Shown: piece after piece, positions 1-64,000 of the stretch | How positions within the stretch are numbered: position 1 is the stretch's first letter | How the letters are laid out: each line of letters begins with the position of its first letter | From: an uncultured bacterium | Lineage (GTDB): Bacteria; Patescibacteriota; JACMRA01 | NCBI GenBank assembly: GCA_963704645.1 | Contig: OY969926.1 | Coordinates: 1,024,001-1,088,000 of the forward strand | Length of the DNA: 64,000 nt | Direction of reading: 5' to 3' | Notes under the pieces: generated by a model | Databases searched by the model: none | What the model saw: only the letters and a program-made list of their open reading frames with translations | What the model was told of the DNA's origin: nothing | Made by a program: the position numbers and the translations under genes

Positions 1-152
1 TGTCTGTATCTGTTAAAAATTAAGAAGAGCAATAAAGATAATGGAACACTAATAATAAATATAACAAAAATGTCTTGGTTAGACCTACTAATGTTTTCTA
101 TAAAGTTTGGGCCAAAAACCGTATCAAACCAATTTCTAAAATCATTGCTCAT
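1..152 (-). CDS. Partial membrane protein, runs off the window start
   Basis: ATG at 152, open frame MSNDFRNWFDTVFGPNF...IFVIFIISVPLSLLLFLIF to the window edge. Confidence 0.55.
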   Translation of the reverse strand, partial: MSNDFRNWFDTVFGPNFIENISRSNQDIFVIFIISVPLSLLLFLIFNRYR

Positions 153-205
153 GTTGAACTTAGTTTAGCTTAAGTATTATTAAAGGTCAAAAACTTATTA
201 ATAAA

Positions 206-442
206 CTACCTTTTAAAAATTTTATTTAAAGCAAAAGATGTTATATCTTCAAACAAATTATAACTTTTTCTGGTTAAAGAATTTAGTTGATTTTCTAAAT
301 TAGCTGCAATCTCTAATGTTCTTTTTCTAAGAATTAGATTGGTTCTCCATAAAGAGATAGCTAAAATAATTCCTGAAAAGCAGAAAATATTAAAAAATAT
401 TAGGGCTGAAACTTGTAGCCAGTATAAAAAATCGGGTGACAT
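206..442 (-). CDS. Small single-TM hypothetical protein
   Basis: 78-aa ORF with N-terminal hydrophobic helix and coiled-coil-like tail. Confidence 0.6.
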   Translation of the reverse strand: MSPDFLYWLQVSALIFFNIFCFSGIILAISLWRTNLILRKRTLEIAANLENQLNSLTRKSYNLFEDITSFALNKIFKR

Positions 443-589
443 AAAAATATATTTCTTTTATACTAACCTAATAAAAATTTTTTGACAATTAATGAAACTA
501 GACTTAGCTTCATAAAATATACTTATTAAATAAGCAGTTAAACAATTTACTTAAAACAAAAATATACGAAAAATTAAAATTCTTTTAAA

Positions 590-1456
590 ATGCAATTGAG
601 TTTAACCATAGATTCGAACAATTTAGACTTGGCAGCCAGTCAACTATGGAATTTTTTGCACCCAGAATTAAATTATCTTAGCCAAAAAGAATGCAAGTTA
701 GTACATTTAGCTTTTTCTGAAATGGTTGTTGCTCACAATCTACAAAGACGAAAGAGTGGAGAGTTTTACATAATTCACCCAGTCCAGGCTTGTCACACAT
801 TAGCTCAAATGAAATTGGACGGAGACACATTATCTGCCTGTTTACTTCATGATGTTCCGGAAGACACACAGGTTAGCTTGGAAGATTTAGGAAAAATATT
901 TAAACCAGAGATTATCTTTTTAGTTTCAGGAGTAACCAAATTAAGCGCAATTAAATATCAGGAAAATGACATTTACGCAAAGAACCTAAGGCGCTTATTT
1001 TTAGCAATGAGTCAGGATTTAAGAGTAATTTTAATTAAACTAGCAGATAGAATTCACAATTTAACAACGTTATCTGCTCTTCCCCCAGAAAAGTCTAAAC
1101 GTATTGCTTTAGAAAGTTTAAAAATTTACGCACCAATAGCTGAAAAATTTGGAATAAATTGGATGAGCTGTTTAATCCAAGAATACGCCCTACCCTACGC
1201 CTACCCAGATTCAAATTACGTTGAAAAAAATGATAAACAAAATCAGGCTGACCGTGATTTGTACTATAAATATGGAATTGCTTTGCTTTGGTCTAAAAAA
1301 TTAATTAGTAGCAGTCAAAAGAAAGTTATTTCAGAAAAACTATCTAAAACAAGCTTACCTTGGTTAGATAAAATTGTAAGTTTGGGAGATGAAAATCTAA
1401 GTGAAGATATATATTTGGAGAAATTATTGTTAGATTTGAACATAAATTTTGCTTGA
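590..1456 (+). CDS. RelA/SpoT-family HD hydrolase lacking the synthetase domain
   Basis: QRRKSGEFYIIHP, LLHDVPED, VILIKLADRIHN, IYAPIA motifs; no synthetase motifs seen. Confidence 0.85.
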   Translation: MQLSLTIDSNNLDLAASQLWNFLHPELNYLSQKECKLVHLAFSEMVVAHNLQRRKSGEFYIIHPVQACHTLAQMKLDGDTLSACLLHDVPEDTQVSLEDLGKIFKPEIIFLVSGVTKLSAIKYQENDIYAKNLRRLFLAMSQDLRVILIKLADRIHNLTTLSALPPEKSKRIALESLKIYAPIAEKFGINWMSCLIQEYALPYAYPDSNYVEKNDKQNQADRDLYYKYGIALLWSKKLISSSQKKVISEKLSKTSLPWLDKIVSLGDENLSEDIYLEKLLLDLNINFA

Positions 1457-1491
1457 CATTGCTTTTAAAGTAAGCAATTTTTAAAGCTATT

Positions 1492-2649
1492 ATGACCTTT
1501 TTTACTTTGAATCAAAAAGATATAATTCAGGCTTTTAGCTTAATTAATTTAATCAGCCCAAGAAAAAGTGATGTGGAATTGTTTACATTCACCAAAGTAC
1601 AAATTGATCAAAACGAAACAATTTTAGAATCTTTTAACCCTAACGTTTCTTATCAAATTAAATTACCAGCCGCTAAACCATATAATGTGGTTAATGGAAT
1701 TTCTTTCTTAATTAAAACTGACTTACTAGTTAATTGTGTAGCTTTACTAAATGAAGATCAAATTGGCTTTGAAGTAGACCTAACCAAACAAACTATTGTT
1801 GTTCAAGGTTCTAAGTCTAAACACACTTTAAGAATTGAAACAGCGCTTTTAGACCAATTTAATTTACCAACCGGAAATGGAAATATTATCACTGAAGTTG
1901 AAGTAAAAACTGCGGAATTATTAAGAGGAAATAAAGTTGCCAAAGTGGCAGTAGGTAACCCAAGAACTACTTATCAGAATGAATTTTTAAATATTTGCTA
2001 CACTTTAAAACCAAATTCCAAACTGGCTGTTGTATCTTCAGACAAACTAAGATTGGCAATTTCAGAAATTTCTGCAGAATACAGTAGTGTTTTAGAAGAA
2101 CCAAAAAATATTTTAATTCCAACCAAAGCTGTAGATTTATTAGAAAATATTGCCGCAGATGCTGAAAAAATTAAATTAAAAATTGAAGAGGATTTTATTT
2201 GGGTTGAAAATAACAATCAAAAACTAGGTATCAGACAAGCATCTGGAAGCTATGCACCTTACGAAAGAATTATTCCGCAAAGTTTTGCCTGTAACTTTAA
2301 CTTGAATACTAAAGATTTTGTAACAGCCCTTAAACAAGTTTACTTTTCAGCCAAAGCCAATACAGTAAACAAAACCACACAAATACAAGTTCAACCAAAT
2401 AACAAGAAAATGGTTTTAAGTTCACAAACCAGCGATGGATATTCTAGTGAAACTGTATTGGACATTCTTACTTATGAAGGTACTTTAGAAGACTGGTCAC
2501 AATCTTTTAACGCCGACTTTTTATTAGATTATTTAGTTTTAGTTGAAAGCGACAATCTTGTTTGGGAAAGCAACCCAGGCAAACCAACCATCCTTTCACC
2601 CGAAGGCAAGAAAGACAAAGAATTTTATTTGGTGAGCGGGCTGAGGTAG
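1492..2649 (+). CDS. dnaN: DNA polymerase III beta clamp (divergent)
   Basis: 385 aa; VSSDKLRLA, GSYAPYERIIP and FNADFLLD match conserved beta-clamp segments. Confidence 0.85.
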   Translation: MTFFTLNQKDIIQAFSLINLISPRKSDVELFTFTKVQIDQNETILESFNPNVSYQIKLPAAKPYNVVNGISFLIKTDLLVNCVALLNEDQIGFEVDLTKQTIVVQGSKSKHTLRIETALLDQFNLPTGNGNIITEVEVKTAELLRGNKVAKVAVGNPRTTYQNEFLNICYTLKPNSKLAVVSSDKLRLAISEISAEYSSVLEEPKNILIPTKAVDLLENIAADAEKIKLKIEEDFIWVENNNQKLGIRQASGSYAPYERIIPQSFACNFNLNTKDFVTALKQVYFSAKANTVNKTTQIQVQPNNKKMVLSSQTSDGYSSETVLDILTYEGTLEDWSQSFNADFLLDYLVLVESDNLVWESNPGKPTILSPEGKKDKEFYLVSGLR

Positions 2650-2691
2650 TTGAAATTAAGATACACAATTGTACTGATTTGAGCTGTGGGC

Positions 2692-2790
2692 GTAGGGGAG
2701 ATATTTACTATCTCCCAGGCAAAGTGAAGGGAGGTGAGAAAAGAAATACAACCACAATCCCGCACACCCAAACTACCCCTAAGCCTTACA
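2692..2790 (+). repeat. GTAG-type REP palindrome plus adjacent C/A-rich segment (composite repeat)
   Basis: GTAGGGGAGATATTTACTATCTCCC hairpin; 2757-2789 resembles the reverse complement of 12413-12446. Confidence 0.7.
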
Positions 2791-2920
2791 GCCTGACCCA
2801 TTGCCAGGGGTAATTTCCCCTAGTACTCTACAATAACCTCCCAACTTCTTTTATTGAGAAGGATTATATCTAAGATACTATTTATTTGACCAAAATAACA
2901 TAAAGCTCAACTTATAAACC

Positions 2921-3319
2921 ATGTCCTACAAAATTCAAAAAACCGAAGAAGAATGGAAACAGATATTAACCCCTGAGCAATATCATATTTTACGTGAAAG
3001 AGGAACTGAAGCTGCATTTTGCGGCTTACTTTATAATAACCACAAAGCAGGTAAATATACTTGTGGAGCCTGCCGAACAGCAATTTTTGCCTCAGATAAT
3101 AAGTTTGAGTCTGGAACAGGTTGGCCTAGCTTTTTTCAACCAATTTCTGATGAATTATTAGAATTAAAAGAGGATAGAGCTTATGGAATGCTTCGAACAG
3201 AAGTAAATTGTGGAACTTGCGGTAGTCATTTAGGTCATGTGTTTAATGACGGCCCTGCCCCAACAGGACAACGCTACTGCATTAATTCAGAAGCACTAAT
3301 TTTTGAAGAGAATAAATAG
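2921..3319 (+). CDS. msrB: Peptide-methionine (R)-S-oxide reductase
   Basis: GTE, KFESGTGWPSF, HLGHVFNDGP, RYCINS motifs. Confidence 0.97.
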   Translation: MSYKIQKTEEEWKQILTPEQYHILRERGTEAAFCGLLYNNHKAGKYTCGACRTAIFASDNKFESGTGWPSFFQPISDELLELKEDRAYGMLRTEVNCGTCGSHLGHVFNDGPAPTGQRYCINSEALIFEENK

Positions 3320-3367
3320 CAAATAAAAAAACTGCCAAGAGGAGGCAGAGCAATTGTCTTTTATTAA

Positions 3368-3727
3368 CTAGTTTTGAATTTCTTCAAGTTCAAAGGGCTT
3401 ATCGAACGTAACGCTGTTAACCAAAAGAGTAATGTTATTTTTAAGTAAAATATTCACCAATTTTAAAAAACATATATTATTGGGGTCTGCCATATTAATG
3501 CTTGTTGCATTAAAGGTTAACCAATTTGGAGGTGTTAAAGTGGCATCAAGATTACCATCAACGTAATAACTCCACCCTTGCTCTTCAACCAAGCTCTGGA
3601 TCAAAGCGTTAGTTGTATCATTCAGCAAGCTAGTATCGTGCTTCATGATATAAAACGATAAACAGTTAGGGAAACAAATACTAGCATAAGTATCTGCCTC
3701 AAGTCTAAAGATTGTTTTTCTTTCCAC
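3368..3727 (-). CDS. Orphan hypothetical protein (cassette type)
   Basis: 119-aa ORF, GTG start after AAGGT; downstream hairpin CTGCC-N7-GGCAG plus T-run. Confidence 0.65.
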   Translation of the reverse strand: MERKTIFRLEADTYASICFPNCLSFYIMKHDTSLLNDTTNALIQSLVEEQGWSYYVDGNLDATLTPPNWLTFNATSINMADPNNICFLKLVNILLKNNITLLVNSVTFDKPFELEEIQN

Positions 3728-3800
3728 ACTACACCTTAAAATTAATCAGTTTTTACTTTCATTTAATAGCACAAACTATGTTGGATGTAAACCCTTAAAA

Positions 3801-5312
3801 TTACTTGTCTAAATAAGCTTGTATTTCGGAGGCTAGACCTTCAATCTTTGTGCAATAATCACCATTTGGGTTGTAAATACGCCATTTTCTACAGTCTGAT
3901 ACTCCCCTATCATTAAAACTTTTGTACCACTTCCCAAAACCTTCAACACCGTCTTCCCAAGTATTATAACCTGAACTAGAACTGCCAGTTAAACCTATTG
4001 AATAAATATTTTTATAAGTATTTGGTCTTGTTGGGTTGCCTGAAGAGGTAAATCTGTCTGTTCCAAACCTTGATTCGTTTCTTGCCAAAGCCAATACATA
4101 TTTTAACGGAGCGTTGTATTTAATTGAAACATCTAAGTATTTGGCTGGATGTACAGGGGAAGTATAATCTCTGTCGTAAACATCGTAAGAACGATACTGA
4201 GCAATATATTTTTCAATTTTTTCAATTGTCTTTATATATTCAACTTTCGTGGAGGACAATTTAGCTTCTTCCTGAACTTTTTCTGCAGTTATAGAACTTA
4301 ATTTGTCATAAGAGCCAACTCCAAAAATTCCCAATAAAGATGAATCTGTAGAGGTTTTTACAGCCGCAGCTGCCCCTAAAGAGCTATTTTCTTGAATATT
4401 TTGTTTGACCTGTTCAATATTTAATACAGAACTAAACTGGGCAAACTCTTCCTCCGACTGTTCGTTAATGGCCAAACAAGTTTTAGGATTGATTAATTCC
4501 GAAAGTAATTGACCATCAGTTTTGTCTTTACTACATGTATTAGCACTAACAGGGTTGGTTTTTAACAAGAATTCCTCGTCGTTACTTAAACCATCGTTGT
4601 CTAAGTCTTCGGTTTTATCTGAACGCACGTTGGCATTATTAAGCTTAATCCATTTAGAATACTCATCATCTTCAACTTCTTTTTGCACTGTTTCTGAAAC
4701 TCCTGCAACTTGGCCAAAAGATGTTACACCTCTTAGTGAGTTAAAGTTTGTAGCTGTAATTACAATTAAACCCAACAAAATAGAAACAACAGCTATTTTG
4801 ATTAAAGAATTTTGTTTAGATTTTAAAAACTTTTTTTTCTTGATGATTGGATGGTTAGGCAAGTCTGAATCATACAATTTGTGCTGAATAGCGTCAAATT
4901 TAAATTCATTTTTTATGGAACTAGTATTTGAATTTAAAGATTCTAACTTAGCTGCTTCTTGAAGCTTTTGCAAGGATTTTGATATTACTTCTAAACTTGG
5001 CTTATCTGAAATAATTTTAACTGGAAGCAGCCTTGATTTAATTTTAACAGGAAGTAAATAAGCAGTATTTTTATTAACAGTAGTAATTGCAACACTTAAC
5101 TTAGACAGATTTTTAAGAGTAGGCTTATTTTCACTTTTAAATTCATACATTCTACCTTTTCCAATGTTTGCCTGTACAAACTTAACAGAGTTGGATTTAG
5201 GGCTAGATTTTAATCCATAATCAATAATACTTACATCATCATCTTGATAATCTAAGCCTGCAGTCCAGCTTGGTTCAGCGGAAGAAAATGTTAGGGAATC
5301 TAAATTTTTCAT
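3801..5312 (-). CDS. Membrane-anchored protein with Ca-binding DxDxDG motif and C-terminal glucosaminidase/lysozyme-like domain
   Basis: TM near aa 172-190; DLDNDGLSNDEE; LALARNESRFGT...NIYSIG...YNTWEDGV resembles the GH73-like catalytic region. Confidence 0.7.
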   Translation of the reverse strand: MKNLDSLTFSSAEPSWTAGLDYQDDDVSIIDYGLKSSPKSNSVKFVQANIGKGRMYEFKSENKPTLKNLSKLSVAITTVNKNTAYLLPVKIKSRLLPVKIISDKPSLEVISKSLQKLQEAAKLESLNSNTSSIKNEFKFDAIQHKLYDSDLPNHPIIKKKKFLKSKQNSLIKIAVVSILLGLIVITATNFNSLRGVTSFGQVAGVSETVQKEVEDDEYSKWIKLNNANVRSDKTEDLDNDGLSNDEEFLLKTNPVSANTCSKDKTDGQLLSELINPKTCLAINEQSEEEFAQFSSVLNIEQVKQNIQENSSLGAAAAVKTSTDSSLLGIFGVGSYDKLSSITAEKVQEEAKLSSTKVEYIKTIEKIEKYIAQYRSYDVYDRDYTSPVHPAKYLDVSIKYNAPLKYVLALARNESRFGTDRFTSSGNPTRPNTYKNIYSIGLTGSSSSGYNTWEDGVEGFGKWYKSFNDRGVSDCRKWRIYNPNGDYCTKIEGLASEIQAYLDK

Positions 5313-5419
5313 TACTTACGGGGTTTACTTTCACAGTGTAACACAGAATTACTATATAATCAACCTTTTTAATGAGTGTGAAAAGCACTGATAACATTTT
5401 ACTACAAATTTTTCAAAAT

Positions 5420-5441
5420 AAAACAAGCCCCTTTCGGGGCC
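5420..5441 (-). terminator. Intrinsic terminator of tuf
   Basis: GCCCC-GAAA-GGGGC followed by TTGTTTT on the minus strand. Confidence 0.85.
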
Positions 5442-5470
5442 TATTGGTTAGAATTATTCTAAAAAGTTAA

Positions 5471-6658
5471 TTACTTAACAATTTTGGTTACAATTCCAGC
5501 GCCAATTGTTCTTCCACCTTCACGAATAGAAAATCTCATTCCGTCTTCAATAGCAATTGGTTTTTCTAATACAACTTTTATGGCTACATCTAAATCTCCT
5601 GGCAATACCATTGGTTTTGCTGCATCTACGAATTGTAAAGATCCTGTTACGTCTGTAGTTCTAATGTAGAACTGTGGTTTGTATCCAGGAAGAATAGGAG
5701 TGTGTCTTCCACCTTCTTCTTTAGTTAAAACGTAAAGATTTGCTTCAAATTCTGTGTGTGGAGTAACAGATCCTGGTTTAACAAGAACTTGTCCTCTTTC
5801 AACTTGGTCTTTAGCAATTCCTCTTAGTAATAATCCTGCGTTGTCTCCAGCCATACCTTTGTCTAACTGTTTGTTAAACATTTCAATTCCGGTTACAACT
5901 GTAGTTTGTGTGTCAGTTAAACCTACAAGTTCAACAGTATCATTTAAGTTAATAGTTCCTCTTTCAATTCTACCTGTTACTACAGTACCTCTACCTGTAA
6001 TTGAGAATACATCTTCAATAGCCATTAATGCTGGTTTGTCTGTATCTCTTTGTGGGTTTTCAATATATGTGTCTAAAGTATCTAGTAAATCTTGAATTTT
6101 AGCTTCCCATTTTGCATCACCTTCTAATGCTTTCAAAGCTGAACCTTGAATAATTGGAGTTTCTTCGCCGTTGAAACCGTACTTCGTTAATAGTTCTCTA
6201 ATTTCTTCTTCAACTAACATAATCATTTCTTCATCATCAACCATGTCGCACTTGTTTAAGAATACAACCATCTTAGGTACACCAACTTGTCTAGCCAAAA
6301 GAATATGTTCTCTTGTTTGAGGCATTGGTCCGTCTGTAGCAGCAACTACTAAAATTGCAGCATCCATTTGAGCAGCACCGGTAATCATGTTTTTAACATA
6401 ATCAGCGTGACCTGGACAGTCAACGTGAGCATAGTGCCTTACAGCTGTTTCGTACTCTACGTGAGCAGTATTAATAGTAATACCTCTTGCTTTTTCTTCT
6501 GGGGCGGAGTCAATAGAGGCATAGTCTCTAGCTTTTGAGTGTCCTGTTTTTGCAGCATATGTTGTAATAGCTGCGGTCAATGTAGTCTTCCCGTGATCTA
6601 CGTGACCAATTGTTCCAATGTTAACGTGAACTTTACTTCTGTCGAATACAGCGGCCAT
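5471..6658 (-). CDS. tuf: Elongation factor Tu
   Basis: [21 protein letters not shown]; start corrected to ATG at 6658 (395 aa). Confidence 0.99.
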
Positions 6659-6772
6659 AAAATGATAAATATAATTAATTGTTGAGCGTCTAAAAAAGAT
6701 TTGCGCTAAAGTAATCCAAAGACAATGCTGTGTGTTTGTCAAGAATTTTTTTTTACAGTAGTATTAGTTAAA

Positions 6773-9127
6773 ATGGCGGATACTAATTTAAATCCAAACA
6801 CAAATTCGGCTGGTAACAACGCCCGATTTACTCCACGTCCAGGGGCGGGTTCGTTGCAACCTACTAATTTTGGACAGAATAATCAAAATTTAGGGGCTAG
6901 TATTCAGAATAATACAACGGTTAGAGGTGCATATGGAAATTGGACAGGTCAAAATGTACAAATGCCAATGCAAAACCAAAATGTAAGACCGGCGAATACC
7001 CAATTCCAAGGCTCGCCTATTCGACCAAATTCGGCACCACAGTTTTACCCAAATCAACCAAACAACCCTAACACTCCTAATCAAAACCCAAATCAACAGT
7101 TTAACAGGCCTCAAGCTTATAATAGCCAACCTTTCGCTCCAAATCAGAATCAGAATGGTAGGCCAAACCTTGCACCAAGACAAGTATCACCTTCTCCACA
7201 AGCAATTCCAAATAAACCACCGTCCGGATTTTTTGGAAATTTGTTTGCTCCAGGCCCTGCACCTATAGATTTAAGAAAAGTAGATAGAAACAGCCCCGAC
7301 TTCTTGAAACAACTTTCTCCTGCAGATCTACGTAGAGAAGTAATTCAAACCGAAATTGATATTCAAAAAACCTTAATTGATACAGAAAAAGCTTATCGTG
7401 AAGGGGTTTCTACTATACGTGATTTAATTTCGCCAAGCGCAGTAAAAATTAACACAGGTTATATTGAAATTGGTACTAAAATTTGTAGAAGCTTCTTTAT
7501 TTTAGCTTATCCTAAGGTTATTAACAGCGAATGGCTGGAAGGTGTGGTAAACACTGACATAGCTTTTGATTTATCAATTTTTGTATATCCACGGGACTCT
7601 TCAGAAGTATTAAAAGAATTGAAAGGTAAAGTTGGTAAAATTCAAGCTTCTTTGCAGCTTAACTCAGAAAAAGGTGCTGCTAGAGATCCTGCCCTTGAAA
7701 CTGCTTACCGTGACGTTGAAGGTCTTCGTGACGCAATTCAGCAAGGTGTTGAAAAATTCTTTAGACTAGGAATTTACATTACTATTTACGCTGATAATAC
7801 TGATCAATTAGAAAAATCTAGCCAAGCTTTGGAAGGTTTACTAAGTCAACAAAACATTGTAATGAAAAGAGCTGCCTTGCAAATGGATGACGGCTTTAAT
7901 TCTTCTTTACCTATTTTAAAAGACGATTTGAACGTTATTTACAACATGAATACTAGCCCACTTTCGGCCGCTTTTCCTTTCGTTTCTTCAGAATTAAGTT
8001 CTAATGATGGTATTTTATACGGAATTAATAGACACAACACTTCCTTAATTATTTTTGATAGATTTGGACTAGAAAACGCTAACTCTGTGGTGTTTGCTAC
8101 ATCTGGAGCTGGAAAAAGTTTTGCCGTAAAGCTTGAAATTTTAAGAAGTTTAATGGTTGGTGTAAACGTTATTGTTATTGATCCTGAACAAGAATACAAA
8201 GTTTTAGCCGACACTTTAGGAGGAGCTTATGTGAACATGAGTTTGAACTCTAACAACCGTATTAACCCATTCGATTTGCCAAAAGCTTTACCAGGAGAAA
8301 GTACAGCCGACATTTTAAGAAGCGCTATTATTGATATTATTGGTTTGATGAACTTAATGCTTGGAAAACTAAACCCAAGCGAGCTTTCTATTATGGAAAG
8401 GGCAATTTCAGAAGCCTATGCAAAGCGTGATATTACTGATACCAGCGATTTAAACACTGTTATTCCTCCAACCATGCAAGATTTAGTGGAAATTTTGAAC
8501 GGAATTGTGGGTGGAGAAAGTTTAGCCCAAAGGTTATACCGTTACACCGAAGGTACTTTTGCTGGAATTTTTAACCAACGAACAAATATTAACATTAGTA
8601 ATAATTTTATTGTATTTAACATTCGTGATTTGCAGGAACAATTACGCCCAATTGCTATGTATATTTTGCTGAACTACATTTGGAACGAAGTTAGATCTAG
8701 CTTGCAAAAAAGAATTTTGGCTATTGATGAAGCCTGGATTATGATGCAATATGAAGATTCGGCTAGATTTTTGTATGGGTTGGCAAAACGTGCTAGAAAA
8801 TATTATTTGGGAATTACCACTATCACCCAAGATGTAGGAGATTTCTTAAACTCACCTTTTGGAAAGCCTATTGTTACCAACGCTGCTATGAAAATTTTGT
8901 TGAAGCAGTCTACCGCAGCTATTGATGGTGTGGCTAATGCTTTTGCTTTAACCGAAGGAGAAAAACAAGTTTTACTACAAAGCGAAGTAGGACAAGGAAT
9001 TTTCTTCGCAGGGCCAAGACATGTAGCTATTGAAATTGTAGCTTTCCCAACAGAATATAGAATTATTACTACCAACCCTAAGGATATATTGAAGAGCCAA
9101 GGCTTGGAAGATTCTGGAGTGCAGTAG
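6773..9127 (+). CDS. VirB4/TraC-like ATPase with Q/N/P-rich N-terminal extension
   Basis: Walker A ATSGAGKS, VIDPEQEY, INPFD, Walker B AIDEAW, RARKY; likely start ATG 6773. Confidence 0.9.
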   Translation: MADTNLNPNTNSAGNNARFTPRPGAGSLQPTNFGQNNQNLGASIQNNTTVRGAYGNWTGQNVQMPMQNQNVRPANTQFQGSPIRPNSAPQFYPNQPNNPNTPNQNPNQQFNRPQAYNSQPFAPNQNQNGRPNLAPRQVSPSPQAIPNKPPSGFFGNLFAPGPAPIDLRKVDRNSPDFLKQLSPADLRREVIQTEIDIQKTLIDTEKAYREGVSTIRDLISPSAVKINTGYIEIGTKICRSFFILAYPKVINSEWLEGVVNTDIAFDLSIFVYPRDSSEVLKELKGKVGKIQASLQLNSEKGAARDPALETAYRDVEGLRDAIQQGVEKFFRLGIYITIYADNTDQLEKSSQALEGLLSQQNIVMKRAALQMDDGFNSSLPILKDDLNVIYNMNTSPLSAAFPFVSSELSSNDGILYGINRHNTSLIIFDRFGLENANSVVFATSGAGKSFAVKLEILRSLMVGVNVIVIDPEQEYKVLADTLGGAYVNMSLNSNNRINPFDLPKALPGESTADILRSAIIDIIGLMNLMLGKLNPSELSIMERAISEAYAKRDITDTSDLNTVIPPTMQDLVEILNGIVGGESLAQRLYRYTEGTFAGIFNQRTNINISNNFIVFNIRDLQEQLRPIAMYILLNYIWNEVRSSLQKRILAIDEAWIMMQYEDSARFLYGLAKRARKYYLGITTITQDVGDFLNSPFGKPIVTNAAMKILLKQSTAAIDGVANAFALTEGEKQVLLQSEVGQGIFFAGPRHVAIEIVAFPTEYRIITTNPKDILKSQGLEDSGVQ

Positions 9128-9226
9128 GTTTTTTAAAATTCTGAGTGAGGAGTTGTGGTTTCAAAACTTTTTGGAAAATAAAAAATTCCACCATAGGGGG
9201 CGGAAGAGTATTAGAAGTGAGATATT

Positions 9227-9571
9227 TCAAATATTATTAAGGGGAATTATTCGACTTACAAGTTCGACATTACTAGCTATAGTCCAGATAAAATATTCAG
9301 TAGCAGTACACTCGAATACAGCTGGGTAAATAGTAAGAGGCTTGAATTGCCAATTAGTTTCTGTTAGATTTGTTTCATAAAGCGAAACACGCTGATTTTG
9401 GTTAGCTTCATCCATCATACCATGTATTATTTTACACTTACGAAATGTTGCGCCGTGATAACAACTTCTCATAATTCTATGCCAATCCAAGTGAAGATGG
9501 GAAGAAACTATATCACGAAAATTCCCATCGCCTACTTCATATTTAGTCAGTCCTTCAGTTGAAATTGCCAT
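9227..9571 (-). CDS. Orphan hypothetical protein (cassette type)
   Basis: ATG 9571 preceded by AGGTGA; upstream TTGACC; downstream hairpin TTCCGCC...GGTGGAA plus T-run. Confidence 0.6.
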   Translation of the reverse strand: MAISTEGLTKYEVGDGNFRDIVSSHLHLDWHRIMRSCYHGATFRKCKIIHGMMDEANQNQRVSLYETNLTETNWQFKPLTIYPAVFECTATEYFIWTIASNVELVSRIIPLNNI

Positions 9572-9660
9572 TCTATTCACCTAACAAAAATAAATCTAAT
9601 TCTATTCATTTAAAACACACTTTTGTGCCTTGGTCAATGATGAACTACTTGCTTTAAAGT

Positions 9661-9689
9661 TTAGACACTGAAATAAATTCAGGGTGACA
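9661..9689 (-). repeat. TGTCACCCTGAA-type palindromic repeat (REP-like), copy 1
   Basis: Reverse complement TGTCACCCTGAATTTATTTCAGTGTCTAA; at least 7 copies in the window. Confidence 0.85.
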
Positions 9690-9717
9690 ATTTATCTAAT
9701 TTAGGACGAAAATGAAA

Positions 9718-10731
9718 CTAAAAAGTTACTATTTCTCCTACTTCCATCATATTTCTAAGTTGATGATGTAAACTTAAATCTGTTTGTTTGTCATTTACTG
9801 CGTCAAAGTAACCGCCAATAATTCTGGAAGCTAGAACTGATGGAAATTGTTGATAGAAAAGTGCTTTTTTTTCTGGATTTAACTTTGAAACAGTTAGCTG
9901 TAGAAACTCTTTAGCTAAATCTGGTCTTTCGGCTTGGGTAAAAGTTCTATGGTAGAAATAGGCAATATCGTAAAAATCTGGTTTTAGGGAAGCATGTTCA
10001 CCGTCTATTAAGTAAAGCTGACCTGTAGTAGTTTCCAAAATATGCCAAGGTACAAAATCAGCATGATTAATACAAAATTTCCAGCTGCCAATATTGTCTT
10101 TTATTATATTTAATTGATATTCTAAAGATACTCCAATTAAACTTTCTTGTTGAAGCCAAGATTCAATTTTTGCCAGCAAAATTTCTTGCCCATTACCAAT
10201 AAGTGTTCTATTTTCAGATAATTTATATATTCCCTGCCCTTGTTTAGGTAAAGTTAAGAAGGATGAATTTTGCAATTCTGAACAAAACCTAGCTATTTCG
10301 GGTAGGTATTTTTGTAGGTTGTGAACTTTAGGATTAAGCTTATTTTTATCACATTTTGTAGCCAGAGGCTTACCTTCCACAAACTCTGAAATATAGTAAG
10401 AAAGGTCTTTAAGCTTGCCAGTGTTAATAATTTTTGGGGCTTTCAATTTTAATTCTGGTAGCTTGGAATTAATAAAAGAATTCCAATTGGTTTCATTTTC
10501 CAGTCTCTGACTAATGGCATCTGTGCTGGCCATTTTAAAAAATCTTACTTCGCCTTCATACTCAACCTTTCCAGTAATATTTCGCCATAATTGATTTAAT
10601 TCAATGGGTTTAATACCTATTTCTTGAAGGCTTGATGATACTTTTTGAATGTCCAGTTGCTCTTTTTCCCTGTAATTGCTTCCATCTTCATTAGTAAAAG
10701 CACTAGAATTTTTAGATTGTTCTTGGTTCAT
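9718..10731 (-). CDS. Aminoglycoside phosphotransferase/choline kinase-like protein
   Basis: FFKMA, HADFVPWHIL, LIDGEHA, YDIAY kinase-fold motifs. Confidence 0.8.
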   Translation of the reverse strand: MNQEQSKNSSAFTNEDGSNYREKEQLDIQKVSSSLQEIGIKPIELNQLWRNITGKVEYEGEVRFFKMASTDAISQRLENETNWNSFINSKLPELKLKAPKIINTGKLKDLSYYISEFVEGKPLATKCDKNKLNPKVHNLQKYLPEIARFCSELQNSSFLTLPKQGQGIYKLSENRTLIGNGQEILLAKIESWLQQESLIGVSLEYQLNIIKDNIGSWKFCINHADFVPWHILETTTGQLYLIDGEHASLKPDFYDIAYFYHRTFTQAERPDLAKEFLQLTVSKLNPEKKALFYQQFPSVLASRIIGGYFDAVNDKQTDLSLHHQLRNMMEVGEIVTF

Positions 10732-10752
10732 AACTTAAAATTTCCTACTAGA

Positions 10753-11529
10753 TTATCCCCTATAAGCGTTATAAGCCACAAAGCTTAAATTTCTTTCGGC
10801 TACAACTCCAGAATTTAACTGGCGAATTGTTCCGCTGGCTGCATTTCTTGGGTTGGCAAAAACTGCTTCTGGGCCGGTACTTCCCATTTTACCAACTTTT
10901 TGGCCAGCACTAATTTCCTTGTTTAATTGATCAAAATCTTGCTTAGACAAAAAAACTTCTCCCCTAACCTCCAGTTTGCCTTTATATTCAATTTGCTTAG
11001 GTACAAATTTAATTTGTTTAACATTTTCGGTTACCAGCTCGCCTATAAAACCATCACCACGCGTAGCCGCTGAAACCAAGATTCCATTTTCGTAGTGTAA
11101 AGAAATTGCTAGACCGTCTAGTTTTGGCTCGCAGACATAGATTTGGTTGTTATATTCGAATAGGTTTTCATTAGAATTTCCTGAGTCTAATTCTTTAGGA
11201 TTTACCGAAGTTTCCCCTTGTTGTTTTTGAAGATAATCTTTCCATCTCTGGTCCCAATCTTTTAATTCCTGCAAATCAAAAATGTCGTTTAAAGATAGCA
11301 TTCTTTTTGTATGAGTAAATTTTTCAAAACCTTTAGAAACTCCTCCACTTATGGTGTAATTTGGGCTATTTGGGGAAATTTTAGTTGGATTATTTACTTC
11401 GTATAAAGTAATTTGGTGTTTTAAGTCATCCAAAACTTCTTCCGAAATTTCTTCTACATTAAACAAATGAACTTGATTTCTTAAACGATTAACCTCGGCT
11501 ACTAAAGCTAAATATTCTGTATGGTTCAT
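10753..11529 (-). CDS. ligA: NAD-dependent DNA ligase, N-terminal fragment only (domain Ia plus part of adenylation domain)
   Basis: MLSL, EPKLDG, TRGDG, EVRGEV, ANPRNAASG; stops at 258 aa with no OB/Zn/HhH/BRCT. Confidence 0.9.
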   Translation of the reverse strand: MNHTEYLALVAEVNRLRNQVHLFNVEEISEEVLDDLKHQITLYEVNNPTKISPNSPNYTISGGVSKGFEKFTHTKRMLSLNDIFDLQELKDWDQRWKDYLQKQQGETSVNPKELDSGNSNENLFEYNNQIYVCEPKLDGLAISLHYENGILVSAATRGDGFIGELVTENVKQIKFVPKQIEYKGKLEVRGEVFLSKQDFDQLNKEISAGQKVGKMGSTGPEAVFANPRNAASGTIRQLNSGVVAERNLSFVAYNAYRG

Positions 11530-11624
11530 ATAATAACGGCTTGACTTTTTTCCCAAAGTGCCAAATTAGTATGATTGTGTCAAGACAAAATACCTTTAAG
11601 TCAAAAATAATTACCTGGCAATTT

Positions 11625-12185
11625 ATGACTAGGTTCATGCTTAGTATAATTACTTTATATGTTGGAATTGCTATTGGTTTTGCAACTTTAGCCCCCTATA
11701 ACTACACAAGGAAAAACCAGAATTTTTTGCTTTCTGGGTCTACAGTGTTAATGCAACCAGCTATGGAAGTTCTAGCTGATGGGAAAGTAACTCATTTTTA
11801 TGATTACAAAAACTTACCTTTAAACGAGGTTCCCGCCATTGAGCCTGCCCAGGTTATTTCTTCTAAAGAACAATTTAGAAATTTTAACGGCGAAGTTCAG
11901 TCTCACTTTATAAATGCTTTAGCAAGCCTTGGCCAAGTAAGAGAATCGGCTATAGTAGAACCAATTAATTATTCTGGGAATTGGTCTTTAGCTTTTTGCC
12001 AAACAGTTTCAAACAGTTCCAATACAGTTTGCCAGGTTTCTAAGATAAAATATTCTGGTCCAGTTAAAATTTTAGTTGATGGAACTAGCTATATTTGGGG
12101 TTTAACTGAAAACGGAGAGTGGATAGAGCTAAAAATTGTTGAATATATAGACAGGTCAGAACGAAGAGATTTGTTGTTTATTTAG
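11625..12185 (+). CDS. Membrane-anchored hypothetical protein
   Basis: N-terminal hydrophobic segment; likely start ATG 11625. Confidence 0.6.
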   Translation: MTRFMLSIITLYVGIAIGFATLAPYNYTRKNQNFLLSGSTVLMQPAMEVLADGKVTHFYDYKNLPLNEVPAIEPAQVISSKEQFRNFNGEVQSHFINALASLGQVRESAIVEPINYSGNWSLAFCQTVSNSSNTVCQVSKIKYSGPVKILVDGTSYIWGLTENGEWIELKIVEYIDRSERRDLLFI

Positions 12186-12412
12186 AAAAGCTTATTTCCC
12201 TGAGTAAGTTAGGACAAGGTAAAGGTGTAATTAAATAATCATGATAAAACCAAAACCCCCAATAAAGGGAGCTAAGTTTGGTTAGAAGTATAGCACAATT
12301 AGAGTAAACCGTGGCTGAAAGTACCCCTGGTAAGTAAACTGGCGCAGGTTGAACTTGTTTCAACCGACATGTTTGCCCGAAGGGGTCAAGCCAAAGGCTT
12401 GGGGGTAGCGCC

Positions 12413-12626
12413 GCAAGGTTTGAGGGTAGTTTTGGAATGCGGGATTAAGACTTTATGTATTTGATTTTGTTTTTCTCTATTTCCTTGTCACACCCCAAGT
12501 GGGAGGCGACAAGCATCTCCCCTACTTGGTGTTGTTGAGTTAAAGTATTCCCATACTAAAGTCCACTCCCCATCCCCTTCCCCCTGGGAGATGACAAGCA
12601 TCTCCCCTACATAGTGTTGTGGAGTT
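12413..12626 (-). repeat. Two tandem GTAG-type REP palindromes plus a segment shared with 2757-2789
   Basis: GGGAGNNGACAAGCATCTCCCCTAC at about 12501 and 12586, each followed by TNGTGTTGTNGAGTT. Confidence 0.75.
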
Positions 12627-12639
12627 CAATTATTAACCC

Positions 12640-14358
12640 CTACAACCCACTTCCTCCAATAGAAGTAACTCCAATAGAACCAGCTTTGAAATCATAGTTG
12701 GAATAGATTAGATAGTTCTTTGTAGTGTTTGTAGTTGTATTTGTTGTTATTGCAGTTATTTCAAAGTCTACATTAAATAATAGTTGATTTGCTTTAAGAA
12801 GGTTTCCTGTACATCCTGTAGTATTATTGTATGTAGAGTTTGTTGTTAATGTTCTGTAGCTTGTATCTGTTCTGAATTTGTATTTTATGGAACATGTTGT
12901 AGTAAATCCAGATTGTTCTAATCTTGTATCTTTTAGAGTTAGTATTAGGTTATCTGAGTTTGTAGAACCAGAAGCTCCATATCTTTTGGCTAGGGCTTGG
13001 GTTGGGCTGTAGGTTAGAGCTGTTTCGAATAGGGCACATGGGTCTGTGATGGAACATTCTACTTCTAGAAGTGAAGTGAAGTTAACTGTTAAAGAGCTAG
13101 CTGTTCCTGATGTTTTAGCTCCTGATGCTGTTAGAGTCCCCGTGGTGCCAACCTGTTGTCCGTTGGTAAGTCCACTGGTTGGTGCTTGCATGGAGTAAGA
13201 GATGTAGCCGTGGCCTCTGGTTGTGTCTAGGGTGTCAAAACCTTTAAGACTTCCAGAGTTATTTGCTGGTGTAGAGTTCCAACCAATAGTTGAATCACAC
13301 TCAGCTTGAGTAGTTGCAACACCATTGTTGTTTGTATTTGTATAGCCAACAGGGCTAACAATTATTCCACCTCCAGAACTTAAACATCGATTATAGTCAA
13401 AATATCTTTTACCTAAGGAATCAAAACCTTTTAAACTGCCTGAATCAATGGCTGGTATAGAATTCCAACCAATACTGCCATCACATTGAGCCTGAGTAGT
13501 TGCAGCACCACTATTATCTGTATTGGTGTAATTAAGTAATTGAACAATATTTCCAGTACTTCCTGCATACGTAGCTTGGCATCGTAAAAAGTCGGCATAT
13601 CTTTTACCTACTGTATCTATCCCTTTGTAACTACCACTATTAAGGGAAGGTATGGAACTCCAACCAATGGTTGCGTCACACTCAGCTTGAGTAGTTGCAA
13701 CGCCGTTGTTGTTTGTATTTGTAAAAGGTAATGGGCTAATTGTGTTACCACCACTTCCTGTAAGCAAAGTACATCTAATGAAGTCTAGATACCTCTTCTT
13801 CCCCAACTCCAAATTAGAAGAAGTAAGAGTATTGTCTGCAGCATATCCAAAGTATCCAGCACCTGGTGCTACAGAAAGGTTCTGTCCTGTAAATACATTA
13901 TTGTTTAGTGTTACTGGAGTAGCGTCTACATAACTATTTGTTACTGCTCCTACTCTTGTGAAGTTGGCTGGCATACTATCTGTAATGTTAGCTGCTGTTA
14001 CAGATGCTGTAGTTGTATTATTATAATAGTTTCTTACATTAACTAATTCTCCTGGAGCAATATCTAAACTTCTATATAATTGTCCGTTCTTTTCATACAT
14101 TTTTACAAAACATACTCCTGCTGTATTTGTTCCTCCATTAGATGTATAAGTTGCACAGTCTGAGGGGTTAAAAGCAGTTGCTGCTGTATTTGCTGCTTTG
14201 GCTGTATCAGAATCTTGTTTTAATAGGTTATATGTAAATAATCCTGAGATAAGAAGTACAGAAAGTGCTAATACTGAGACTAAAGAATATTTACCTTTTT
14301 TTGATTGGAAGAAGGAATTTAGATTAGTGTCTTTTTTCAAAGATTTTTTTTGGTTCAT
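12640..14358 (-). CDS. Surface protein: N-terminal TM/signal, DUF11-like domain, three ~62-aa Cys-containing repeats
   Basis: APGELVNVRNYYNN...ITDSMPANF is DUF11-like; repeat GKRYxDxxRC...TTQAxCDxxIGW...SGSxKGxD occurs 3 times. Confidence 0.75.
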   Translation of the reverse strand: MNQKKSLKKDTNLNSFFQSKKGKYSLVSVLALSVLLISGLFTYNLLKQDSDTAKAANTAATAFNPSDCATYTSNGGTNTAGVCFVKMYEKNGQLYRSLDIAPGELVNVRNYYNNTTTASVTAANITDSMPANFTRVGAVTNSYVDATPVTLNNNVFTGQNLSVAPGAGYFGYAADNTLTSSNLELGKKRYLDFIRCTLLTGSGGNTISPLPFTNTNNNGVATTQAECDATIGWSSIPSLNSGSYKGIDTVGKRYADFLRCQATYAGSTGNIVQLLNYTNTDNSGAATTQAQCDGSIGWNSIPAIDSGSLKGFDSLGKRYFDYNRCLSSGGGIIVSPVGYTNTNNNGVATTQAECDSTIGWNSTPANNSGSLKGFDTLDTTRGHGYISYSMQAPTSGLTNGQQVGTTGTLTASGAKTSGTASSLTVNFTSLLEVECSITDPCALFETALTYSPTQALAKRYGASGSTNSDNLILTLKDTRLEQSGFTTTCSIKYKFRTDTSYRTLTTNSTYNNTTGCTGNLLKANQLLFNVDFEITAITTNTTTNTTKNYLIYSNYDFKAGSIGVTSIGGSGL

Positions 14359-14481
14359 ATTTTGTTTTTGTTTTTTTAAATACACACAGAAGAGTATATT
14401 TTCTGCTTATGCTTGTTAGTGTATTTTGTTTTTTTGTTTTGGGCAAAAAGAACTGGATTACAGGTAAAAATTATTGATACA

Positions 14482-14918
14482 CTATCTAACTTTTGAAGGT
14501 TGCTCTATTCTTTTCTTCCAATAAATATAAAGTGTAGAAACTGCTAAGATCCCACCTAAAAAGTAGATTAATCTTAATGCCCACCAATAATTTGGATCTA
14601 TGTTTTCTCTAAAAACCAGGCCGTATGGGTGCCAATCACGCCCTAAATATTCCTGCGCTAAAAAGTTTTGTGGAATTTGAATTAAGCAGCCACCACTAAA
14701 ACCCTGAGAAGCCAAAACTAATGTAGTTAAAATTACTAAATCAAACTTCAACCAGCTATAAAAGCTATCAAACTTGTTTTGGAAAAATGTCTTAATTGGT
14801 AGAAATATTTCTAACGCAGAAAAAATACCAAGTGCTACTGGAAAAGCCCATATAATTGGTGTGTGTGTACTCTATCAATAAAGTTATTAATTTCTATTAC
14901 TTTGTTAGCATCTAACAT
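14482..14918 (-). pseudogene. Membrane protein (DUF2784-like, tentative) frameshifted at an (AC)5 tract
   Basis: Removing one AC at 14859-14868 joins MLDANKVIEINNFIDRVH to TPIIWAFPVALG... in a single 144-aa ORF. Confidence 0.7.
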
Positions 14919-15011
14919 AAATTTATGGTAATTTTATTTTACGCTTAAAGTCAACGTTTTTCAAATAGTAATAAGAATCAACGAGCATCTAGTTTTGCAA
15001 TCTCTTAAGGT

Positions 15012-15044
15012 TTAGACCCTGAAACAAGTTCAAGGTGACAGGCT
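15012..15044 (-). repeat. TGTCACCCTGAA-type palindromic repeat, copy 2
   Basis: TTAGACCCTGAAACAAGTTCAAGGTGACAGGCT. Confidence 0.85.
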
Positions 15045-15136
15045 TGCAAGGCTCTATGAGATTGTTTTGTAAATTCAGTGAGGCAGTTTATCACCGCATC
15101 TTAGTTTAAGTTCTAATTCAATAGAAAGTATTTACC

Positions 15137-16648
15137 CTAAAAACCTTTCCCAGAAATTAAATTACCTGCGTCGCGGAATGCAATTAAAACACCCAATCCT
15201 AACAATGCCAAGAAAGTTATACTAATTACAGTTCCTTCAAGTTTTTTGTTTCTCTTCCCCAAAATTTTATTCAAAGTAATAATTACCCATCGGCCACCGT
15301 CTAGTGCTGGTAAAGGAAGTAAATTGAAAGCTGCTAAAGCAACCGAAATTACAGCCATAATGTTCAATATTCCACTAATACCTTGAAGGTTAAAAATTTC
15401 AGAGCTAATACTGCTAATGGCTATTGGACCACCAACATAATTTAACGCAGTTTTATCGGCAGAAGTTGGTAGCAAAGCTACAAAAACATCACCTAGAACT
15501 TTAAAATTCAAGACGAAAATATTTTTAGTACTGTTAAAAGCCATGCTAATTGCACCTCCAATATCTTTAGCTTTATATTGAACAACATAACCGAAACCAT
15601 CACTTTGTACCCCAAACCTAGCTTGTCCATCTACAACTGCTAATTCAACTTTTTCAGTTTTAGTTTCGCCGGTTGCTTTTGCACGATACACAACTTCAAC
15701 TGGAGCATCTTTTTTGGATTGAACCAAGTTTCTAAATTCATCAAAAGATTGTAAATTGCTTAAATTTTGTCCTCCGAAGCTAATTAACTCATCACCTGGA
15801 CGAATTCCAGCTTTATAGGCAGGACCAGTTTTATCTAGTCTAAAAATTGTAATGTTTTCAGACTTTGAAGTTATATTAGCACTGTCTTGAATTTCTTTAA
15901 TTGAATCTGGCAATACTGTTGAAGGTGGGGTTGATAAGAACCCAAATAACATGAAAAATATTGTAAAAGCAGTTAATAAGTTAAAAGTTACACCACCTAA
16001 CAAAACTAAAGTTTGTTGCCACCAAGCCTTGTTCATAAAAGCTTCTTTAGAATCTAGTTTAGACTCATATTCCCAACTAGCCAAAGTTTCCACTTGTTTC
16101 AACATTTTTTCATACATTTCTGAAACTTGGTTCTTTTTATCTTCGAAAGATAAATCTGCGTTTAATAGTTCTTCTTTTTTGGTGAAAGCAAAACCAGTGT
16201 TAACAATTGTTTCGGCGGCTAAATCTAGTTTGTCACCTTTGTTTGCTGTAGACTCAAACCATTTCCATTTATCGTCATATTCAATGTTATTATCCTCTAA
16301 GAAAAATTCTAATTCTTGATTAGCTACAACTTCTTGAAATCTATCTTTAATATATTGTTTCTTAGCTTCTTCAGGATTAGTTTTAGAAGTTTCTTTGGCC
16401 TCATCAATTGCATCGTGATCACCGTAAATTCTGGCAAAACCACCCAATAAAACCCAGTTTAAAGACCAAATTATACCTTTCCATTTTCTATGCCAAAGCC
16501 TAGGTGGAATTCCTATTCCGTACTCTACAACTTTAATTCCGTTTAATCTGGCAATAATTAAATGCCCGAATTCGTGAATTGCAACCAACGGTAATAAAAT
16601 AACTACGAACCAAAAAACCAACGACAAAATTTGAATGATAATATCCAT
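15137..16648 (-). CDS. rseP: Site-2 protease RseP (M50) with PDZ domain and a large insertion
   Basis: HEFGH, GGFARIYG, PDZ-like GPAYKAGIRPGD, NLLPLPALDGG. Confidence 0.93.
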   Translation of the reverse strand: MDIIIQILSLVFWFVVILLPLVAIHEFGHLIIARLNGIKVVEYGIGIPPRLWHRKWKGIIWSLNWVLLGGFARIYGDHDAIDEAKETSKTNPEEAKKQYIKDRFQEVVANQELEFFLEDNNIEYDDKWKWFESTANKGDKLDLAAETIVNTGFAFTKKEELLNADLSFEDKKNQVSEMYEKMLKQVETLASWEYESKLDSKEAFMNKAWWQQTLVLLGGVTFNLLTAFTIFFMLFGFLSTPPSTVLPDSIKEIQDSANITSKSENITIFRLDKTGPAYKAGIRPGDELISFGGQNLSNLQSFDEFRNLVQSKKDAPVEVVYRAKATGETKTEKVELAVVDGQARFGVQSDGFGYVVQYKAKDIGGAISMAFNSTKNIFVLNFKVLGDVFVALLPTSADKTALNYVGGPIAISSISSEIFNLQGISGILNIMAVISVALAAFNLLPLPALDGGRWVIITLNKILGKRNKKLEGTVISITFLALLGLGVLIAFRDAGNLISGKGF

Positions 16649-16722
16649 AATACTAATGCATGAAACCCCAGCCAGTACCTATTGTCAAGAAATAGTTTGT
16701 AACTTAAATTGTAATAATTAAC

Positions 16723-17034
16723 ATGTACTTTTCCTGGACAAATTTTTTAATTGGATTAATTGGAGTTGCTGGTGGCATTTCCATAACTATTAACGCCTAT
16801 CATATTAACCATCACATATGGTATTTTACGTGGGCTGAAAGACATTTGGGCGGCGGAATGGGTACAATAGCTTATAAATGGATTGGCGTTGTTTTCAGTA
16901 TTTTTTCTGCTTTGGTAATGTTTGGGCAAATTAATATTTCAGGACAAAGCACAGCCTTAGGAGGAGTTACAACCAATGTTCCCGGTCAAACTACTACAAT
17001 TCCCGGTTCAGGTAGTGTGCAGATTGCACCTTAG
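16723..17034 (+). CDS. Small two-TM membrane protein
   Basis: 103-aa ORF, two hydrophobic helices flanking WAERHLGGG. Confidence 0.7.
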   Translation: MYFSWTNFLIGLIGVAGGISITINAYHINHHIWYFTWAERHLGGGMGTIAYKWIGVVFSIFSALVMFGQINISGQSTALGGVTTNVPGQTTTIPGSGSVQIAP

Positions 17035-17156
17035 TTTGAAAGGTGTTAGTTACAAAAAAAATTAACACCGTTTAAATTAGAGGATTCTTATAAAGATATG
17101 TGTAAGAACTATTTAAAATTGAGTGCTATGAACTATTTCAATTAGTGCTTCCAAAA

Positions 17157-17756
17157 TTAACCCTCCTCAATTAAAACCAAATTAGTAAATATTCCCAAAA
17201 CTACCATAAATATCAAAATTCTTTCAGCAACTGGGGCTAAACTTCCGGAAAAAGGATAGGAAACTAAGCATAAAATATACAACACAGCCACACAAATTTT
17301 TATACTTTTATTTATTTGTTTTTTATTATTAAAGAATACAAACAGAGACAAAAATACTGCCGTGGAACTAAATGAAAGATAAGCAAAAATTAGATGTAAA
17401 TAACCAATTATAGAAATATTATCTCCATATTGCGTTGGAAAAACGGCAATTAAAAAGTTGGTTGTAGCTGAAAATAAAATGAAGAACTGTAACCACTTTG
17501 AAATTTTAGAGCTTGAGTTGTTTGGAGCTATTTGCACTAATTTGAATAAAAAGTATTTAGAAACCGACAAACTAGCTAAACACAAAATAAATAATAGGTT
17601 AAAATTGCCCAAAGCAAAGTTACTAACAAACCCAGTTGAGAAAACAACGGAGGGGTCTAAAAAGTGAAGTAAAATTAGTAGAAAAACAAAAATTACCAGA
17701 AATGCGAAAGAGACATTTTTATAATTTTTAAAAGAGATTGCGTTAGCTTGATTCAT
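17157..17756 (-). CDS. DUF998-like multi-pass membrane protein
   Basis: About 6 TMs; VSNFA, AVFPT, LHLIFA, AERI pattern. Confidence 0.65.
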   Translation of the reverse strand: MNQANAISFKNYKNVSFAFLVIFVFLLILLHFLDPSVVFSTGFVSNFALGNFNLLFILCLASLSVSKYFLFKLVQIAPNNSSSKISKWLQFFILFSATTNFLIAVFPTQYGDNISIIGYLHLIFAYLSFSSTAVFLSLFVFFNNKKQINKSIKICVAVLYILCLVSYPFSGSLAPVAERILIFMVVLGIFTNLVLIEEG

Positions 17757-17847
17757 AAGACTTATTAAACTTACTAAGTAAAACACGGCAAGCCAAGGTT
17801 ATTTCAATCAATAAAAAATCTGAGGTCTAGCCTCAGAAGAATTAAAA

Positions 17848-18318
17848 TTAAAATACAATTTCAAGAAATATCAAGAAATAAATTAACCAAACAACACATA
17901 TTATTGGATAAAATGCAATTGCAGGTAAATTATATGTTAGACATATAAATGTAATCAAAGTAAAAGCTATGCCAGCAAGTAACTTTAGTACCTCTTTGAG
18001 AGTTGGCAATTCAGTTAATAACCTAACACATAAAAGTACTATAGAAGTTAATCCGACGATAATTGGGATTACAAAAAACAATATTTTAACTGGGTTTAGA
18101 ATGCACAGAAATGTAAAAAATACCGAAATTCCAAAAAATACTAGAACAAAATTATTTGTTTCATCACCTAGGCCAGAAACCGAGATTACTCCAACAATAA
18201 GGACTGTTGTTAAAATCAGAGAAACTAGCACTACCAATGAAAAATCTTTCAATTCTGCGATAGCATTCCCAATTTTTAGATAAGTATCGAAGTCCATCAC
18301 CGGTGAATAAGGATTCAT
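17848..18318 (-). CDS. Orphan multi-TM protein (cassette type)
   Basis: Hydrophobic 156-aa ORF; upstream TTGACC and GAGAGA; terminator TCTGAGG-CTAGA-CCTCAGA plus T-run. Confidence 0.65.
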   Translation of the reverse strand: MNPYSPVMDFDTYLKIGNAIAELKDFSLVVLVSLILTTVLIVGVISVSGLGDETNNFVLVFFGISVFFTFLCILNPVKILFFVIPIIVGLTSIVLLCVRLLTELPTLKEVLKLLAGIAFTLITFICLTYNLPAIAFYPIICVVWLIYFLIFLEIVF

Positions 18319-18436
18319 TACAATTCTCTCAAATTTAATACCTATTTAATAAGAGCACATAATTTTAAGTAGGTCAAAGCTGTTCAGCCATTCTCTACAT
18401 ATCTAATTTCTAAGATTCTTTGAGGGGTGATATACC

Positions 18437-19093
18437 CTATTCTAGCCCTTCTAAAAACTCAATAATTTTTGGGGTAATTGGGTAGTAATTTTTGGCGGCG
18501 AAGATATCTAAAGCTTCTTCTGAGGGAAACTGGGAGTTGGTAATTTCAAGCCCATTGTGAATAAAAAACCAATCGTAAGAACCACCTACTTTGTTTATTA
18601 CTTCTTGGCTGGCTATTCCATAACTAATTTTTTCTTCTGTTTGAAAATTTCCATTTGGCAAAGCAATTGCAAGCCCTTGAATAATCTGGATTCGCCTATT
18701 TTCTTGTCCATCCAATTTAGCCAAAACTGACACAGCCCGATTATAATTCTCTTCTCTTTGTTCTTCCCACATTTGTTTTGTATGAATAACCTTTTCATCG
18801 CCAAACATTACTTCCTTGCTTAAAGTTCCAGGCCAATTTAAAGCTTCAAAAATAAAACCTCTGTCTTGGGAAATAGTTGGTAAATTGTATGCTGCTGCAT
18901 AAGCTTTAGCTTTTAATAAAGCATCCCCACCAAAAGTTCCACTGTCTTCAGCAATATGACCAAGTTCTATTTTTGGAAGATCTTTTAGGGTAACTAAATT
19001 AAATTTTTCAGCAAGTCCAGGTGCCTGCCAAGCCAGTTTAAATAATCTAATTTTACTGCCGTTGGTGGTTGCAAAAAGTATAGTTGGATTCAT
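18437..19093 (-). CDS. Ham1/ITPase-like non-canonical NTP pyrophosphatase (divergent)
   Basis: LFATTNGSK, EDSGTFGGDALLKAK, QDRG...ALNWPG. Confidence 0.8.
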   Translation of the reverse strand: MNPTILFATTNGSKIRLFKLAWQAPGLAEKFNLVTLKDLPKIELGHIAEDSGTFGGDALLKAKAYAAAYNLPTISQDRGFIFEALNWPGTLSKEVMFGDEKVIHTKQMWEEQREENYNRAVSVLAKLDGQENRRIQIIQGLAIALPNGNFQTEEKISYGIASQEVINKVGGSYDWFFIHNGLEITNSQFPSEEALDIFAAKNYYPITPKIIEFLEGLE

Positions 19094-19123
19094 ATTTATG
19101 TTGATTGATTGTTTCTAAATAAT

Positions 19124-19672
19124 TTAATTTTGATTATATTTAGCTAATTTTTGTTTATCTAAAACCATTTGGAAAGCACCTATTTCTAAACCATTCGGTT
19201 GAATATACGGTGAAAGTTTTTCTTTTGTTTTTTCAAAACCAAATTTAGTGTAAAAATTTATAGCCTGATTATTATATTCTACAACTTCTAGCTTCACATC
19301 TTGATTGTGCCTGTAAAGATTGTTTAATGTGTATTTTAACAAAATTGAACCAAAACCTTTAGAATGGTATTCTTGCAAAAGGTATATTTCGTCCAGCTCT
19401 ATCCAGTCTGGTTCATAGATAATTAAACTAAAACCTATTACTTTTTTATTAAATTCCAAAACCCAATATTGGTAATTGTTTCTGGATAATGTATCAACAA
19501 GCTTTAACTGTTTGCCTGCCCAATATTCTTCAGGAAAGCTAATTTCACCTATATCAGATGACGGATTTAAAACCACATTTGTATAATGTCTCCCATGTTT
19601 TAGTATTTCAACAATTGAACCAGCATCTTTTTGTATGGCTTTCCTGATAACTAAATTTTTATCTTCAATCAT
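19124..19672 (-). CDS. GNAT acetyltransferase
   Basis: IYLLQEYHSKGFGS and NNQAINFYTKFGF motifs. Confidence 0.9.
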   Translation of the reverse strand: MIEDKNLVIRKAIQKDAGSIVEILKHGRHYTNVVLNPSSDIGEISFPEEYWAGKQLKLVDTLSRNNYQYWVLEFNKKVIGFSLIIYEPDWIELDEIYLLQEYHSKGFGSILLKYTLNNLYRHNQDVKLEVVEYNNQAINFYTKFGFEKTKEKLSPYIQPNGLEIGAFQMVLDKQKLAKYNQN

Positions 19673-19716
19673 TTTTGTAGAATCAATTTCAAGTATATTT
19701 AATATTCCGAATATTT

Positions 19717-20208
19717 TTAAACTTCAACTGCTTTGGTATCAAACAAATAATCTACAATATGCCTTTTACCTTTAGTTGCTAATAAAGGCACAATATACAC
19801 CAAAACAAGAATTGCAACCGCAGGAGCTAAAACCAATTTGGCAATGGTTCTATAAGCCCATCTAGCCGAAGTTAACTCATCACCGTTTGTTCTAACAACT
19901 TTAAGTTTGCTAATTGCATAACCTTTCATTTGTTTATTTTTGGCTATTCTATATACAGGCCAAATTATACCAGTTGCTAACATACCAAATTGAACTGGAG
20001 CATATAGAATAACGTTGGAATTTAAAACCAATCTAAAATATATTGCTGCTAAACCATAAAATATTGCCATACCTGGAACGCAGGCCAAAGCAACTAAGCA
20101 TAGTTCTAAAAAGGTTGCCCCTACCCTAGGGTAATATAAACCATATTTTCTTTTTAAATATCCCTCTTTTTTTACAGGGCTGGAAGTTTGATTATTCTGT
20201 TCATTCAT
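19717..20208 (-). CDS. RDD-family membrane protein
   Basis: RVGATFLE, G...KLKVV, R...RHIVDYLFDT pattern. Confidence 0.75.
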   Translation of the reverse strand: MNEQNNQTSSPVKKEGYLKRKYGLYYPRVGATFLELCLVALACVPGMAIFYGLAAIYFRLVLNSNVILYAPVQFGMLATGIIWPVYRIAKNKQMKGYAISKLKVVRTNGDELTSARWAYRTIAKLVLAPAVAILVLVYIVPLLATKGKRHIVDYLFDTKAVEV

Positions 20209-20427
20209 ATAAATAAATTGTATTTTTAAAGTTATTAAACATCTTTAATTTGTCCACAAAAATTTATGTTCATAGTTTGGACTGTGTGCTTTGGAATGGG
20301 GAAAGGTGGTTGTTTGATGTTTGGGTAATTATGACTTTTTAAGTTTAGCGAAATTGGTTTTAAAATAAAACTAGGCAAAAATTAAAGCCGTTTTAGAACG
20401 GCATTTTGTTATAAATTTATTTGTGGG

Positions 20428-20730
20428 TCAAAAAAGTAATATAGCCCTAACAATCATGTCTCCAACAGTTTCGGAATCCTCAAATTCTAATGCTGCTTCA
20501 AGCAACTCCACCATTGTACTATAATCATTATTGTGTTTCAAATAACTAATTATTGAGGTTGCCAAGCTATCTGGTGTACTGTTCCAATTAACATGTCTTA
20601 CAAGAGTACAAGCATCATTTTTTCTTAATATATCAACGATTTTATGCAAACCATTGTATACATTTACCATGATCTTGGATTCAGCTAAAACCAATTTAGC
20701 AATAATTTCCTTTCTTTCCGTACTTTCCAC
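20428..20730 (-). CDS. Orphan hypothetical protein (cassette type)
   Basis: GTG after AAGGG; upstream TTGATA; hairpin GCCGTT...AACGGC downstream. Confidence 0.65.
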   Translation of the reverse strand: MESTERKEIIAKLVLAESKIMVNVYNGLHKIVDILRKNDACTLVRHVNWNSTPDSLATSIISYLKHNNDYSTMVELLEAALEFEDSETVGDMIVRAILLF

Positions 20731-20902
20731 AGTAAAATCCCTTAAACAGTAAATTAACTATTATAATCTTGCACATAAATTATGTTTTATCAAGAGTGTT
20801 AGAGGGATTTTAATTTTGGGGTGGAAATGGCTAATGGTGTTTTAATTAAATTTAAAAGTTGGTGTTCAAAGTATATGGTTTTAAATAAATTTTTTGAAAA
20901 TT

Positions 20903-20951
20903 AAAAAGCCACCCTACCTTAAACTTTTGAAGTTGTTTGGTAATTTGGGTG
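20903..20951 (-). terminator. Long structured terminator shared with 58324-58372
   Basis: CACCC..TACC..AACTT-loop-AAGTT..GGTA-GGGTG plus T-run; 48/49 identical to the 58324 copy. Confidence 0.85.
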
Positions 20952-20969
20952 ACTTATCTTAACAATAAA

Positions 20970-21380
20970 TTATTCCATAGGGGTAATAATTAAGTTTTCA
21001 ATTTCAACATTTGCAGCACAACCCCAGCTGGAAGCACCAGTTTCACCGAAGCTACTAACACTAATTTTTGCAGTTGTTTTACTGGTTAAAGTTATCAACC
21101 CAATTGTGTAGGCTTGCCCATCAACATCATCCAAGTAATGACCACTGTATAGTAAATCAAACCGAGCTTCACCATCGGAAGATATTCTACCATCGTTTGG
21201 TTCAGTGCTGGCTTGTCTAAACCAGTTTTGATAAAGCTTCAACTTGATGGTTTTACTTTTAAATTTTTTTACCTTACCTCTTGCATCAGAAACAAATACT
21301 GTAAGATTAGTTAAAACTAACTTTTTAGCTTCAAACTTTAAATCGAATTCTAAGCAACTTCTTTGAGGAACTGAAATCAT
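20970..21380 (-). CDS. Orphan beta-rich protein, probable remote paralog of 57903-58307
   Basis: 136 aa; AGGAGA upstream; both flanks shared with the 57903 cassette. Confidence 0.7.
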   Translation of the reverse strand: MISVPQRSCLEFDLKFEAKKLVLTNLTVFVSDARGKVKKFKSKTIKLKLYQNWFRQASTEPNDGRISSDGEARFDLLYSGHYLDDVDGQAYTIGLITLTSKTTAKISVSSFGETGASSWGCAANVEIENLIITPME

Positions 21381-21515
21381 TATTTTCTTATTCTCCTAGT
21401 AAATTTTTACCGAATTGGTATAATTAGTTGATAGCACAAAAAATGGGTTATATCAAGGGTGTTAGCCAGGGTTTGACTTTGGCGTGGGAATGGTGGAGGG
21501 TATTTATATATTAAT

Positions 21516-22579
21516 ATGCCCCAACTTGAAACTAGACTAATATCTACCATAAAAAACTTACTGGATCAGGCAAGAAAGCAAGTATTTCAAACTGTAAATA
21601 CAACTATGGTTAAAACCTATTTTGAAATAGGTAAAACTATTATAGAAGATGAACAAAATGGTGAAAATAGAGCCCAGTATGGAAAGGAAATTTTGAAGAA
21701 TTTAAGTGTGGAATTAACAAAAGAATATGGGAAAGGTTTTTCTGTAGATAATTTAGAAAATATGAGAAGGTTTTATCTTGCTTATGAAAAATCCGAAACA
21801 CTGTCTCGGAAATCTCAAAAAGATCAGATAGTGTCAGGCGAATTCTTAGAACCCGAAACGTCGTCTTCTAAATTTGCAGATTTCAAACTTTCATGGTCAC
21901 ACTATCTTATTTTAACCAGAATGGATAGTCTTGAAAGGGCTTTCTATGAAAAAGAAATTGGTTTAGGAAATTGGTCAGTTCGTGAATTTCAAAGACAAAT
22001 TGATTCGAGTTTATTTGAAAGAGTAACACTTAGTAGAAACAAAACAGCAGTATTGCAAGAAAGTCTGCAAAAATATCATCAGCCAGAAAGTTCAAAAGAC
22101 ATAATAAAAGACCCGATGGTTTCGAGTTTTTGGGGCTAGAAGAAAAAACTGAGTATTCGGAAAATGAACTTGAAACAGCAATAATTAGTAAAATTGAACA
22201 TTTTTTGCTAGAAATTGGAAAAGGTTTTGCCTTTGTAGGCAGACAGCAAAGATTTACTTTTGAAGAGGAGCATTTCTTTGTAGACTTGGTTTTTTATAAT
22301 CGGCTTTTGAAGTGCTTTGTTTTGGTAGATTTGAAAATTGGGAAGCTTAAACACCAAGATTTAGGGCAAATGCAAATGTATGTAAATTATTACAATAAGT
22401 TTGTAAAAACTGAAGACGAAAACCCAACGGTGGGAATTGTGCTTTGCAAAGATAAAAAAGACAGTATGGTAGAAATTACCTTGCCAGAAAACAGCCAAAT
22501 TTTTGCAAGCAAATATATGCTTTATCTACCAAACAAAGAAGAGCTGAAAAGGCAGATTGAGGATAGTAGTTGGCATTAA
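21516..22579 (+). pseudogene. YhcG/DUF1016 PD-(D/E)XK nuclease, split by a 1-nt deletion near 22120
   Basis: LSWSHY, WSVREF, KDP...EFLGL, FAFVGRQ, VDLVFYNRLLKC; adding one T in GTTTCGAG fuses the two ORFs. Confidence 0.85.
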
Positions 22580-22901
22580 TAAATTTTCACTTAGATTTTA
22601 GAAAATAGGTTTAACAAGAAAATCTTTTGAACAAAAATTAGCCGAAATCTAGGTTTTGACTTTGGGGTGGTTGTAATATGAATCTCATATAAACTCCTAT
22701 TATATCCTAGAAAATATGTGTTAAATTAAAACCATAGAATTGGCCGCCAAAAAACTTATGAATATGAATAAAATTGCAAGGGTTGGAGAAGGCAGGGAAG
22801 GCAGGCGTGGGGTTGAAAATGTGTAGGTGTAAATTGTATAATTACTTAGCAATTTGGGTTTGACTTTGGGGTGGAAATGGTGGAGGGTTTTTTAATTAAA
22901 T

Positions 22902-24758
22902 TTAATCTTGGACTTCGAAACAATTTATGAGACTTAAAAGAATAACAAAAACCGACCAAAACCGATATGTTAATTTGAAGCTTCCAGCACTAAAATATTT
23001 TAGATCATAGCCGTGTGCTAATATATTTCTATATCCGTCATTACTATTAAAAAGATAAGCATTGATAAACTGTATAAATCCTTTTATTTCTAAATCGCCA
23101 ACATAATTATCTGAAAAATCTTTAGCATTTTTTTCTATTTCATTAAGCATATTATCAGTTCCTACAAATTTTGTTTTATTATCTTGAATGTTAAAAAAAC
23201 TATTTTTGGTTGAAACACTAAAAAGTATTCTTATAAGAATTTCAATTTTGCTCATAAGACTTTCAGCAAATACAGAGTTTCTAAATATCAACTTATCAAT
23301 TTCGTTTTTGTTTAAGTTTCCTGCCTCTAAAAAAGAATCTTTCAGAGTATTGAACTCTTCAAATAACATTTTAGAAACTTCTGGTAAATTTATGTATCTC
23401 TCACCAAAATCTTTAAATTTCAAAATATTCTCCAACCTTGATGATATTAATTCATCGAATTCGTCTGGGTTAAGTTTTTGAATAATAAATTCGAATATTA
23501 AATCTAGCGTAAATGAATTATTTGTAAATAAATTCTCATTATAAAAATTATTACCCACATAACTAGTACCCTTATTATCTAAATTTAATTTAGTGAAAAG
23601 GTTTGTAAACGAATTGTGTTCAGACTCAATATTTGAATAATAATTTATTGATATGAAATATCTTGAAGCTATTGTTATTCTTACAAACAATGGGCTGGAT
23701 TTAATTTTTTCAAAGTACTCACGAAATGCTACTACAGTTTTAGTCATATCAACTGAAATAGGCTGCATGGTGCTTCTTGCTATTTTACTATTTTCTTCCT
23801 CCAATGAAACAATTTTTTTATTAAATTCATGTAAGTCTTGCTTAGAATAATTATTATTTTTATTTAACAATAACTTGGATTTACTAATAATCTGGCTGGC
23901 CAGTGCCCAATTAAAATCATCTCTCTTGAAATAGCCTTCCAAACGATTCAAAATAATTTCCATTAGGTCTCTATGCCAATTTAAAAATTCAGGTTTACTA
24001 GGTACATTAGATATCAAATCTAGTAATCTTGAAAAAGATTGATCTTCCAAATATAACTTTGAAGCTAGGTTGCATATTTTTGAATATACCAATTCTAGTT
24101 CGATTGTTTCAATCCATTTATATTTTTTTATTAAAAATTCTGATATTATCAGACTGAAAAGATTGACAGATTCAAATGGTGTTTTATATAATTCAAAAAT
24201 TAAATTCTTTGTCGAATTATAATCAATTTTATTTTTAACTACATCTTCAAGGAAATAATCCAAAATAATCCAAAACTTTTTTAAATTGGGAGCATTACCT
24301 ACCATTAATTCACTCCAGAATACATTATATTTTTCTAAAATATTTTCTTTAAAGTCTTTATATTCCTTCCCCAATCCTTCTTTTCCACTTTTTTTTCCAT
24401 GATTTTTAATTATATAAATTTCATTTAACAAGTTTAAATACTCAATTTGAAAAGCAATTGGCAAGTTATATACTTGGCTTAAGTTTTCATTTAAAAAAGT
24501 ATATGTATCTTCAAAACTTAAAAAGTTATCTGCATTGTTGTTTTGAGTTTCAAAATAAGTTCTTAAACCACCATTCCAATATCCACTAATATTAATTAAT
24601 TTAAGAAATATTTCCACATCTTTTCTATTATTTTCTTCTTGCAGTTGTACTTTATCTAAATGAAAAATTGCCATTCTAAAATCATTGTCTACAGGATCAT
24701 ATTCATTTCCATAGTTTTTCAGTATAAATTCTATAAATTTTTTATCTTTTAAAAACAT
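22902..24758 (-). CDS. Large protein with C-terminal HEPN-like (DUF4209-like) motif, possible defence RNase
   Basis: YRNILAHG (R-x4-H) near the C-terminus preceded by IEILIR; very AT-rich. Confidence 0.6.
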   Translation of the reverse strand: MFLKDKKFIEFILKNYGNEYDPVDNDFRMAIFHLDKVQLQEENNRKDVEIFLKLINISGYWNGGLRTYFETQNNNADNFLSFEDTYTFLNENLSQVYNLPIAFQIEYLNLLNEIYIIKNHGKKSGKEGLGKEYKDFKENILEKYNVFWSELMVGNAPNLKKFWIILDYFLEDVVKNKIDYNSTKNLIFELYKTPFESVNLFSLIISEFLIKKYKWIETIELELVYSKICNLASKLYLEDQSFSRLLDLISNVPSKPEFLNWHRDLMEIILNRLEGYFKRDDFNWALASQIISKSKLLLNKNNNYSKQDLHEFNKKIVSLEEENSKIARSTMQPISVDMTKTVVAFREYFEKIKSSPLFVRITIASRYFISINYYSNIESEHNSFTNLFTKLNLDNKGTSYVGNNFYNENLFTNNSFTLDLIFEFIIQKLNPDEFDELISSRLENILKFKDFGERYINLPEVSKMLFEEFNTLKDSFLEAGNLNKNEIDKLIFRNSVFAESLMSKIEILIRILFSVSTKNSFFNIQDNKTKFVGTDNMLNEIEKNAKDFSDNYVGDLEIKGFIQFINAYLFNSNDGYRNILAHGYDLKYFSAGSFKLTYRFWSVFVILLSLINCFEVQD

Positions 24759-24760
24759 AA

Positions 24761-25111
24761 TTATTTTGCTTGGTTTTTTATTATTTCACTAAATATTTCA
24801 TTAGGTGGATTTTTTCCAACAATGGGAAATAGGTTTGCAACAATTACATCACCTCGTATAATGGTTTTTGTGACATTTACAGGACCTGTACCGTTATGTA
24901 CAACATTACCCTTACCGATATTATTTTGCTCAGTTTTTGAATTAAAAATGATTAATGAGTCTATTTTGTTAACAATATTACTTTCACTTGCCTTAATACT
25001 TTTTTTATTTAAATACCAAGTAAAAAATATTGAAATAAGATTAAGCATGCCAACTATAAAGACAGGAACTGTAGCAATAACAAGTGGTTGATTTAAAAAA
25101 TTTGTTATCAT
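24761..25111 (-). CDS. Single-TM hypothetical protein coupled to the HEPN-like gene
   Basis: 116 aa; stop lies 2 nt before the next ATG. Confidence 0.6.
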   Translation of the reverse strand: MITNFLNQPLVIATVPVFIVGMLNLISIFFTWYLNKKSIKASESNIVNKIDSLIIFNSKTEQNNIGKGNVVHNGTGPVNVTKTIIRGDVIVANLFPIVGKNPPNEIFSEIIKNQAK

Positions 25112-25223
25112 CTCTTTTATATAAATACTTTATAGACTAGTAGTATTTTAGACCAATATTTTGTCAAAGATAATTTTAGCAATCATAACGGGTTTTGTTC
25201 TATATGTCTTAATCCTTTTTCAA

Positions 25224-25541
25224 TTAAACTAAATCTAATAAATTGATGATTTCTTCTAAACTATTCTGATCTAATTCTTTAATAGATAAAATTGATTCCA
25301 GCGATTCAAATATCCAAGCAAATTTTAGAGGATTGTTTGTTTCCATAAATTTAACAATTGATACTTTATCAACTGTATTAATTCCAAGAGTGGTTTTAAT
25401 TTTCTCTATAAAATCAATATAGTTTTCTACTTTATCAGGCCAATCATTTATAGCTTGATCAATGTTTTTTCTTATTTTTTCAATTTCAGTTTGAGTTAAT
25501 TTTGTAAGCATATTTATAGACTTATAAATTCCATTTATCAA
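25224..25541 (-). CDS. Small hypothetical protein, possible orphan immunity protein
   Basis: Position in the array downstream of the toxin. Confidence 0.5.
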   Translation of the reverse strand: MINGIYKSINMLTKLTQTEIEKIRKNIDQAINDWPDKVENYIDFIEKIKTTLGINTVDKVSIVKFMETNNPLKFAWIFESLESILSIKELDQNSLEEIINLLDLV

Positions 25542-25548
25542 TAAACTA

Positions 25549-25824
25549 TTATAAATCTTTAAACATTTCTTTACTCAAAAAAACAATTTCGTACTTAAAT
25601 TCTTCTTTATTTTTGTAGTTATTTAATATTTTCAATAGCTCAGACTTACTCTCCTCAACTAATTTATTCCACACTTTAACTCTTATGATTAATGTTGAAA
25701 GATCAATTATATCAATATTTTCTACTCTTCCATCAGTAATGGAAAATATATCTACACCTAATATAGGTTCACTGGATTGTTTTATTGAATTGTATAATTC
25801 TTGGTAATTTAATCTCCATTCCAA
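25549..25824 (-). CDS. Imm40-like immunity protein, possibly 5'-truncated
   Basis: W...PILGVD resembles the Imm40 W...ILGGD pattern; in-frame TGA just upstream. Confidence 0.4.
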   Translation of the reverse strand: MEWRLNYQELYNSIKQSSEPILGVDIFSITDGRVENIDIIDLSTLIIRVKVWNKLVEESKSELLKILNNYKNKEEFKYEIVFLSKEMFKDL

Positions 25825-25851
25825 AAAATTATTTATTCATGCATTTTTAAG

Positions 25852-26199
25852 CTAATTTATATAACTTATTTTATTAATTATAATACTTTCACTATTTGTA
25901 AATGAAATAACAATCTCATCCTCAGCAAATGACCTTATTGTTAAGAAATTATCAGAGATATCTAAACTTGAAATTGTAAAATGAAATCTTGGATCTGTTT
26001 CTTTATTAAAACTATTTTTAAAAGATTCAATCTTATACGGGGCTTTAATAATTATTTCGTAATCTATGTTTTCATCCCAGTAGAATAATATTCCTATTTT
26101 GATTTCAGATAAAAAATGCTCTGTATTCAATTTTTCTATCCTACTCTCAGTAAAGTTTATTTTAGATAGTTCTTCTTTTTTTATTGTGGTTATGTTCAT
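25852..26199 (-). CDS. Small hypothetical protein, possible immunity protein
   Basis: 4-nt overlap with the CPCC gene; toxin-downstream position. Confidence 0.55.
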   Translation of the reverse strand: MNITTIKKEELSKINFTESRIEKLNTEHFLSEIKIGILFYWDENIDYEIIIKAPYKIESFKNSFNKETDPRFHFTISSLDISDNFLTIRSFAEDEIVISFTNSESIIINKISYIN

Positions 26200-26483
26200 T
26201 TTATTGCATTATAAACATTATTATCAATATCAATTTTCTCGAGGTTTTTTATTTGTTCATTAGCTTTCCAAATAGCTGGTATTCTTTCTTTCTTTTTAAA
26301 AATCATACCATTATTTATCCAAGCTTTTCTAAGTGAAATAATTTTTTGCATGTCAGAATTTAATAAATGGTATCCAAATTCTGTACCGCAGCAAGGACAT
26401 ATTTCAAAAGATCCACATGAAAATTTATCAAAGGGTGGTTCAAATAATTTATCAAAACCGCAAATTGGGCAAATGTAATTCAT
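26196..26483 (-). CDS. CPCC-type cysteine-rich protein, putative cognate immunity protein
   Basis: YICPICGF...FEICPCCGTEFGY...RKAW; starts 2 nt after the toxin stop. Confidence 0.8.
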   Translation of the reverse strand: MNYICPICGFDKLFEPPFDKFSCGSFEICPCCGTEFGYHLLNSDMQKIISLRKAWINNGMIFKKKERIPAIWKANEQIKNLEKIDIDNNVYNAIK

Positions 26484-26485
26484 AG

Positions 26486-29400
26486 TTATTGTTTGTTGTA
26501 GTAATCTAAGTTAGTTGGCTCTCCATGAATTGCAGGATTTGGCTTATAGTATGTTCTTATTATTCCACTACTAGTCACCACACCAAATTCATTAGTTGAT
26601 GGATTAAACTTTACTATGTCGCCATTAATTCTAGTTTTCGAAAGTATGCTTGAATTGTCACTATTCATAAACGATTTTGCCAAAGCTTGGTATTGGGATG
26701 AGGATTTTGCACCAAAGTCTGCACCATGATCATTGTAGTGAGATTCTAGTGTGTTTTCATTAGCAAATCCCGTTGCACAATCTACATCCGCCCTAACCGA
26801 CACAACCCCAAACACAAATCCAAGAATAAGATCAGCAGCCGAAGCCTTCCCCAACAAACAACCACCCTTAGGTTCCTCAGAGTTTTTAGGTTTTGTTTTA
26901 GTGTCGTCAACCCCGTTCTTAACATTATCCAAATCATCCATTGCTTTGTTAAGTGCATTGGCCGCATCGTCCATGTTTGGCAAGGTTGGGTTTTTGTTTA
27001 AGTTGTCTGTGGCTTTACTTAAGTCATCTACAATTTTAGAAATGTCGTCTGTTACTTTGGCTAGGTCGTCTACTGTGCCAGCTACTTTAGAAACATCATC
27101 TAATACAGAACTAGATTTAGATATGGACGATGCTCCTTTAGATATTGCCCCTACACCAGCTGCTAAGGCTTCCCCTGTAAGAACTTGTCCTGCAAAGTAG
27201 CCTATACAAGTGGCAGGGTTTGGATCTGTTGTTCCACAAAAGTTTTGAGCTAGGTTTTGGTTAAACTTATCAGGGTCAAAGCTTAGTGATGGTGGGTTAA
27301 AGGAAATATTAGTTGCACTAACTGCAGCCGAAACCGTGTTAATTGTGGCTCCAATTATTGCTCCTGTAATAATAGTTGTGGCTATTGCTCCTGCTGTTCC
27401 ACCAATACCTACAACAGCAAGGCCTGCCCCTACTGCACCTGCTACAAAAGGTGCTGCTACAATGGTTAGAGCTACTACACCTACTACTAGGGCAATTTTA
27501 CCAATTCCACTTAAATAGTCTCCGTTTTTAAAGTCATCTATTATACCTGTGGTAAAGTCTGCTATACCTGTTACCACGCTTGCAGCTCCGTTAATTACAC
27601 CTTTAGTAAAACAATTGTCTCCGCTGAATATGTTAAAGTCGTTGTTGTATTTATTCTTTTCTGCTTCGGCGGTTGCTTTTGCTTGTTGGGCTTCTATCTC
27701 GGCTTTTTGTTTTTCATAGTCAGCTACGGCTTGTTTGTAATTATCTATACTATCTTGGTATGCTGTTTTAATATTAGCTATTTCGTCATTGGTTAAAAGA
27801 GAAGTATCGCAAGTTTTGTTGGCTGGAGTTGGACCTACAAAATTAGTTTCTTTTCTTAGTCTGTTAAGTTCGTTTGCTTGAACACAACTACTAGCTTCAC
27901 TTTTAGCTTTGGCCTGTGTTTGAAGTTCATCATTAACTTGAGATTGAATTAAGTTTGGTTCGTATACATTACAAGATTTACTAAAGCCTAAGTCTGGCAA
28001 TGGGGAATTTGGATCTGTAAGGTTTTTAACATAATCTTTTATGGTAGATTTTTGAGAATCACTTAAATTACACTCCCCGCTTCTTGGTGGACGAACAGGG
28101 GTGGTAATAGATTTACAAGTATTACCAGAAGTATTTGTTGCCCTGTCTGCTAAATTAGAACAGAAGGTGAAGGTGTTTTCCCAGTCGGAATCGTTATGAA
28201 CACTAAGGGTTTTTACTGTGGAAGTTTTGTTTCCCTGCTTTCCAATATTTCCAACCAAATTAGAAGTTGTGTAACTTTCCCCCGATACATTTCCAGAAAT
28301 TGTGTATGGCTCTTGTTTGTAAACAAAGTTTAAAGAGAGGTTTAGATTTGGATTATTTGGAGTTAAGGTGTCTCTTTCAATTTGGAAACATTTTAAACCA
28401 ATTTCATTGTCTGCAGAATCTGCAGAGTTGTAACATATTTGGTATATTCCGTCTTCCGCAAGGCCTGCCGCTCCGTCTTTGTCTGCAGTTTTGCTGCCTA
28501 AAGTAAAAGATACAGTATGCTTTTGGTTAGTGGCATTAATGAAAGTTTTAGATTGGTTAGAAACCAAATTTCCTACATTATCTAACAAGAAATATTCCAC
28601 ATCTGCTTGTTGCTCGGTAATACCTTCCAAAGTTAAATCTAGTTGATTTGTAACTACTGGAAGATTACCTCGGCCATCGGCGTAAAACTTTGGTGCTCCG
28701 TCGGTTTGGAAGTCTATTAAAGGATTAAATTTATTGGAGAGAGCGTTCTGAATAGAAAAGAATTGAGGAACAGTTTTGTCGTATTCCAACAAATATTGGC
28801 GAGTGTGTTCGCTTCTGTTGCCAGATTTATCTTCGTTACGCCACTGGACCAAATAGACACCTTCAGCTTTAGAGCTTGCCCCTGGCTTAGTACCTTGGGT
28901 AGAAGTATTCAAGGTTCCTGCTTTTAACAAAGTTTGATAAAGTTCTTCAAATTTAACTTGAATAGCAAACAAACAATGGGTTTTATTTTGAACTACAGTT
29001 CCGTCTGCGGCTATAGTTTCTTGGTTTTCTACCAAATTTCCATTAACCTTAGATTGTTCGGAACACCCGTTATTAACAACTTCAACAGCTACAATGTCGG
29101 TGTTATTTATACTTAGAATTGGATGAGTATCTTTTTCGGCAAACCCATAGAAAAATACAGAATCATCTTTTAAAACATAGTTTTTCTGGTTGTCTATTTG
29201 AAGAAGTCTATTGTTAGCAGGTCTAAAATATGAAGGTTCAATGTAGGCAGGTTGAGCAAAAATTCTTCTTTCAAAACCAGTTAAATTTCCCCATAAAGAA
29301 AAGTCTTGGGTTGGGGCATTAGGACCAACATTGTCTATAATATAGTCTTTGGTAGTTTGGGTAATATTTCCAGCAAGGTCGGCAATTTCAACTTCAACTT

Positions 29401-32400
29401 GGTAATTCCCTTGGGCTGCGTAACCTTCTATTTGGAACAAACCACCAGCTGCAAAATATGGAGTGTAATTTGAAGGGCGGCTTCCAGAGTTTGCCACAGG
29501 ACTTAATTCATACCTAAACTTTTCGTTTTGATTAGTAATCTTTCCATACTCTAACACTTCGTCAGCTTCCAATTCAACCTCTACTGTATCGCCGCTTTGC
29601 CTGTTAAAACCGTTTGGCATTCCAGCTCCGTTATTACAGTAAACTCCGTTTGGGGTAGCTCCTAAAATAATGGAAGGGCTGGCTGGTAAATTGGTAATTG
29701 TTAAATTATCTTTGGTACACAAATGTTTGTTTACAGCATCGCTGTTATTATTGTTTAAATTTCTATAAGCTACCAAACTTGGGGCAATTGTGTCTACAAC
29801 AAGTGCAGTATTTTCTAAACTTTCTACAGTTTTTACTCCTTTAGTTGCCACTACTTTTAGACTGTAATTAGTGTTGGTATTAGAGGTTGAGGTACTTAAT
29901 GTACAAGAAAAAATGCTAATTTCTGAAGTAACAGTTTGGCAGACTGTGTTTCCAGATATAATATCAATAATTGCGATGTTGGTGGAAGGATCGGCGAACC
30001 CTTTAATTTCGTTGGCTAAAGAATTAGAGTAATATTTTCCATTATACAACCTCGTGTTTTCAGAGGTGGAGGGAGCAACAATTTTGTTAATATCGTAAAT
30101 AGTTGGAGTAGTTAAAATGTTAGCATCAAGCCAAACTCCAGCCGACAAAGTTTGTTCTATACTTCCTTTTCTTCCTGTAAAATTAACTTCATAAAGTCCT
30201 CCGTTAAAACTTGGCACAGGGTAAACAACATCCCAAGTACATTCGGTTGATGAGCAAGGTGTTGTAAGCGGGTCACCAGCGGAGTTGTAAGTTACATCAC
30301 CTAAAATATTCTTGGTGTAATCAAAAGGTGAATTATCTATCCATCCAATTTTTTGTTTAACTTCATTCCCAGAAAGCTCGCTTAAATTAGTTAAATTAGA
30401 ATAGCTAAGTTTAACGTATTGGGTATCGGCCGTAACAGTTGAGCGTAATATTAGCTTTTTAGCAGAATTAATTTCAGTTTCAAGTTGAGTCTTAATATTG
30501 TCTTTTTCGGTTTGGGAAGAAGCGGCCAGCCACTGGTTTTGTAAATCTTCAATTTTAGCAATTTGAGCTACACTATTTATTCCAGAAAAAGTAGGAATTG
30601 ATTGAACCGAGATGAATGGATCTACAGGATTATTTCTTACAAAAACTTGATTAGAAGGAAGCCCTTCGTTTCCAAATTTATCTACAATTGTAGCCTGAAT
30701 TATATGATTAGTTATGCCTGGGTTTGCAGGGTCTGAGGTAATTTTTGGTAAAGCAACTATAACCGAGAAATAGCCATCAGCGCTAACCGAAGCCATCTGT
30801 TCAAAATCGCAACTTCCATTTAAACCAAGTGTATCAACACAAATTCTAACACTTACATCTTCAGGGTTTAAACCTGCAAATAAATTAGCCTGACCTTGCA
30901 CTTCGGTAACGCCAGAAGAAGTTATGAACGGTGTATTGCTAGAAGCCCCAGACGGATAAGTAATGAAAACTCCTGGTGTGTTTTTGGTAATATTTTGGAA
31001 AGCCCCAGAAATGTTAGGTAGGTTAGAATTATCTACAGAATTTAAATCTAAATTCCATGTATAGTTTCCATCTTCTAACCAATTTCCAGAGTCATCTTTT
31101 CCATCAAAAATTAAACTTGGTGGAAGCGAGTTGGAACCACTAATTGTTTTTACAACATCTCCATTGGAATTTTTTAAAGTCCAGCTCCAAGTATCAACTA
31201 GAATAGGATCGGCGGCATTATTTGGGTTTGAAATTGCCCCTTCAAAATAAATTCCATCTTGCTTGCCGTTGCCATCTGTAGAAATAAAAGTGGTTCCGTA
31301 TTGTTTGCCAGCATTATTGGAAGCAGCAAAACTTAGATTCACCGAAAATAAATTAACTTTAATAGTTTTAGTTAAGCTTTGGGTATTTCCAGCCAAATCG
31401 GCGATTGTAATTATATTATCATTAAGAATTTCTGGATTAGGGTTTGCAGCATCGTTACTTGAAGACTGTGGTAAATCTACACTGTAGCTACAAATTGGAT
31501 TTGTTGTTAAAGCCGAATTATCAAAATCTTGATCTTCGTTACAGGTTATAGTGAACGGACCTTGAACATAGCTTGCAGGAGTAATGTTACCAAGATTGAC
31601 GGACGGATTTGAACCAACAATTTGGCCTAAACTTCCATTACTAGTTTCATCTAAAACAATTTGTGTGGAGTATGTTTCGACTCCTAAATTAGCTAACGGC
31701 GCAGCAGACTTTAACTGAGAATTTTCTAATTTTAAAGTTGCCCCCTTCTCGCCTTTACCTTCAAAACGGACTATCTTTCTGGCGTAAACCGAGTTAGCTG
31801 ACGGACTAGAATTTTCTACAAAAGTGAAAGAATCTAAATTCAATTTTGCTTTGTCATAACTAAACAAATTTCCAGCTTTATCCTTCCCCGAAAGTACAAA
31901 TGTATACTGGCCATCAGGTTGAATTTCATTGGCAAAATTGTAACCGACGTCACAGGATGTTTGACCAGTAACAAAGTCTCCAGCTGGCACAATTTGGTCT
32001 ATGCAAGTTGAGTTTAAAGAACCTAAGATACTAGAATTTGCTCCGTTTAAAACTAAACTAATTTCACCATTTGTTGAATCTACTAATTTTAAATTTAGAC
32101 TGTTTCCATCAATTCCCGATACTCCATTGTTTTGAGTATTTGGGTCTTGCAGCGAGAATTCCACAACTGGTTTTCGGTTATTAGAAAGTACTGTTTGCCC
32201 ATTAATATCCATGTTTTGAGAGTTCAATGAAACTGAAGTAACACTTGGAATTTCCTCTTCTCTGGTAATTTTTAATTGCTTTTCTTGTTGGTTAGAAACG
32301 GAATCTGTGGAACGGAATTTAAACAAATTTTCGCCTAAACTAAGGCCGTAATTTTTTTGGAAAAAGTAATCTTGGTTTACTACATTGTTGAACGGCAAAT

Positions 32401-34501
32401 TTTGATAATTACAGTTACCCGAAGAAATCTGACATTCTTCTAAACTAACATCATCACCAGACATAATCTGCCCAGAAATTGTAAAATTATTTTGGTTAAC
32501 AAAAGCATTCTGGCTTGGTAAACTTATATTAATATTGCCAGGTGTATTATCAATAGAAATTACCAAATCTTCATTTTTAGTAATGTTTCCAGCTTTATCT
32601 AAGGCATTAATTATAACCGAGTAAGTAGCGTCGGGAAGGTTTTGCAGGTTTTCGTCTTGGCCTTTAAAAATATGGTTAAAAGACTTGTTATTTCCAACAT
32701 TAAAAGTTGATTTATCTAAGCCAGCGTTAGAATCAAACAAGCCTAAAGTGGCCGCGACATCTCCCGTCTGTACGTTCTTTAACTGGTAGAAAACTCTATC
32801 CAAATTGGCTTCATCAACATCAAATTTAACATTTGTTTCATCTTTTATTCCATCATTATTTATTGGAGAAATTCTTGTAGCTGGTATACTTTGTCCATCT
32901 TGAATTAAAGTTTGCCCAGTAATTACAGGAATTGTGGCGTCCATTATAGTACTTTTTGCCGAAGAAAACTGCCCAATATTTGCTCTATCAGGCTGGGATG
33001 CATCAACAGTATCTTTATTTCTGACTACAAAATAATACTTCTTTCCATCCTCCAAATTTCCAAACCCAAAGAAAGCAGAATCTTGATAATTGCCAGTTGC
33101 TCCAGGATCTATTCCGTCAGCACCTGTAGAAGAACAGCGAACAAAATCGGAACTGGTTGGCGTAGCTGAAGTTCCAGCATTAAATGGAGTTAGTGCACTT
33201 GGATCTATTCCGTCCGTTCTGCAAAAATCGTATTTTACAGGATTACTTAAACCACCTACATCACCACCATTTGTAGAGTTTACCAAAAGCTGATCACCCA
33301 CAGAAAATTCTGGTAAAGTAACAATTTCAGCAGGAACAGGCGCCGTTGTGTCTACTTTTAAGTAGGTAGAATTAGAATAACTTATAGCGCCAATATTATC
33401 TACACTTTTAGCATAAACTTTGTAGTAACCATCTTTTATATCTAAAGTTTGGTTGAACTCTGCTGTGCTAGGCCAATAAATATTTTGAGAAATTCCCACT
33501 GGCAAAGAAGCACCAGGCGGAGTAGCGGGTTCTAAAATAATTTCAGAAAGATTGTAGTCTCCCGGAGCCTGATCACCGTCACCGAAATTTGTAAATCTAA
33601 TTTGAACTTTGCAGCCATTATTTTGAACACAGTCTTGTTTTAAATCATCGTTTGGATCTAGTAGATTGTTAGTACGCACAATTCCACCAACATATGGCAG
33701 ACCACCGTGAGCATCGTTTGAACTTAGCAAACTAGAGTCTAAAACTGGAACATTTGGCGGGCTATTTAAAATATAATTAATACTTAAAGAAGTAGCAAAA
33801 CCATTGCAAAAACTGCTTCCACCATCAGGACCCACAATTCTTACTGAGCAAAGCCAAGAACCATTATTTGTAGAACTAGACCTAACAGCAATGCCATAAT
33901 TAGTACCACCTGTATACCAACTTCTTACAGCATTTGTTGCATCCAAACTAAAAGTTCTCACCCCAGAGCCAACGCTGACCGTACCGCCGTCATTAGAAAA
34001 TGAAGGCCTATTAGCCCAAGTTGCAGTAGAAGGATTCCAGTTTGCATCTATTTTGGAAGCATAAAGAGATGGATTAGCCGCGTTAAGAATTGAATGGCTA
34101 TATTGTTTTAAATTAATACTAGCTCCTGTAACAATTGCTCCAGCTGGCAAATTTGGATTATTAAATTTTATTAAAGAAATTGCTTGACCCAAAGAACCAC
34201 TATAGAAAGCATAACCAGCTCCAACATGGTCTCTAAAATACTGTGAACCAGATTGATTACTAACTATCATTACATCGTCTGCAACCGAAACATTGGCAGT
34301 TTGAGCTTTTACTGCAATTGGTTGAACCGACAAACTAACCAAAGCTAAAAGACTAGCAGCAAAAACAGCAAGCGAAATATAAGTATAAAACTTTGTTTTG
34401 TTAACTGCACTTTTGATCAAATTTAAGGTGGAAAACATGCAGATGGATAAATTTCTAAATAAAGCTTCTGGTAATTTCTTAAACGATTTCATAAACTGCA
34501 T
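26486..34501 (-). CDS. Giant secreted polymorphic toxin: signal peptide, DNRLRE-like domain, Ig-like/FlgD-like repeats, Gly/Ala-rich hydrophobic region, C-terminal putative RNase
   Basis: AVKA-Q cleavage site; SLIKF...IVTGASINL...W...TWANRP; repeated DxAGN; tip HYNDHGADFG...NGDIVKFNPSTNEFGV...IRTYYKP. Confidence 0.85.
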   Translation of the reverse strand: MQFMKSFKKLPEALFRNLSICMFSTLNLIKSAVNKTKFYTYISLAVFAASLLALVSLSVQPIAVKAQTANVSVADDVMIVSNQSGSQYFRDHVGAGYAFYSGSLGQAISLIKFNNPNLPAGAIVTGASINLKQYSHSILNAANPSLYASKIDANWNPSTATWANRPSFSNDGGTVSVGSGVRTFSLDATNAVRSWYTGGTNYGIAVRSSSTNNGSWLCSVRIVGPDGGSSFCNGFATSLSINYILNSPPNVPVLDSSLLSSNDAHGGLPYVGGIVRTNNLLDPNDDLKQDCVQNNGCKVQIRFTNFGDGDQAPGDYNLSEIILEPATPPGASLPVGISQNIYWPSTAEFNQTLDIKDGYYKVYAKSVDNIGAISYSNSTYLKVDTTAPVPAEIVTLPEFSVGDQLLVNSTNGGDVGGLSNPVKYDFCRTDGIDPSALTPFNAGTSATPTSSDFVRCSSTGADGIDPGATGNYQDSAFFGFGNLEDGKKYYFVVRNKDTVDASQPDRANIGQFSSAKSTIMDATIPVITGQTLIQDGQSIPATRISPINNDGIKDETNVKFDVDEANLDRVFYQLKNVQTGDVAATLGLFDSNAGLDKSTFNVGNNKSFNHIFKGQDENLQNLPDATYSVIINALDKAGNITKNEDLVISIDNTPGNINISLPSQNAFVNQNNFTISGQIMSGDDVSLEECQISSGNCNYQNLPFNNVVNQDYFFQKNYGLSLGENLFKFRSTDSVSNQQEKQLKITREEEIPSVTSVSLNSQNMDINGQTVLSNNRKPVVEFSLQDPNTQNNGVSGIDGNSLNLKLVDSTNGEISLVLNGANSSILGSLNSTCIDQIVPAGDFVTGQTSCDVGYNFANEIQPDGQYTFVLSGKDKAGNLFSYDKAKLNLDSFTFVENSSPSANSVYARKIVRFEGKGEKGATLKLENSQLKSAAPLANLGVETYSTQIVLDETSNGSLGQIVGSNPSVNLGNITPASYVQGPFTITCNEDQDFDNSALTTNPICSYSVDLPQSSSNDAANPNPEILNDNIITIADLAGNTQSLTKTIKVNLFSVNLSFAASNNAGKQYGTTFISTDGNGKQDGIYFEGAISNPNNAADPILVDTWSWTLKNSNGDVVKTISGSNSLPPSLIFDGKDDSGNWLEDGNYTWNLDLNSVDNSNLPNISGAFQNITKNTPGVFITYPSGASSNTPFITSSGVTEVQGQANLFAGLNPEDVSVRICVDTLGLNGSCDFEQMASVSADGYFSVIVALPKITSDPANPGITNHIIQATIVDKFGNEGLPSNQVFVRNNPVDPFISVQSIPTFSGINSVAQIAKIEDLQNQWLAASSQTEKDNIKTQLETEINSAKKLILRSTVTADTQYVKLSYSNLTNLSELSGNEVKQKIGWIDNSPFDYTKNILGDVTYNSAGDPLTTPCSSTECTWDVVYPVPSFNGGLYEVNFTGRKGSIEQTLSAGVWLDANILTTPTIYDINKIVAPSTSENTRLYNGKYYSNSLANEIKGFADPSTNIAIIDIISGNTVCQTVTSEISIFSCTLSTSTSNTNTNYSLKVVATKGVKTVESLENTALVVDTIAPSLVAYRNLNNNNSDAVNKHLCTKDNLTITNLPASPSIILGATPNGVYCNNGAGMPNGFNRQSGDTVEVELEADEVLEYGKITNQNEKFRYELSPVANSGSRPSNYTPYFAAGGLFQIEGYAAQGNYQVEVEIADLAGNITQTTKDYIIDNVGPNAPTQDFSLWGNLTGFERRIFAQPAYIEPSYFRPANNRLLQIDNQKNYVLKDDSVFFYGFAEKDTHPILSINNTDIVAVEVVNNGCSEQSKVNGNLVENQETIAADGTVVQNKTHCLFAIQVKFEELYQTLLKAGTLNTSTQGTKPGASSKAEGVYLVQWRNEDKSGNRSEHTRQYLLEYDKTVPQFFSIQNALSNKFNPLIDFQTDGAPKFYADGRGNLPVVTNQLDLTLEGITEQQADVEYFLLDNVGNLVSNQSKTFINATNQKHTVSFTLGSKTADKDGAAGLAEDGIYQICYNSADSADNEIGLKCFQIERDTLTPNNPNLNLSLNFVYKQEPYTISGNVSGESYTTSNLVGNIGKQGNKTSTVKTLSVHNDSDWENTFTFCSNLADRATNTSGNTCKSITTPVRPPRSGECNLSDSQKSTIKDYVKNLTDPNSPLPDLGFSKSCNVYEPNLIQSQVNDELQTQAKAKSEASSCVQANELNRLRKETNFVGPTPANKTCDTSLLTNDEIANIKTAYQDSIDNYKQAVADYEKQKAEIEAQQAKATAEAEKNKYNNDFNIFSGDNCFTKGVINGAASVVTGIADFTTGIIDDFKNGDYLSGIGKIALVVGVVALTIVAAPFVAGAVGAGLAVVGIGGTAGAIATTIITGAIIGATINTVSAAVSATNISFNPPSLSFDPDKFNQNLAQNFCGTTDPNPATCIGYFAGQVLTGEALAAGVGAISKGASSISKSSSVLDDVSKVAGTVDDLAKVTDDISKIVDDLSKATDNLNKNPTLPNMDDAANALNKAMDDLDNVKNGVDDTKTKPKNSEEPKGGCLLGKASAADLILGFVFGVVSVRADVDCATGFANENTLESHYNDHGADFGAKSSSQYQALAKSFMNSDNSSILSKTRINGDIVKFNPSTNEFGVVTSSGIIRTYYKPNPAIHGEPTNLDYYNKQ

Positions 34502-34777
34502 AAATATTTGTAACTAAAATAAATTTGACTGAGGTATGCACAATTACATTATTTAAGCAAATAAAAAGTTAGCAAATTGCACCAAAAAACTATAAAATGT
34601 ATTATAACATTACAATTTAAACATTGCAAATAAATTTATAACTTATTATATTTTAGCTTAACTACACATTATTTTAATTAGAAAGCAACTGTTAAAACAA
34701 ACGATAAATTCTTTTCTAGAAAATATATGCCCAGATTTTAAATTTACAACAACATTAAATTCTTTTAAAATACAAAT

Positions 34778-35188
34778 ATGAATCCAAACGAGTTTTATAC
34801 TCCGCCCAGTGTTGAAATTAACAATTCTGACCCAAATAATTTGGGTAATATACCAAGTTCTGTAAATCAAGTTAGCGGCTTCGAAAAAAAGAATGATTTT
34901 GCCAGAAGTGTTCAAAAAAGCAGAGTGCTAAAAAAATCTACCAAAATGGTAATTAATACCAGAGAACAATTAACTGCATATCTTCGCCAAAGTAACCTAG
35001 ATTTATTAACATCTTCTGTAGAATTTAAAGAAACTGGAGACTTTATTATTAGCAGTTACGTTGTATATAAAGACCATAACAATTTCAAAGAAAATTTAAG
35101 TGTTTTTATTGAAAGATACCCTACCCTAAAACCAGCCGTAGAAGCAATACGTGATATGCTTAAACCTGTGCAGGGGCAGTTTTTGTAA
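34778..35188 (+). CDS. Hypothetical protein
   Basis: 136-aa ORF with ATG start. Confidence 0.65.
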   Translation: MNPNEFYTPPSVEINNSDPNNLGNIPSSVNQVSGFEKKNDFARSVQKSRVLKKSTKMVINTREQLTAYLRQSNLDLLTSSVEFKETGDFIISSYVVYKDHNNFKENLSVFIERYPTLKPAVEAIRDMLKPVQGQFL

Positions 35189-35360
35189 AAGATTACAAAC
35201 TAAAATATAGATTATTTTTTAAAAGAGTTTTGTAGGTTGAGCCTCATTCTAGTAAATAAACCAACTTAACAGATTTGGTTGAGCTTAAGTCACGTAAATC
35301 ACACGCTCTTAAATTTGGTTATTGAATCATAATTTTTAAAGACTTTCTAAATTCGCCCGA

Positions 35361-35390
35361 TTGACATTTCCCGTAAACAGTCCTGATATT
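35361..35390 (+). promoter_or_regulatory. Sigma70-type promoter of frr, giving a near-leaderless transcript
   Basis: TTGACA-N18-GATATT, 8 nt before ATG; no SD motif. Confidence 0.55.
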
Positions 35391-35398
35391 AAAGTATT

Positions 35399-35944
35399 AT
35401 GAGCAACTATCAATATTTATCAGCTGAAAAAATTATAGATCATTTAAAGAAAAAGCTTACCTCCATTCGCACAGGAAGAGTAAATTCTACAGTTTTAGAT
35501 CACATTTTAATTCCAGCATATGGTGACAAAATGAACATTCAATCTATTGCCACAATTAACATTCCTGAACCTGGCCAACTTTTAATTACTCCGTTCGACA
35601 AAGGTTTAAACCAAGCCATTGAAAAAGCTATTTTTGACGCTAACATTGGTGCCAGCCCTGTAAATGACGGAGCCGGAATAAGACTAACTTTTCCTCCACT
35701 TACAGAAGAAAGCAGAATGAAAAGAGCTAAGGAAGTTAATTTATACGAGGAAGAAATGAAAATTACGGTAAGGAATGAAAGGCAAGATTTAATTAAGCAT
35801 TTAAAAACCCAAAAAGATGCTGGTGAAATTAGCGAAGACGAACAAAAACGCCAAGAAACAATTATTCAAAAAGAAGTTGATGCAATTAACAAAGAAGTAG
35901 AAGCACTTTGCGAAGAAAAGAAAAAAGATTTAATGAAGGTTTAG
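35399..35944 (+). CDS. frr: Ribosome recycling factor
   Basis: IRTGR, ITPFDK, NDGAGIRLTFPPLTEE, ISEDE. Confidence 0.97.
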   Translation: MSNYQYLSAEKIIDHLKKKLTSIRTGRVNSTVLDHILIPAYGDKMNIQSIATINIPEPGQLLITPFDKGLNQAIEKAIFDANIGASPVNDGAGIRLTFPPLTEESRMKRAKEVNLYEEEMKITVRNERQDLIKHLKTQKDAGEISEDEQKRQETIIQKEVDAINKEVEALCEEKKKDLMKV

Positions 35945-35975
35945 AATAGTCTGTTTTAAATAACGACCGAGCTTT

Positions 35976-36010
35976 GAGCCAGTCACCCTGAACTCGTTTC
36001 AGGGTCTAAG
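35976..36010 (+). repeat. TGTCACCCTGAA-type palindromic repeat, copy 3
   Basis: GAGCCAGTCACCCTGAACTCGTTTCAGGGTCTAAG. Confidence 0.85.
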
Positions 36011-36060
36011 TGCTAAAACCAACAAAAGCCTAAGACTCAAGACGAAACAGCCTCAAAACC

Positions 36061-36789
36061 CTACTTATCAAAAAAATTGGCCTGTGTAGCATCTTGGGTT
36101 GGAATAGTCGGGTCAGAAGTATCAGCTATTACTTCTGGTTGAACTGGGAACGGGTTAAACGGTTGTTGTAGAATAGGATTATTTCTAAAGGGGGTATTTC
36201 TTTTAGCTTGAATTGCGTTGTTAATAATTTGCTGAGTTCTCGCCAATTCCTGTTCTTTAGTAAGCACAATTTGCATTGCATTTAAAGGGTTTTTATCTAC
36301 AATTTCCTTCAATGACTGAATTTGTCTTATCTTGTCTTTAGAACCTTGCTGGCTAAAATCGATGAAAGCATTTTTGTCTTTAGCCTTTTGGGTATTAATT
36401 CTATCTGTCCAAGTTTTTAAAATGGCGTTGTAATTTAAAGTTGCCAGTTTATCGTTCAAATCGTCTAAAACAGGGAAGCGCGTATACACCATTGCCTTTG
36501 GCTTAGTGTTATATAATAAAAATTTTAAAACGTAAATTTCACTGTCTCTGCCGTTGAATCTTCCCAAAGCTAAGTAAGCCCCCACCCCAATAACAGGTAA
36601 ACAGGGAATAATTGCATAGAATCCAACTCCTGGCGAGGCTTGATTAACCAAACTAAATATTAATACGGAAGTAAGTGCGGCACCCAAGGCATAACCGAAC
36701 TGCCTAAGGTTCATTCCAAAAATAATTTTATCACCGGAATCTAAAAACTGCGGAATTTGATAAGAAGCCACAACCCTACTATACCCCAC
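36061..36789 (-). CDS. PrgI-family protein
   Basis: YQIPQFLDSGDKIIFGMNLRQF, two TMs, FNGR. Confidence 0.85.
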   Translation of the reverse strand: MGYSRVVASYQIPQFLDSGDKIIFGMNLRQFGYALGAALTSVLIFSLVNQASPGVGFYAIIPCLPVIGVGAYLALGRFNGRDSEIYVLKFLLYNTKPKAMVYTRFPVLDDLNDKLATLNYNAILKTWTDRINTQKAKDKNAFIDFSQQGSKDKIRQIQSLKEIVDKNPLNAMQIVLTKEQELARTQQIINNAIQAKRNTPFRNNPILQQPFNPFPVQPEVIADTSDPTIPTQDATQANFFDK

Positions 36790-36895
36790 TTTTCACAAAT
36801 TGAAAACCCACCATTTTTTCTTAAACTTTCGAGTTGTTACTGTGAAATAGTAAACATGTCACCCCAAATTTCTAAGCACATCACACCAAGCTATT

Positions 36896-36931
36896 GAGCC
36901 TGTCACCCCTGAATTTATTTCAGGGTCTAAG
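36896..36931 (+). repeat. TGTCACCCTGAA-type palindromic repeat, copy 4
   Basis: GAGCCTGTCACCCCTGAATTTATTTCAGGGTCTAAG. Confidence 0.85.
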
Positions 36932-37027
36932 TATAATAATACACTAACACTATAACTTGCCAGCCACCAAGAAACATGCTTATATGGTTAAGTAAACGGG
37001 TTAAAGCATTTTAGAGGAAAAGAGTTT

Positions 37028-37462
37028 ATGAGAAACATTAATAGAGGAACTTGGATTGCTGGTGGAGTTACATTCGCAATTGTTGCTTTCTTGTTTTGGT
37101 TAACTTGCATTTACGCTCCGTTTTGGAAGACTCCCCCTTCTACACAGGCTGTCATTATTCAAGATCTTACTATTACAAGTAGTATTGCGAAGAAATACTT
37201 AGTAGAAATGGGAAATACCTCAGGTACTGTTGTAATAAGGTTAGACCAACAAACTGGAACTGCATATTTTGGCTGGGGAGATAGTTTTATAAATGAATTG
37301 TCACCGCTTAATTTTGCTTTAGTCGTTCGTTATCAAGGTGCCTTAAAAACAATTCAATTTACAGAGAAGGGCAAACCTTTACCTATATCAATCAATTCAT
37401 TGTTGTTAAAAAATTTAAGCATTAACGATGTGAGCTTATCCTATATCGTTATTTCTAAATAG
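37028..37462 (+). CDS. Orphan single-TM protein (cassette type)
   Basis: GAGG upstream; N-terminal TM; terminator at 37477-37509. Confidence 0.7.
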   Translation: MRNINRGTWIAGGVTFAIVAFLFWLTCIYAPFWKTPPSTQAVIIQDLTITSSIAKKYLVEMGNTSGTVVIRLDQQTGTAYFGWGDSFINELSPLNFALVVRYQGALKTIQFTEKGKPLPISINSLLLKNLSINDVSLSYIVISK

Positions 37463-37522
37463 TAACTTAAAGCAAATAGATCTTCATGTCGGGGGTCTAT
37501 TTTTATTTTCTAAAAACTCAAC

Positions 37523-38263
37523 CTACCTACCCTTACCCCAAATTAAATAAAACATATTCTTGAATAAATTCACTATTTCTTCGTCTTCAATTTCTATAAC
37601 TTCCTCTTTTGTTGGGTTTAAAATTAACATTTTTTGCTTAGAATATATTCCAAATATGGCTTTCGAGTTGTGAATATTTTCCACTAGTTTAATTTCTCTT
37701 TTTTCGCTTTTATCTGCTTCTTGTATGTTTCTATTAAAACTGTTATTAGAGGAAATTACTTTGGCTTTCACTTTAGTCTGTCTTCGGCTAATCCAATTTT
37801 TGGAGTAATCTTCCCCAAGTAAATTGAACACACCTTTAACATCACCAAAGGTTAGCAAATCTTGATCTACATTTTTTAAAACTCCATCGTAAATTCTTTG
37901 GAAATTCAATCTTCCTTTGTGAACTGTAACTCCAGATTTAGCCCTGCCATTTTTCCACATAAATTCCCAGTCTTCAATGTCTTTATGCAAACTAAACTGG
38001 GTTTTAGCTAAATTGCTTGCTTCAATTTCTAGCAAGTTTAAAATTACAGCTGGTGAAGCTGGCAGCCAACTTAAGCCTTGCTTGGTTACAACTCCTTTTT
38101 TTAACATTTCATTTAAGTTTTGATACAAAGTTTTTCGGCTTATACCAAGTACTAAAGCCAATTTAGAAATATTTTCAGACTTTTTTTCTAGTAAATCAAA
38201 ATATATTTTTACTTCTATTTGGTTTAAACCTAGTTTCTGTAAACTTTCTTGTAGCGAGTTCAT
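37523..38263 (-). CDS. TrmB-family transcriptional regulator
   Basis: LQKLGLNQIEVKIYFDLL...ISRKTLYQNLNEM wHTH plus C-terminal TrmB-like domain. Confidence 0.85.
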   Translation of the reverse strand: MNSLQESLQKLGLNQIEVKIYFDLLEKKSENISKLALVLGISRKTLYQNLNEMLKKGVVTKQGLSWLPASPAVILNLLEIEASNLAKTQFSLHKDIEDWEFMWKNGRAKSGVTVHKGRLNFQRIYDGVLKNVDQDLLTFGDVKGVFNLLGEDYSKNWISRRQTKVKAKVISSNNSFNRNIQEADKSEKREIKLVENIHNSKAIFGIYSKQKMLILNPTKEEVIEIEDEEIVNLFKNMFYLIWGKGR

Positions 38264-38495
38264 AATAAAAACTTAAGCATATTGTTTCTTAAAAGTAAAC
38301 AGTATTTGATTAATTAAATTCTTATTTGTTTGATAATCTTAATAATTTTGCAGAATAACTTAATTTTAGTAACTTTAATTTAAACAGTAAATTGGTAAAA
38401 ATTATTGTAAATTATTTCTATTAAAATATTCCTGAAAACAAAACTTATGCTTTAGTTTAGGATAAAATTTAGAACTTAGAGAGGTTTGCTTAACA

Positions 38496-38759
38496 ATGCC
38501 AGAAATTTCTGAAGATTTAAAATTGAGAATCTATCATCACATTCTTATTACTATGAAAGCAACTAACCCTAGTGAAGCTGCTTATTGTTTTAAAGTGGTC
38601 TGCCCTGCAAATGGTTTGGGAGAAATTACAGATGACCAGGCAGAAACTTTGGTTGCTGAAATGAATGCCTACTTGGTAAAAGTTGGTAATCCTACTGTTA
38701 TTGCTGAAACTGCAGCTTTGGATATACTATCCAATATATTTGGAGGTGACATATCATGA
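38496..38759 (+). CDS. Orphan hypothetical protein
   Basis: GAGG upstream; ATGA overlap with the next ORF. Confidence 0.65.
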   Translation: MPEISEDLKLRIYHHILITMKATNPSEAAYCFKVVCPANGLGEITDDQAETLVAEMNAYLVKVGNPTVIAETAALDILSNIFGGDIS

Positions 38760-39166
38760 TTGAAAATATCCAGCCAACGCCAACAGATTTACCTACAAAT
38801 CTAACTGATGAGGAAAAAGCCCATGCTGTTTTTGGCATCATTTCAGAGGAATACGATGGCTCGCTTAGAACTGTCGAAACTTTTGGAATACCTTTTCCAG
38901 AATGTGAATCTAAAACTGCCCTATCAAAGCTTCATTTCCTTGAGCCACTGGCTACAATTTACGATTTAGTTTGTCTTGGCAATTGGGAAGAGCTTGTAAG
39001 CTTTATTCTAGCAAACAAGGTTTACAACTATATTTGTATGGAAATCCGATCAGTTGCTTGGGAAAATAATAGGGTTAAAATTGAACTAGTGGCTAAGATT
39101 GAAATTCTACATTTCACATTACATCCTGGAGACGAAATGTATGATTTACTAAATGAAATCTTTTAG
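38756..39166 (+). CDS. Orphan hypothetical protein
   Basis: GGAGGT SD; downstream AACGC...GCGTT plus T-run. Confidence 0.7.
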   Translation: MIENIQPTPTDLPTNLTDEEKAHAVFGIISEEYDGSLRTVETFGIPFPECESKTALSKLHFLEPLATIYDLVCLGNWEELVSFILANKVYNYICMEIRSVAWENNRVKIELVAKIEILHFTLHPGDEMYDLLNEIF

Positions 39167-39275
39167 ATTCGATTATGTAAAAGTTTAGTACTTAGACTGT
39201 ACTTCAACGCCCTGAAAATATAAATTCTTTAATTTATACAACAGAGCGTTTTTTTTGTTGGTTTAATTTTGAAAG

Positions 39276-39587
39276 TTATTTCATCCAAAAGAGCTTACCT
39301 TCAATTTCAATTTTACTTTTTAATTTTAAATTATCTAAGTTTTCCCATTGCAAAACATCAAACAAATAAGGTATTCTTAATTCATTTAATTCCTGTTTAA
39401 TTTTGAATATATCTAATTTTATATTGGAAAATAGACACAAATCTATATCGGAATATTCTTTAAAATCTCCCCTAGCCCGAGACCCAAAAATTATTAATTT
39501 GGATATTTCTGGTATTCTTTCAAAATAATTTTGAATTACCTCAATTTCCTTATTTTGCAAGCCGAATTTTATATTTTGTGCTGACAT
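39276..39587 (-). CDS. Minimal nucleotidyltransferase (MNT)
   Basis: FGSRARGD...SDIDL. Confidence 0.92.
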   Translation of the reverse strand: MSAQNIKFGLQNKEIEVIQNYFERIPEISKLIIFGSRARGDFKEYSDIDLCLFSNIKLDIFKIKQELNELRIPYLFDVLQWENLDNLKLKSKIEIEGKLFWMK

Positions 39588-39981
39588 ATTTTTGCAAAGA
39601 AATTAACTCTGGGTAAAATTGATTATATATTTTGGGGAAAATAGCCTGAATTTCCTGCTCGTCGTAGTTATGACTAGAATAATTTCTAGTGGTTAACATC
39701 TCATCCCAAATATAAAAATCTGATAGAATATTGGCTTTTACTGCCTCCTTAATACTTTCCCTAGGTGTTTTAGTAACAATCTGTTCAAATTCTAAAATAT
39801 CTTTAACCAGCTTCCAAGCCAGCTCAATTGTAAATTCATATCTTTGAAAATAAGCATCACGGGTAATTTCATCTATTTCAGAAATATTTTTTAAGTGAAT
39901 CTCAGAAAGCTTCGCCAAGGCTTTAGAATAGTTACTAAACCTATCTACAATTTTTTCAGAATTAGCTGGAATGTTTGTCAT
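39550..39981 (-). CDS. HEPN/nucleotidyltransferase substrate-binding protein (HI0074 family)
   Basis: QRYEFTIELAWK, RNYSSHNY; likely start ATG 39981; overlaps the MNT gene. Confidence 0.92.
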   Translation of the reverse strand: MTNIPANSEKIVDRFSNYSKALAKLSEIHLKNISEIDEITRDAYFQRYEFTIELAWKLVKDILEFEQIVTKTPRESIKEAVKANILSDFYIWDEMLTTRNYSSHNYDEQEIQAIFPKIYNQFYPELISLQKYVSTKYKIRLAK

Positions 39982-40082
39982 TATAAAGGTATAATTAGTA
40001 GGAAGGTGATACTTTGTCAAAAGATTAGCAAATTTATAAGTTCCACAAAAAATGTAATAGGAGGTTTGCGGTGAAGGCCTAG

Positions 40083-40110
40083 AGGGTGACGACGAGGGGT
40101 TCGCCCCTAC
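40083..40110 (-). repeat. GTAG-type REP palindrome
   Basis: Reverse complement GTAGGGGCGAACCCCTCGTCGTCACCCT; related pieces at 42396-42418, 44155-44215, 62971-62992. Confidence 0.7.
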
Positions 40111-40153
40111 ACTATCTTTGACAACACCACCCTTCTCAACTTTACCCAAATGG

Positions 40154-40663
40154 ATGCCAGATTTTGATGGTCTTTTTGAATTATACTACCCAAAAATATA
40201 TGGGTACTTTTTTCGTAGAGTTTCCAGCAGATCTGACGTTGAAGATTTAACCATGGTAACCCTTACCAATTTCTTTGAAGTTTTAAAGAAGAAAGATCTA
40301 GAAAACCAACAAGGTTATTTGTGGAAAATTGCTCATAATCAATTGGTGAATTTCTATAATTTTAACTCTAAACAGAAAATGATAATTGGCTTTGAAGATA
40401 TTGAAAGTATTGAAAAATATATAAATTTTGATATTGAAGAAAGCCGTTCACCCTATTTTAAAATGAGAATAGAAAGTTTACTTATTTGTTTAGAGAAAAA
40501 TTTAGACACCAAAGATTACCATTTGGTTCAAGCTTCTATTTTTGAAGAAAAAAACTCGGTTGAACTTTCTGCAGAATTTGGACTAAAACCAGAAAACATT
40601 AGGCAAAGACTTTCAAGAATATTTAAAAAGGTTAAAGAAAAATGTAAAAAAATTTGGAATTAA
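40154..40663 (+). CDS. ECF-type RNA polymerase sigma factor
   Basis: YYPKIYGYFFRRV...VEDL...YLWKIAHNQLVNFY (region 2); C-terminal HTH ENIRQRLSR. Confidence 0.88.
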   Translation: MPDFDGLFELYYPKIYGYFFRRVSSRSDVEDLTMVTLTNFFEVLKKKDLENQQGYLWKIAHNQLVNFYNFNSKQKMIIGFEDIESIEKYINFDIEESRSPYFKMRIESLLICLEKNLDTKDYHLVQASIFEEKNSVELSAEFGLKPENIRQRLSRIFKKVKEKCKKIWN

Positions 40664-40731
40664 TTAAGTGCTGAAATTTAAATGTGTCACACTTGTTCCA
40701 AAATATTGTCTATACTTATAAGCCAATAAAA

Positions 40732-42375
40732 ATGCTTCAAAACAATCATCCCAAACCTTTAGAAGAAAACAAGAAAACTTCTAACCAGAACCCTTTTAGT
40801 AAGGAAGAAGTCTTGCAAGACTGGTTAGAAAACGATGTTGATTATTTAAGGTTTAAGAGGGTGGCGATGAAGCAACTAAGGCCAAAGAACAATATATTTA
40901 TGTCCATCCAACAATCTTATTTAAGTTTTGTACACTTAATTACTAAAAATGCCATTGTGGCAACCTTACTAATGCTAATTTCTGCAGGTGCAGTTTCTGC
41001 CTCAGCTTTTGAAGCTTTTGCTCCAGCTGAATACAAACCAAGTACAATTATTCAAAAAACCTTCAACCCTAAGGATTTTGCTGTAAACACAGTTAAAGAA
41101 AAAAACCCTTACACTCCATTAAATTACGACGAAAGTAATAATGTAGCTTTCTTAAGCGAGTGCGATTTAGCTATTAAATACCCTGCTAAATATTCCGATG
41201 GAGAGCCTAGCACGTATTATAGATATTCTAATACTTCAGACCAAGCTGAATCTATCTACATTTCTTCCACCGATCAAAACAAAACAGATTCATATACAGG
41301 TGTAGGAATTACTTGTCTTAAAGACACAACCCTACTTAGCGGCTTAAAATCTGATATAGTAGAAGACGGCCAACCTGCTAGATCTGTTTATGGAAAAGAA
41401 TTAAAAATAGATGGAACCCAATTTATTAAAGACAATCTTGGTTGGTTTATTACTCAGTCAGAGTTAAAAAATGTTAGAATTTACCAGAACACATTTAACA
41501 ATGAGGAATACACAATTTATTTTGAATACAATAATTTATATTATTTAGTTGGCTACCAAACTTCTAATTACACTTTTAATAAATTAGAAACTTCAAGAAA
41601 AGTTAGCGTAGTTAAAGGTTCGGATATTCAAGTTCAATTTATTTCTTTGGTGAATAGCCAAGCCAATAAAACAATTGTGGACGGAACAGGAAAAGTAATT
41701 GACCAAGAAACAATAGCCACCGCTTCAAAAGCAATTATTGTTGAACCAAAAGACAAAGAACTTGTAAAAATGTCTAATGATGTACCATATGTAACGGATG
41801 GTTACGGACAAAATGGAATTTGTGGAGTTTTAGGTGTTACTACTTACAAATACGAGGGCGACCGCCCAGGAGGATATATGCAAATTACAAGTTCTAAATT
41901 AAATTTGGATGATATGCAAAAGAAAAGCTATAACCGTTTTAACGATTTCTTAGACGGAAAAGTTGGTTATAACCCTGATTTTGCAAACGGTATTAATTAT
42001 TTGGAACAGTTCTCTTCATCATGCTCTGGGATTGCGGCCTATACTTCCTTTATTAACGCTCCACAAATTGCTTACCCTAAAACTGACAAAGTAAAAGTGG
42101 TTTACACACTTGCTGGCCAAGCCGAAATAACAGGCCCAGTAGTTTTAGTTTTTGCTTCCAAAGGTGACAACCAAATTTTATTAGAAGATTATATTTCTGA
42201 AATTAAATACCCTCAAATTCCAGCAGCTGTTAAATGTGGCTATAATGTTGAAGATGCAACTAAAAGCAATTTTAACAGGGAATGTTACGAGAATATTTTA
42301 AGAAATGATCCTATGTTAAAAACAATCATGGATCAAGCAGCTAAAGATTTAGTGAAAACTTTTGAGTTAAAATAA
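40732..42375 (+). CDS. Membrane-anchored protein with large extracellular part, putative anti-sigma factor
   Basis: Follows the ECF sigma gene; short N-terminal region, one TM, long Cys-containing C-terminal region. Confidence 0.6.
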   Translation: MLQNNHPKPLEENKKTSNQNPFSKEEVLQDWLENDVDYLRFKRVAMKQLRPKNNIFMSIQQSYLSFVHLITKNAIVATLLMLISAGAVSASAFEAFAPAEYKPSTIIQKTFNPKDFAVNTVKEKNPYTPLNYDESNNVAFLSECDLAIKYPAKYSDGEPSTYYRYSNTSDQAESIYISSTDQNKTDSYTGVGITCLKDTTLLSGLKSDIVEDGQPARSVYGKELKIDGTQFIKDNLGWFITQSELKNVRIYQNTFNNEEYTIYFEYNNLYYLVGYQTSNYTFNKLETSRKVSVVKGSDIQVQFISLVNSQANKTIVDGTGKVIDQETIATASKAIIVEPKDKELVKMSNDVPYVTDGYGQNGICGVLGVTTYKYEGDRPGGYMQITSSKLNLDDMQKKSYNRFNDFLDGKVGYNPDFANGINYLEQFSSSCSGIAAYTSFINAPQIAYPKTDKVKVVYTLAGQAEITGPVVLVFASKGDNQILLEDYISEIKYPQIPAAVKCGYNVEDATKSNFNRECYENILRNDPMLKTIMDQAAKDLVKTFELK

Positions 42376-42517
42376 TTCAATAGTCTAACCTGAATAGGAG
42401 AATGAAGCCTTCCCCTACAAGCCTCAGAGAAATCTGGGGTTTTGTTTTTGTTATAAAATTGACACTTTTGACTAATAGACGGACAGTGTGTTTGCTGTAA
42501 TTTTGGAAGTATTTTAA

Positions 42518-42868
42518 ATGTATACTTTAATTTTATTGCCAACAGAGACACTGGGCGAAATAAGATTAACTGAATTTCTGACAATTTTAAATATACAGAA
42601 AATTTGTCTGCAAGTATCAACAATTAATAGTTACCATGTTGTAATTACCACCGCCAAAGATGTTAATTTAAGTGGAGATATAATTATTTTTATGTTTGAC
42701 CATCTTTCCGAAAGAGAAAACAAATTGATTGATCAGATTAAAGGCGCTTCGACAGGAGTTTCTATATTTAATGAACTTAACCTACTTTTGTTATCAATTT
42801 CACAAAAAGCAGAGCAGCATTATCGCCAACAGTTAGAATCTGTAATTGCTAAAATAAAGTATGGCTGA
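42518..42868 (+). CDS. Orphan hypothetical protein (cassette type)
   Basis: TTGACA near 42459, GGAAG upstream, hairpin CCCTGTT-TACG-AACAGGG downstream. Confidence 0.6.
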   Translation: MYTLILLPTETLGEIRLTEFLTILNIQKICLQVSTINSYHVVITTAKDVNLSGDIIIFMFDHLSERENKLIDQIKGASTGVSIFNELNLLLLSISQKAEQHYRQQLESVIAKIKYG

Positions 42869-43025
42869 AAATCTATTTTAACACCCTACCCCCTGTTTAC
42901 GAACAGGGTTTATATTTGGGATGCCTTGTAAATTTAACAAAAGCGGGTAAATTTGCCTGCTTTTTTATTGCAAAAATTGGCTTTGACCAAAGCTTCTTAT
43001 TATACATTAATTAAGTACTAACACT

Positions 43026-44033
43026 ATGAATATTTGGAAAAGTTTTGATAAACCAATTTGGGCTTTGGCTCCTATGGAAGATGTAACCGACACAGTTTTT
43101 AGGCAGGTAATTATGCATTGTGGAAGGCCAGACATAATGTTCACCGAGTTTACAAATTGTGAAGGCATGCAATCTGCTGGTCAAAAAGCTGTAATTCACA
43201 GACTAAGATATTCACAAATAGAACAACCTCTTATAGCCCAAGTTTGGGGTGTTACACCAGCCGATTATTACAAAACTGCCAGTTTAATTAAAGAAATGGG
43301 TTTTGCCGGAATTGATATAAATATGGGTTGCCCTGTAGCCAAAATTATTAAACAAGGTGCTTGTTCAGCTTTAATTAAAAACCCTAAATTAGCTGGTGAA
43401 ATTTTAAAAGCAGTAAGAGAAGCAGTAGGACCAGATTTTGCAGTAAGTGTAAAAACTAGACTAGGATTTTCCAACTTACAAACAGAAGAATGGTTAGGCT
43501 TTTTGCTAACTCAACCAGTAAATGCTATAACCATTCATGCCAGAACTGTGAAGGAGTTATCTCTTTCTAATCCTCATTGGGACGAAGTTGAAAAGGTGGT
43601 TAAACTACGTTCCCACTTGTTTGTAGACACTAAAAAACAACCAGTTTTAATTGGAAATGGAAGTGTACTTTCTTTAGAAGAAGGTGAACAAATTATTAAA
43701 CAAACTGGGCTAGACGGAATTATGTTTGGTCGGGCAATTTTCCAAAACCCTTGGTTGTTCAACCCAAATTACGAACAAATAAATGGTGAAATAATTAACA
43801 TTAAAACATCTGAACAAATCCATATAAAAGATAGATTGGAACTAATGTTGTATCATTTAAATTTATGGGAAAGTACTTGGGGAAATGAAAAAAGTGTCCA
43901 GATTCTTAAAAAATATTTTAAAATTTATATTCACGGTTTCGACGGAGCTTCCCAAATGCGAGCAGAAGTTATGAATTTGAAAGGTTTGGACGAAATTAAA
44001 AAGTGGGTAACGAGCAAGAATTTTGTTCTTTAG
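43026..44033 (+). CDS. dus: tRNA-dihydrouridine synthase
   Basis: LAPMEDVTD, IDINMGCP, VSVKTRLG, IHART, GNG, GIMFGR. Confidence 0.95.
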   Translation: MNIWKSFDKPIWALAPMEDVTDTVFRQVIMHCGRPDIMFTEFTNCEGMQSAGQKAVIHRLRYSQIEQPLIAQVWGVTPADYYKTASLIKEMGFAGIDINMGCPVAKIIKQGACSALIKNPKLAGEILKAVREAVGPDFAVSVKTRLGFSNLQTEEWLGFLLTQPVNAITIHARTVKELSLSNPHWDEVEKVVKLRSHLFVDTKKQPVLIGNGSVLSLEEGEQIIKQTGLDGIMFGRAIFQNPWLFNPNYEQINGEIINIKTSEQIHIKDRLELMLYHLNLWESTWGNEKSVQILKKYFKIYIHGFDGASQMRAEVMNLKGLDEIKKWVTSKNFVL

Positions 44034-44051
44034 TAGTTATAGCTGACTTTT

Positions 44052-44086
44052 GAGCCCTGTCACCCTGAACTTGTTTCAGGGCCTAA
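44052..44086 (+). repeat. TGTCACCCTGAA-type palindromic repeat, copy 5
   Basis: GAGCCCTGTCACCCTGAACTTGTTTCAGGGCCTAA. Confidence 0.88.
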
Positions 44087-44211
44087 TTGGAGAAATACAA
44101 CCAGTGATTCATTTCTCCACATATTAATAATTCGACACATCTTCATGTCATAATGTAGAGACGAGCTCTTGTCCTACAATATACTTTGCTAAAACGACAA
44201 AGGGTTCGCCC

Positions 44212-44991
44212 CTACGATAAAAACTCTTCTTCCTTAAATTCTGTTAAAATTTCATAGCCTTTTTTGGTTACCATTACAGTGTGTTCAAAATGAGCCGCCC
44301 AGCTTCCATCTACAGTTGTTACTGTCCAACCGTCTTCCGTAGTATCATCAAAATTTACTTCCCCGGAACCTAAAGTAAACATTGGCTCAATAGCCACTAC
44401 CTGGTTTTCAAACAATGTAGCACCCTTCCCTTTTCTGCCAGCATTAGAAATATATGGCTCTTCATGTACAGCCTTTCCAACACCATGTCCACCTAAATCT
44501 AGCACATTTCCTAGGCCATATTCTTTAGCCACTGAGTCTACAGCAAAACCAATATCACCAACTTTACAGCCATTTTTTATCGCCTCAATTCCTTTAGATA
44601 ATGCTAATTCTGTTCCTTCAATTAATTTTAAGGCTTTTTCACCTACATCCCCTACAACGTAAGTTTTAGCAGAATCACTGAACATTCCCTTATAAATAAC
44701 CCCCAAATCTAAACTAACTAAAGCTTTTTCTGGAATAAATTTATGAGCGAAAGGAAGGCCGTGCACAACTTCATCGTTTAAGGAAACAATTAAAGAATAT
44801 TTAAAACCCTGATAACCTAAAAAACTAGGAACTCCACCGTGATCACGAATAAAAGTTTCGGCCAAAGTATTTAATTTGCTTGCCTGTACGCCCTCTTTAA
44901 CTTCTTTAGAAAGCATGTTATAGCAAGACATCAAAATTAAACAACTATGTTTTAAATCATCTTTTTCCTGCTTGTTTTGAAGAATAGCCAT
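44212..44991 (-). CDS. map: Methionine aminopeptidase type I
   Basis: SLNDEVVHGLP, SDSA, GHGVG, HEEP, AIEPM, AHFEHT. Confidence 0.97.
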   Translation of the reverse strand: MAILQNKQEKDDLKHSCLILMSCYNMLSKEVKEGVQASKLNTLAETFIRDHGGVPSFLGYQGFKYSLIVSLNDEVVHGLPFAHKFIPEKALVSLDLGVIYKGMFSDSAKTYVVGDVGEKALKLIEGTELALSKGIEAIKNGCKVGDIGFAVDSVAKEYGLGNVLDLGGHGVGKAVHEEPYISNAGRKGKGATLFENQVVAIEPMFTLGSGEVNFDDTTEDGWTVTTVDGSWAAHFEHTVMVTKKGYEILTEFKEEEFLS

Positions 44992-45085
44992 AATAATGTT
45001 GTTATATTTAAGGTTTTATTATTGTTTCAAAGTTGGCAAATTTTAAGGAAAGAAAAAATGCAACACAACGTTGCACTTTAAATTA

Positions 45086-45462
45086 TCAGGTTGAAATCAA
45101 GCCCTCAAGAAATTTTTGGGAGTAAATCTCGCAATTAAATTTAACTCTATCAAAAAATTGTTGACTATCTTCCCAACTGTTCTGGGGATCCAAAACAATG
45201 ATAAGTTTTGTAGAATCTGAATCTGAATATTTTTCCTCATTAGGCTTAAAACAAATAATTATATTTGACTCTTCAAGTGCTGTACACTTTTCAAAACGAT
45301 GAGAAGTGTACGGATAGCTTGCTACATTTTTATTTAGCAAAGGATATCACTATTGTGTACCTTGTGGTGCACCTTTTTTGATGCTCTAATTAAGCCAAGC
45401 ATTGCAAGAAAGGCAAAATCAGTATTATCAATTTTCTCTGCGAACACATTTAACTTTGACAT
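45086..45462 (-). pseudogene. Orphan cassette gene with a 1-nt frameshift near 45340
   Basis: AAGGA then ATG 45462 (MSKLNVFAEK...); adding one T joins it to the 45086-45340 ORF; terminator TGCAAC..GTTGCA plus T-run. Confidence 0.55.
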
Positions 45463-45622
45463 TGTTTTTTCCTTATAGTTTTAAACCATCATCTTTTTGT
45501 TTAAAACATAAAAAGTTTTCAATGTAAAGCCTTTGGAAATTATTCACATAAGTCTTCGTTTATTTTTGTATAAAATTTACCAATATAAAAGCAAGGCACA
45601 AAACCCTGCTGATAATTTTTAG

Positions 45623-46021
45623 TTAAGCTTTGCTTGATGGCAGCATCTCTTTCATTGCTGGAACTAAACACTTACTAATTTTAAGTCTTTGGCCTTCAAG
45701 AAGTACTGGGTAACAAAATTTGATAAGACAAACCTTAATTAATTCATCTTCAGAAAATTCTTCAAAAGAAGTTCTTAGCAACCAATTATATTGTTCATCA
45801 TGTCCATCAGCTTCACTACCAAAAAAGAATTCTGCATGTACAGGATACTCTTCTTCCAGAACAGATAAAAGTTGATGGTACGACAACAAAGTATCATCGT
45901 TATCAAATTTTATTAGAACTTCAATTGCACTATTTCCATTGTCTGTAGATAATACTTGAATGATCCAGCACAAATACAAATATATGGCATCAACTTCAAC
46001 CTCAAACGCTTTTTTTATCAT
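45623..46021 (-). CDS. Orphan acidic protein (cassette type)
   Basis: AGGAGA SD; downstream GCAGGG...CCTTGC plus T-run. Confidence 0.65.
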   Translation of the reverse strand: MIKKAFEVEVDAIYLYLCWIIQVLSTDNGNSAIEVLIKFDNDDTLLSYHQLLSVLEEEYPVHAEFFFGSEADGHDEQYNWLLRTSFEEFSEDELIKVCLIKFCYPVLLEGQRLKISKCLVPAMKEMLPSSKA

Positions 46022-46182
46022 ATAAATCTCCTATTTCCCGCTGTAGTTTTACAAAATTTATTTTTAGAATTGTTGTAAAGAAAAACTAAACAAATTTAAA
46101 ACTGATAATATTTTATTAAAAGGTTATCTTAACAATTTGAGCATCCTCTCCTCAACTCCCAATAAAACTAAAAACCCTATAT

Positions 46183-46575
46183 ATGCCCTCACCTACACTT
46201 TTCACCAAAATAATTAATGGCCAAATTCCCTGTTATAAAATTTATGAGGACGAATACACTTTTGCCTTTTTAGATATTCACCCCACCCAAATTGGCCACA
46301 CCCTAATTGTTCCCAAAGTTGAAATAGATTATTTTGTTGATGTGCCAGAACCATATTATTCAGCTGTATTTCAAACTGCCAAAAAAATTGCCCCTGTATT
46401 AACCAAAGTGACTTGCAAAAATAGAGTTTTACTTACTGTAGAAGGTTTTGATGTTCCCCATTTTCATTTACATTTAATACCAGCCAATTCTAGTTTGGAA
46501 CTTGGGGAAGGAGGGAAGAGTTTGAACCAGGAAGAGTTTTTAGATTTGCAGGGGAAGATTTTGAAACTTCTATAG
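46183..46575 (+). CDS. HIT-family hydrolase
   Basis: LFTKII, AFLDIHP, GHTLIVPK, VPHFHLHLIP. Confidence 0.95.
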   Translation: MPSPTLFTKIINGQIPCYKIYEDEYTFAFLDIHPTQIGHTLIVPKVEIDYFVDVPEPYYSAVFQTAKKIAPVLTKVTCKNRVLLTVEGFDVPHFHLHLIPANSSLELGEGGKSLNQEEFLDLQGKILKLL

Positions 46576-46662
46576 ATATTGACTTAATCACAAAATTACT
46601 TAACAAGTTTATAATGGTTGATTAATTTCAATCTTAATTTGAAAACAAATGGAGTAAAAAAA

Positions 46663-47283
46663 TTGAGAATTTTAATTGTTGAAGATACCCCACGGCATTC
46701 AAAAGATGCTCATGTTGTAGCAGACCAACTAATTGGTGTTGGGGTTGATTTTGCAACAAATTTAGACCAAGCGCTGGCACTAATTACCAGTAAAGTTTAC
46801 AACGGAGTAATTTCCGATGTTTTCTTTCCTTCTGAAGATGGAGAAGAGGCAACATCGTGGGGCAATGCAGTTACATTAAGTAACGCGCTTACAAACCCTG
46901 AACTTGGTTTTGTGACTTCTCCAGTGCAACATATTTTCATAACAGACCTTGATCATCATGTTGCTGAGATTCGTGATTTTTGTTGGAAAACACCTGTTGA
47001 TATTCATCAAGTAGATGAGCTGAAATACCATTTCTTAACAAGTGGACAGCTAATTGATTACCTCCAAGATAATAGTCCTAAGAAATCATGGACTGTTGCG
47101 TTTCGCTATATTTTGCTAGTGTTGGAATTGCTTCAACTTGAAGACAAAGGCCTATCAATTATTAAAGAGGCAGAGCTCCGTGGCTCTCCCTATGGTGGTA
47201 GCAACCTACGAGATTGTTTGGTTGATAACTCCTCCACTTTTCCTCAACTTGTTTTAAGTGTTTTTGAAAAATACAACGTCTAG
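46663..47283 (+). CDS. Orphan protein with degenerate receiver-like N-terminus
   Basis: RILIVED...VISDVFFP; TTG start after GGAG (alternative start 46618). Confidence 0.65.
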   Translation: MRILIVEDTPRHSKDAHVVADQLIGVGVDFATNLDQALALITSKVYNGVISDVFFPSEDGEEATSWGNAVTLSNALTNPELGFVTSPVQHIFITDLDHHVAEIRDFCWKTPVDIHQVDELKYHFLTSGQLIDYLQDNSPKKSWTVAFRYILLVLELLQLEDKGLSIIKEAELRGSPYGGSNLRDCLVDNSSTFPQLVLSVFEKYNV

Positions 47284-47321
47284 TATTTGAACTGTTTCGC
47301 TAACTAATTAGTACGCATCCC

Positions 47322-47354
47322 AAGAGTAGTAACTCGCTACTCTTTTTTGTTGGG
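47322..47354 (+). terminator. Intrinsic terminator, near-copy at 48580-48613
   Basis: AAGAGTAG-loop-CTACTCTT-TTTTGTTGGG. Confidence 0.85.
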
Positions 47355-47380
47355 AAAAAGTTTTTACTTACTATGTAAAG

Positions 47381-47519
47381 TTTTGATGTTCCCCATTTCC
47401 ACCTACATTTAGTACCAGCCAATTCTAGTTCAGAGCTTGGGGAAGGAAGGAAAGGTTTAAGCAAGATGGAATTTGTGGAATTGCAAGAAAAGATTTTGGA
47501 GGAGTTAGAAATTAAATAA
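47381..47519 (+). pseudogene. Duplicate 3' end of the HIT gene
   Basis: Reads FDVPHFHLHLVPANSSSELGEGRKGLSKMEFVELQEKILEELEIK*; no start codon. Confidence 0.85.
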
Positions 47520-47560
47520 TCTTGAAAAGAAAAAAAGAACCTTGTGGTTCTCTTAAGTTT

Positions 47561-47974
47561 TTAAAACACCCCTTTACTTAAATCACCTTCTTTTATGGCT
47601 TGGATAAACCAATTAATAAACTGAATCAAAACAGAATCATCAGGTTCAAGTTCTTTAAGAACATATTCGACTGAAAGTTCGTCTGCAACATTTCTTGTCA
47701 TGTTAAAATAAACAACTGTTGCAGATACACCTTCTTCCCAAAGAGTGTGGTGCGGGTCCATCGACTCATACATGACAAAAATCAAATTATGTTTTTGCAA
47801 ATATGGCTTGTCAGTTTCAGGAATGTAGTTCCTAATAGGCGCGTAAACTCCTTCAAGTTTGTTGCGGAAAAAATCACTAAGCTTAATGTGTGACGAACTG
47901 GTTGTTATTAACCACAACCCATCAAACCTTACAGCTAAAGTAGATTCAACCCAATGATAGTTGTTAGTTTGCAT
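47561..47974 (-). CDS. Orphan hypothetical protein (cassette type)
   Basis: Likely ATG 47974; TTGACA near 48040; terminator AGAACC-ACAA-GGTTCT plus T-run. Confidence 0.65.
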   Translation of the reverse strand: MQTNNYHWVESTLAVRFDGLWLITTSSSHIKLSDFFRNKLEGVYAPIRNYIPETDKPYLQKHNLIFVMYESMDPHHTLWEEGVSATVVYFNMTRNVADELSVEYVLKELEPDDSVLIQFINWFIQAIKEGDLSKGVF

Positions 47975-48107
47975 TAATTTTATCCTAAAAGGTTTATTAT
48001 TTCCAACTTGTCTAGTAAAATCACGTTTTTTTGCTAATGTCAACAAAATGGTTAAGTAATCTACGTAGCTTAATTTGGATATTTTACTTTATTTATATCG
48101 CATAGTA

Positions 48108-48182
48108 AATTCTAGTTCAGAGCTTGGGGAAGGAAGAGTTTAAGCTAGGAAGAATTTTTAGAGTTGCAGGGGAAGATTTTAA
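48108..48182 (+). pseudogene. Second, shorter and degenerate duplicate of the HIT 3' end
   Basis: AATTCTAGTTCAGAGCTTGGGGAAGGA...TTGCAGGGGAAGATTTT. Confidence 0.8.
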
Positions 48183-48246
48183 GTTATTTACAAAGTTAAA
48201 CTTTTGTTTTTTAATTAGTTTGTAATCTTTATCGAGTCTAAAAATA

Positions 48247-48543
48247 GTGGATTTTTATAAAATTGTTTATGGAGACTACAGATTAATAGCTGGTGAAAGA
48301 ATCAATTCAACCTACCGATCTATTTATTTTTCCCATGATGTAGATTTATACAAAGAGCTAATGCGATGTTTAAATTCTAAAGAGATTATTTGTTTAGATA
48401 GTTTTCAACATTGCTTAGTTCAAACTCAAACAAATTATGAGCAACCTGAAGAAACAGACAAATGCTATTATGTAAGAGAAAGAAATAACTGCGAAATAAA
48501 TAACTTAACCGAGTTTGTTTTATCCAAATCCAGACCTCAATAA
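48247..48543 (+). CDS. Orphan hypothetical protein (cassette type)
   Basis: 98 aa, GTG start, followed by terminator 48580-48613. Confidence 0.55.
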   Translation: MDFYKIVYGDYRLIAGERINSTYRSIYFSHDVDLYKELMRCLNSKEIICLDSFQHCLVQTQTNYEQPEETDKCYYVRERNNCEINNLTEFVLSKSRPQ

Positions 48544-48682
48544 TAGTAAAACCTATTAGTGAATGAGCGGCTTAAATTTAAGAGTAGTAACCGCACTACT
48601 CTTTTTTGTTGGGTAAATTTTTAATATAGCAGCTCACGCACCCCTTAGACAAAATACAAAAGTTTTTATTAGTTAAATTACT

Positions 48683-50125
48683 ATGAAACTATACTTTTCT
48701 GGAATTGGTGGTGTTGGGCTTGCACCACTGGCTATGATAGCTAAAGACTGTGGTTTTGAAGTTTTTGGTTCAGATAGAAGCCCTAGTTTGTCTTCAGCTG
48801 AACTAGAAAAGAGAGGAATTGAAATAACTTACGAACAAAGTTTAGAGGAAATACAAGCCGCTTATACCAAACATAACTTTGATTGGTTAGTGGTTACAGC
48901 TGCCCTTCCCCAAAGCCACCCACATATACAGTTTGCCAAAGAAAACAATATTAAAATTTCCAAGCGGGATGAACTGTTAAATGTTATTCTAGCCGAGAAA
49001 AAACTAAAATTAATTGCAGTAGCAGGAACCCATGGTAAAACTACAACTACAGCTATGGTTACTTGGTTGTTTCAACAAAACAATATTCCGGTAAGCTATT
49101 TAATTGGGTCTAATATTTCATTTGGGCCAGCAGGTAAATATGAAGAAGACAGCCGATATTTTGTTTTAGAATGTGACGAATTCGATAAAAACTTTTTACA
49201 TTTTCGCCCAGAAATTAGTGTAATTACCAGCCTAGATTATGATCATCCAGACACTTACCCAACTAAGGAAGAATATCTTGAATGTTTTAATAAATTCTTG
49301 GGTCAAACTAAGGAGGGAATTTGTATTTGGGAAGAAGATTCCAACAAACTAAATTTAGCGGAGGTTAGTGCAAAAGTTTATAGTTTTAATTCCAAGGTTG
49401 TGCCTTACTCGAATTACTTACAGTTGATAAACTTGGCGGGAGAACATAACCGTCGAAATGGATTTTTATCTATTGTGGCCACGCTTTCTGCACTACCAAA
49501 AATTAATGATTCAAACGAGCTGTTGAATCAGCCAAAAATTTCCTTAGAAAAACTTAACGAAAGTCTTTCCAGCTTCCCAGGAACTATTCGTAGATTTGAA
49601 AAAATTAACCATGGTTTGTATTCAGATTACGCCCACCACCCTGTAGAAATTTCAGCTACAATTCAGTTAGCCAAGGAAGTTCAAGCAAAAGGCAAGTTTA
49701 ACCAACTGGTAATTGTGTATCAGCCTCATCAAAATTTACGCCAACACGAAGACTCAATTCAACTAGGCTACAAAGATTGCTTTCACCAAACAGACAAACT
49801 TTACTGGCTACCAACCTATTTAAGCAGAGAGCCTGAAGGAACAGAAATATTACAACCAGCAAGCATAGCCCAAAATTTAGAAGGGTTTAGGTTGGATCCT
49901 TTGAACAATAATAATAATACAAAATTCATAGCCAACAATTACAACGGAGATACTGACAAAATATCAATTAGTAAACCCGAAAGTAATCTCAAATATTTAA
50001 CCGGACAATTTGTACAACTAGATGCAAATTTAAAAAAAATAATTCAAACAGAATTAGATAACAACAATTTGGTTGTGTGTTTTGGGGCTGGTAATATTGA
50101 TGACTTTGTTAGGAGTAGTTTTTAG
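48683..50125 (+). CDS. murC: UDP-N-acetylmuramate--L-alanine ligase
   Basis: GIGGVGL, VAGTHGKTTT, ECDEFD, DHPD, GEHN, RRFE, DYAHHP, YQPH, GAGNI. Confidence 0.92.
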   Translation: MKLYFSGIGGVGLAPLAMIAKDCGFEVFGSDRSPSLSSAELEKRGIEITYEQSLEEIQAAYTKHNFDWLVVTAALPQSHPHIQFAKENNIKISKRDELLNVILAEKKLKLIAVAGTHGKTTTTAMVTWLFQQNNIPVSYLIGSNISFGPAGKYEEDSRYFVLECDEFDKNFLHFRPEISVITSLDYDHPDTYPTKEEYLECFNKFLGQTKEGICIWEEDSNKLNLAEVSAKVYSFNSKVVPYSNYLQLINLAGEHNRRNGFLSIVATLSALPKINDSNELLNQPKISLEKLNESLSSFPGTIRRFEKINHGLYSDYAHHPVEISATIQLAKEVQAKGKFNQLVIVYQPHQNLRQHEDSIQLGYKDCFHQTDKLYWLPTYLSREPEGTEILQPASIAQNLEGFRLDPLNNNNNTKFIANNYNGDTDKISISKPESNLKYLTGQFVQLDANLKKIIQTELDNNNLVVCFGAGNIDDFVRSSF

Positions 50126-50202
50126 GAAGTAGTGCTGGGAATAAGTAGTGTTGTAAAATAATCTTAGGCTCAAAAGCTTAGGCCCTGAAACAAGTTCAGG
50201 GT

Positions 50203-51282
50203 TGTATATGTCAACTTATTCAGTGACAGAATTAAGTTTCTCATAGGGAGTAATATTACCAATACCTTGATGTCTTCTAATATGGTTGAAGTAGCAACAA
50301 TATTCAAATAATTCTTCTTCTAAACTTTCTTTATCTGGGTATACTTGCTCTCTAAGTAATTCTTCCTCTAAACTTCTCCAGAATCTTTCTACTTTACCAT
50401 TGGTTTGTGGCCTGTAGGCTCTAGTGTACTTATGCTTAATGTTGTATTCTAACAGTAATCTTTCAAATGGATGGTTTTGTTTGTTTTCTTCTTTTGTTTC
50501 TTTCCTTCCAAATTCGGGTCCATTGTCTGTTAATATACTTTGAAAATCTATGTTGTAACATCTATTGAATACTGCTAATAATCTTTGAGTATAAAGCATA
50601 ACTGTTAGAGCTTGTAGATTAGGTATTAGTATGGTCATAACTATTCTAGTAAAGTCATCTGTTAAGCTTAGTAGAAAGTATTCATTCTTTTCACCCTCCA
50701 GTATTCCTTTAGCTAGTCTGTGGCAATCCATATGGCCTAATTCTCCTGCTTTATCTTTAATGATTCTTCTTTTGTTAGTTTGAATTACTCTTGGATCTAA
50801 TCTATTCAATCCTTTCTTTAATAGTATATTGTAAATAGTCGTAGGTGAAGGAGTATATTTACCATACTTAGGTAAAAGGAAATCGTGTATCTCATATCTA
50901 CCAAATCCTTGGTTTCTAAGTTCAATAATCTTATTCTGTATGAAAGGAATACTTTTTAAACTACCAAACTTTCTCCCTCTTTTCTTTGGAATTAAACTAC
51001 TATCCATAGAAACTAATTTATACCTATTGTAATATTTGATGAAGTTTTGTCTAGTTATATTATTTGCTTTGTAGAATTCATTTACAAATACATATCTAGG
51101 ATGTTTCCTTGTTTTAATTAATTCATATTCTTGAACTAATTGTTTCATATGTCTAAGGTAATTCTTGGTTAAAGTATTATCGTTTAAACGCATATTATGT
51201 TAGAATATATGTTGTTAAAAATTTAACAGAAATAATCTAAAAGAAGATTTAAATTCTGTCACTGAAATTTATGACATATACA
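50203..51282 (-). mobile_element. IS481-family insertion sequence, 1080 bp, 31-bp IRs, 5-bp TSD AGGGT, inserted in REP copy 6
   Basis: Ends TGTATATGTC-N6-TTCAGTGACAGAATT (26/31 match); AGGGT at 50198-50202 and 51283-51287. Confidence 0.93.
50216..51193 (-). CDS. IS481-family DDE transposase
   Basis: GELGHMD, DDFTR, LTDNGPEF, YRPQTNGKVERF, RRHQGI...TP. Confidence 0.95.
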   Translation of the reverse strand: MRLNDNTLTKNYLRHMKQLVQEYELIKTRKHPRYVFVNEFYKANNITRQNFIKYYNRYKLVSMDSSLIPKKRGRKFGSLKSIPFIQNKIIELRNQGFGRYEIHDFLLPKYGKYTPSPTTIYNILLKKGLNRLDPRVIQTNKRRIIKDKAGELGHMDCHRLAKGILEGEKNEYFLLSLTDDFTRIVMTILIPNLQALTVMLYTQRLLAVFNRCYNIDFQSILTDNGPEFGRKETKEENKQNHPFERLLLEYNIKHKYTRAYRPQTNGKVERFWRSLEEELLREQVYPDKESLEEELFEYCCYFNHIRRHQGIGNITPYEKLNSVTE

Positions 51283-51324
51283 AGGGTGACAGTTTAAACA
51301 ATTACCTTAGCTCAATTTTTATCT

Positions 51325-52314
51325 CTAAACTCTAAAACATTGGACCAAAATTGGAGCTTTGTCTTTATTTACTACATAATAGCTTTGAAAAAAACGTTGC
51401 AAAAATTCCTCTGCTAAAGCATTTTCTCTGTTTTCAGTTTCTGTTTCCACTTCGCCAGTACCCGCTAGAATGTAATTTCCTACATTAATTAATTTTCCAC
51501 CTCTAATATTTTGTATAAAAATACTGCCAAGTTCCAAACCTTCAGCGTCTGTTCTTGCTACCAAAGTAACCAAATCTATATCGGTGGGTTGTGGTAAAAT
51601 AATTTTTTGGGTTCCAATTGTGTCTTGCAAAATGTTTAATCTGTCTCGCCACATTGCTGCTAAAGCAAAGTTTCCAGCAACAACTGCATTACCAATTTTT
51701 TGTTGAATAAAATCTTGTACAAGTTCGGTTTTACCCTCTAAAACATTTTGAATTTGCTTAATTTTTTGTGAATAATCTTGAATATTTTCTTTGCCAACAC
51801 ATATTCCATCACACTGTTTTATACCATAATAATTACAAGGCCGCTTCTGAGGAGTACGCTCCTGACAGTAAGGAAAAATTGTTCTTAAAGTTCGCAGAGT
51901 GTTGTAAATGTTGCTTTGTTTTGTATACGGCCCAAAGTACAAACTAGCTGGATCGTATTTTTTTCGAACTAAAAATATTGCTGGAATTACATCGTTGGTA
52001 ATTCGTACATATACATAACTTTTGTCGTCTTTCAGCAAAATATTATACTTCGGCTGAAGATTATGAATTAAATTAGCCTCTAAAATTAAACTTTCTTTCT
52101 CGGAAGCAACCACAGTGTATTCAATTCTATCAATTCGGCTAATCATTAAAGTTAACCTTTGGTTCTTTGGCCTTCCTTCCTGAAAATAGCTTGCAACCCT
52201 ATTCTTCAAGTTTTTGGCTTTACCAATATATAATAATCCACCGTCTTTATCGTAGTACCTATAAACACCAGGTTTTTGCGGTAAATTTTTAATTGTGGAC
52301 TTGAAATCTGACAT
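51325..52314 (-). CDS. uvrC: Excinuclease ABC subunit C, N-terminal half only (GIY-YIG, Cys cluster, UVR)
   Basis: PGVY, YIGKAKNLKNRVASYF, LILEANLI, PKYNILLKDDK, FGPY; ends at 329 aa without the catalytic RNase H and HhH domains. Confidence 0.9.
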   Translation of the reverse strand: MSDFKSTIKNLPQKPGVYRYYDKDGGLLYIGKAKNLKNRVASYFQEGRPKNQRLTLMISRIDRIEYTVVASEKESLILEANLIHNLQPKYNILLKDDKSYVYVRITNDVIPAIFLVRKKYDPASLYFGPYTKQSNIYNTLRTLRTIFPYCQERTPQKRPCNYYGIKQCDGICVGKENIQDYSQKIKQIQNVLEGKTELVQDFIQQKIGNAVVAGNFALAAMWRDRLNILQDTIGTQKIILPQPTDIDLVTLVARTDAEGLELGSIFIQNIRGGKLINVGNYILAGTGEVETETENRENALAEEFLQRFFQSYYVVNKDKAPILVQCFRV

Positions 52315-52444
52315 TGAACTTAAACAATAAGTAAATTGTTTTTGGAATTTATACAAGCTTATTTTGAAGTGCAATACCAATGCAAGCACATAAATACTTG
52401 TATTATTTTATTCTATCGCTGAACCTTTACAAAACAAAAATTGC

Positions 52445-52906
52445 ATGATTGTAAATAAAGGCAAAAGCACATTACTGGCGAGAACTAAAATCATGAAAAA
52501 GAAACATCCTTTGTATCGTCTCACTGACCAAGGATTACACCTAGTTGTTTCGACTCTAGTCGAGAGAACAAAGACTGAGTATGGCGGAGTTCTACAAGAT
52601 GCCATAGCAGGAATTCTTTTCGAAGGTGATTCAACAGAAGCTTTCAGTGTTGTGAACGATTTTATAGAGGCAGCAGAAAAGACTAGCATTTCTCTCGAAG
52701 GAATTACTACCTACAACGAGGAGGAATTGGTGAGAACATTGCTCTTTGTAGCAGTTGATGATAAGGATTTCAATGGTGATTTTAGGAAAGCTATTCAAGA
52801 ATGCATAGCGAGGGACTGGACAGAAGAATCTTTAACCGAAGAAGTTAATAGGTTGCTTGAACTTGCTAAAAAACATAATATTTCTATTGAGGGAATATTA
52901 GTTTAG
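52445..52906 (+). CDS. Orphan acidic helical protein (cassette type)
   Basis: 153 aa (alternative start 52493); terminator 52918-52949. Confidence 0.7.
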   Translation: MIVNKGKSTLLARTKIMKKKHPLYRLTDQGLHLVVSTLVERTKTEYGGVLQDAIAGILFEGDSTEAFSVVNDFIEAAEKTSISLEGITTYNEEELVRTLLFVAVDDKDFNGDFRKAIQECIARDWTEESLTEEVNRLLELAKKHNISIEGILV

Positions 52907-52981
52907 ATTTTACAGAGTAGATCTTCTTCTGAAGGTCTATTTTTATTTTGAATAATATTTGCTAGCTAATATACGTATTCA

Positions 52982-53944
52982 CTATTCCCGTTCAGAAACA
53001 TATTGAGCCAATTTCAACAAATTCCAAAACAAGCACAAAACTGTTAGCGGGCCAATTCCCCCTGGGCTTGGACACAAAACTACGTTTTCAGATAAATTAT
53101 TTTTATCTACATCACCAATTAGACTTCCTTCTACATCGCTAGTTCCTGCATCAATAACTATAGCATCATCTTTTAACCAGCTAGAATTAATTAGATTTGG
53201 AACGCCTACCCCAGAAATTACAATGTCAGCTTGTTTGGTTAAAGTCTCTGGGTTTTTTGTATCTTTGTTTATAGAAATAATTGTAGCCTCAGTTTTAGCC
53301 AGCCAATTTAAAGTTGGGCTTCCCACCAATTTCCCTTGCCCTACAACAGCCACAGTTTTGCCCTTTAAATTAATTTTATCAGGAATTATCTTTTCATCAA
53401 CAACCAAATTTGTTTTTGAATCAAACTCAGATATTTGGCTTGATTTTGATGTTTCTTCTGTTTTCTGAACTGCAGATTTAGAATTTATGATTTCGTATAA
53501 ACATAGCTGAATGGCCTGTACTGTTGGCCAAAATATATTTTTATTCAACAAATTCGGCCAGTTATTAGATAGTAAATCTACGTCAGAAAAAACTGGAACT
53601 TGTTCAATATATTTTGCAAATTCTTGAGCTAAGGGAAGTTGGAAAATTATTCCTTGGTATGAACTTGATTCTAATTTGGATAACTCTATCACTTTCAATA
53701 AAGACTGTATTTTGAAATGAATATCTTCTTCTTGCCCAGAAAACTTATGTATCACAACTTTCACCCCAAGCTCGGCCCCAAGTTTTTGCTTTAAATTAAC
53801 GTATTTTATAGAACTTAAATTGTCTCCAATTAAAACAATATTTAAAACCAAAGGCAAATATAGCTTATTGTATTCAGCAATTTCTGATATTAAAAAGTTT
53901 TTTAATCTAAGCTTTAAACTAGCGTTACTAAAAATTGTACTCAC
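52982..53944 (-). CDS. folD: Methylenetetrahydrofolate dehydrogenase/cyclohydrolase (divergent)
   Basis: YVNLK, GIIFQLPL, DVD, VVGQGKLVG, VIDAG, GDVD, PGGIGPLTV. Confidence 0.9.
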   Translation of the reverse strand: MSTIFSNASLKLRLKNFLISEIAEYNKLYLPLVLNIVLIGDNLSSIKYVNLKQKLGAELGVKVVIHKFSGQEEDIHFKIQSLLKVIELSKLESSSYQGIIFQLPLAQEFAKYIEQVPVFSDVDLLSNNWPNLLNKNIFWPTVQAIQLCLYEIINSKSAVQKTEETSKSSQISEFDSKTNLVVDEKIIPDKINLKGKTVAVVGQGKLVGSPTLNWLAKTEATIISINKDTKNPETLTKQADIVISGVGVPNLINSSWLKDDAIVIDAGTSDVEGSLIGDVDKNNLSENVVLCPSPGGIGPLTVLCLFWNLLKLAQYVSERE

Positions 53945-54025
53945 AATATTCTAATACAAAACCAAACAATATATGGCAAGTATAGGTATTAATTATCAAT
54001 CAGATTAGCGAGGTACCTACTAACA

Positions 54026-54051
54026 TGTCACCCTTGTATATGTCCTAAATT
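54026..54051 (+). mobile_element. Orphan REP-half/IS481-end junction (scar)
   Basis: TGTCACCCT|TGTATATGTCCTAAATT matches the reverse complement of the junction at about 51266-51291 with 1 mismatch. Confidence 0.75.
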
Positions 54052-54078
54052 ACAAAACTACAACCCGCTATCCCCACC

Positions 54079-54675
54079 CTAGTAAACCACTTTACAAACT
54101 TCTAGCTGAATTCCACTAACCGAATATTTTTCTTTAGTAAAATGAAATGGGCTTGGACTAACCAATTTGTTACAGGCTTCTTTGGTAACTAAAATTTCAC
54201 CTTTTTCTGCAATATCTTCACCTAGCTTGCTGGCCAAATTAATGGCGTCACCAAAAGCGTCTTTACCTTCAATTAGCAAAATATTTCCATAAGAAATGCC
54301 AATACTAACCGCTAAATCTTTAGTATCTTCTGTTAAAGTGTTCATAGCTTGCAAGGCAATATTTATAGAAATTGCTGCTTGAATTGCTTCTTCCACAGTA
54401 TTAAAAACTGCAAACAAATTATCGGCTTCAAACTTTACAACCGAACCTTTAAACCTTTCCACAATAGGTGCCGTAGCTAATTGCATTCGCCTAATCATTC
54501 CTAAAAAATGTGTTAAACCATGCTTTTGGGTTAGAAAAGTAAAACCAGACATATCTAAAGACATCACAGCTTTGTCTTGCCCATATTTTTCCCAAAGTTT
54601 AGCCTCGGCTTGTTTAATATTTTCAGCACCACTGGCTATATTGTATTCATCTATAAGCTTGTAGAAAGATTGCAT
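54079..54675 (-). CDS. Stand-alone class III adenylate/guanylate cyclase
   Basis: SLDMSGFT, VKFEADN, IGISYG, DAFGDAINLASKL. Confidence 0.92.
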   Translation of the reverse strand: MQSFYKLIDEYNIASGAENIKQAEAKLWEKYGQDKAVMSLDMSGFTFLTQKHGLTHFLGMIRRMQLATAPIVERFKGSVVKFEADNLFAVFNTVEEAIQAAISINIALQAMNTLTEDTKDLAVSIGISYGNILLIEGKDAFGDAINLASKLGEDIAEKGEILVTKEACNKLVSPSPFHFTKEKYSVSGIQLEVCKVVY

Positions 54676-54850
54676 ATTAGAATTGTTTTTCTGTTTAATA
54701 AGAAGTTTGGTTTAAGGAAATTGTCAAAAGTACGCAAATAATTTTGCTCTAAATTTTAGCAAATAAAAAATAATTTGTTTAAATTGAAAAAGTGTATATA
54801 CTATGTTGTATCTTACACGATACTTTAACCAAATTAAAAAGAGGAAAGTC

Positions 54851-55234
54851 TTGATAAAATATGTTGTCATTGATGATCAAAGTGTCTATGCAAAACCAAT
54901 AGACCCAGACAATAGTCAAAATCCTATTTTGATAAATCTATGCAGACAAAATTTTGATCTGATCTTTTTTGGGAAAATTGACGAACCAATGGTTAACAGT
55001 TTACACCCATGGAATACTGATGGAGCTGTGATAAAATCTGATGCACCATTTGGAAGAGACCACCTTTCAATTCCATTTGTAAATAAAGTTTACCTAACAG
55101 CAAAAAACGTAGACCAAATTATTCCAGGATCTCCAATTTTATTAAAAATTGATTTTAATCTAAACGGAAAAGAGGATGATGTTTGGGCTTTTGAAGTTAC
55201 AGGCATTATAACCACCGAACTTGGAACATATTAA
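54851..55234 (+). CDS. Orphan hypothetical protein (cassette type)
   Basis: TTG start after AGAGGA (alternative ATG 54803); hairpin AACCCACCA...TGGCGGGTT downstream. Confidence 0.6.
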   Translation: MIKYVVIDDQSVYAKPIDPDNSQNPILINLCRQNFDLIFFGKIDEPMVNSLHPWNTDGAVIKSDAPFGRDHLSIPFVNKVYLTAKNVDQIIPGSPILLKIDFNLNGKEDDVWAFEVTGIITTELGTY

Positions 55235-55355
55235 ATTCTATCTAACCAACCCACCACATCTAATAAATTGGCGGGTTTAATTTTTTCCCAAAAAAAGTTA
55301 CTCGAATACCAACCTTTGACAACCCACCCACCACAAACTAAAACCAAAATGTAAT

Positions 55356-57635
55356 ATGAGTGTGAAACTTCTAAAATTTGAACATCAGTTGGGTGAAATT
55401 GATTGGTTAGTGGAACAGGTTCAAAAGCAAATTGAAAATGGAGTACTTCCGGCCGAAATTGCAATTATTGCCCCAAAGCATAAATACTTGGAAACCATCA
55501 CCAAATTTTTATTAGAAAAAAACATTCCTGTAAGTTATATTCGTGAAAATTCTGTGCTTGAAGAACCAACTATTGTGGCACTTTTAGACATGGTAAAATT
55601 AACCCATTTTATAATTACCAACCCAGAACAAGCCAATGTTTACTGGCTAAAAGTTTTGTCTAACCCTTGTTGGAATTTGTCTGCTTCAACTATTTCCAAA
55701 TTATCTTTAATTACTTTTTATTCAAGGTTAAGCTGGCAAGAAACTTTAGGCTTAATTGAAATTGGTAGGACAAATATAGCTTCAAATAAATTGGCTAGTG
55801 AAGGTAAAAGGGAGCAGAAAAGTGGCGTCAACAATAATGCTTTAGATTATATTGCAAGTTATACTCTAGAGGGTATTTCAAACGATGATGTCGGTGGCTC
55901 TGCAAACAATATTTTAAGAAATGTTATAGATGATGTTCTAATTGCTAAACCACATTTGCAGCTTACTGAGACCGAGGTGAAACAAGTGTCTTCAATTTCC
56001 AAATTCTTCATCGAAATTTCAAAAACAGCTTTGCAAGAACCAGCCGAGCAAATTTTAAACCGTTTACTTGGTGTTGAAAATGTACAAATTGGAGCAGAAG
56101 AAGAAACCGACGACGAAATAGAATTAGGTTTAATAGAAAATGATAACTTCGATTTTAATTCTACAACACAAAACTTAAACCAGAAAAAAACTCAAACTTT
56201 TGTTTCACCTTTCAAGCAATATTACTTTGATACAGCCAGAAATAATAATGATAAAAACTACTTAATTTTCTTAGCCAATTTACGGGTTTTGGTAGACCAG
56301 CTTCGTAAAATGAATTCGGCTGAACAAATTTTAATTAGTCATTGGCTAGAATCTTTAGCCATTTTAAATGCCAGACAAAAGCCCTTGGTTTCTAAATTAA
56401 GCATAGGAAATTCAAGCCAATCTGTAAATTTAATTACGGCGCATTCTGCTAAAGGTTTAGAGTTTGAAACTGTTTTCTTGGTGCACTGTAATAAAAGTGT
56501 TTGGAGCAGTAAAGGTAAAAATACAATACTTTCTTTGCCGAAAAACCTTAATTTACAATCAGAAGCCGAGAACAGAGATGACCAAATTAGGCTATTTTTC
56601 GTGTCTCTAACAAGAGCAAAACGTAATTTGTTTTTAAGCTATTCCAATTTAAGTTTGCAAGATGAACAATTAGAAAAACTAACCTTCCTTGATGAAAGTA
56701 GCCTTGAAGAAGAGGTAGTTGAAAAAGAAATTTTGCCTTTAAATTTACATTGGTTTAATTTGAAAAGCCAAGAAAACCTGTTAACCTTAACCGAAACGGA
56801 ATTTCTAGCCCCAGAGCTTCAGGGCTACCAATTAAGCGTTACCCATTTAAACAACTTTTTGGACATTGAAAAAGGCGGGCCAAACTATTTTTTGTCTACC
56901 AATTTACTAAGATTTCCTATGGCTAAAAGTGAATCGGCTGTTTTTGGAACTTTAATGCACGAAAGCATGGCCAATTTCTATAAACAATTTGCTTCCACCA
57001 AAACTTTGCCAGATTTTGACTATTTGCTAACTTCCTTTAAAACATTATTGAACAGGCAAAAAATTAGTAAGAACCAAAAAGAAAAAGACTTTAAAAAAGC
57101 CAGCAGGTACTTAAAAGATTATTATGAAAATAGAAAAGATGAGTTCAATTTTAACCACAAAATTGAGTTTGACTTTAAAAACCAAGGCGTTCTTTTAGGC
57201 CAAGCAAAATTGTCTGGTAAAATAGATAAAATGGTTATAAATGAAGAAAATAAAACTATTTCAGTTATAGATTTAAAAACTGGGAAATATATTCCAAAGT
57301 GGGTTGAAAAGGGAACAAGTTACGAAGCCGAAAAGTCTGATAATTACAAAAGACAATTGGTTTTTTACAAACTTTTAGTAGAAAATTCCCGCGAGTTTAA
57401 AGGCAAATACATTGTAGATAGCGGCGCCCTAGACTTTTTAGAATCAGATTTGGACACTGGTTTAGTTCATTGTTTAGAGACTAGTATTTCAAACCACGAG
57501 GCGGAACAATTAGAATTATTAATTCAAAAGATTTGGGCCAGAATTATGAAATTAGACTTTTCTTTACCCAGCCAAAAGTACGACAAAGGCTTAGCAGGAA
57601 AACAACAATTTATTCAAGAATTGCTAGCGGAATAA
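55356..57635 (+). CDS. UvrD/AddA-like helicase C-terminal half fused to PD-(D/E)XK nuclease; N-terminal ATPase half absent
   Basis: IAIIAP, ITAHSAKGLEF, RLFFVSLTRAK, FGTLMH, GKIDK...VIDLKTG, QLVFY; no Walker A/B. Confidence 0.88.
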   Translation: MSVKLLKFEHQLGEIDWLVEQVQKQIENGVLPAEIAIIAPKHKYLETITKFLLEKNIPVSYIRENSVLEEPTIVALLDMVKLTHFIITNPEQANVYWLKVLSNPCWNLSASTISKLSLITFYSRLSWQETLGLIEIGRTNIASNKLASEGKREQKSGVNNNALDYIASYTLEGISNDDVGGSANNILRNVIDDVLIAKPHLQLTETEVKQVSSISKFFIEISKTALQEPAEQILNRLLGVENVQIGAEEETDDEIELGLIENDNFDFNSTTQNLNQKKTQTFVSPFKQYYFDTARNNNDKNYLIFLANLRVLVDQLRKMNSAEQILISHWLESLAILNARQKPLVSKLSIGNSSQSVNLITAHSAKGLEFETVFLVHCNKSVWSSKGKNTILSLPKNLNLQSEAENRDDQIRLFFVSLTRAKRNLFLSYSNLSLQDEQLEKLTFLDESSLEEEVVEKEILPLNLHWFNLKSQENLLTLTETEFLAPELQGYQLSVTHLNNFLDIEKGGPNYFLSTNLLRFPMAKSESAVFGTLMHESMANFYKQFASTKTLPDFDYLLTSFKTLLNRQKISKNQKEKDFKKASRYLKDYYENRKDEFNFNHKIEFDFKNQGVLLGQAKLSGKIDKMVINEENKTISVIDLKTGKYIPKWVEKGTSYEAEKSDNYKRQLVFYKLLVENSREFKGKYIVDSGALDFLESDLDTGLVHCLETSISNHEAEQLELLIQKIWARIMKLDFSLPSQKYDKGLAGKQQFIQELLAE

Positions 57636-57730
57636 GCTAAATCATAGGAAAATATCTCGAGTCTCGATGTTAAGTTTTTTTTCAAACATATAGTCATCAT
57701 AGATTTTAACAAAATCACTCCTAAATTCTC

Positions 57731-57765
57731 GAGCCTGTCACCCTGAATTTATTTCAGGGTATAAG
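57731..57765 (+). repeat. TGTCACCCTGAA-type palindromic repeat, copy 7
   Basis: GAGCCTGTCACCCTGAATTTATTTCAGGGTATAAG. Confidence 0.85.
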
Positions 57766-57828
57766 TGTATAAATATGATAAATTAGTTTCAGGTTTAGTA
57801 TTTTATAAAGAGAATGCAATGGAACAAA

Positions 57829-57889
57829 CCTTGCACACCATAGTTTTTTGTGCTACCAACAATATATACCAATTCGGTACAAATTTACT
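57829..57889 (+). promoter_or_regulatory. Promoter/leader shared with the reverse complement of about 21398-21458
   Basis: CCTTG...TTTTTTGTGCTAYCAAC....TATACCAATTCGGTAMAAATTTACT; 41/46 identity in the core. Confidence 0.8.
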
Positions 57890-57902
57890 TTGAGATAAAA
57901 AA

Positions 57903-58307
57903 ATGGATTTACTCAGTATTCCTGACAATACAACTATCAAAGTTGAAGCTAAAATACCGTCCCACACTATTGTGGCAATTAAAACGGACCATTCTGCCCA
58001 AACCTGCGAGATTGATGTTGAAGAACTACCAATTTCTATAGTGCTGATCAATAACCCATATTCTGGTGGAGAGAACGACAAAGTTCAGCGCTCTGGATTA
58101 CTAGAAATTTTTGACATTAGAAGATTCGATATAACATTGGTGCACAATGTCAATTTTATACAGGAAGTTCTAAGTGTCCCGGAGGTGCAAATTATCACTT
58201 CTAATCTTATCGTTTTTAGTGGAATTTTCTGGATGTATGCAGATCCAAGTAATGCGTGGGTATTTCAAATTGAAGTACCAGCAACTATTACAATTGATAA
58301 TTTATAA
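57903..58307 (+). CDS. Orphan beta-rich protein, probable remote paralog of 20970-21380
   Basis: 134 aa; shared flanks; scattered colinear motif similarity. Confidence 0.7.
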   Translation: MDLLSIPDNTTIKVEAKIPSHTIVAIKTDHSAQTCEIDVEELPISIVLINNPYSGGENDKVQRSGLLEIFDIRRFDITLVHNVNFIQEVLSVPEVQIITSNLIVFSGIFWMYADPSNAWVFQIEVPATITIDNL

Positions 58308-58323
58308 TAAAACTTATAACAAC

Positions 58324-58373
58324 CACCCAAATTACCAAACAACTTCATAAGTTTAAGGTAGGGTGGCTTTTTT
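58324..58373 (+). terminator. Long structured terminator shared with 20903-20951
   Basis: CACCCAAATTACCAAACAACTTCATAAGTTTAAGGTAGGGTGGCTTTTT. Confidence 0.85.
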
Positions 58374-58529
58374 ATTCCCAAAATTAATTAATGCGAATTT
58401 TTGATATTTCCAAACATACCAACTTCTTTTGACCGAACTTAATTTATTGGTCATAATAAGTAAAATTGCTAAAATAGTATCTTAAATACAACCTAAACAA
58501 AGAACAATAACACATAAATTTAGATTAAC

Positions 58530-59240
58530 ATGGACAGCCAGCTACAGACTTTAATTCAGAATACTCCTCATCTTTCTTTGGGGGATAAGTCTTTTTTGGT
58601 AGAAAAAATACACATGATGTCTCCTTTAGACAAACTAAAGTTAAGACAAAGTATTGAAACTGGCGTAGCCCCAGCTATTTTGCAACAACTACAATTAACC
58701 AGAGCCAAATTCTTCGACCAAGAAATTCCTAAACCCCCAGACGCTATTACCAAAGTAATTAACTCTGTTATTCCACCTAAGCCTAAAAAGGTAATTAGTT
58801 TCAGCGTTTTAAGTCAGCCTAACCTGCTTGGCGGACCAGTTCCACAAGCTGTAACTACAGACAAAGTTGCCGTAATTCAAAATTTATCTCAGTTTAACCA
58901 CCCTGCCCAGCTTTCCCAGCTGCACCCAAACCATGTAACTTTTAGTATTAATGATAACGCCGACCAGCTTATTCAAAATTTTCTAAACCAGCTAGACAGT
59001 GTATTCGAGAAAATTCCTAGTTTAAACGTTAGAAGATGCTATTTCATGAATTACCTGCAGTCGCCTTTATTTAGCAGTTATTTAAACACAGGTTTAACAG
59101 CACTTCGACACCCTGAATTGGAGCCAGCCAAAATTATTTTTAATTTGTTATATCAAATTGATCCAAACTATTTAAACACCAAGCAATTCACTCAAGCGGC
59201 CACGATTTCCAACCATTTAAGAGGTTTGTGCGGAATTTAA
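58530..59240 (+). CDS. Hypothetical protein
   Basis: 236-aa ORF with core-like codon usage. Confidence 0.75.
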   Translation: MDSQLQTLIQNTPHLSLGDKSFLVEKIHMMSPLDKLKLRQSIETGVAPAILQQLQLTRAKFFDQEIPKPPDAITKVINSVIPPKPKKVISFSVLSQPNLLGGPVPQAVTTDKVAVIQNLSQFNHPAQLSQLHPNHVTFSINDNADQLIQNFLNQLDSVFEKIPSLNVRRCYFMNYLQSPLFSSYLNTGLTALRHPELEPAKIIFNLLYQIDPNYLNTKQFTQAATISNHLRGLCGI

Positions 59241-59392
59241 AAAAAAGATTAAATAATTTAAGTGGCCGTGTTTGCTTGAGCCAATTTTGACAAGCTATTT
59301 AAAAAAATAACAAACTACATTTATCACCTTGCCTACAACTAGATCTTCAATAAAAATTAAAATTAACTAAACAACTAAATTAAATAAACAAT

Positions 59393-60052
59393 ATGTCCGC
59401 CAAAAAAGTACAATCTATTTTAAGCTTAATAGAAATTATTGAAAGCAACCTAAAAACTGCCAGAATTTTACTTACGCAACTAGCAGATGAAAAAGGAATT
59501 TCCACAACAACCGCTTCTACCCGCCCAGTAGCTAAAAGTGTAGATGAAGCCGAGGCTTTAGAAGTTGTAGAAGGTTACTTCGACGGCCAACAAATGATTG
59601 GTGACAACGGCCAAGTTTACATTGTTCCAGCTAACTATGCAAGTAAAACTCAGCTTGTGGTTGGAGATAGATTGAAATGGATTTTAACTCCGGAACGTGA
59701 AATTTATAAACCAATTTTACTTGCTCCAAGAGAAAGAGTTATTGGAACATTTACCGTTGAAGGAGAAGATTTTGTAGTTTTAGTAGATAAATTAGCCAGA
59801 CCTGTTAAAATTTTGAAGGCCAGTGCAACCTACGCAATTAAAAACCTTGGCTTACAAATTGGTGACGAAGTTTCCATTACCATTCCAAAAGAAGCAACGC
59901 CAACATGGGGAGCTTTTGGCAGTGTAGTAAAATCTGGTAGCAAAGATAAGGCAGTACTTGAAACTTCTAATGTTTCACAAGCACCTGCAGAATTAGATAA
60001 TTTAGAAGAATTTAAGCTTAACTCCTCAGACAATTTAAACGACTACTTCTAG
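59393..60052 (+). CDS. Conserved hypothetical protein of a type I recall from CPR genomes
   Basis: VEGYFDGQQMIGDNGQVYIVPANYASKTQLVVGDRLK motif. Confidence 0.75.
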   Translation: MSAKKVQSILSLIEIIESNLKTARILLTQLADEKGISTTTASTRPVAKSVDEAEALEVVEGYFDGQQMIGDNGQVYIVPANYASKTQLVVGDRLKWILTPEREIYKPILLAPRERVIGTFTVEGEDFVVLVDKLARPVKILKASATYAIKNLGLQIGDEVSITIPKEATPTWGAFGSVVKSGSKDKAVLETSNVSQAPAELDNLEEFKLNSSDNLNDYF

Positions 60053-60077
60053 GAATTTCTGAACAGAATTGAAATTT

Positions 60078-61604
60078 ATGAAAACAATTTTCCGTTCATT
60101 AAAAAAAGTTTTAGGCCCAAATTTAACCAATCAAGTAAGGCCATTGGGTCATGGTGTTAAGGGAATATTATCTAACTTTTGGTTTGGAAGTCCAACGCAC
60201 CAATTTACCTTAAGAGAAGTTTTTGGTAAATTAGTTGATTATCCTTTTTTCAACCCTGATATTAAATTAATTGGAATAAATGGAACCAAGGGTAAAACTA
60301 GCACTACAATTTTTACTGCCAAACTTTTAAATGCTGCTGGTATAAAAACCGGTTTTATTTCTACAGCTTTAATATATGACGGCGAAGATGAATTTTTAAA
60401 CCCTTATAAAATGGGTACTATTGATAGCTGGAAAATGAACCAGTTATTAGATAAAATGAGGTATAATAGATGTGATGTGATTGTTTTGGAAATGACTAGT
60501 CAGGGTTTAGAGCAAAACAGACACTGGGGTTTAAACAAATTTGGTACAGCTGTTTTTCTAAATGCTTTCCCAGAACATATTGAAGCCCACGGTAGCTGGG
60601 AAAAATACTTGCAAGCTAAAAGTAAATTATTTTCTCACACTAAAAAAGGAGCTAATATTTTTATTAATGGAGAAACAAAACAAGTTGAAAATTTTAACCA
60701 AATTACTGAAAATGTTAAAACAAGCCTATCCGATTCTTGGAATTTAGAAAAAATTGTAGAAGGCCAAGATTTTGAAATAATAAAAAATGATAACATATAT
60801 TTAAGTATTAAAATTAATGAAGTTATTTACCCAACTAAATTAGTAGCTAATTTTGAAGCTTTAGATTTATTTTTTGCTTGGAAAGTAGCAAGTTTGTATT
60901 CCAAAAATTTATTAGATTCTAAAGTAATTGCTAAAATATTTTCTGAAGTTGGGAATTTACCTGGCAGAATGGAATGGGTTATAAAAAATGGCCAGCAGGT
61001 TTATAAATCTGAAATTAATGAGGACAAGTCGTTAACTTCTAAACAAAAAGTGGATGGAGATCTTAGTGCAGATTCCTATACTGCTACATCAATTGAAAGT
61101 CTGACAAAAAATGGAGAAAAGAGCTTAGAAAATCTATCAATAATTGTAGATTACGCTCATGAGCCGGAAAGTTTAAAGTTAGTTCTAAATACTTTTCTTG
61201 AATGGAAAAAACAAAACAGGTTTGACTATATTATTCACGTTTTATCTTGCGACGGCGTTGGAAGAGATGATTGGAAAAAGCCAATCCTAGGAGATTTAAG
61301 CTATGAAAAAGCAGACTTCACAGTTTTAACAACAGACAATTATGGTGTTGATGATGATCCAAATGCAATAGTTAAACTTCTTTCACAGAATTACGATGTT
61401 AATTTAAATGGTACAAAATTTGTCTCAGACATTAACAGATTTCATGCTTTTAAACTGGCTTTAAATCAAGCTCAAAAAGTAGCATTAACTGGGAAAAAAG
61501 TTCTAGTATTTTCTACAGGTGTTGGAACAGAATTTGGCTTAACCCAACCAACTGGAATACTTGAATGGGATGAAAGACAAAAATGGTTGAAGGCCTATGA
61601 ATAA
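60078..61604 (+). CDS. murE: MurE-like Mur ligase
   Basis: INGTKGKTST, LEMTSQG, EHIEAH, YLQAK, PGRME, VDYAHEP, GRD. Confidence 0.85.
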   Translation: MKTIFRSLKKVLGPNLTNQVRPLGHGVKGILSNFWFGSPTHQFTLREVFGKLVDYPFFNPDIKLIGINGTKGKTSTTIFTAKLLNAAGIKTGFISTALIYDGEDEFLNPYKMGTIDSWKMNQLLDKMRYNRCDVIVLEMTSQGLEQNRHWGLNKFGTAVFLNAFPEHIEAHGSWEKYLQAKSKLFSHTKKGANIFINGETKQVENFNQITENVKTSLSDSWNLEKIVEGQDFEIIKNDNIYLSIKINEVIYPTKLVANFEALDLFFAWKVASLYSKNLLDSKVIAKIFSEVGNLPGRMEWVIKNGQQVYKSEINEDKSLTSKQKVDGDLSADSYTATSIESLTKNGEKSLENLSIIVDYAHEPESLKLVLNTFLEWKKQNRFDYIIHVLSCDGVGRDDWKKPILGDLSYEKADFTVLTTDNYGVDDDPNAIVKLLSQNYDVNLNGTKFVSDINRFHAFKLALNQAQKVALTGKKVLVFSTGVGTEFGLTQPTGILEWDERQKWLKAYE

Positions 61605-62961
61605 CTCACCCTGGCTTCATAATTTTGAATACAAAAGAAAAGTAAATTTTCTTAATCACAACCAAGATGTTGATATTTTAATTGTTGGTGGTGGAATTGC
61701 CGGAGTTTCAACAGCTTACTATTTACTGAAAAATACAAACAGTCGGGTTGGTATAATTGATGCTGGTAAAATTGCTCATGGCGCAACAGGGCACAATGCT
61801 GGGCAAATTGTTGGGGTTTTTGAAAGGCCTTTTTCTGACATTGTGAATGAATTTGGTTTAGAACTTTCTTTACAGGCGCAAACAGATATCAATTCTGGCT
61901 GGGAATTGCTAGATGAAATATTTTTTAATGAAGATTTAAAAACAGGCTATGCCAAAGTAAACGGCTACGCCGGTGTTAAAAATTGGGGTCAAGCAGAAAA
62001 CTTTTTACTAAACAAAAAAATTACAGATTCAAACAATTTACATTCTAGCACAGCCTTAATTAGTAAACAATTTGTAGAAAAAAATGGTATTCCCGAACAG
62101 TATTTAAGCATATTTCAGGAAATAGACGAGCAGGAAATATGGAAAATATTAGAAACAAACAACAAAGAATACTTTGCAGCTTTTGGTATTAGAAAAGGTG
62201 TTATGAATAGTGCCCAATTCTGTGAAGAAATGATAACCAAACTTAACTTAGAGTATTCCAACAGATTTACAGTTTGGGAAGACTCTTCAATTAAAGAAAT
62301 TATTTTACAAGAGGATTCAGTTTTATCTATTTCAGAAGCCGCTTTTGTTAATTCTAAAAAACTTATTTTATGCACCAATGGTTTTGAACATATTAAAATA
62401 AGTAACGAAGGAGGAAGAGATGTTTATAAAAAATTTAGGAAAAATGTAAGTGGCCGTATTGGCTATATGGCTGGATATGTTGAAGAAAAACAAAGAGCAC
62501 CTATAGCCACAAGTTACATTGTTTCTTCTTCCATCACCTCCGTATCAACCGCAGATGCCGACCCATATTACTATGTAACAAGAAGAGATTATGAATATTC
62601 AATAAATAAGCACAGCAGTTTGGTTTGCATTGGAGGACCAGAAAAAGCACTCCCAAATTCAGAACATTACCAAAAAGTTTTTAACGTACCAGAAAATTAT
62701 TACAGTGAAATAAGTCAATTTCTTCATAAAAATTTTGCATACGCACCAACTAGAATTGATTATAATTTCAAATGGCACGGACTAATGGGATACACTCAAA
62801 ACGGTATACGCTTAATTGGGCCAGAACCCGAGAACAAAAACCTACTCTACAATTTAGGCTGTAATGGAATTGGTATTTTGCCTTCCATTTACGGTGGTTG
62901 GAAAATTAGTCAATTTATTCTAAACAAGATAAAAACAAAATCCATCTTCGACCCAATATAA
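61597..62961 (+). CDS. FAD-dependent oxidoreductase (DAO family)
   Basis: IVGGGIAGVSTA, GATGHNAG, CTNG, WHGLMGYT, GCNGIG. Confidence 0.9.
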   Translation: MNNSPWLHNFEYKRKVNFLNHNQDVDILIVGGGIAGVSTAYYLLKNTNSRVGIIDAGKIAHGATGHNAGQIVGVFERPFSDIVNEFGLELSLQAQTDINSGWELLDEIFFNEDLKTGYAKVNGYAGVKNWGQAENFLLNKKITDSNNLHSSTALISKQFVEKNGIPEQYLSIFQEIDEQEIWKILETNNKEYFAAFGIRKGVMNSAQFCEEMITKLNLEYSNRFTVWEDSSIKEIILQEDSVLSISEAAFVNSKKLILCTNGFEHIKISNEGGRDVYKKFRKNVSGRIGYMAGYVEEKQRAPIATSYIVSSSITSVSTADADPYYYVTRRDYEYSINKHSSLVCIGGPEKALPNSEHYQKVFNVPENYYSEISQFLHKNFAYAPTRIDYNFKWHGLMGYTQNGIRLIGPEPENKNLLYNLGCNGIGILPSIYGGWKISQFILNKIKTKSIFDPI

Positions 62962-62970
62962 AAAATCGTC

Positions 62971-63053
62971 GTAGCGGCGACCCCACGTCGCCAAAATATT
63001 TTTGAATAAGTGAGAGAGATTCCAAAGAAACCAGTAGCGGCGAAGCTTGCGAG
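62971..63053 (+). repeat. GTAG-type REP remnants
   Basis: GTAGCGGCGACCCCACGTCGCC and GTAGCGGCGAAGCTTGC. Confidence 0.55.
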
Positions 63054-63144
63054 CATACGTGGTAAAAAATGAGGTGCGTCTCTAACAATATGTTTTAAAA
63101 TTAACCAATGTATCGGCAAGCCTATCTAGCCATTTACACTCAAA

Positions 63145-63873
63145 TTAACTTGCTGAAGCCTGAGGTTCCAAATAAAACTTATCCAAACAATTCTTAATAC
63201 TTTGCCTAACTTCTTGTACCGATTCAGATGCGTCAATAGCAAAAATATGGGCCATAGCTTCTAGTTGATAAATAAACAAAATTTTAGCGAAACACTTTTT
63301 ATATAAATTTCTATATCTAGCTACAGTCTTTTCAGCGTCCATATCCTCAGGTCTTTGAAATGGAGTTTGACCTAACTCACATTTTTCTAAAGCAGATTCA
63401 TAACTTGAGAATGGTTCAGTGTTGTTTGGAGCATAAAACCTGGTTTTAACTCTGTTTAAAATATCTTCTAAACTTAAATGCAAATGAAAGATTGTAACAG
63501 ATAAATTATTTTTAGCCAGAAATGATGACAGCCAATAAGCCTCAGTAATTTGCCTTCCAGGACCTTCAATTATTAAACCTTTTCCTTTTCTCACTGCATC
63601 AATAATTTTGTTTTCCACAACATATTTTAAATCTTCAAAATTTACTGGGCCAGTTTGCATTTCGTTTTCAATGCTTTTTGCTTTGGCATAATTTAAATCT
63701 GAACTTCCTTTTGATAAGGTTATTTTAACGAATTCACGTAACTCTGTTCCAAAGTCTAAATGCTCATATTCAGGTAAATATTCTTTCAAAAATTTGGTTT
63801 GCGTACCTTTTCCAGCAGCTGGTGGGCCATATAAAATTATAATCTTAGGAAAACTTGAACGCGTATGTGTCAT
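63145..63873 (-). CDS. adk: Adenylate kinase family protein
   Basis: YGPPAAGKGTQ, GTELR, EGPGR, FQRPED. Confidence 0.85.
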   Translation of the reverse strand: MTHTRSSFPKIIILYGPPAAGKGTQTKFLKEYLPEYEHLDFGTELREFVKITLSKGSSDLNYAKAKSIENEMQTGPVNFEDLKYVVENKIIDAVRKGKGLIIEGPGRQITEAYWLSSFLAKNNLSVTIFHLHLSLEDILNRVKTRFYAPNNTEPFSSYESALEKCELGQTPFQRPEDMDAEKTVARYRNLYKKCFAKILFIYQLEAMAHIFAIDASESVQEVRQSIKNCLDKFYLEPQASAS

Positions 63874-63937
63874 AAGATTATGTTAAACCACCTTTACATT
63901 TATTGCAAACACTTTAAAAATAAGATATAATAGGTTT

Positions 63938-64000
63938 ATGAAATTGCTTTTGAAGAAAATGTTAACATTTATTTTAGCCTTAACCATGCTACTATCTTTT
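63938..64000 (+). CDS. Partial secreted protein, runs off the window end
   Basis: MKLLLKKMLTFILALTMLLSF is signal-peptide-like. Confidence 0.55.
   Translation, partial: MKLLLKKMLTFILALTMLLSF

Follow-up and report, generated by a model that had tools for sequence, protein, structure and literature searches.

Two gene-start architectures that follow gene conservation in a Patescibacteriota genome and its sister species

Results of our analysis of the 1.27-Mb genome of an uncultured bacterium of the Patescibacteriota indicate the presence of two gene-start architectures, which are divided according to gene conservation both in this genome and in a sister species, and whose division most likely reflects gene turnover; we consider this explanation as a whole to be probable. 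The orphan genes are best read as fast-turnover accessory genes on portable units led by Shine-Dalgarno (SD) motifs, and not as phage modules. Leaderless or SD-poor genomes are already known. The division described here may help to explain why bacteria that barely use SD retain the matching rRNA sequence.

The 1156 ORFs called across the genome were assigned to conservation classes by tblastn. Genes without a homologue in any same-genus or same-phylum genome were assigned as orphans (n = 365), and the conserved set of about 790 genes comprised 271 deep-conserved and about 520 genus-conserved ones. The same-genus sister species, G001, is represented by an 86%-complete draft, so that some "orphans" are merely unassembled there. 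The orphan class is mixed: members of recognisable families occur in it (an APH-like kinase, a split YhcG nuclease, RDD, and genes probably belonging to toxin-antitoxin systems and defence), as do very short ORFs and, possibly, some spurious ones. Ad hoc scripts were used to call genes, choose starts, model promoters and scan for terminators, the promoter model being trained on the same genome to which it was applied. SD motifs were scored as 4-mers at canonical spacing before the start, with control windows run for each class. Individual genes are described in a window of 64,000 nt (contig OY969926.1, positions 1,024,001 to 1,088,000).

The start of the sequence TTGAC peaks exactly at position -35 relative to the start codon (57 genes), with 18, 22 and 14 genes at -38, -37 and -36, respectively, over a baseline of about 4 per position. 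In the 57-gene set, A occupies position -11 in 76% and T position -7 in 64%; position -1 is T in 64% of genes. The promoter model predicts a 5'UTR of 0 nt for a spike of 69 genes and of 1-5 nt for 68 genes. The exact box at -38 to -35 is present in 43/271 deep-conserved and 55/520 genus-conserved genes vs. 13/365 orphans. Among first-in-unit genes with a predicted promoter, 117 conserved ones are leaderless and 109 led, as compared to 23 and 104 orphans (OR 0.21, p = 3e-10), and a predicted promoter 15-60 nt upstream is commoner in orphans than in conserved genes. This pattern suggests that conserved genes are often leaderless, the transcription starts themselves being model predictions. The preliminary description of this DNA correctly saw the core genes as SD-free but understated their architecture, which is one of leaderless transcription from a -35 box placed at a distance of exactly 35 nt from the ATG.

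Seven core genes of the window (tuf, dnaN, frr, dus, map, murC and rseP) had been described as SD-less, some with a promoter very near the ATG:

5471-6742 (element 5471-6707), minus strand: tuf, Pfam GTP_EFTU.
1492-2649 (element 1450-2649), plus strand: dnaN, Pfam DNA_pol3_beta, no SD; TTGACA about 38 nt upstream, predicted 5'UTR 4 nt.
35399-35944 (element 35362-35944), plus strand: frr (ribosome recycling factor), Pfam RRF, E 5e-50.
43026-44033, plus strand: dus, Pfam Dus, no SD; predicted 5'UTR 8 nt.
44212-44991: map (Pfam); predicted transcription start 13 nt before the ATG.
48683-50125: Mur ligase (Pfam); predicted transcription start 2 nt before the ATG, weak match.
15137-16648 (element 15137-16690), minus strand: rseP, M50 peptidase with PDZ domain (Pfam), no SD; TTGACA about 40 nt upstream, predicted 5'UTR 5 nt.

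Both statements hold: GGAG, GAGG and AGGA are absent 5-14 nt before the start of all seven genes (0/7), and the predicted transcription starts lie 2-13 nt upstream in all but tuf. The (near-)leaderless core architecture is exemplified by frr, where TTGACA begins 38 nt 5' of the ATG and the predicted 5'UTR is 3 nt (promoter model score 12.4). The true start of tuf is probably the ATG at 6658, to which we corrected it; the alignment with the sister species begins at residue 26. A promoter match puts its predicted transcription start at 6707, and the resulting 49-nt leader is AU-rich and without SD, which makes tuf a core gene that has a leader yet is SD-free.

The proposed difference between orphans and core genes was confirmed by genome-wide scoring. 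SD motifs precede 62/365 orphans vs. 28/790 conserved genes (OR 5.6, p = 5e-14), with control-window rates of 16/365 and 33/790. By class, 6/271 deep-conserved and 22/519 genus-conserved genes have an SD (11 and 22 in the controls), and the SD rate of conserved genes is that of the background. Conserved genes may even be depleted of SD, as 21 of them vs. 39 control windows reach a duplex energy of -6 kcal/mol or lower (p = 0.024). The contrast persists within length classes and among led genes alone (31/86 orphans vs. 10/107 conserved genes, p = 7e-6), and the SD spacing of orphans peaks at 6-10 nt. SD frequency climbs gradually with decreasing protein identity to G001, from 1.1% at 85-100% identity through 2.4%, 3.5% and 3.4% to 8.6% for identities under 40% and 17.0% for genes that have no match. 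Nevertheless, a strict SD is present in 17% of orphans at the longest-ORF start, a figure that rises to 29% when all starts within 30 codons are allowed; the majority of orphans are thus without SD, and the two architectures are a statistical tendency and not a rule. Intrinsic terminators follow 84/365 orphans (23%) vs. 81/791 conserved genes (10%; p = 2e-8; 10/730 in the intragenic control). Terminator-like sites are enriched in the region 36800-56000 (20 vs. 10.7 expected, sd 4.3), and a generic sigma-70 consensus scan of that region revealed no enrichment (76 found vs. 75 expected).

All 17 orphan ORFs listed in the preliminary description exist in the window, none reaches the Pfam cut-off, and 15 of them have no tblastn match in G001, the remaining two having weak syntenic ones:

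3324-3737, minus strand: 3368 cassette, ORF 3368-3727 (119 aa), AAGGTG 4-6 nt 5' of the GTG start, terminator 3324-3348.
9178-9640, minus strand: 9227 cassette, ORF 9227-9580, TTGACC promoter, predicted transcription start 9602, probable ATG start at 9571 behind AGGTGA, terminator 9178-9205.
17848-18390, minus strand: claimed orphan 17848, ORF 17848-18318 (156 aa, multi-pass hydrophobic), TTGACC upstream, GAGAGA before the ATG; its coding strand is a candidate, as the codon-score caller favoured the overlapping opposite-strand ORF 17969-18283.
20379-20758, minus strand: 20428 cassette, ORF 20428-20730 (100 aa), AAGGGA, predicted transcription start 20758 (28-nt leader), terminator 20379-20402.
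20890-21450, minus strand: 20970 cassette, ORF 20970-21380 (136 aa), SD AGGAG at 21393-21397, predicted transcription start 21421 (41-nt leader), long-loop hairpin and U-run in 20890-20969.
36992-37510, plus strand: 37028 cassette, ORF 37028-37462 (144 aa, hydrophobic segment at the N-terminus), transcription predicted to start at 36992 (36-nt leader), SD GAGGA at 37014-37018, terminator 37474-37510.
38479-39166, plus strand: two-gene unit of 38496-38759 (87 aa; SD GAGG at 38481-38484) and 38756-39166 (136 aa; SD GGAGG at 38742-38746, duplex -15 kcal/mol), with overlapping stop and start (ATGA).
42460-42916, plus strand: 42518 cassette, ORF 42518-42868 (116 aa), TTGACA with TGnTGTAAT upstream, weak GGAAG motif, terminator 42891-42916.
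45047-45340, minus strand: orphan 45086, ORF 45086-45340 (84 aa), terminator 45047-45079.
45582-46080, minus strand: 45623 cassette, ORF 45623-46021 (acidic protein of 132 aa), TTTACA box, transcription predicted to start at 46044 (23-nt leader), SD AGGAG at 46028-46032, terminator 45582-45610.
46578-47352, plus strand: ORF 46618/46663-47283, sub-threshold weak receiver-domain match, GGAG 9 nt 5' of the TTG start at 46663, terminator 47322-47352.
47421-48136, minus strand: orphan 47561, ORF 47561-48046, probable internal ATG start behind AGGA, TTGACA at the ORF 5' end, terminator 47525-47554.
48222-48611, plus strand: 48247 cassette, ORF 48247-48543 (98 aa), predicted transcription start 48222, terminator 48580-48611.
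52445-52950, plus strand: orphan 52445, ORF 52445-52906 (153 aa, acidic), terminator 52915-52950.
54780-55234, plus strand: orphan 54803/54851, ORF 54803/54851-55234, no terminator found by scan.
57840-58385, plus strand: 57903 cassette, ORF 57903-58307 (134 aa), weak GAGA SD-like motif only, hairpin CCACCC...GGGUGG and U-run downstream.

The statement that these ORFs mostly have an SD was generous. A strict SD at the longest-ORF start is present in 5/17 (20970, 37028, 38496, 38756 and 45623); the starts preferred in the preliminary description or nearby internal ones add 46663, 54851 and 47561 (8/17), on top of which AGGTG-type motifs precede 9227 and 3368, and none was found at 45086, 48247 and 52445. 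At 54803, the ATG is abutted by a TATACT -10-like box and AGAGGA lies 6 nt 5' of the TTG at 54851, so the unit likely consists of a promoter, a leader of about 40 nt, an SD and this TTG. With regard to hairpins with T-runs, "mostly" was fair: 11/17 by scan, besides the long-loop hairpins with U-run at 20970 and 57903.

The 3' end of the 16S rRNA (...GGATCACCTCCTTTCT) retains an intact CCUCC anti-SD. The cell's own ribosomes can thus pair with the orphan SDs, and host ribosomes, for which these messages had been speculatively suggested to be suited, need not be invoked. Ribosomal protein S1 is of the 4-domain form, and bS21 was not found.

The class of autonomous cassettes stands genome-wide and in the sister species, where SD motifs precede 44/214 orphans vs. 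35/749 conserved genes (p = 1e-11) and the TTGAC box 8/214 vs. 106/749. In 197 kb sampled from G037, a genome from a second genus of this family, 12/86 conserved genes vs. 3/111 orphans have the leaderless box, and the SD contrast is not significant (8/111 orphans vs. 3/86 conserved genes, p = 0.35). In G022, of another family, neither signal was detected.

In the explanation that we favour, sigma-70-type promoters of conserved genes would place the transcription start on the A of the start codon or 1-5 nt before it, with the -35 box TTGACA at -35 to -30, A at -11 and T at -7, which would yield leaderless mRNA; led or operon-internal conserved genes have AU-rich sequences upstream of the start, with no SD enrichment. 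Species-specific or very fast-evolving genes, most of which encode small acidic proteins, would form self-contained units: the promoter would lie 15-60 nt upstream, the short leader would bear a canonical SD at a distance of 6-10 nt from the start, and an intrinsic terminator would close the unit. Translation from these SDs would be carried out by the 30S subunits of the cell itself, and core mRNAs may initiate via the 5'-AUG or SD-independent routes. Accessory genes would enter the genome, give way to others and diverge in the form of portable promoter-SD-ORF-terminator modules, in some cases through exchange between conserved flanks, and the exactly positioned promoter needed for leaderless initiation would be acquired by long-resident genes only. 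Turnover leaves the need for SD unexplained, as led conserved genes like tuf do without it.

Alternatively, the SD motifs and terminators could be relics of recent horizontal transfer from SD-using donors (phages, plasmids or other bacteria) that will decay, SD marking foreign origin rather than being a selected feature. We regard this as possible, though rather unlikely. Of 87 syntenic orphan sites, 32 are empty in G001; empty sites in the window are those of 3368 (140 nt between flanking orthologues), 52445 (136 nt) and 54803 (64 nt), the region 47284-48682 with orphans 47561 and 48247 (a 138-nt gap), and 37523-39166, where the 38496/38756 unit and a TrmB-like gene (37523-38263) are absent from G001, which has a 59-nt gap. 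Islands bear mobile-type cargo (the split YhcG nuclease within 33-nt direct repeats, the APH-like kinase, an rve transposase in 12 copies, and genes probably for toxin-antitoxin systems and defence), SD-bearing orphans have slightly higher GC (0.348 vs. 0.32-0.34) and a lower codon score, and the SD gradient with divergence could reflect amelioration. Simple foreign acquisition accounts for only part of the pattern, however, as 47/87 sites, e.g., that of 9227 with an 82-aa ORF, are occupied by a different ORF in G001, the rise of SD frequency with falling identity is gradual, and orphans are mostly small acidic proteins with near-native GC and codon usage (positive scores of 0.18-0.19 vs. 0.22-0.25 log-odds per codon). 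Of the orphans tested, 0/10 matched PHROGs, which speaks against the suggested likeness to phage early-gene modules, and no paralogues of orphans were found. No donor is visible, as 45623 and 20970 have no homologues in 25 family genomes and 38756 matched itself only among 1.84 billion representative proteins. SD is also rarer in orphans of large islands (5/51) than in singletons (24/124). Moreover, some ORFans are syntenically conserved yet fast-evolving, which is in part what the preliminary description had set against its own proposal. The positional orthologue of 45623 in G001 (C1:72718-73128, 136 aa) is 25% identical in protein, with promoter, leader, SD and terminator all conserved (z 8.3 for the protein, 16 upstream and 5.2 downstream); the syntenic homologue of 37028, a fast-evolving cassette, has just 28% identity and that of 46618/46663 47%. 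In some positional orthologues, promoter, SD and terminator are thus better conserved than the protein, and the persistence of SD-like motifs and entire leaders where proteins have fallen to about 25% identity points to selection on the signals.

Such conservation would also agree with a separate translation channel, in which SD-led mRNAs would be a regulon of host-interaction or defence proteins switchable independently of the leaderless/SD-free core, e.g., by ribosome composition or anti-SD availability. The 4-domain S1 and the failure to find bS21, the retention of the anti-SD in a genome whose 790 conserved genes are not enriched in SD, and the distinct composition of orphans (median pI 5.0 for SD-bearing ones vs. 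8.3-9.0 for same-size conserved proteins) are consistent with it, but no regulator or ribosome-modifying factor was identified and most orphans are without SD; we consider it improbable. It is very improbable that wrong starts mask core SDs, or that spurious ORFs and start-picking create the SD class. Called starts were wrong at tuf, 9227, 46618, 47561 and 54803, and very short ORFs are present among orphans; nevertheless, 438 conserved genes with a start confirmed by G001 alignment give 11 SDs vs. 18 in the control window, the contrast is kept when any start within 30 codons is allowed (4.1%, 9.2% and, for orphans, 29.3%, with as many candidate starts in one class as in another), control windows do not differ between classes, SD spacing is canonical, the sister species replicates the contrast, and spurious ORFs would dilute an SD signal rather than generate one. 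That the cassettes are made to be expressed, once transferred, on the SD-using ribosomes of a host is scarcely credible: the units are self-contained, and the genome encodes a PrgI-family protein as well as a conserved VirB4/TraG-like ATPase, but the own 16S rRNA bears a canonical anti-SD, one TTGACA model fits the promoters of cassettes and core genes alike, the codon usage of the cassettes is native, and no sequence feature demands a foreign ribosome.

Beyond sigma-70-like boxes, no upstream motif common to orphans was found, which also weakens the case for a separate channel; only cassette pairs share flanks. Cassettes 20970 and 57903, whose proteins are unrelated (BLASTP E 4.6), have both flanks in common, over about 45 nt on the 5' side and, on the 3' side, at 98% over 49 nt (20903-20951 vs. 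58324-58372). The terminator of 48247 is nearly identical to that at 47322-47352, and that of 52445 resembles the terminator of 37028. Orphan 47561 lies between two exact copies of a 29-nt direct repeat (47421-47449 and 48108-48136), and a protein 59% identical to that of 45623 (P0002) is encoded on an unrelated metagenome contig.

Two statistically distinct start architectures, divided by gene conservation, coexist in the genome under study (G000). Its chromosome is closed (1,272,640 bp, 33.4% GC, 41 tRNA genes and one tmRNA), and ORF calling by a codon log-odds score yielded 1156 genes, which were classed by tblastn (E<1e-5) against two genomes fetched whole: G001 (1,007,513 bp), the 86%-complete draft of a same-genus sister and the only named close relative (frr identity 78%), and G022 (785,860 bp), from another family of the phylum. 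This gave 271 "deep" genes with a match in G022, 520 "genus" genes matched in G001 only (deep and genus genes together being the conserved ones), and 365 genes with a match in neither, referred to here as orphans; one gene close to the contig end is excluded from the upstream analyses. A Shine-Dalgarno (SD) motif (GGAG, GAGG, or AGGA at -18 to -5) precedes 62/365 orphans versus 6/271 deep and 22/519 genus genes (OR 5.6, p=5e-14), and control windows (-58 to -45) contain it in 11 deep, 22 genus, and 16 orphan genes. Pooled conserved genes carry it in 28/790 cases, versus 33/790 in control windows, and by duplex energy (<= -6 kcal/mol) they are, if anything, depleted (21 vs. 39 control windows, p=0.024). 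The SD rate climbs as identity to G001 drops, from 1.1% through 2.4%, 3.5%, 3.4%, and 8.6% to 17.0% in genes without a match, and the spacing of the orphan SD peaks at 6-10 nt before the start. The whole of the SD signal resides in non-conserved, fast-evolving genes, with none in the 790 conserved ones, and the same is seen in G001, where the motif precedes 44/214 genes lacking a G000 homologue versus 35/749 conserved genes (p=1e-11; control windows 7.5% and 5.9%, respectively). In the case of G037, a member of another genus of the same family, the contrast in a 197-kb sample (8/111 other vs. 3/86 conserved genes) is not significant, and in G022, SD enrichment was found in neither class.

It is highly unlikely that this split is an artefact of annotation, which is largely excluded by controls with aligned starts, with any start, and with control windows. 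Alignment to G001 fixes the start of 438 conserved genes; in these, the motif occurs 11 times, versus 18 in the control window. When any start within the first 30 codons is accepted, it is found in 4.1% of deep genes, 9.2% of genus genes, and 29.3% of orphans. The contrast persists when only ATG starts and ORFs of 80 aa or more are counted, within length classes, and among genes with a predicted leader of 16-100 nt (31/86 orphans vs. 10/107 conserved genes, p=7e-6).

The anti-SD of G000 is intact: the 3' end of its 16S rRNA reads ...GGATCACCTCCTTTCT, and the canonical anti-SD is therefore present. In G001 and G022, a regular-expression search returned no 16S 3' end. The absence of SD enrichment despite a canonical anti-SD holds for the 790 conserved genes and not for the 365 non-conserved ones. 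The orphan SDs would be read by the ribosomes of the cell itself. According to the preliminary description, the orphan messages might instead be suited to the SD-using ribosomes of a host; we found nothing in support of this claim, and expression of the cassettes by host ribosomes is extremely improbable. Among other components of translation, ribosomal protein S1 (chromosome positions C1:187795-188787) is a 400-aa, four-domain form, and bS21 (PF01165) was not found in the genome; both could matter for initiation that is leaderless or independent of the SD. C1:1155868-1155945 encodes a tRNA-Ile (anticodon TAT), and a tRNA and Rfam search of the 64-kb window (C1:1024001-1088000) gave no match. 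The 1.5 kb that follow the 16S gene contain no 23S rRNA match, which may mean that the rRNA genes are unlinked.

The starts of conserved genes follow another pattern. TTGAC begins exactly at -35 from the start codon in 57 genes, compared to a baseline of about 4 per position (18, 22, and 14 genes at -38, -37, and -36), and in 64% of genes the base at -1 is T. Of the 57 genes with the box at -35, 76% have A at -11 and 64% T at -7, which sets a sigma-70 -10 element such that +1 would be the A of ATG. A position-weight promoter model trained on these sites predicts a 5'UTR of 0 nt in 69 genes and of 1-5 nt in 68, followed by a broad hump at 6-40 nt. Among first-in-unit genes, those predicted to be leaderless (5'UTR 0-5 nt) and those predicted to be led (promoter 15-60 nt upstream) number 54 versus 27 in the deep class (n=191), 63 versus 82 in the genus class (n=381), and 23 versus 104 among orphans (n=284; OR 0.21, p=3e-10), the leaderless share being 28% for deep and 17% for genus genes. 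G001 has a similar spike (54 genes at -35), which was not seen in G022, and in the 197-kb sample of G037 the box precedes 12/86 conserved versus 3/111 other genes. A scan with a generic sigma-70 consensus, which is uninformative in such AT-rich DNA, showed no enrichment (76 found, 75 expected). The position of the predicted promoters suggests that the core mRNAs are truly leaderless.

Orphans also differ from conserved genes at their 3' ends. Of 365 orphans, 84 are followed by a hairpin with a T-run, compared to 81 of 791 conserved genes (p=2e-8; intragenic control 10/730); with downstream gaps of 60 nt or more, the figures are 30% and 14-17%, respectively. A second, independent terminator tool applied to window positions 36800-56000 reported 20 sites versus 10.7 expected (sd 4.3), the best of which adjoin orphans. 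In the window, the preliminary description had opposed SD-less core genes to about 18 small orphan cassettes, and the 17 ORFs that it lists are designated here by coordinate. All 17 ORFs are present, and the named core genes (tuf, dnaN, frr, dus, map, a Mur ligase, and rseP) were confirmed, with AU-rich starts that lack an SD and, in several cases, TTGACA about 35-40 nt upstream. The cassettes often show the claimed -35-like box, leader of tens of nucleotides, purine motif, and hairpin with T-run, but a strict SD (GGAG/GAGG/AGGA) at the start of the longest ORF is confined to a minority of 5/17, or 8/17 with the starts of that description or nearby internal ones (46663, 54851, and an internal ATG of 47561). 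AGGTG-type motifs precede 9227 and 3368, and no SD was found before 45086, 48247, and 52445. Fifteen of the 17 belong to the class without a tblastn match in G001 and G022, and weak syntenic G001 matches exist for 37028 (28% identity) and 46618 (47%). The pattern scan detected a terminator in 11/17 cassettes, to which 20970 and 57903 add long-loop hairpins with U-runs; folding gave z -3.9 for 37463-37515, -2.0 for 45575-45622, -3.3 for 20890-20969, and -2.1 for 58308-58385. With a GC-containing stem and then a U-run just past the stop codon, these hairpins have the pattern of putative Rho-independent terminators. None of the 17 ORFs reaches the Pfam cut-off, and none has a paralogue within G000.

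Orphans score positively on native codon usage (log-odds per codon 0.18-0.19 vs. 0.22-0.25 in conserved genes), and the compositional shift of those with an SD is small (GC 0.348, GC3 0.271, codon log-odds 0.178, compared to GC 0.328-0.340 and GC3 0.248-0.249 in conserved genes). At 60-220 aa, the median pI is 5.0 for SD-bearing orphans, 5.8 for other orphans, 8.3 for genus, and 9.0 for deep genes (p=1e-8). Their relatives are few: a search of 25 other genomes of the family matched neither 45623 nor 20970, and the sole match of 38756 among 1.84 billion representative proteins is 38756 itself, with 41 pattern matches in genome contigs and none confirmed. In the case of 45623, one relative of 59% identity was found on a 24-kb metagenome contig, and of 90 (single protein) and 166 (two-sequence alignment) pattern matches in metagenome contigs none was confirmed. 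The ESM Atlas yielded no usable match for 45623 or 52445. The structure of 45623 predicted from a three-sequence alignment (mean pLDDT 63.7, pTM 0.56) matched nothing in the PDB at E<=0.001 with Foldseek; the best match, to Alba-like chains, was rejected as untrustworthy (E 0.02, TM 0.32-0.42). The orphan class is mixed and includes an APH-like kinase, a split YhcG nuclease, an RDD protein, a TrmB-like regulator, and, in another island, what we take to be TA and defence genes, assigned from sequence alone. The orphans are obvious candidates for host-interaction or defence proteins of the lineage.

Comparison with G001 indicates that SD-led genes combine high turnover and divergence with regulatory flanks that are conserved or shared. 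Of 202 orphan runs, 124 are singletons, and for 87 runs whose flanking genes are adjacent on one G001 contig, the corresponding site is a gap of less than 300 nt in 32 cases and holds a non-homologous ORF of G001's own in 47. In the window, the sites of 3368, 47561+48247, 52445, 54803, and 37523-39166 are empty in G001, and those of 9227 and 45086/45623 are filled by another ORF. The ORF opposite 45623 is a positional orthologue of matched length, and the two proteins align at z 8.3 by Smith-Waterman with 25% identity, compared to an average of about 69% for core proteins; the upstream 80 nt, including the SD-like purine run, are conserved (z 16), as is the terminator (z 5.2). A protein z>5 was obtained for 11/108 positional pairs, and in some pairs, e.g., 913149, the flanks are kept round unrelated coding sequences. 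Within the window, 20970 and 57903 have in common about 45 nt of promoter/leader and 49 nt (98%) of terminator, and their proteins are unrelated (BLASTP E 4.6). No upstream motif is common to all cassettes, CCAATTCGGTA occurring only at these two. The graph of flank sharing was not used quantitatively since it is confounded by neighbouring genes having one intergenic region in common. Exact 29-nt direct repeats bracket 47561, and the terminator at 47322 recurs almost unchanged at 48580.

Leaderless-rich and SD-poor genomes are each already known: GeneMarkS-2 separates leaderless-rich bacteria whose remaining genes have an SD ("group C") from bacteria in which the start region is of a non-SD kind ("group B"; PMC6028130). 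With group C (e.g., Mycobacterium and Deinococcus), G000 shares a -10 box set at a constant, short distance (about 6-10 nt) from the start codon, predicted in a sizeable share of first-in-operon genes, transcription that is predicted to start at AUG, and a second gene class with leader and SD. However, led and internal genes of group C, as described in that work, generally have an SD, whereas conserved genes of G000 lack SD enrichment (28/790; led genes 10/107). The lineage differs as well: G000, a 1.27-Mb genome in which neither Omp85/BamA, LpxC, nor ribosomal protein L30 was found, belongs to neither Actinobacteria nor Deinococcus-Thermus. These absences, a conserved VirB4/TraG-like ATPase and PrgI-family protein, and the small genomes (0.7-1.2 Mb) of all its phylum-level relatives give it the look of a Patescibacteria/CPR-type organism; the absence of L30 is linked to CPR. 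Similarity to group B, which is of the Bacteroidota type, concerns core genes without SD, a 16S rRNA that keeps CCUCC, and AU-rich upstream regions. In G000, however, a subset of genes carries an SD that would be used, and the strong leaderless promoter signal is no feature of group B in the same work. In Flavobacteria, bS21 occludes the anti-SD; in G000, this protein was not found. A clean split within one genome is unusual, and the literature searched yielded no description of leaderless dominance in CPR/Patescibacteria, nor of SD limited to non-conserved genes.

Mobile units offer other comparisons. The likeness of the cassettes to phage early-gene modules, proposed in the preliminary description, did not hold up: none of ten window orphans matched PHROGs (E<=0.01), and the orphans are scattered singly. 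Integron cassettes are likewise small, single-ORF, interchangeable units, as the common flanks round the unrelated ORFs 20970 and 57903 recall, but in place of an array of promoterless ORFs beside an integrase, the orphan units are dispersed, and each comes with a predicted promoter and terminator; no recombination site common to the cassettes was seen, and flank sharing is confined to pairs. With horizontally acquired islands, the orphans share patchiness between close species, empty sites, IS- or defence-type neighbours, and a slightly atypical composition. These features would suit a reading in which the SD was brought in from unseen donors and is now decaying, which we consider possible, though not probable: unlike acquired islands, the orphans are mostly singletons between syntenic core genes, their composition is near native, no homologues were found elsewhere, and some have positional orthologues with conserved regulatory flanks.

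We favour a reading in which accessory genes would be acquired, exchanged, and diversified in the form of portable promoter-SD-ORF-terminator modules, the exactly placed promoter being found only at long-resident genes; the split would follow conservation because accessory genes move as such modules and only long-resident genes have the exact promoter. If the split is real, it provides a concrete reason for retaining the anti-SD where genomes barely use the SD, leader, SD, and terminator together are a sequence mark of fast-turnover accessory genes in an uncultured small-genome lineage, and standard gene finders built round a single start model can be expected to place starts wrongly in one class or the other. 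That SD-led mRNAs form a separately regulated translation channel, to which the intact anti-SD and the low pI of SD-bearing orphans could be referred, seems doubtful. We give as little credence to the broader proposal that the core proteome is wholly leaderless or SD-independent and the anti-SD is kept chiefly for fast-turnover portable cassettes whose small acidic products would probably serve in host interaction or defence. If true, the accessory genome would have a second translation channel, based on SD pairing and tunable on its own, and SD-poor bacteria would have a natural reason never to lose CCUCC.

Several observations concern accessory regions and repeats. At C1:906318-909142, inside a 13-gene orphan run, lie three small genes of 83, 83, and 78 aa, every one with a predicted promoter, SD, and terminator of its own, and 906318 and 908906 appear to have common leader sequences and similar proteins. 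The surrounding island presumably includes RadC, MazG, Fic/Doc, and RelE-like genes, all assigned from sequence alone. A twelve-gene island (window 19717-34501) has no tblastn match in G001; one of its products, 2671 aa long and with matches to CBM96, Big_13, and FlgD-Ig, may be a surface adhesin. The YhcG-type nuclease (21469-22888) is encoded by two overlapping ORFs (DUF1016_N, 21516-22139; YhcG_C PDDEXK, 22130-22579) flanked by 33-nt direct repeats of 94% identity (21469-21501 and 22856-22888), and looks like a gene that was inserted and later broken. A VirB4/TraG-like ATPase (6725-9127; identity 84% in G001 and 43% in G022) and a PrgI-family protein (36061-36789) are pieces of a lineage-conserved, monoderm-type type IV secretion system. 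A REP-like palindrome (GTCACCCTGAA, about 5 nt, TTCAGGGTCTAA) occurs in either orientation, and the largest group of similar intergenic regions numbers 181 genome-wide.

Copies of the REP-like element in the window
9655-9689, REP-like element
15008-15044, REP-like element
35973-36012, REP-like element
36894-36941, REP-like element
44046-44094, REP-like element
50170-50215, REP-like element
57731-57763, REP-like element

One REP-like copy lies directly beside an IS element. A transposase with an rve integrase domain (325 aa, 50216-51293) belongs to a family of 12 copies of 325 or 353 aa, and about 100 nt next to it (51194-51293) are identical at other copies. Upstream of the gene at 12640-14385, a 393-bp intergenic repeat (12247-12639) has copies of 96-99% identity at at least five other sites, e.g., C1:851654, 480418, 486947, and 798465.

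Follow-up and report, generated by a model that had tools for sequence, protein, structure and literature searches.

Two genes in this stretch of DNA, here called A and B, lie between almost identical untranslated ends and encode small proteins that are not detectably related to each other. They are interpreted, with moderate confidence, as two single-gene units that carry different orphan cargo and came to share their regulatory ends recently, through recombination. The observation holds up and is somewhat unusual, but it is small in scale and comes from one genome. The window, meaning the whole 64,000-nt stretch that was analysed, corresponds to positions 1,024,001-1,088,000 of one 1,272,640-nt contig with 33% G+C; the relatives listed across the phylum have genomes of ~0.7-1.6 Mb. 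It mixes ordinary bacterial genes (RRF, Mur ligases, an M50 protease, a sigma-70-like protein) with many orphans and one surface-type protein of 2,671 aa, and no tRNA genes were found in it. The source is presumably a bacterium with a small genome, of the Patescibacteria/CPR kind. A single DNA sequencing run (share 0.07) gave one 219-nt contig, which covers 57700-57806 and falls outside cassette B.

A and B are 37 kb apart on opposite strands. The original prediction had described a 46-nt block on the 5' side of each ORF and a 49-nt block on the 3' side, and blastn-short confirmed both the positions and the identities of these blocks (41/46, 89.1%, and 48/49, 98.0%); the one mismatch in the 3' block does lie in the loop of the hairpin, as had been said. 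On ungapped extension in a repeat search the 5' block reached 60 nt at 83% identity and the 3' block 60 nt at 93%. In a MAFFT alignment of both units, windows of 30 columns had identities of 0.77-0.83 where they fell in the 5' block, rose to 0.93-0.97 over the 3' block and stayed within 0.23-0.50 along the CDS. The CDS identity is thus at background and not like that of the flanks, and the description of conserved flanks around a decayed coding sequence is borne out. The similarity specific to A and B runs from about the -10 to past the T-run of the terminator, which amounts to the untranslated parts of the transcript; upstream of the -10 the two loci have just a generic promoter core in common. 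The ribosome-binding region and the 16-18 nt from the stop codon to the hairpin are poorly conserved between them.

The blocks were then sought elsewhere. Within the contig nhmmer placed the 5' block at these two loci (E 3e-17 and 6e-17; next best 6.1) and the 3' block at the same two (E 1e-19 and 3e-19; next best 0.12). Each end is present in exactly two copies, always as a pair, with order, orientation and spacing kept (gaps of 431 and 420 nt between the 5' and 3' blocks at the two loci). This supports the view that the ends are linked to one another and are not generic repeats strewn independently over many loci. A BLAST search of the genome against itself gave 19 candidate pairs of short matches bracketing an unmatched gap, eight of which were inspected; A/B alone had both matches in intergenic DNA that was not a dispersed intergenic repeat, and the other inspected pairs were dispersed repeats, such as a REP-like hairpin, or patches in coding paralogues. 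Neither end and neither whole cassette was found in 25 family genomes (the same-genus genome G001 and 24 others). The exact pattern of the 3' hairpin had no match in viral, metagenome and genome collections, nor had that of the leader in the viral collection. One weak match of the leader, in genome G008 (E 1e-4), was located within an ORF of 449 aa and was taken as chance.

At the 5' end of A, which is read on the minus strand, the putative -35 TTGATA (21451..21456) stands 17 nt upstream of the -10 and has TTG alone in common with its counterpart in B. Next come a T-run, TGTGC (extended -10 type) and the -10 TATCAA (together 21428..21443), and then the putative 5'UTR (21381..21427), whose start was placed from the position of the -10. 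The first 25 nt of the leader (21398-21422), within which lies the inverted repeat TACC-AATTC-GGTA (21408-21420), match B at 24/25 positions; the ribosome-binding site AGGAG is at 21393-21397. In B, on the plus strand, the corresponding features are a putative -35 TTGCAC (57831..57836), again 17 nt upstream of the -10, a T-run, TGTGC and -10 TACCAA (57844..57859), and a putative 5'UTR (57860..57902) with the 25 nt in common with A at 57865-57889, the inverted repeat at 57867-57879 and a weak ribosome-binding site, GAGA, at ~57892-57895. The similarity of the two leaders decays toward the ribosome-binding site. The promoters and transcription-start positions of A and B are predictions from these motifs; a simple sigma-70 scan did not call the A promoter.

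The block had been presented as a shared promoter and leader. Its 41/46 identity stands, but the first ~17 nt are generic and are also found at other genes and in relatives. The sequence TTTNTGTGCTA was counted nine times in the genome, against 5.5 expected, and at five of these nine sites, A and B included, TTG is present at the -35 distance (TTGNNN-N17). Seven weak DNA matches to the 5' block were obtained in relatives: five of them consist of a TTGACA-like element, ~11 nt, a T-run, TGTGC and TAYNNN, one lies within a 449-aa ORF and one aligns with another part of the block. Judged by these motifs, the first ~17 nt (T-run, TGTGC and TAYCAA) are the generic promoter core of the lineage. We take this core to resemble an extended -10 of the TRTGn type, with TTGATA or TTGCAC as the -35, TATCAA or TACCAA as the -10 and a spacing of 17 nt. 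Of the TACC-AATTC-GGTA mini-hairpin that had been claimed, the inverted repeat is present, but as RNA it folds no more stably than shuffled sequence (z -0.3), and it could equally be a DNA operator.

At the 3' end each ORF is followed by a nested hairpin and a T-run resembling an intrinsic terminator, at 20903..20951 on the minus strand in A (48/49 identical to B) and at 58324..58373 on the plus strand in B. The A hairpin was predicted to fold with -17.7 kcal/mol (z -3.9, 0/200 shuffles as good) and the B hairpin with -14.8 kcal/mol (z -2.6, 1/200 shuffles as good), and both are followed by GGC and five or six T. The combination of a stable hairpin with a U-run is that of an intrinsic (Rho-independent) terminator, which is the predicted function of the element. 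A simple terminator scan missed the hairpin, presumably because its stem is interrupted by internal loops. The near-perfect identity between A and B extends to the loop and the unpaired positions, and recent common ancestry fits this better than functional constraint alone. Pairing between the 5' and 3' ends of the mRNA, as in hok-type mRNAs, was no better than in shuffles. Rfam gave nothing at its gathering threshold, and at E <= 1 there were sub-threshold eukaryotic families only.

ORF A (20970..21380, minus strand) encodes P0001, an orphan of 136 aa, and ORF B (57903..58307, plus strand) encodes P0002, of 134 aa, which has a single known homologue. Both ORFs were shown to be genes: the chance of a 135-codon open frame at this base composition is ~3e-5, and the codon score of each is positive in the annotated frame and negative in both other frames. 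In codon usage A is typical of the genome (73rd percentile among 608 long genes), whereas B is atypical (0.5th percentile; GC3 0.304 vs 0.247 +/- 0.034).

The two proteins are not detectably related, and remote common descent is only hinted at by weak colinear traces. BLASTP of P0001 against P0002 gave E 4.6, local and semi-global alignments scored z about 1 against shuffles, and the nucleotide alignment of the two CDS gave z 1.3. The profile comparison that had been called for, made with hhalign between P0001 and an alignment of P0002 with its homologue P0004, returned a probability of 0.2% and detected no relationship. Most of the colinear similarities that had been pointed out (ISVP/LSIP and others) are accordingly not above chance. 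What survives of the colinearity is a strict global alignment with z 2.8 (21/3000 shuffles as good) and one colinear match of 16/17 nt near codon 15, within the first 75 nt of both CDS (codons ~13-19). An equal score was found against A in one other of 1022 genes and against B in 0/1022. The middle and the last 66 nt of the two CDS are at background similarity, and the VEAK codons that A and B have in common are not kept in P0004.

P0004, a 133-aa protein from another metagenome, is 57-58% identical to P0002 (E 1.4e-42), was the sole match to it among 1.84 billion representatives searched with HMMER, and shows an ordinary pattern of conservation. It is encoded on three JGI/IMG contigs, of which the longest measures 3,817 nt. 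Searches with its peptide patterns in metagenome, genome and viral contigs led to no confirmed locus. For P0001 no homologue was found in a word-indexed set of 5.8 billion, and the same query found nothing among 40 relatives, 26 members of the class and 400 members of the phylum. P0002 was likewise not found in the 40 relatives, a profile of P0002 and P0004 had no match in the 26 class genomes, and among the 2,955 ORFs of the contig there was no paralogue of either protein. Pfam, PHROGs and PADLOC gave no credible family for P0001 or P0002; a PADLOC match to Cas12c (E 0.006, 12.6 bits over 50 residues) was treated as noise. Neither protein had a tblastn match in a phage collection, and cassette B had no blastn match in a plasmid collection.

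Structural comparisons led to no fold assignment for P0001 or P0002. Against PDB sequences P0002 had no match; residues 49-126 of P0001 matched three antibody heavy-chain variable domains (E 0.057, 0.13 and 0.46), which were not credited. The ESM Atlas held no usable match for P0001, and the best for P0002 were phage hypothetical proteins at 0.79-0.80, inside the noise range. AlphaFold gave a pLDDT of 32 for P0001 alone and of 52.8 for P0002 with a two-row alignment; these low-confidence models are mostly beta, with four beta strands at matching N-terminal positions. Foldseek returned nothing from the PDB at E <= 0.001 (TM <= 0.25), and the best hits of a wider fold search, generic beta barrels with Z 4.2, are below the stated noise level. 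No signal peptide or membrane segment was evident by eye in either protein. The sole hint to the role of the proteins is their context, both genes being in parts of the genome that are not shared with G001.

Locus B is a rearrangement junction relative to G001. There, the ORF next upstream of the orthologue of the gene downstream of B (58530-59240) is a different one, of 252 aa, beyond which comes the orthologue of 48683-50125; the helicase-nuclease that precedes B in the window is ~10 kb away on the other strand. Locus A is within a stretch of the window (19095-31999) that has no DNA match in G001, and searches of five relatives did not find its neighbours, which are an orphan of 618 aa and an RDD protein. 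Directly downstream of A is P0003 (20428..20730, minus strand), a 100-aa orphan with a different terminator of its own (20387-20402) and no counterpart in the family genomes (0/25). Between the A terminator and P0003 lies R2 (20806..20855, minus strand), a repeat that is C-rich on the minus strand, with other copies at 21469-21505 and 22856-22905 and a partial one near 22660-22680; P0003 has upstream of it an R2 copy that has diverged, together with a promoter belonging to the class of those of A and B. R2 is confined to locus A in three to four copies, three other 17-mer matches falling within coding repeats, and it punctuates a series composed of the 618-aa orphan, a split YhcG-type nuclease on the other strand, A and P0003. 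This punctuated array recalls, by analogy, the hyperplastic regions of T4-type phages.

The comparison with G001 also gives a measure of divergence in the genus. Orthologues in the genome under study (G000) and G001 have 55-84% protein identity and 75-81% DNA identity, and orthologous intergenic DNA aligns no better than shuffled sequence under the semi-global scoring used, which is permissive. A short GC-rich dispersed element is 100% identical between the two genomes and occurs at several G001 loci, which indicates that short non-coding elements can stay identical over genus-level divergence in this lineage.

The explanation favoured here is that A and B each form a self-contained transcription unit of one gene, with different orphan cargo in the two. 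Each would consist of a promoter of the class common in the lineage (-35 TTGNNN, a T-rich 17-nt spacer ending in TGTGC, -10 TAYCAA), a ~45-nt leader with its first 25 nt near-identical, a ribosome-binding site, a ~135-codon ORF for a small protein predicted to be mostly beta, and a nested-hairpin intrinsic terminator. The ancestry that the untranslated ends have in common would be far more recent than that of the coding parts, homologous recombination or gene conversion having moved or homogenised the ends or swapped cargo between them; the process would be one of modular shuffling, not of accelerated mutation of the CDS. We infer the recombination mechanism, its direction and the function of the terminator. 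The divergence of P0002 and P0004 is comparable to that of G000/G001 orthologues, between which intergenic DNA has decayed, so that the B type of sequence is probably older than the shared ends. Given that age, the A and B ends (89-98% identical) are either younger than the difference in cargo or under unusually strong constraint. The atypical codon usage of B beside the typical usage of A is expected if the B cargo came from elsewhere, and the position of both loci in flexible parts of the genome was counted in favour of recombination. The poor conservation of the ribosome-binding region and of the gap between stop codon and hairpin would place breakpoints just outside the ORF on both sides, a tidiness that suggests functional selection. 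It also counts against this explanation that the simple scans called neither the promoter nor the terminator. There are two copies and no close relative, so no exchange event has been observed.

The main rival account, possible although we consider it rather doubtful, is that A and B are old co-regulated paralogues whose proteins have diverged beyond recognition, the leader and terminator having been kept by selection or by gene conversion confined to the ends. Such selection could come, for example, from a repressor that binds the TACC-N5-GGTA repeat where transcription starts and from a protein that recognises the 3' hairpin. The near-equal sizes (136 and 134 aa), the global z of 2.8 and the 17-nt match near the start of both CDS may hint that the cargo consists of very old paralogues instead of unrelated genes, and the four beta strands at matching positions, the coincidence of the conserved blocks with functional mRNA units and the existence of another short element kept identical across the genus point the same way. 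Against this, hhalign finds no relationship even with P0004 in the profile, the 48/49 identity takes in bulges and the flanks of the loop, positions at which changes in a terminator are tolerated, and neither block was found in G001 or the 24 further family genomes. The loss of the shared VEAK codons in P0004 also makes the 17-nt match look recent, not constrained. With two copies in one genome, the data do not separate this account from recombination around different cargo.

The remaining alternatives are much less probable. The original prediction had taken the pair for an expression cassette, and this is supported in that the cis ends are near-identical, linked to each other and not generic while the cargo is dissimilar; it had further called the cassette mobile or amplifying. 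A site-specific or transposable cassette (integron-like, MITE-like or mobilised by an insertion sequence), with the ends as recombination sites, would account for a hairpin-forming element after the ORF, as attC follows the ORF in integron cassettes, and for the location of both loci in flexible regions. An integrase had been stated to be missing from the window; this is wrong, as an rve-type integrase ORF lies at 50216-51193, 6.6 kb from B. That ORF has its own inverted repeats, which are unrelated to the cassette ends, no recombinase is beside either locus, and the only tyrosine recombinase (PF00589) ORF of the contig (883,678-884,421) is ~160 kb from A and 197 kb from B. The cassettes have no terminal inverted or direct repeats in common, are present as two dispersed copies in opposite orientation with no array, and were not found in the 25 family genomes; each has its own promoter, and the T-run after the hairpin is that of a terminator. 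Mobility or amplification is thus not supported, and a dedicated mobile cassette is improbable. A recent duplication followed by targeted hypermutation of the cargo, through a diversity-generating retroelement or another mutator, matches the bare pattern of conserved ends around a CDS that is not conserved, and is more improbable still. The claim that no reverse transcriptase is present in the window holds and extends to the whole contig, in which PF00078 had no match; the same search was positive in 3/14 control genomes, and the genome is estimated to be 87% complete, so that hypermutation by a retroelement would need a reverse transcriptase in the missing part. No second copy of any segment of either CDS, such as a template repeat, was found in the contig, the divergence affects the whole CDS with indels and is not a C-terminal patch, and P0004 shows the B type evolving in an ordinary, alignable fashion. 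The extreme diversification of cargo that had been proposed is therefore disfavoured. Coincidence of generic intergenic repeats, or of promoter and terminator consensus sequences, draws on the generic promoter core in the first ~17 nt of the 5' block and on the other dispersed hairpin repeats of the genome, and is scarcely credible: outside that core, the other ~45 nt of leader and the 49-nt hairpin occur nowhere else in the contig than at the two loci (E 1e-17 to 1e-19), where their order, orientation and spacing are the same, and for these A/B-specific parts coincidence is refuted.

If the ends are an exchange module, as recombination around different cargo would imply, they would offer a very small genome with few mobile elements a way to turn over and express orphan genes, and the leader and hairpin would give a handle with which to fish more cargo from metagenomes. 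Should function be what keeps the ends alike, A and B would instead be the two members of a regulon marked by specific RNA or DNA signals at the 5' and 3' ends, in a lineage whose gene regulation is almost unknown. More speculatively, and in our judgement unlikely, the pair may be a cellular counterpart of the shuffling of regulatory cassettes in phages, the leader and terminator together being a portable, recombination-competent 'socket'. The two ends would stay nearly the same at different loci and allow orphan genes to be swapped or newly recruited with no dedicated recombinase; were this true, it would provide a route to express and test new genes in reduced genomes. The promoter class (T-run, TGTGC and TAYNNN, 17 nt after TTGNNN) should, as a by-product, be useful to annotate these genomes.

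Several known systems place variable sequence beside conserved sequence. Diversity-generating retroelements resemble A and B in local hyper-divergence next to a conserved part, but for A and B neither a reverse transcriptase nor a pair of template and variable repeats was found in the contig, and the whole gene is diverged. A MITE or other small non-autonomous transposon would be bounded by terminal inverted repeats and a target-site duplication; no end-to-end inverted or direct repeat is common to the two cassettes. In integron cassettes an ORF is followed by a conserved imperfect hairpin, attC, and unrelated cargo lies between similar ends. A and B share with them the ORF followed by an imperfect hairpin and the dissimilar cargo; they differ in having no nearby integrase and no array, in having their own promoter and in the nature of the 3' element, a hairpin of ~45 nt with a T-run, in which the R''/R' core sites were not recognisable by eye. 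The bab genes of Helicobacter and the pil loci of Neisseria are dispersed paralogues with conserved ends and divergent middles that undergo gene conversion. The likeness is that copies stand at separate loci with ends alike and middles different, so that exchange is possible; there, however, the ends lie within the CDS and the middles can be aligned, whereas the ends of A and B are untranslated and their proteins cannot be aligned.

Phage morons are single genes with their own promoter and terminator that are inserted between other genes, and A and B are similarly insulated single-gene units, each with an orphan gene at a non-conserved position. Unlike morons, they have no prophage context that could be seen around either locus with Pfam or PHROGs, and identical shared ends are not a defining feature of morons. 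In the PeSL (promoter-early stem-loop) cassettes of T4-type phages, as outlined by Arbiol et al. 2010 (PMC2839356) and Comeau et al. 2014 (PMC4122927), small orphan genes that are unrelated to one another lie between short conserved sequences, a promoter and a stem-loop terminator; PeSLs are situated in plastic regions and were proposed in these reports to be points of homologous exchange. Measured against these outlines, A and B are alike in having promoter-like and terminator-like ends around different orphan cargo, and at the junction of A with P0003 alone (20740-20951) a terminator-like hairpin, an R2 repeat and a promoter-like core adjoin, in the manner of a composite PeSL. They differ from the cassettes so described in lying in a cellular genome and not a phage, and in having two copies of each block in 1.27 Mb instead of dozens, only R2 being locally multiplied (three to four copies). 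The promoter and terminator of A and B are, in addition, distinct blocks at opposite ends of the gene, not one composite motif present in copies on either side of it, and no exchange event or mini-circle has been observed for them. By analogy with what these reports outline, A and B would thus appear to work like PeSL cassettes although they are not members of that class.

A putative promoter layout is found at both cassettes, at window positions 21428-21456 for cassette A and 57831-57859 for cassette B. It consists of a TTGACA-like -35 element, a T-rich 17-nt spacer with TGTGC at its end, and then TAYNNN. The same layout was present at five of the nine TTTNTGTGCTA sites in the genome studied here, those beyond the two cassettes being at contig positions 595495, 602695 and 940153, and at five loci from four other genera (L035, L036, L037, L043 and L044). 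This putative promoter class seems to be widespread in the family.

Around cassette A, copies of a repeat, R2, were located at 20806-20855, 21469-21505 and 22856-22905, with a partial copy near 22660-22680, and R2 is restricted to this locus. Its minus strand is C-rich and G-poor, its plus strand is rich in G-runs, and, following the neighbouring 618-aa orphan gene, it runs on into some 130 nt of C-rich sequence. R2 may be a Rho-utilisation-like tract or a recombination joint. A YhcG/DUF1016 PD-(D/E)XK nuclease, transcribed divergently from cassette A and with an R2 copy on each side, is encoded on the plus strand in two overlapping ORFs, 21516-22139 (N-terminal domain, 207 aa) and 22130-22579 (nuclease domain, 149 aa). 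Both halves strongly matched the PADLOC candidate defence family PDC-S02 (E 1e-60 and 2e-72), and the split is a frameshift or a pseudogene.

Two further non-coding elements are dispersed. The GC-rich element at 12380-12410 recurs at about 11 further sites, giving 12 copies on the contig at up to 4 mismatches, and had no match in Rfam. G001, a relative of the same genus, carries 28-30 nt of this element at 100% identity in at least five places, whereas orthologous genes share just 75-81% DNA identity. The other is a REP-like hairpin, GTCACCCTGAA...TTCAGGGT, seen at 9661-9706, 15012-15044, 35979-36020, 36900-36941, 44056-44097, 50178-50202 and 57734-57775 and in dozens more copies across the contig. 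It is intergenic, frequently directly 3' of genes, and one copy lies immediately upstream of cassette B.

A 325-aa rve-family integrase ORF (50216-51193, minus strand) adjoins a GIY-YIG protein (51325-52389) and lies at the other edge of a segment rearranged relative to G001. As 32-nt inverted repeats bound it on both sides (50202-50233 and 51252-51283), it is probably an insertion sequence. The Ham1-family gene (18437-19093, minus strand) shares 91% protein and 88% DNA identity with that of G001, compared with 55-84% for other orthologues, and its gene context differs in G001; it may be a recent transfer. Outside the window, at contig 1,265,140-1,271,412, ORF copies repeat in tandem with a 1,218-nt period as far as the contig end, and the assembly may stop in this repeat.

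Upstream of cassette B is a UvrD_C + PD-(D/E)XK protein (55356-57635, plus strand), in which Pfam recognised no N-terminal helicase domain. Although PADLOC gave weak GajB/Cas4 matches, its conservation in all five relatives tested makes a role in defence less likely than an AddB-like housekeeping one.
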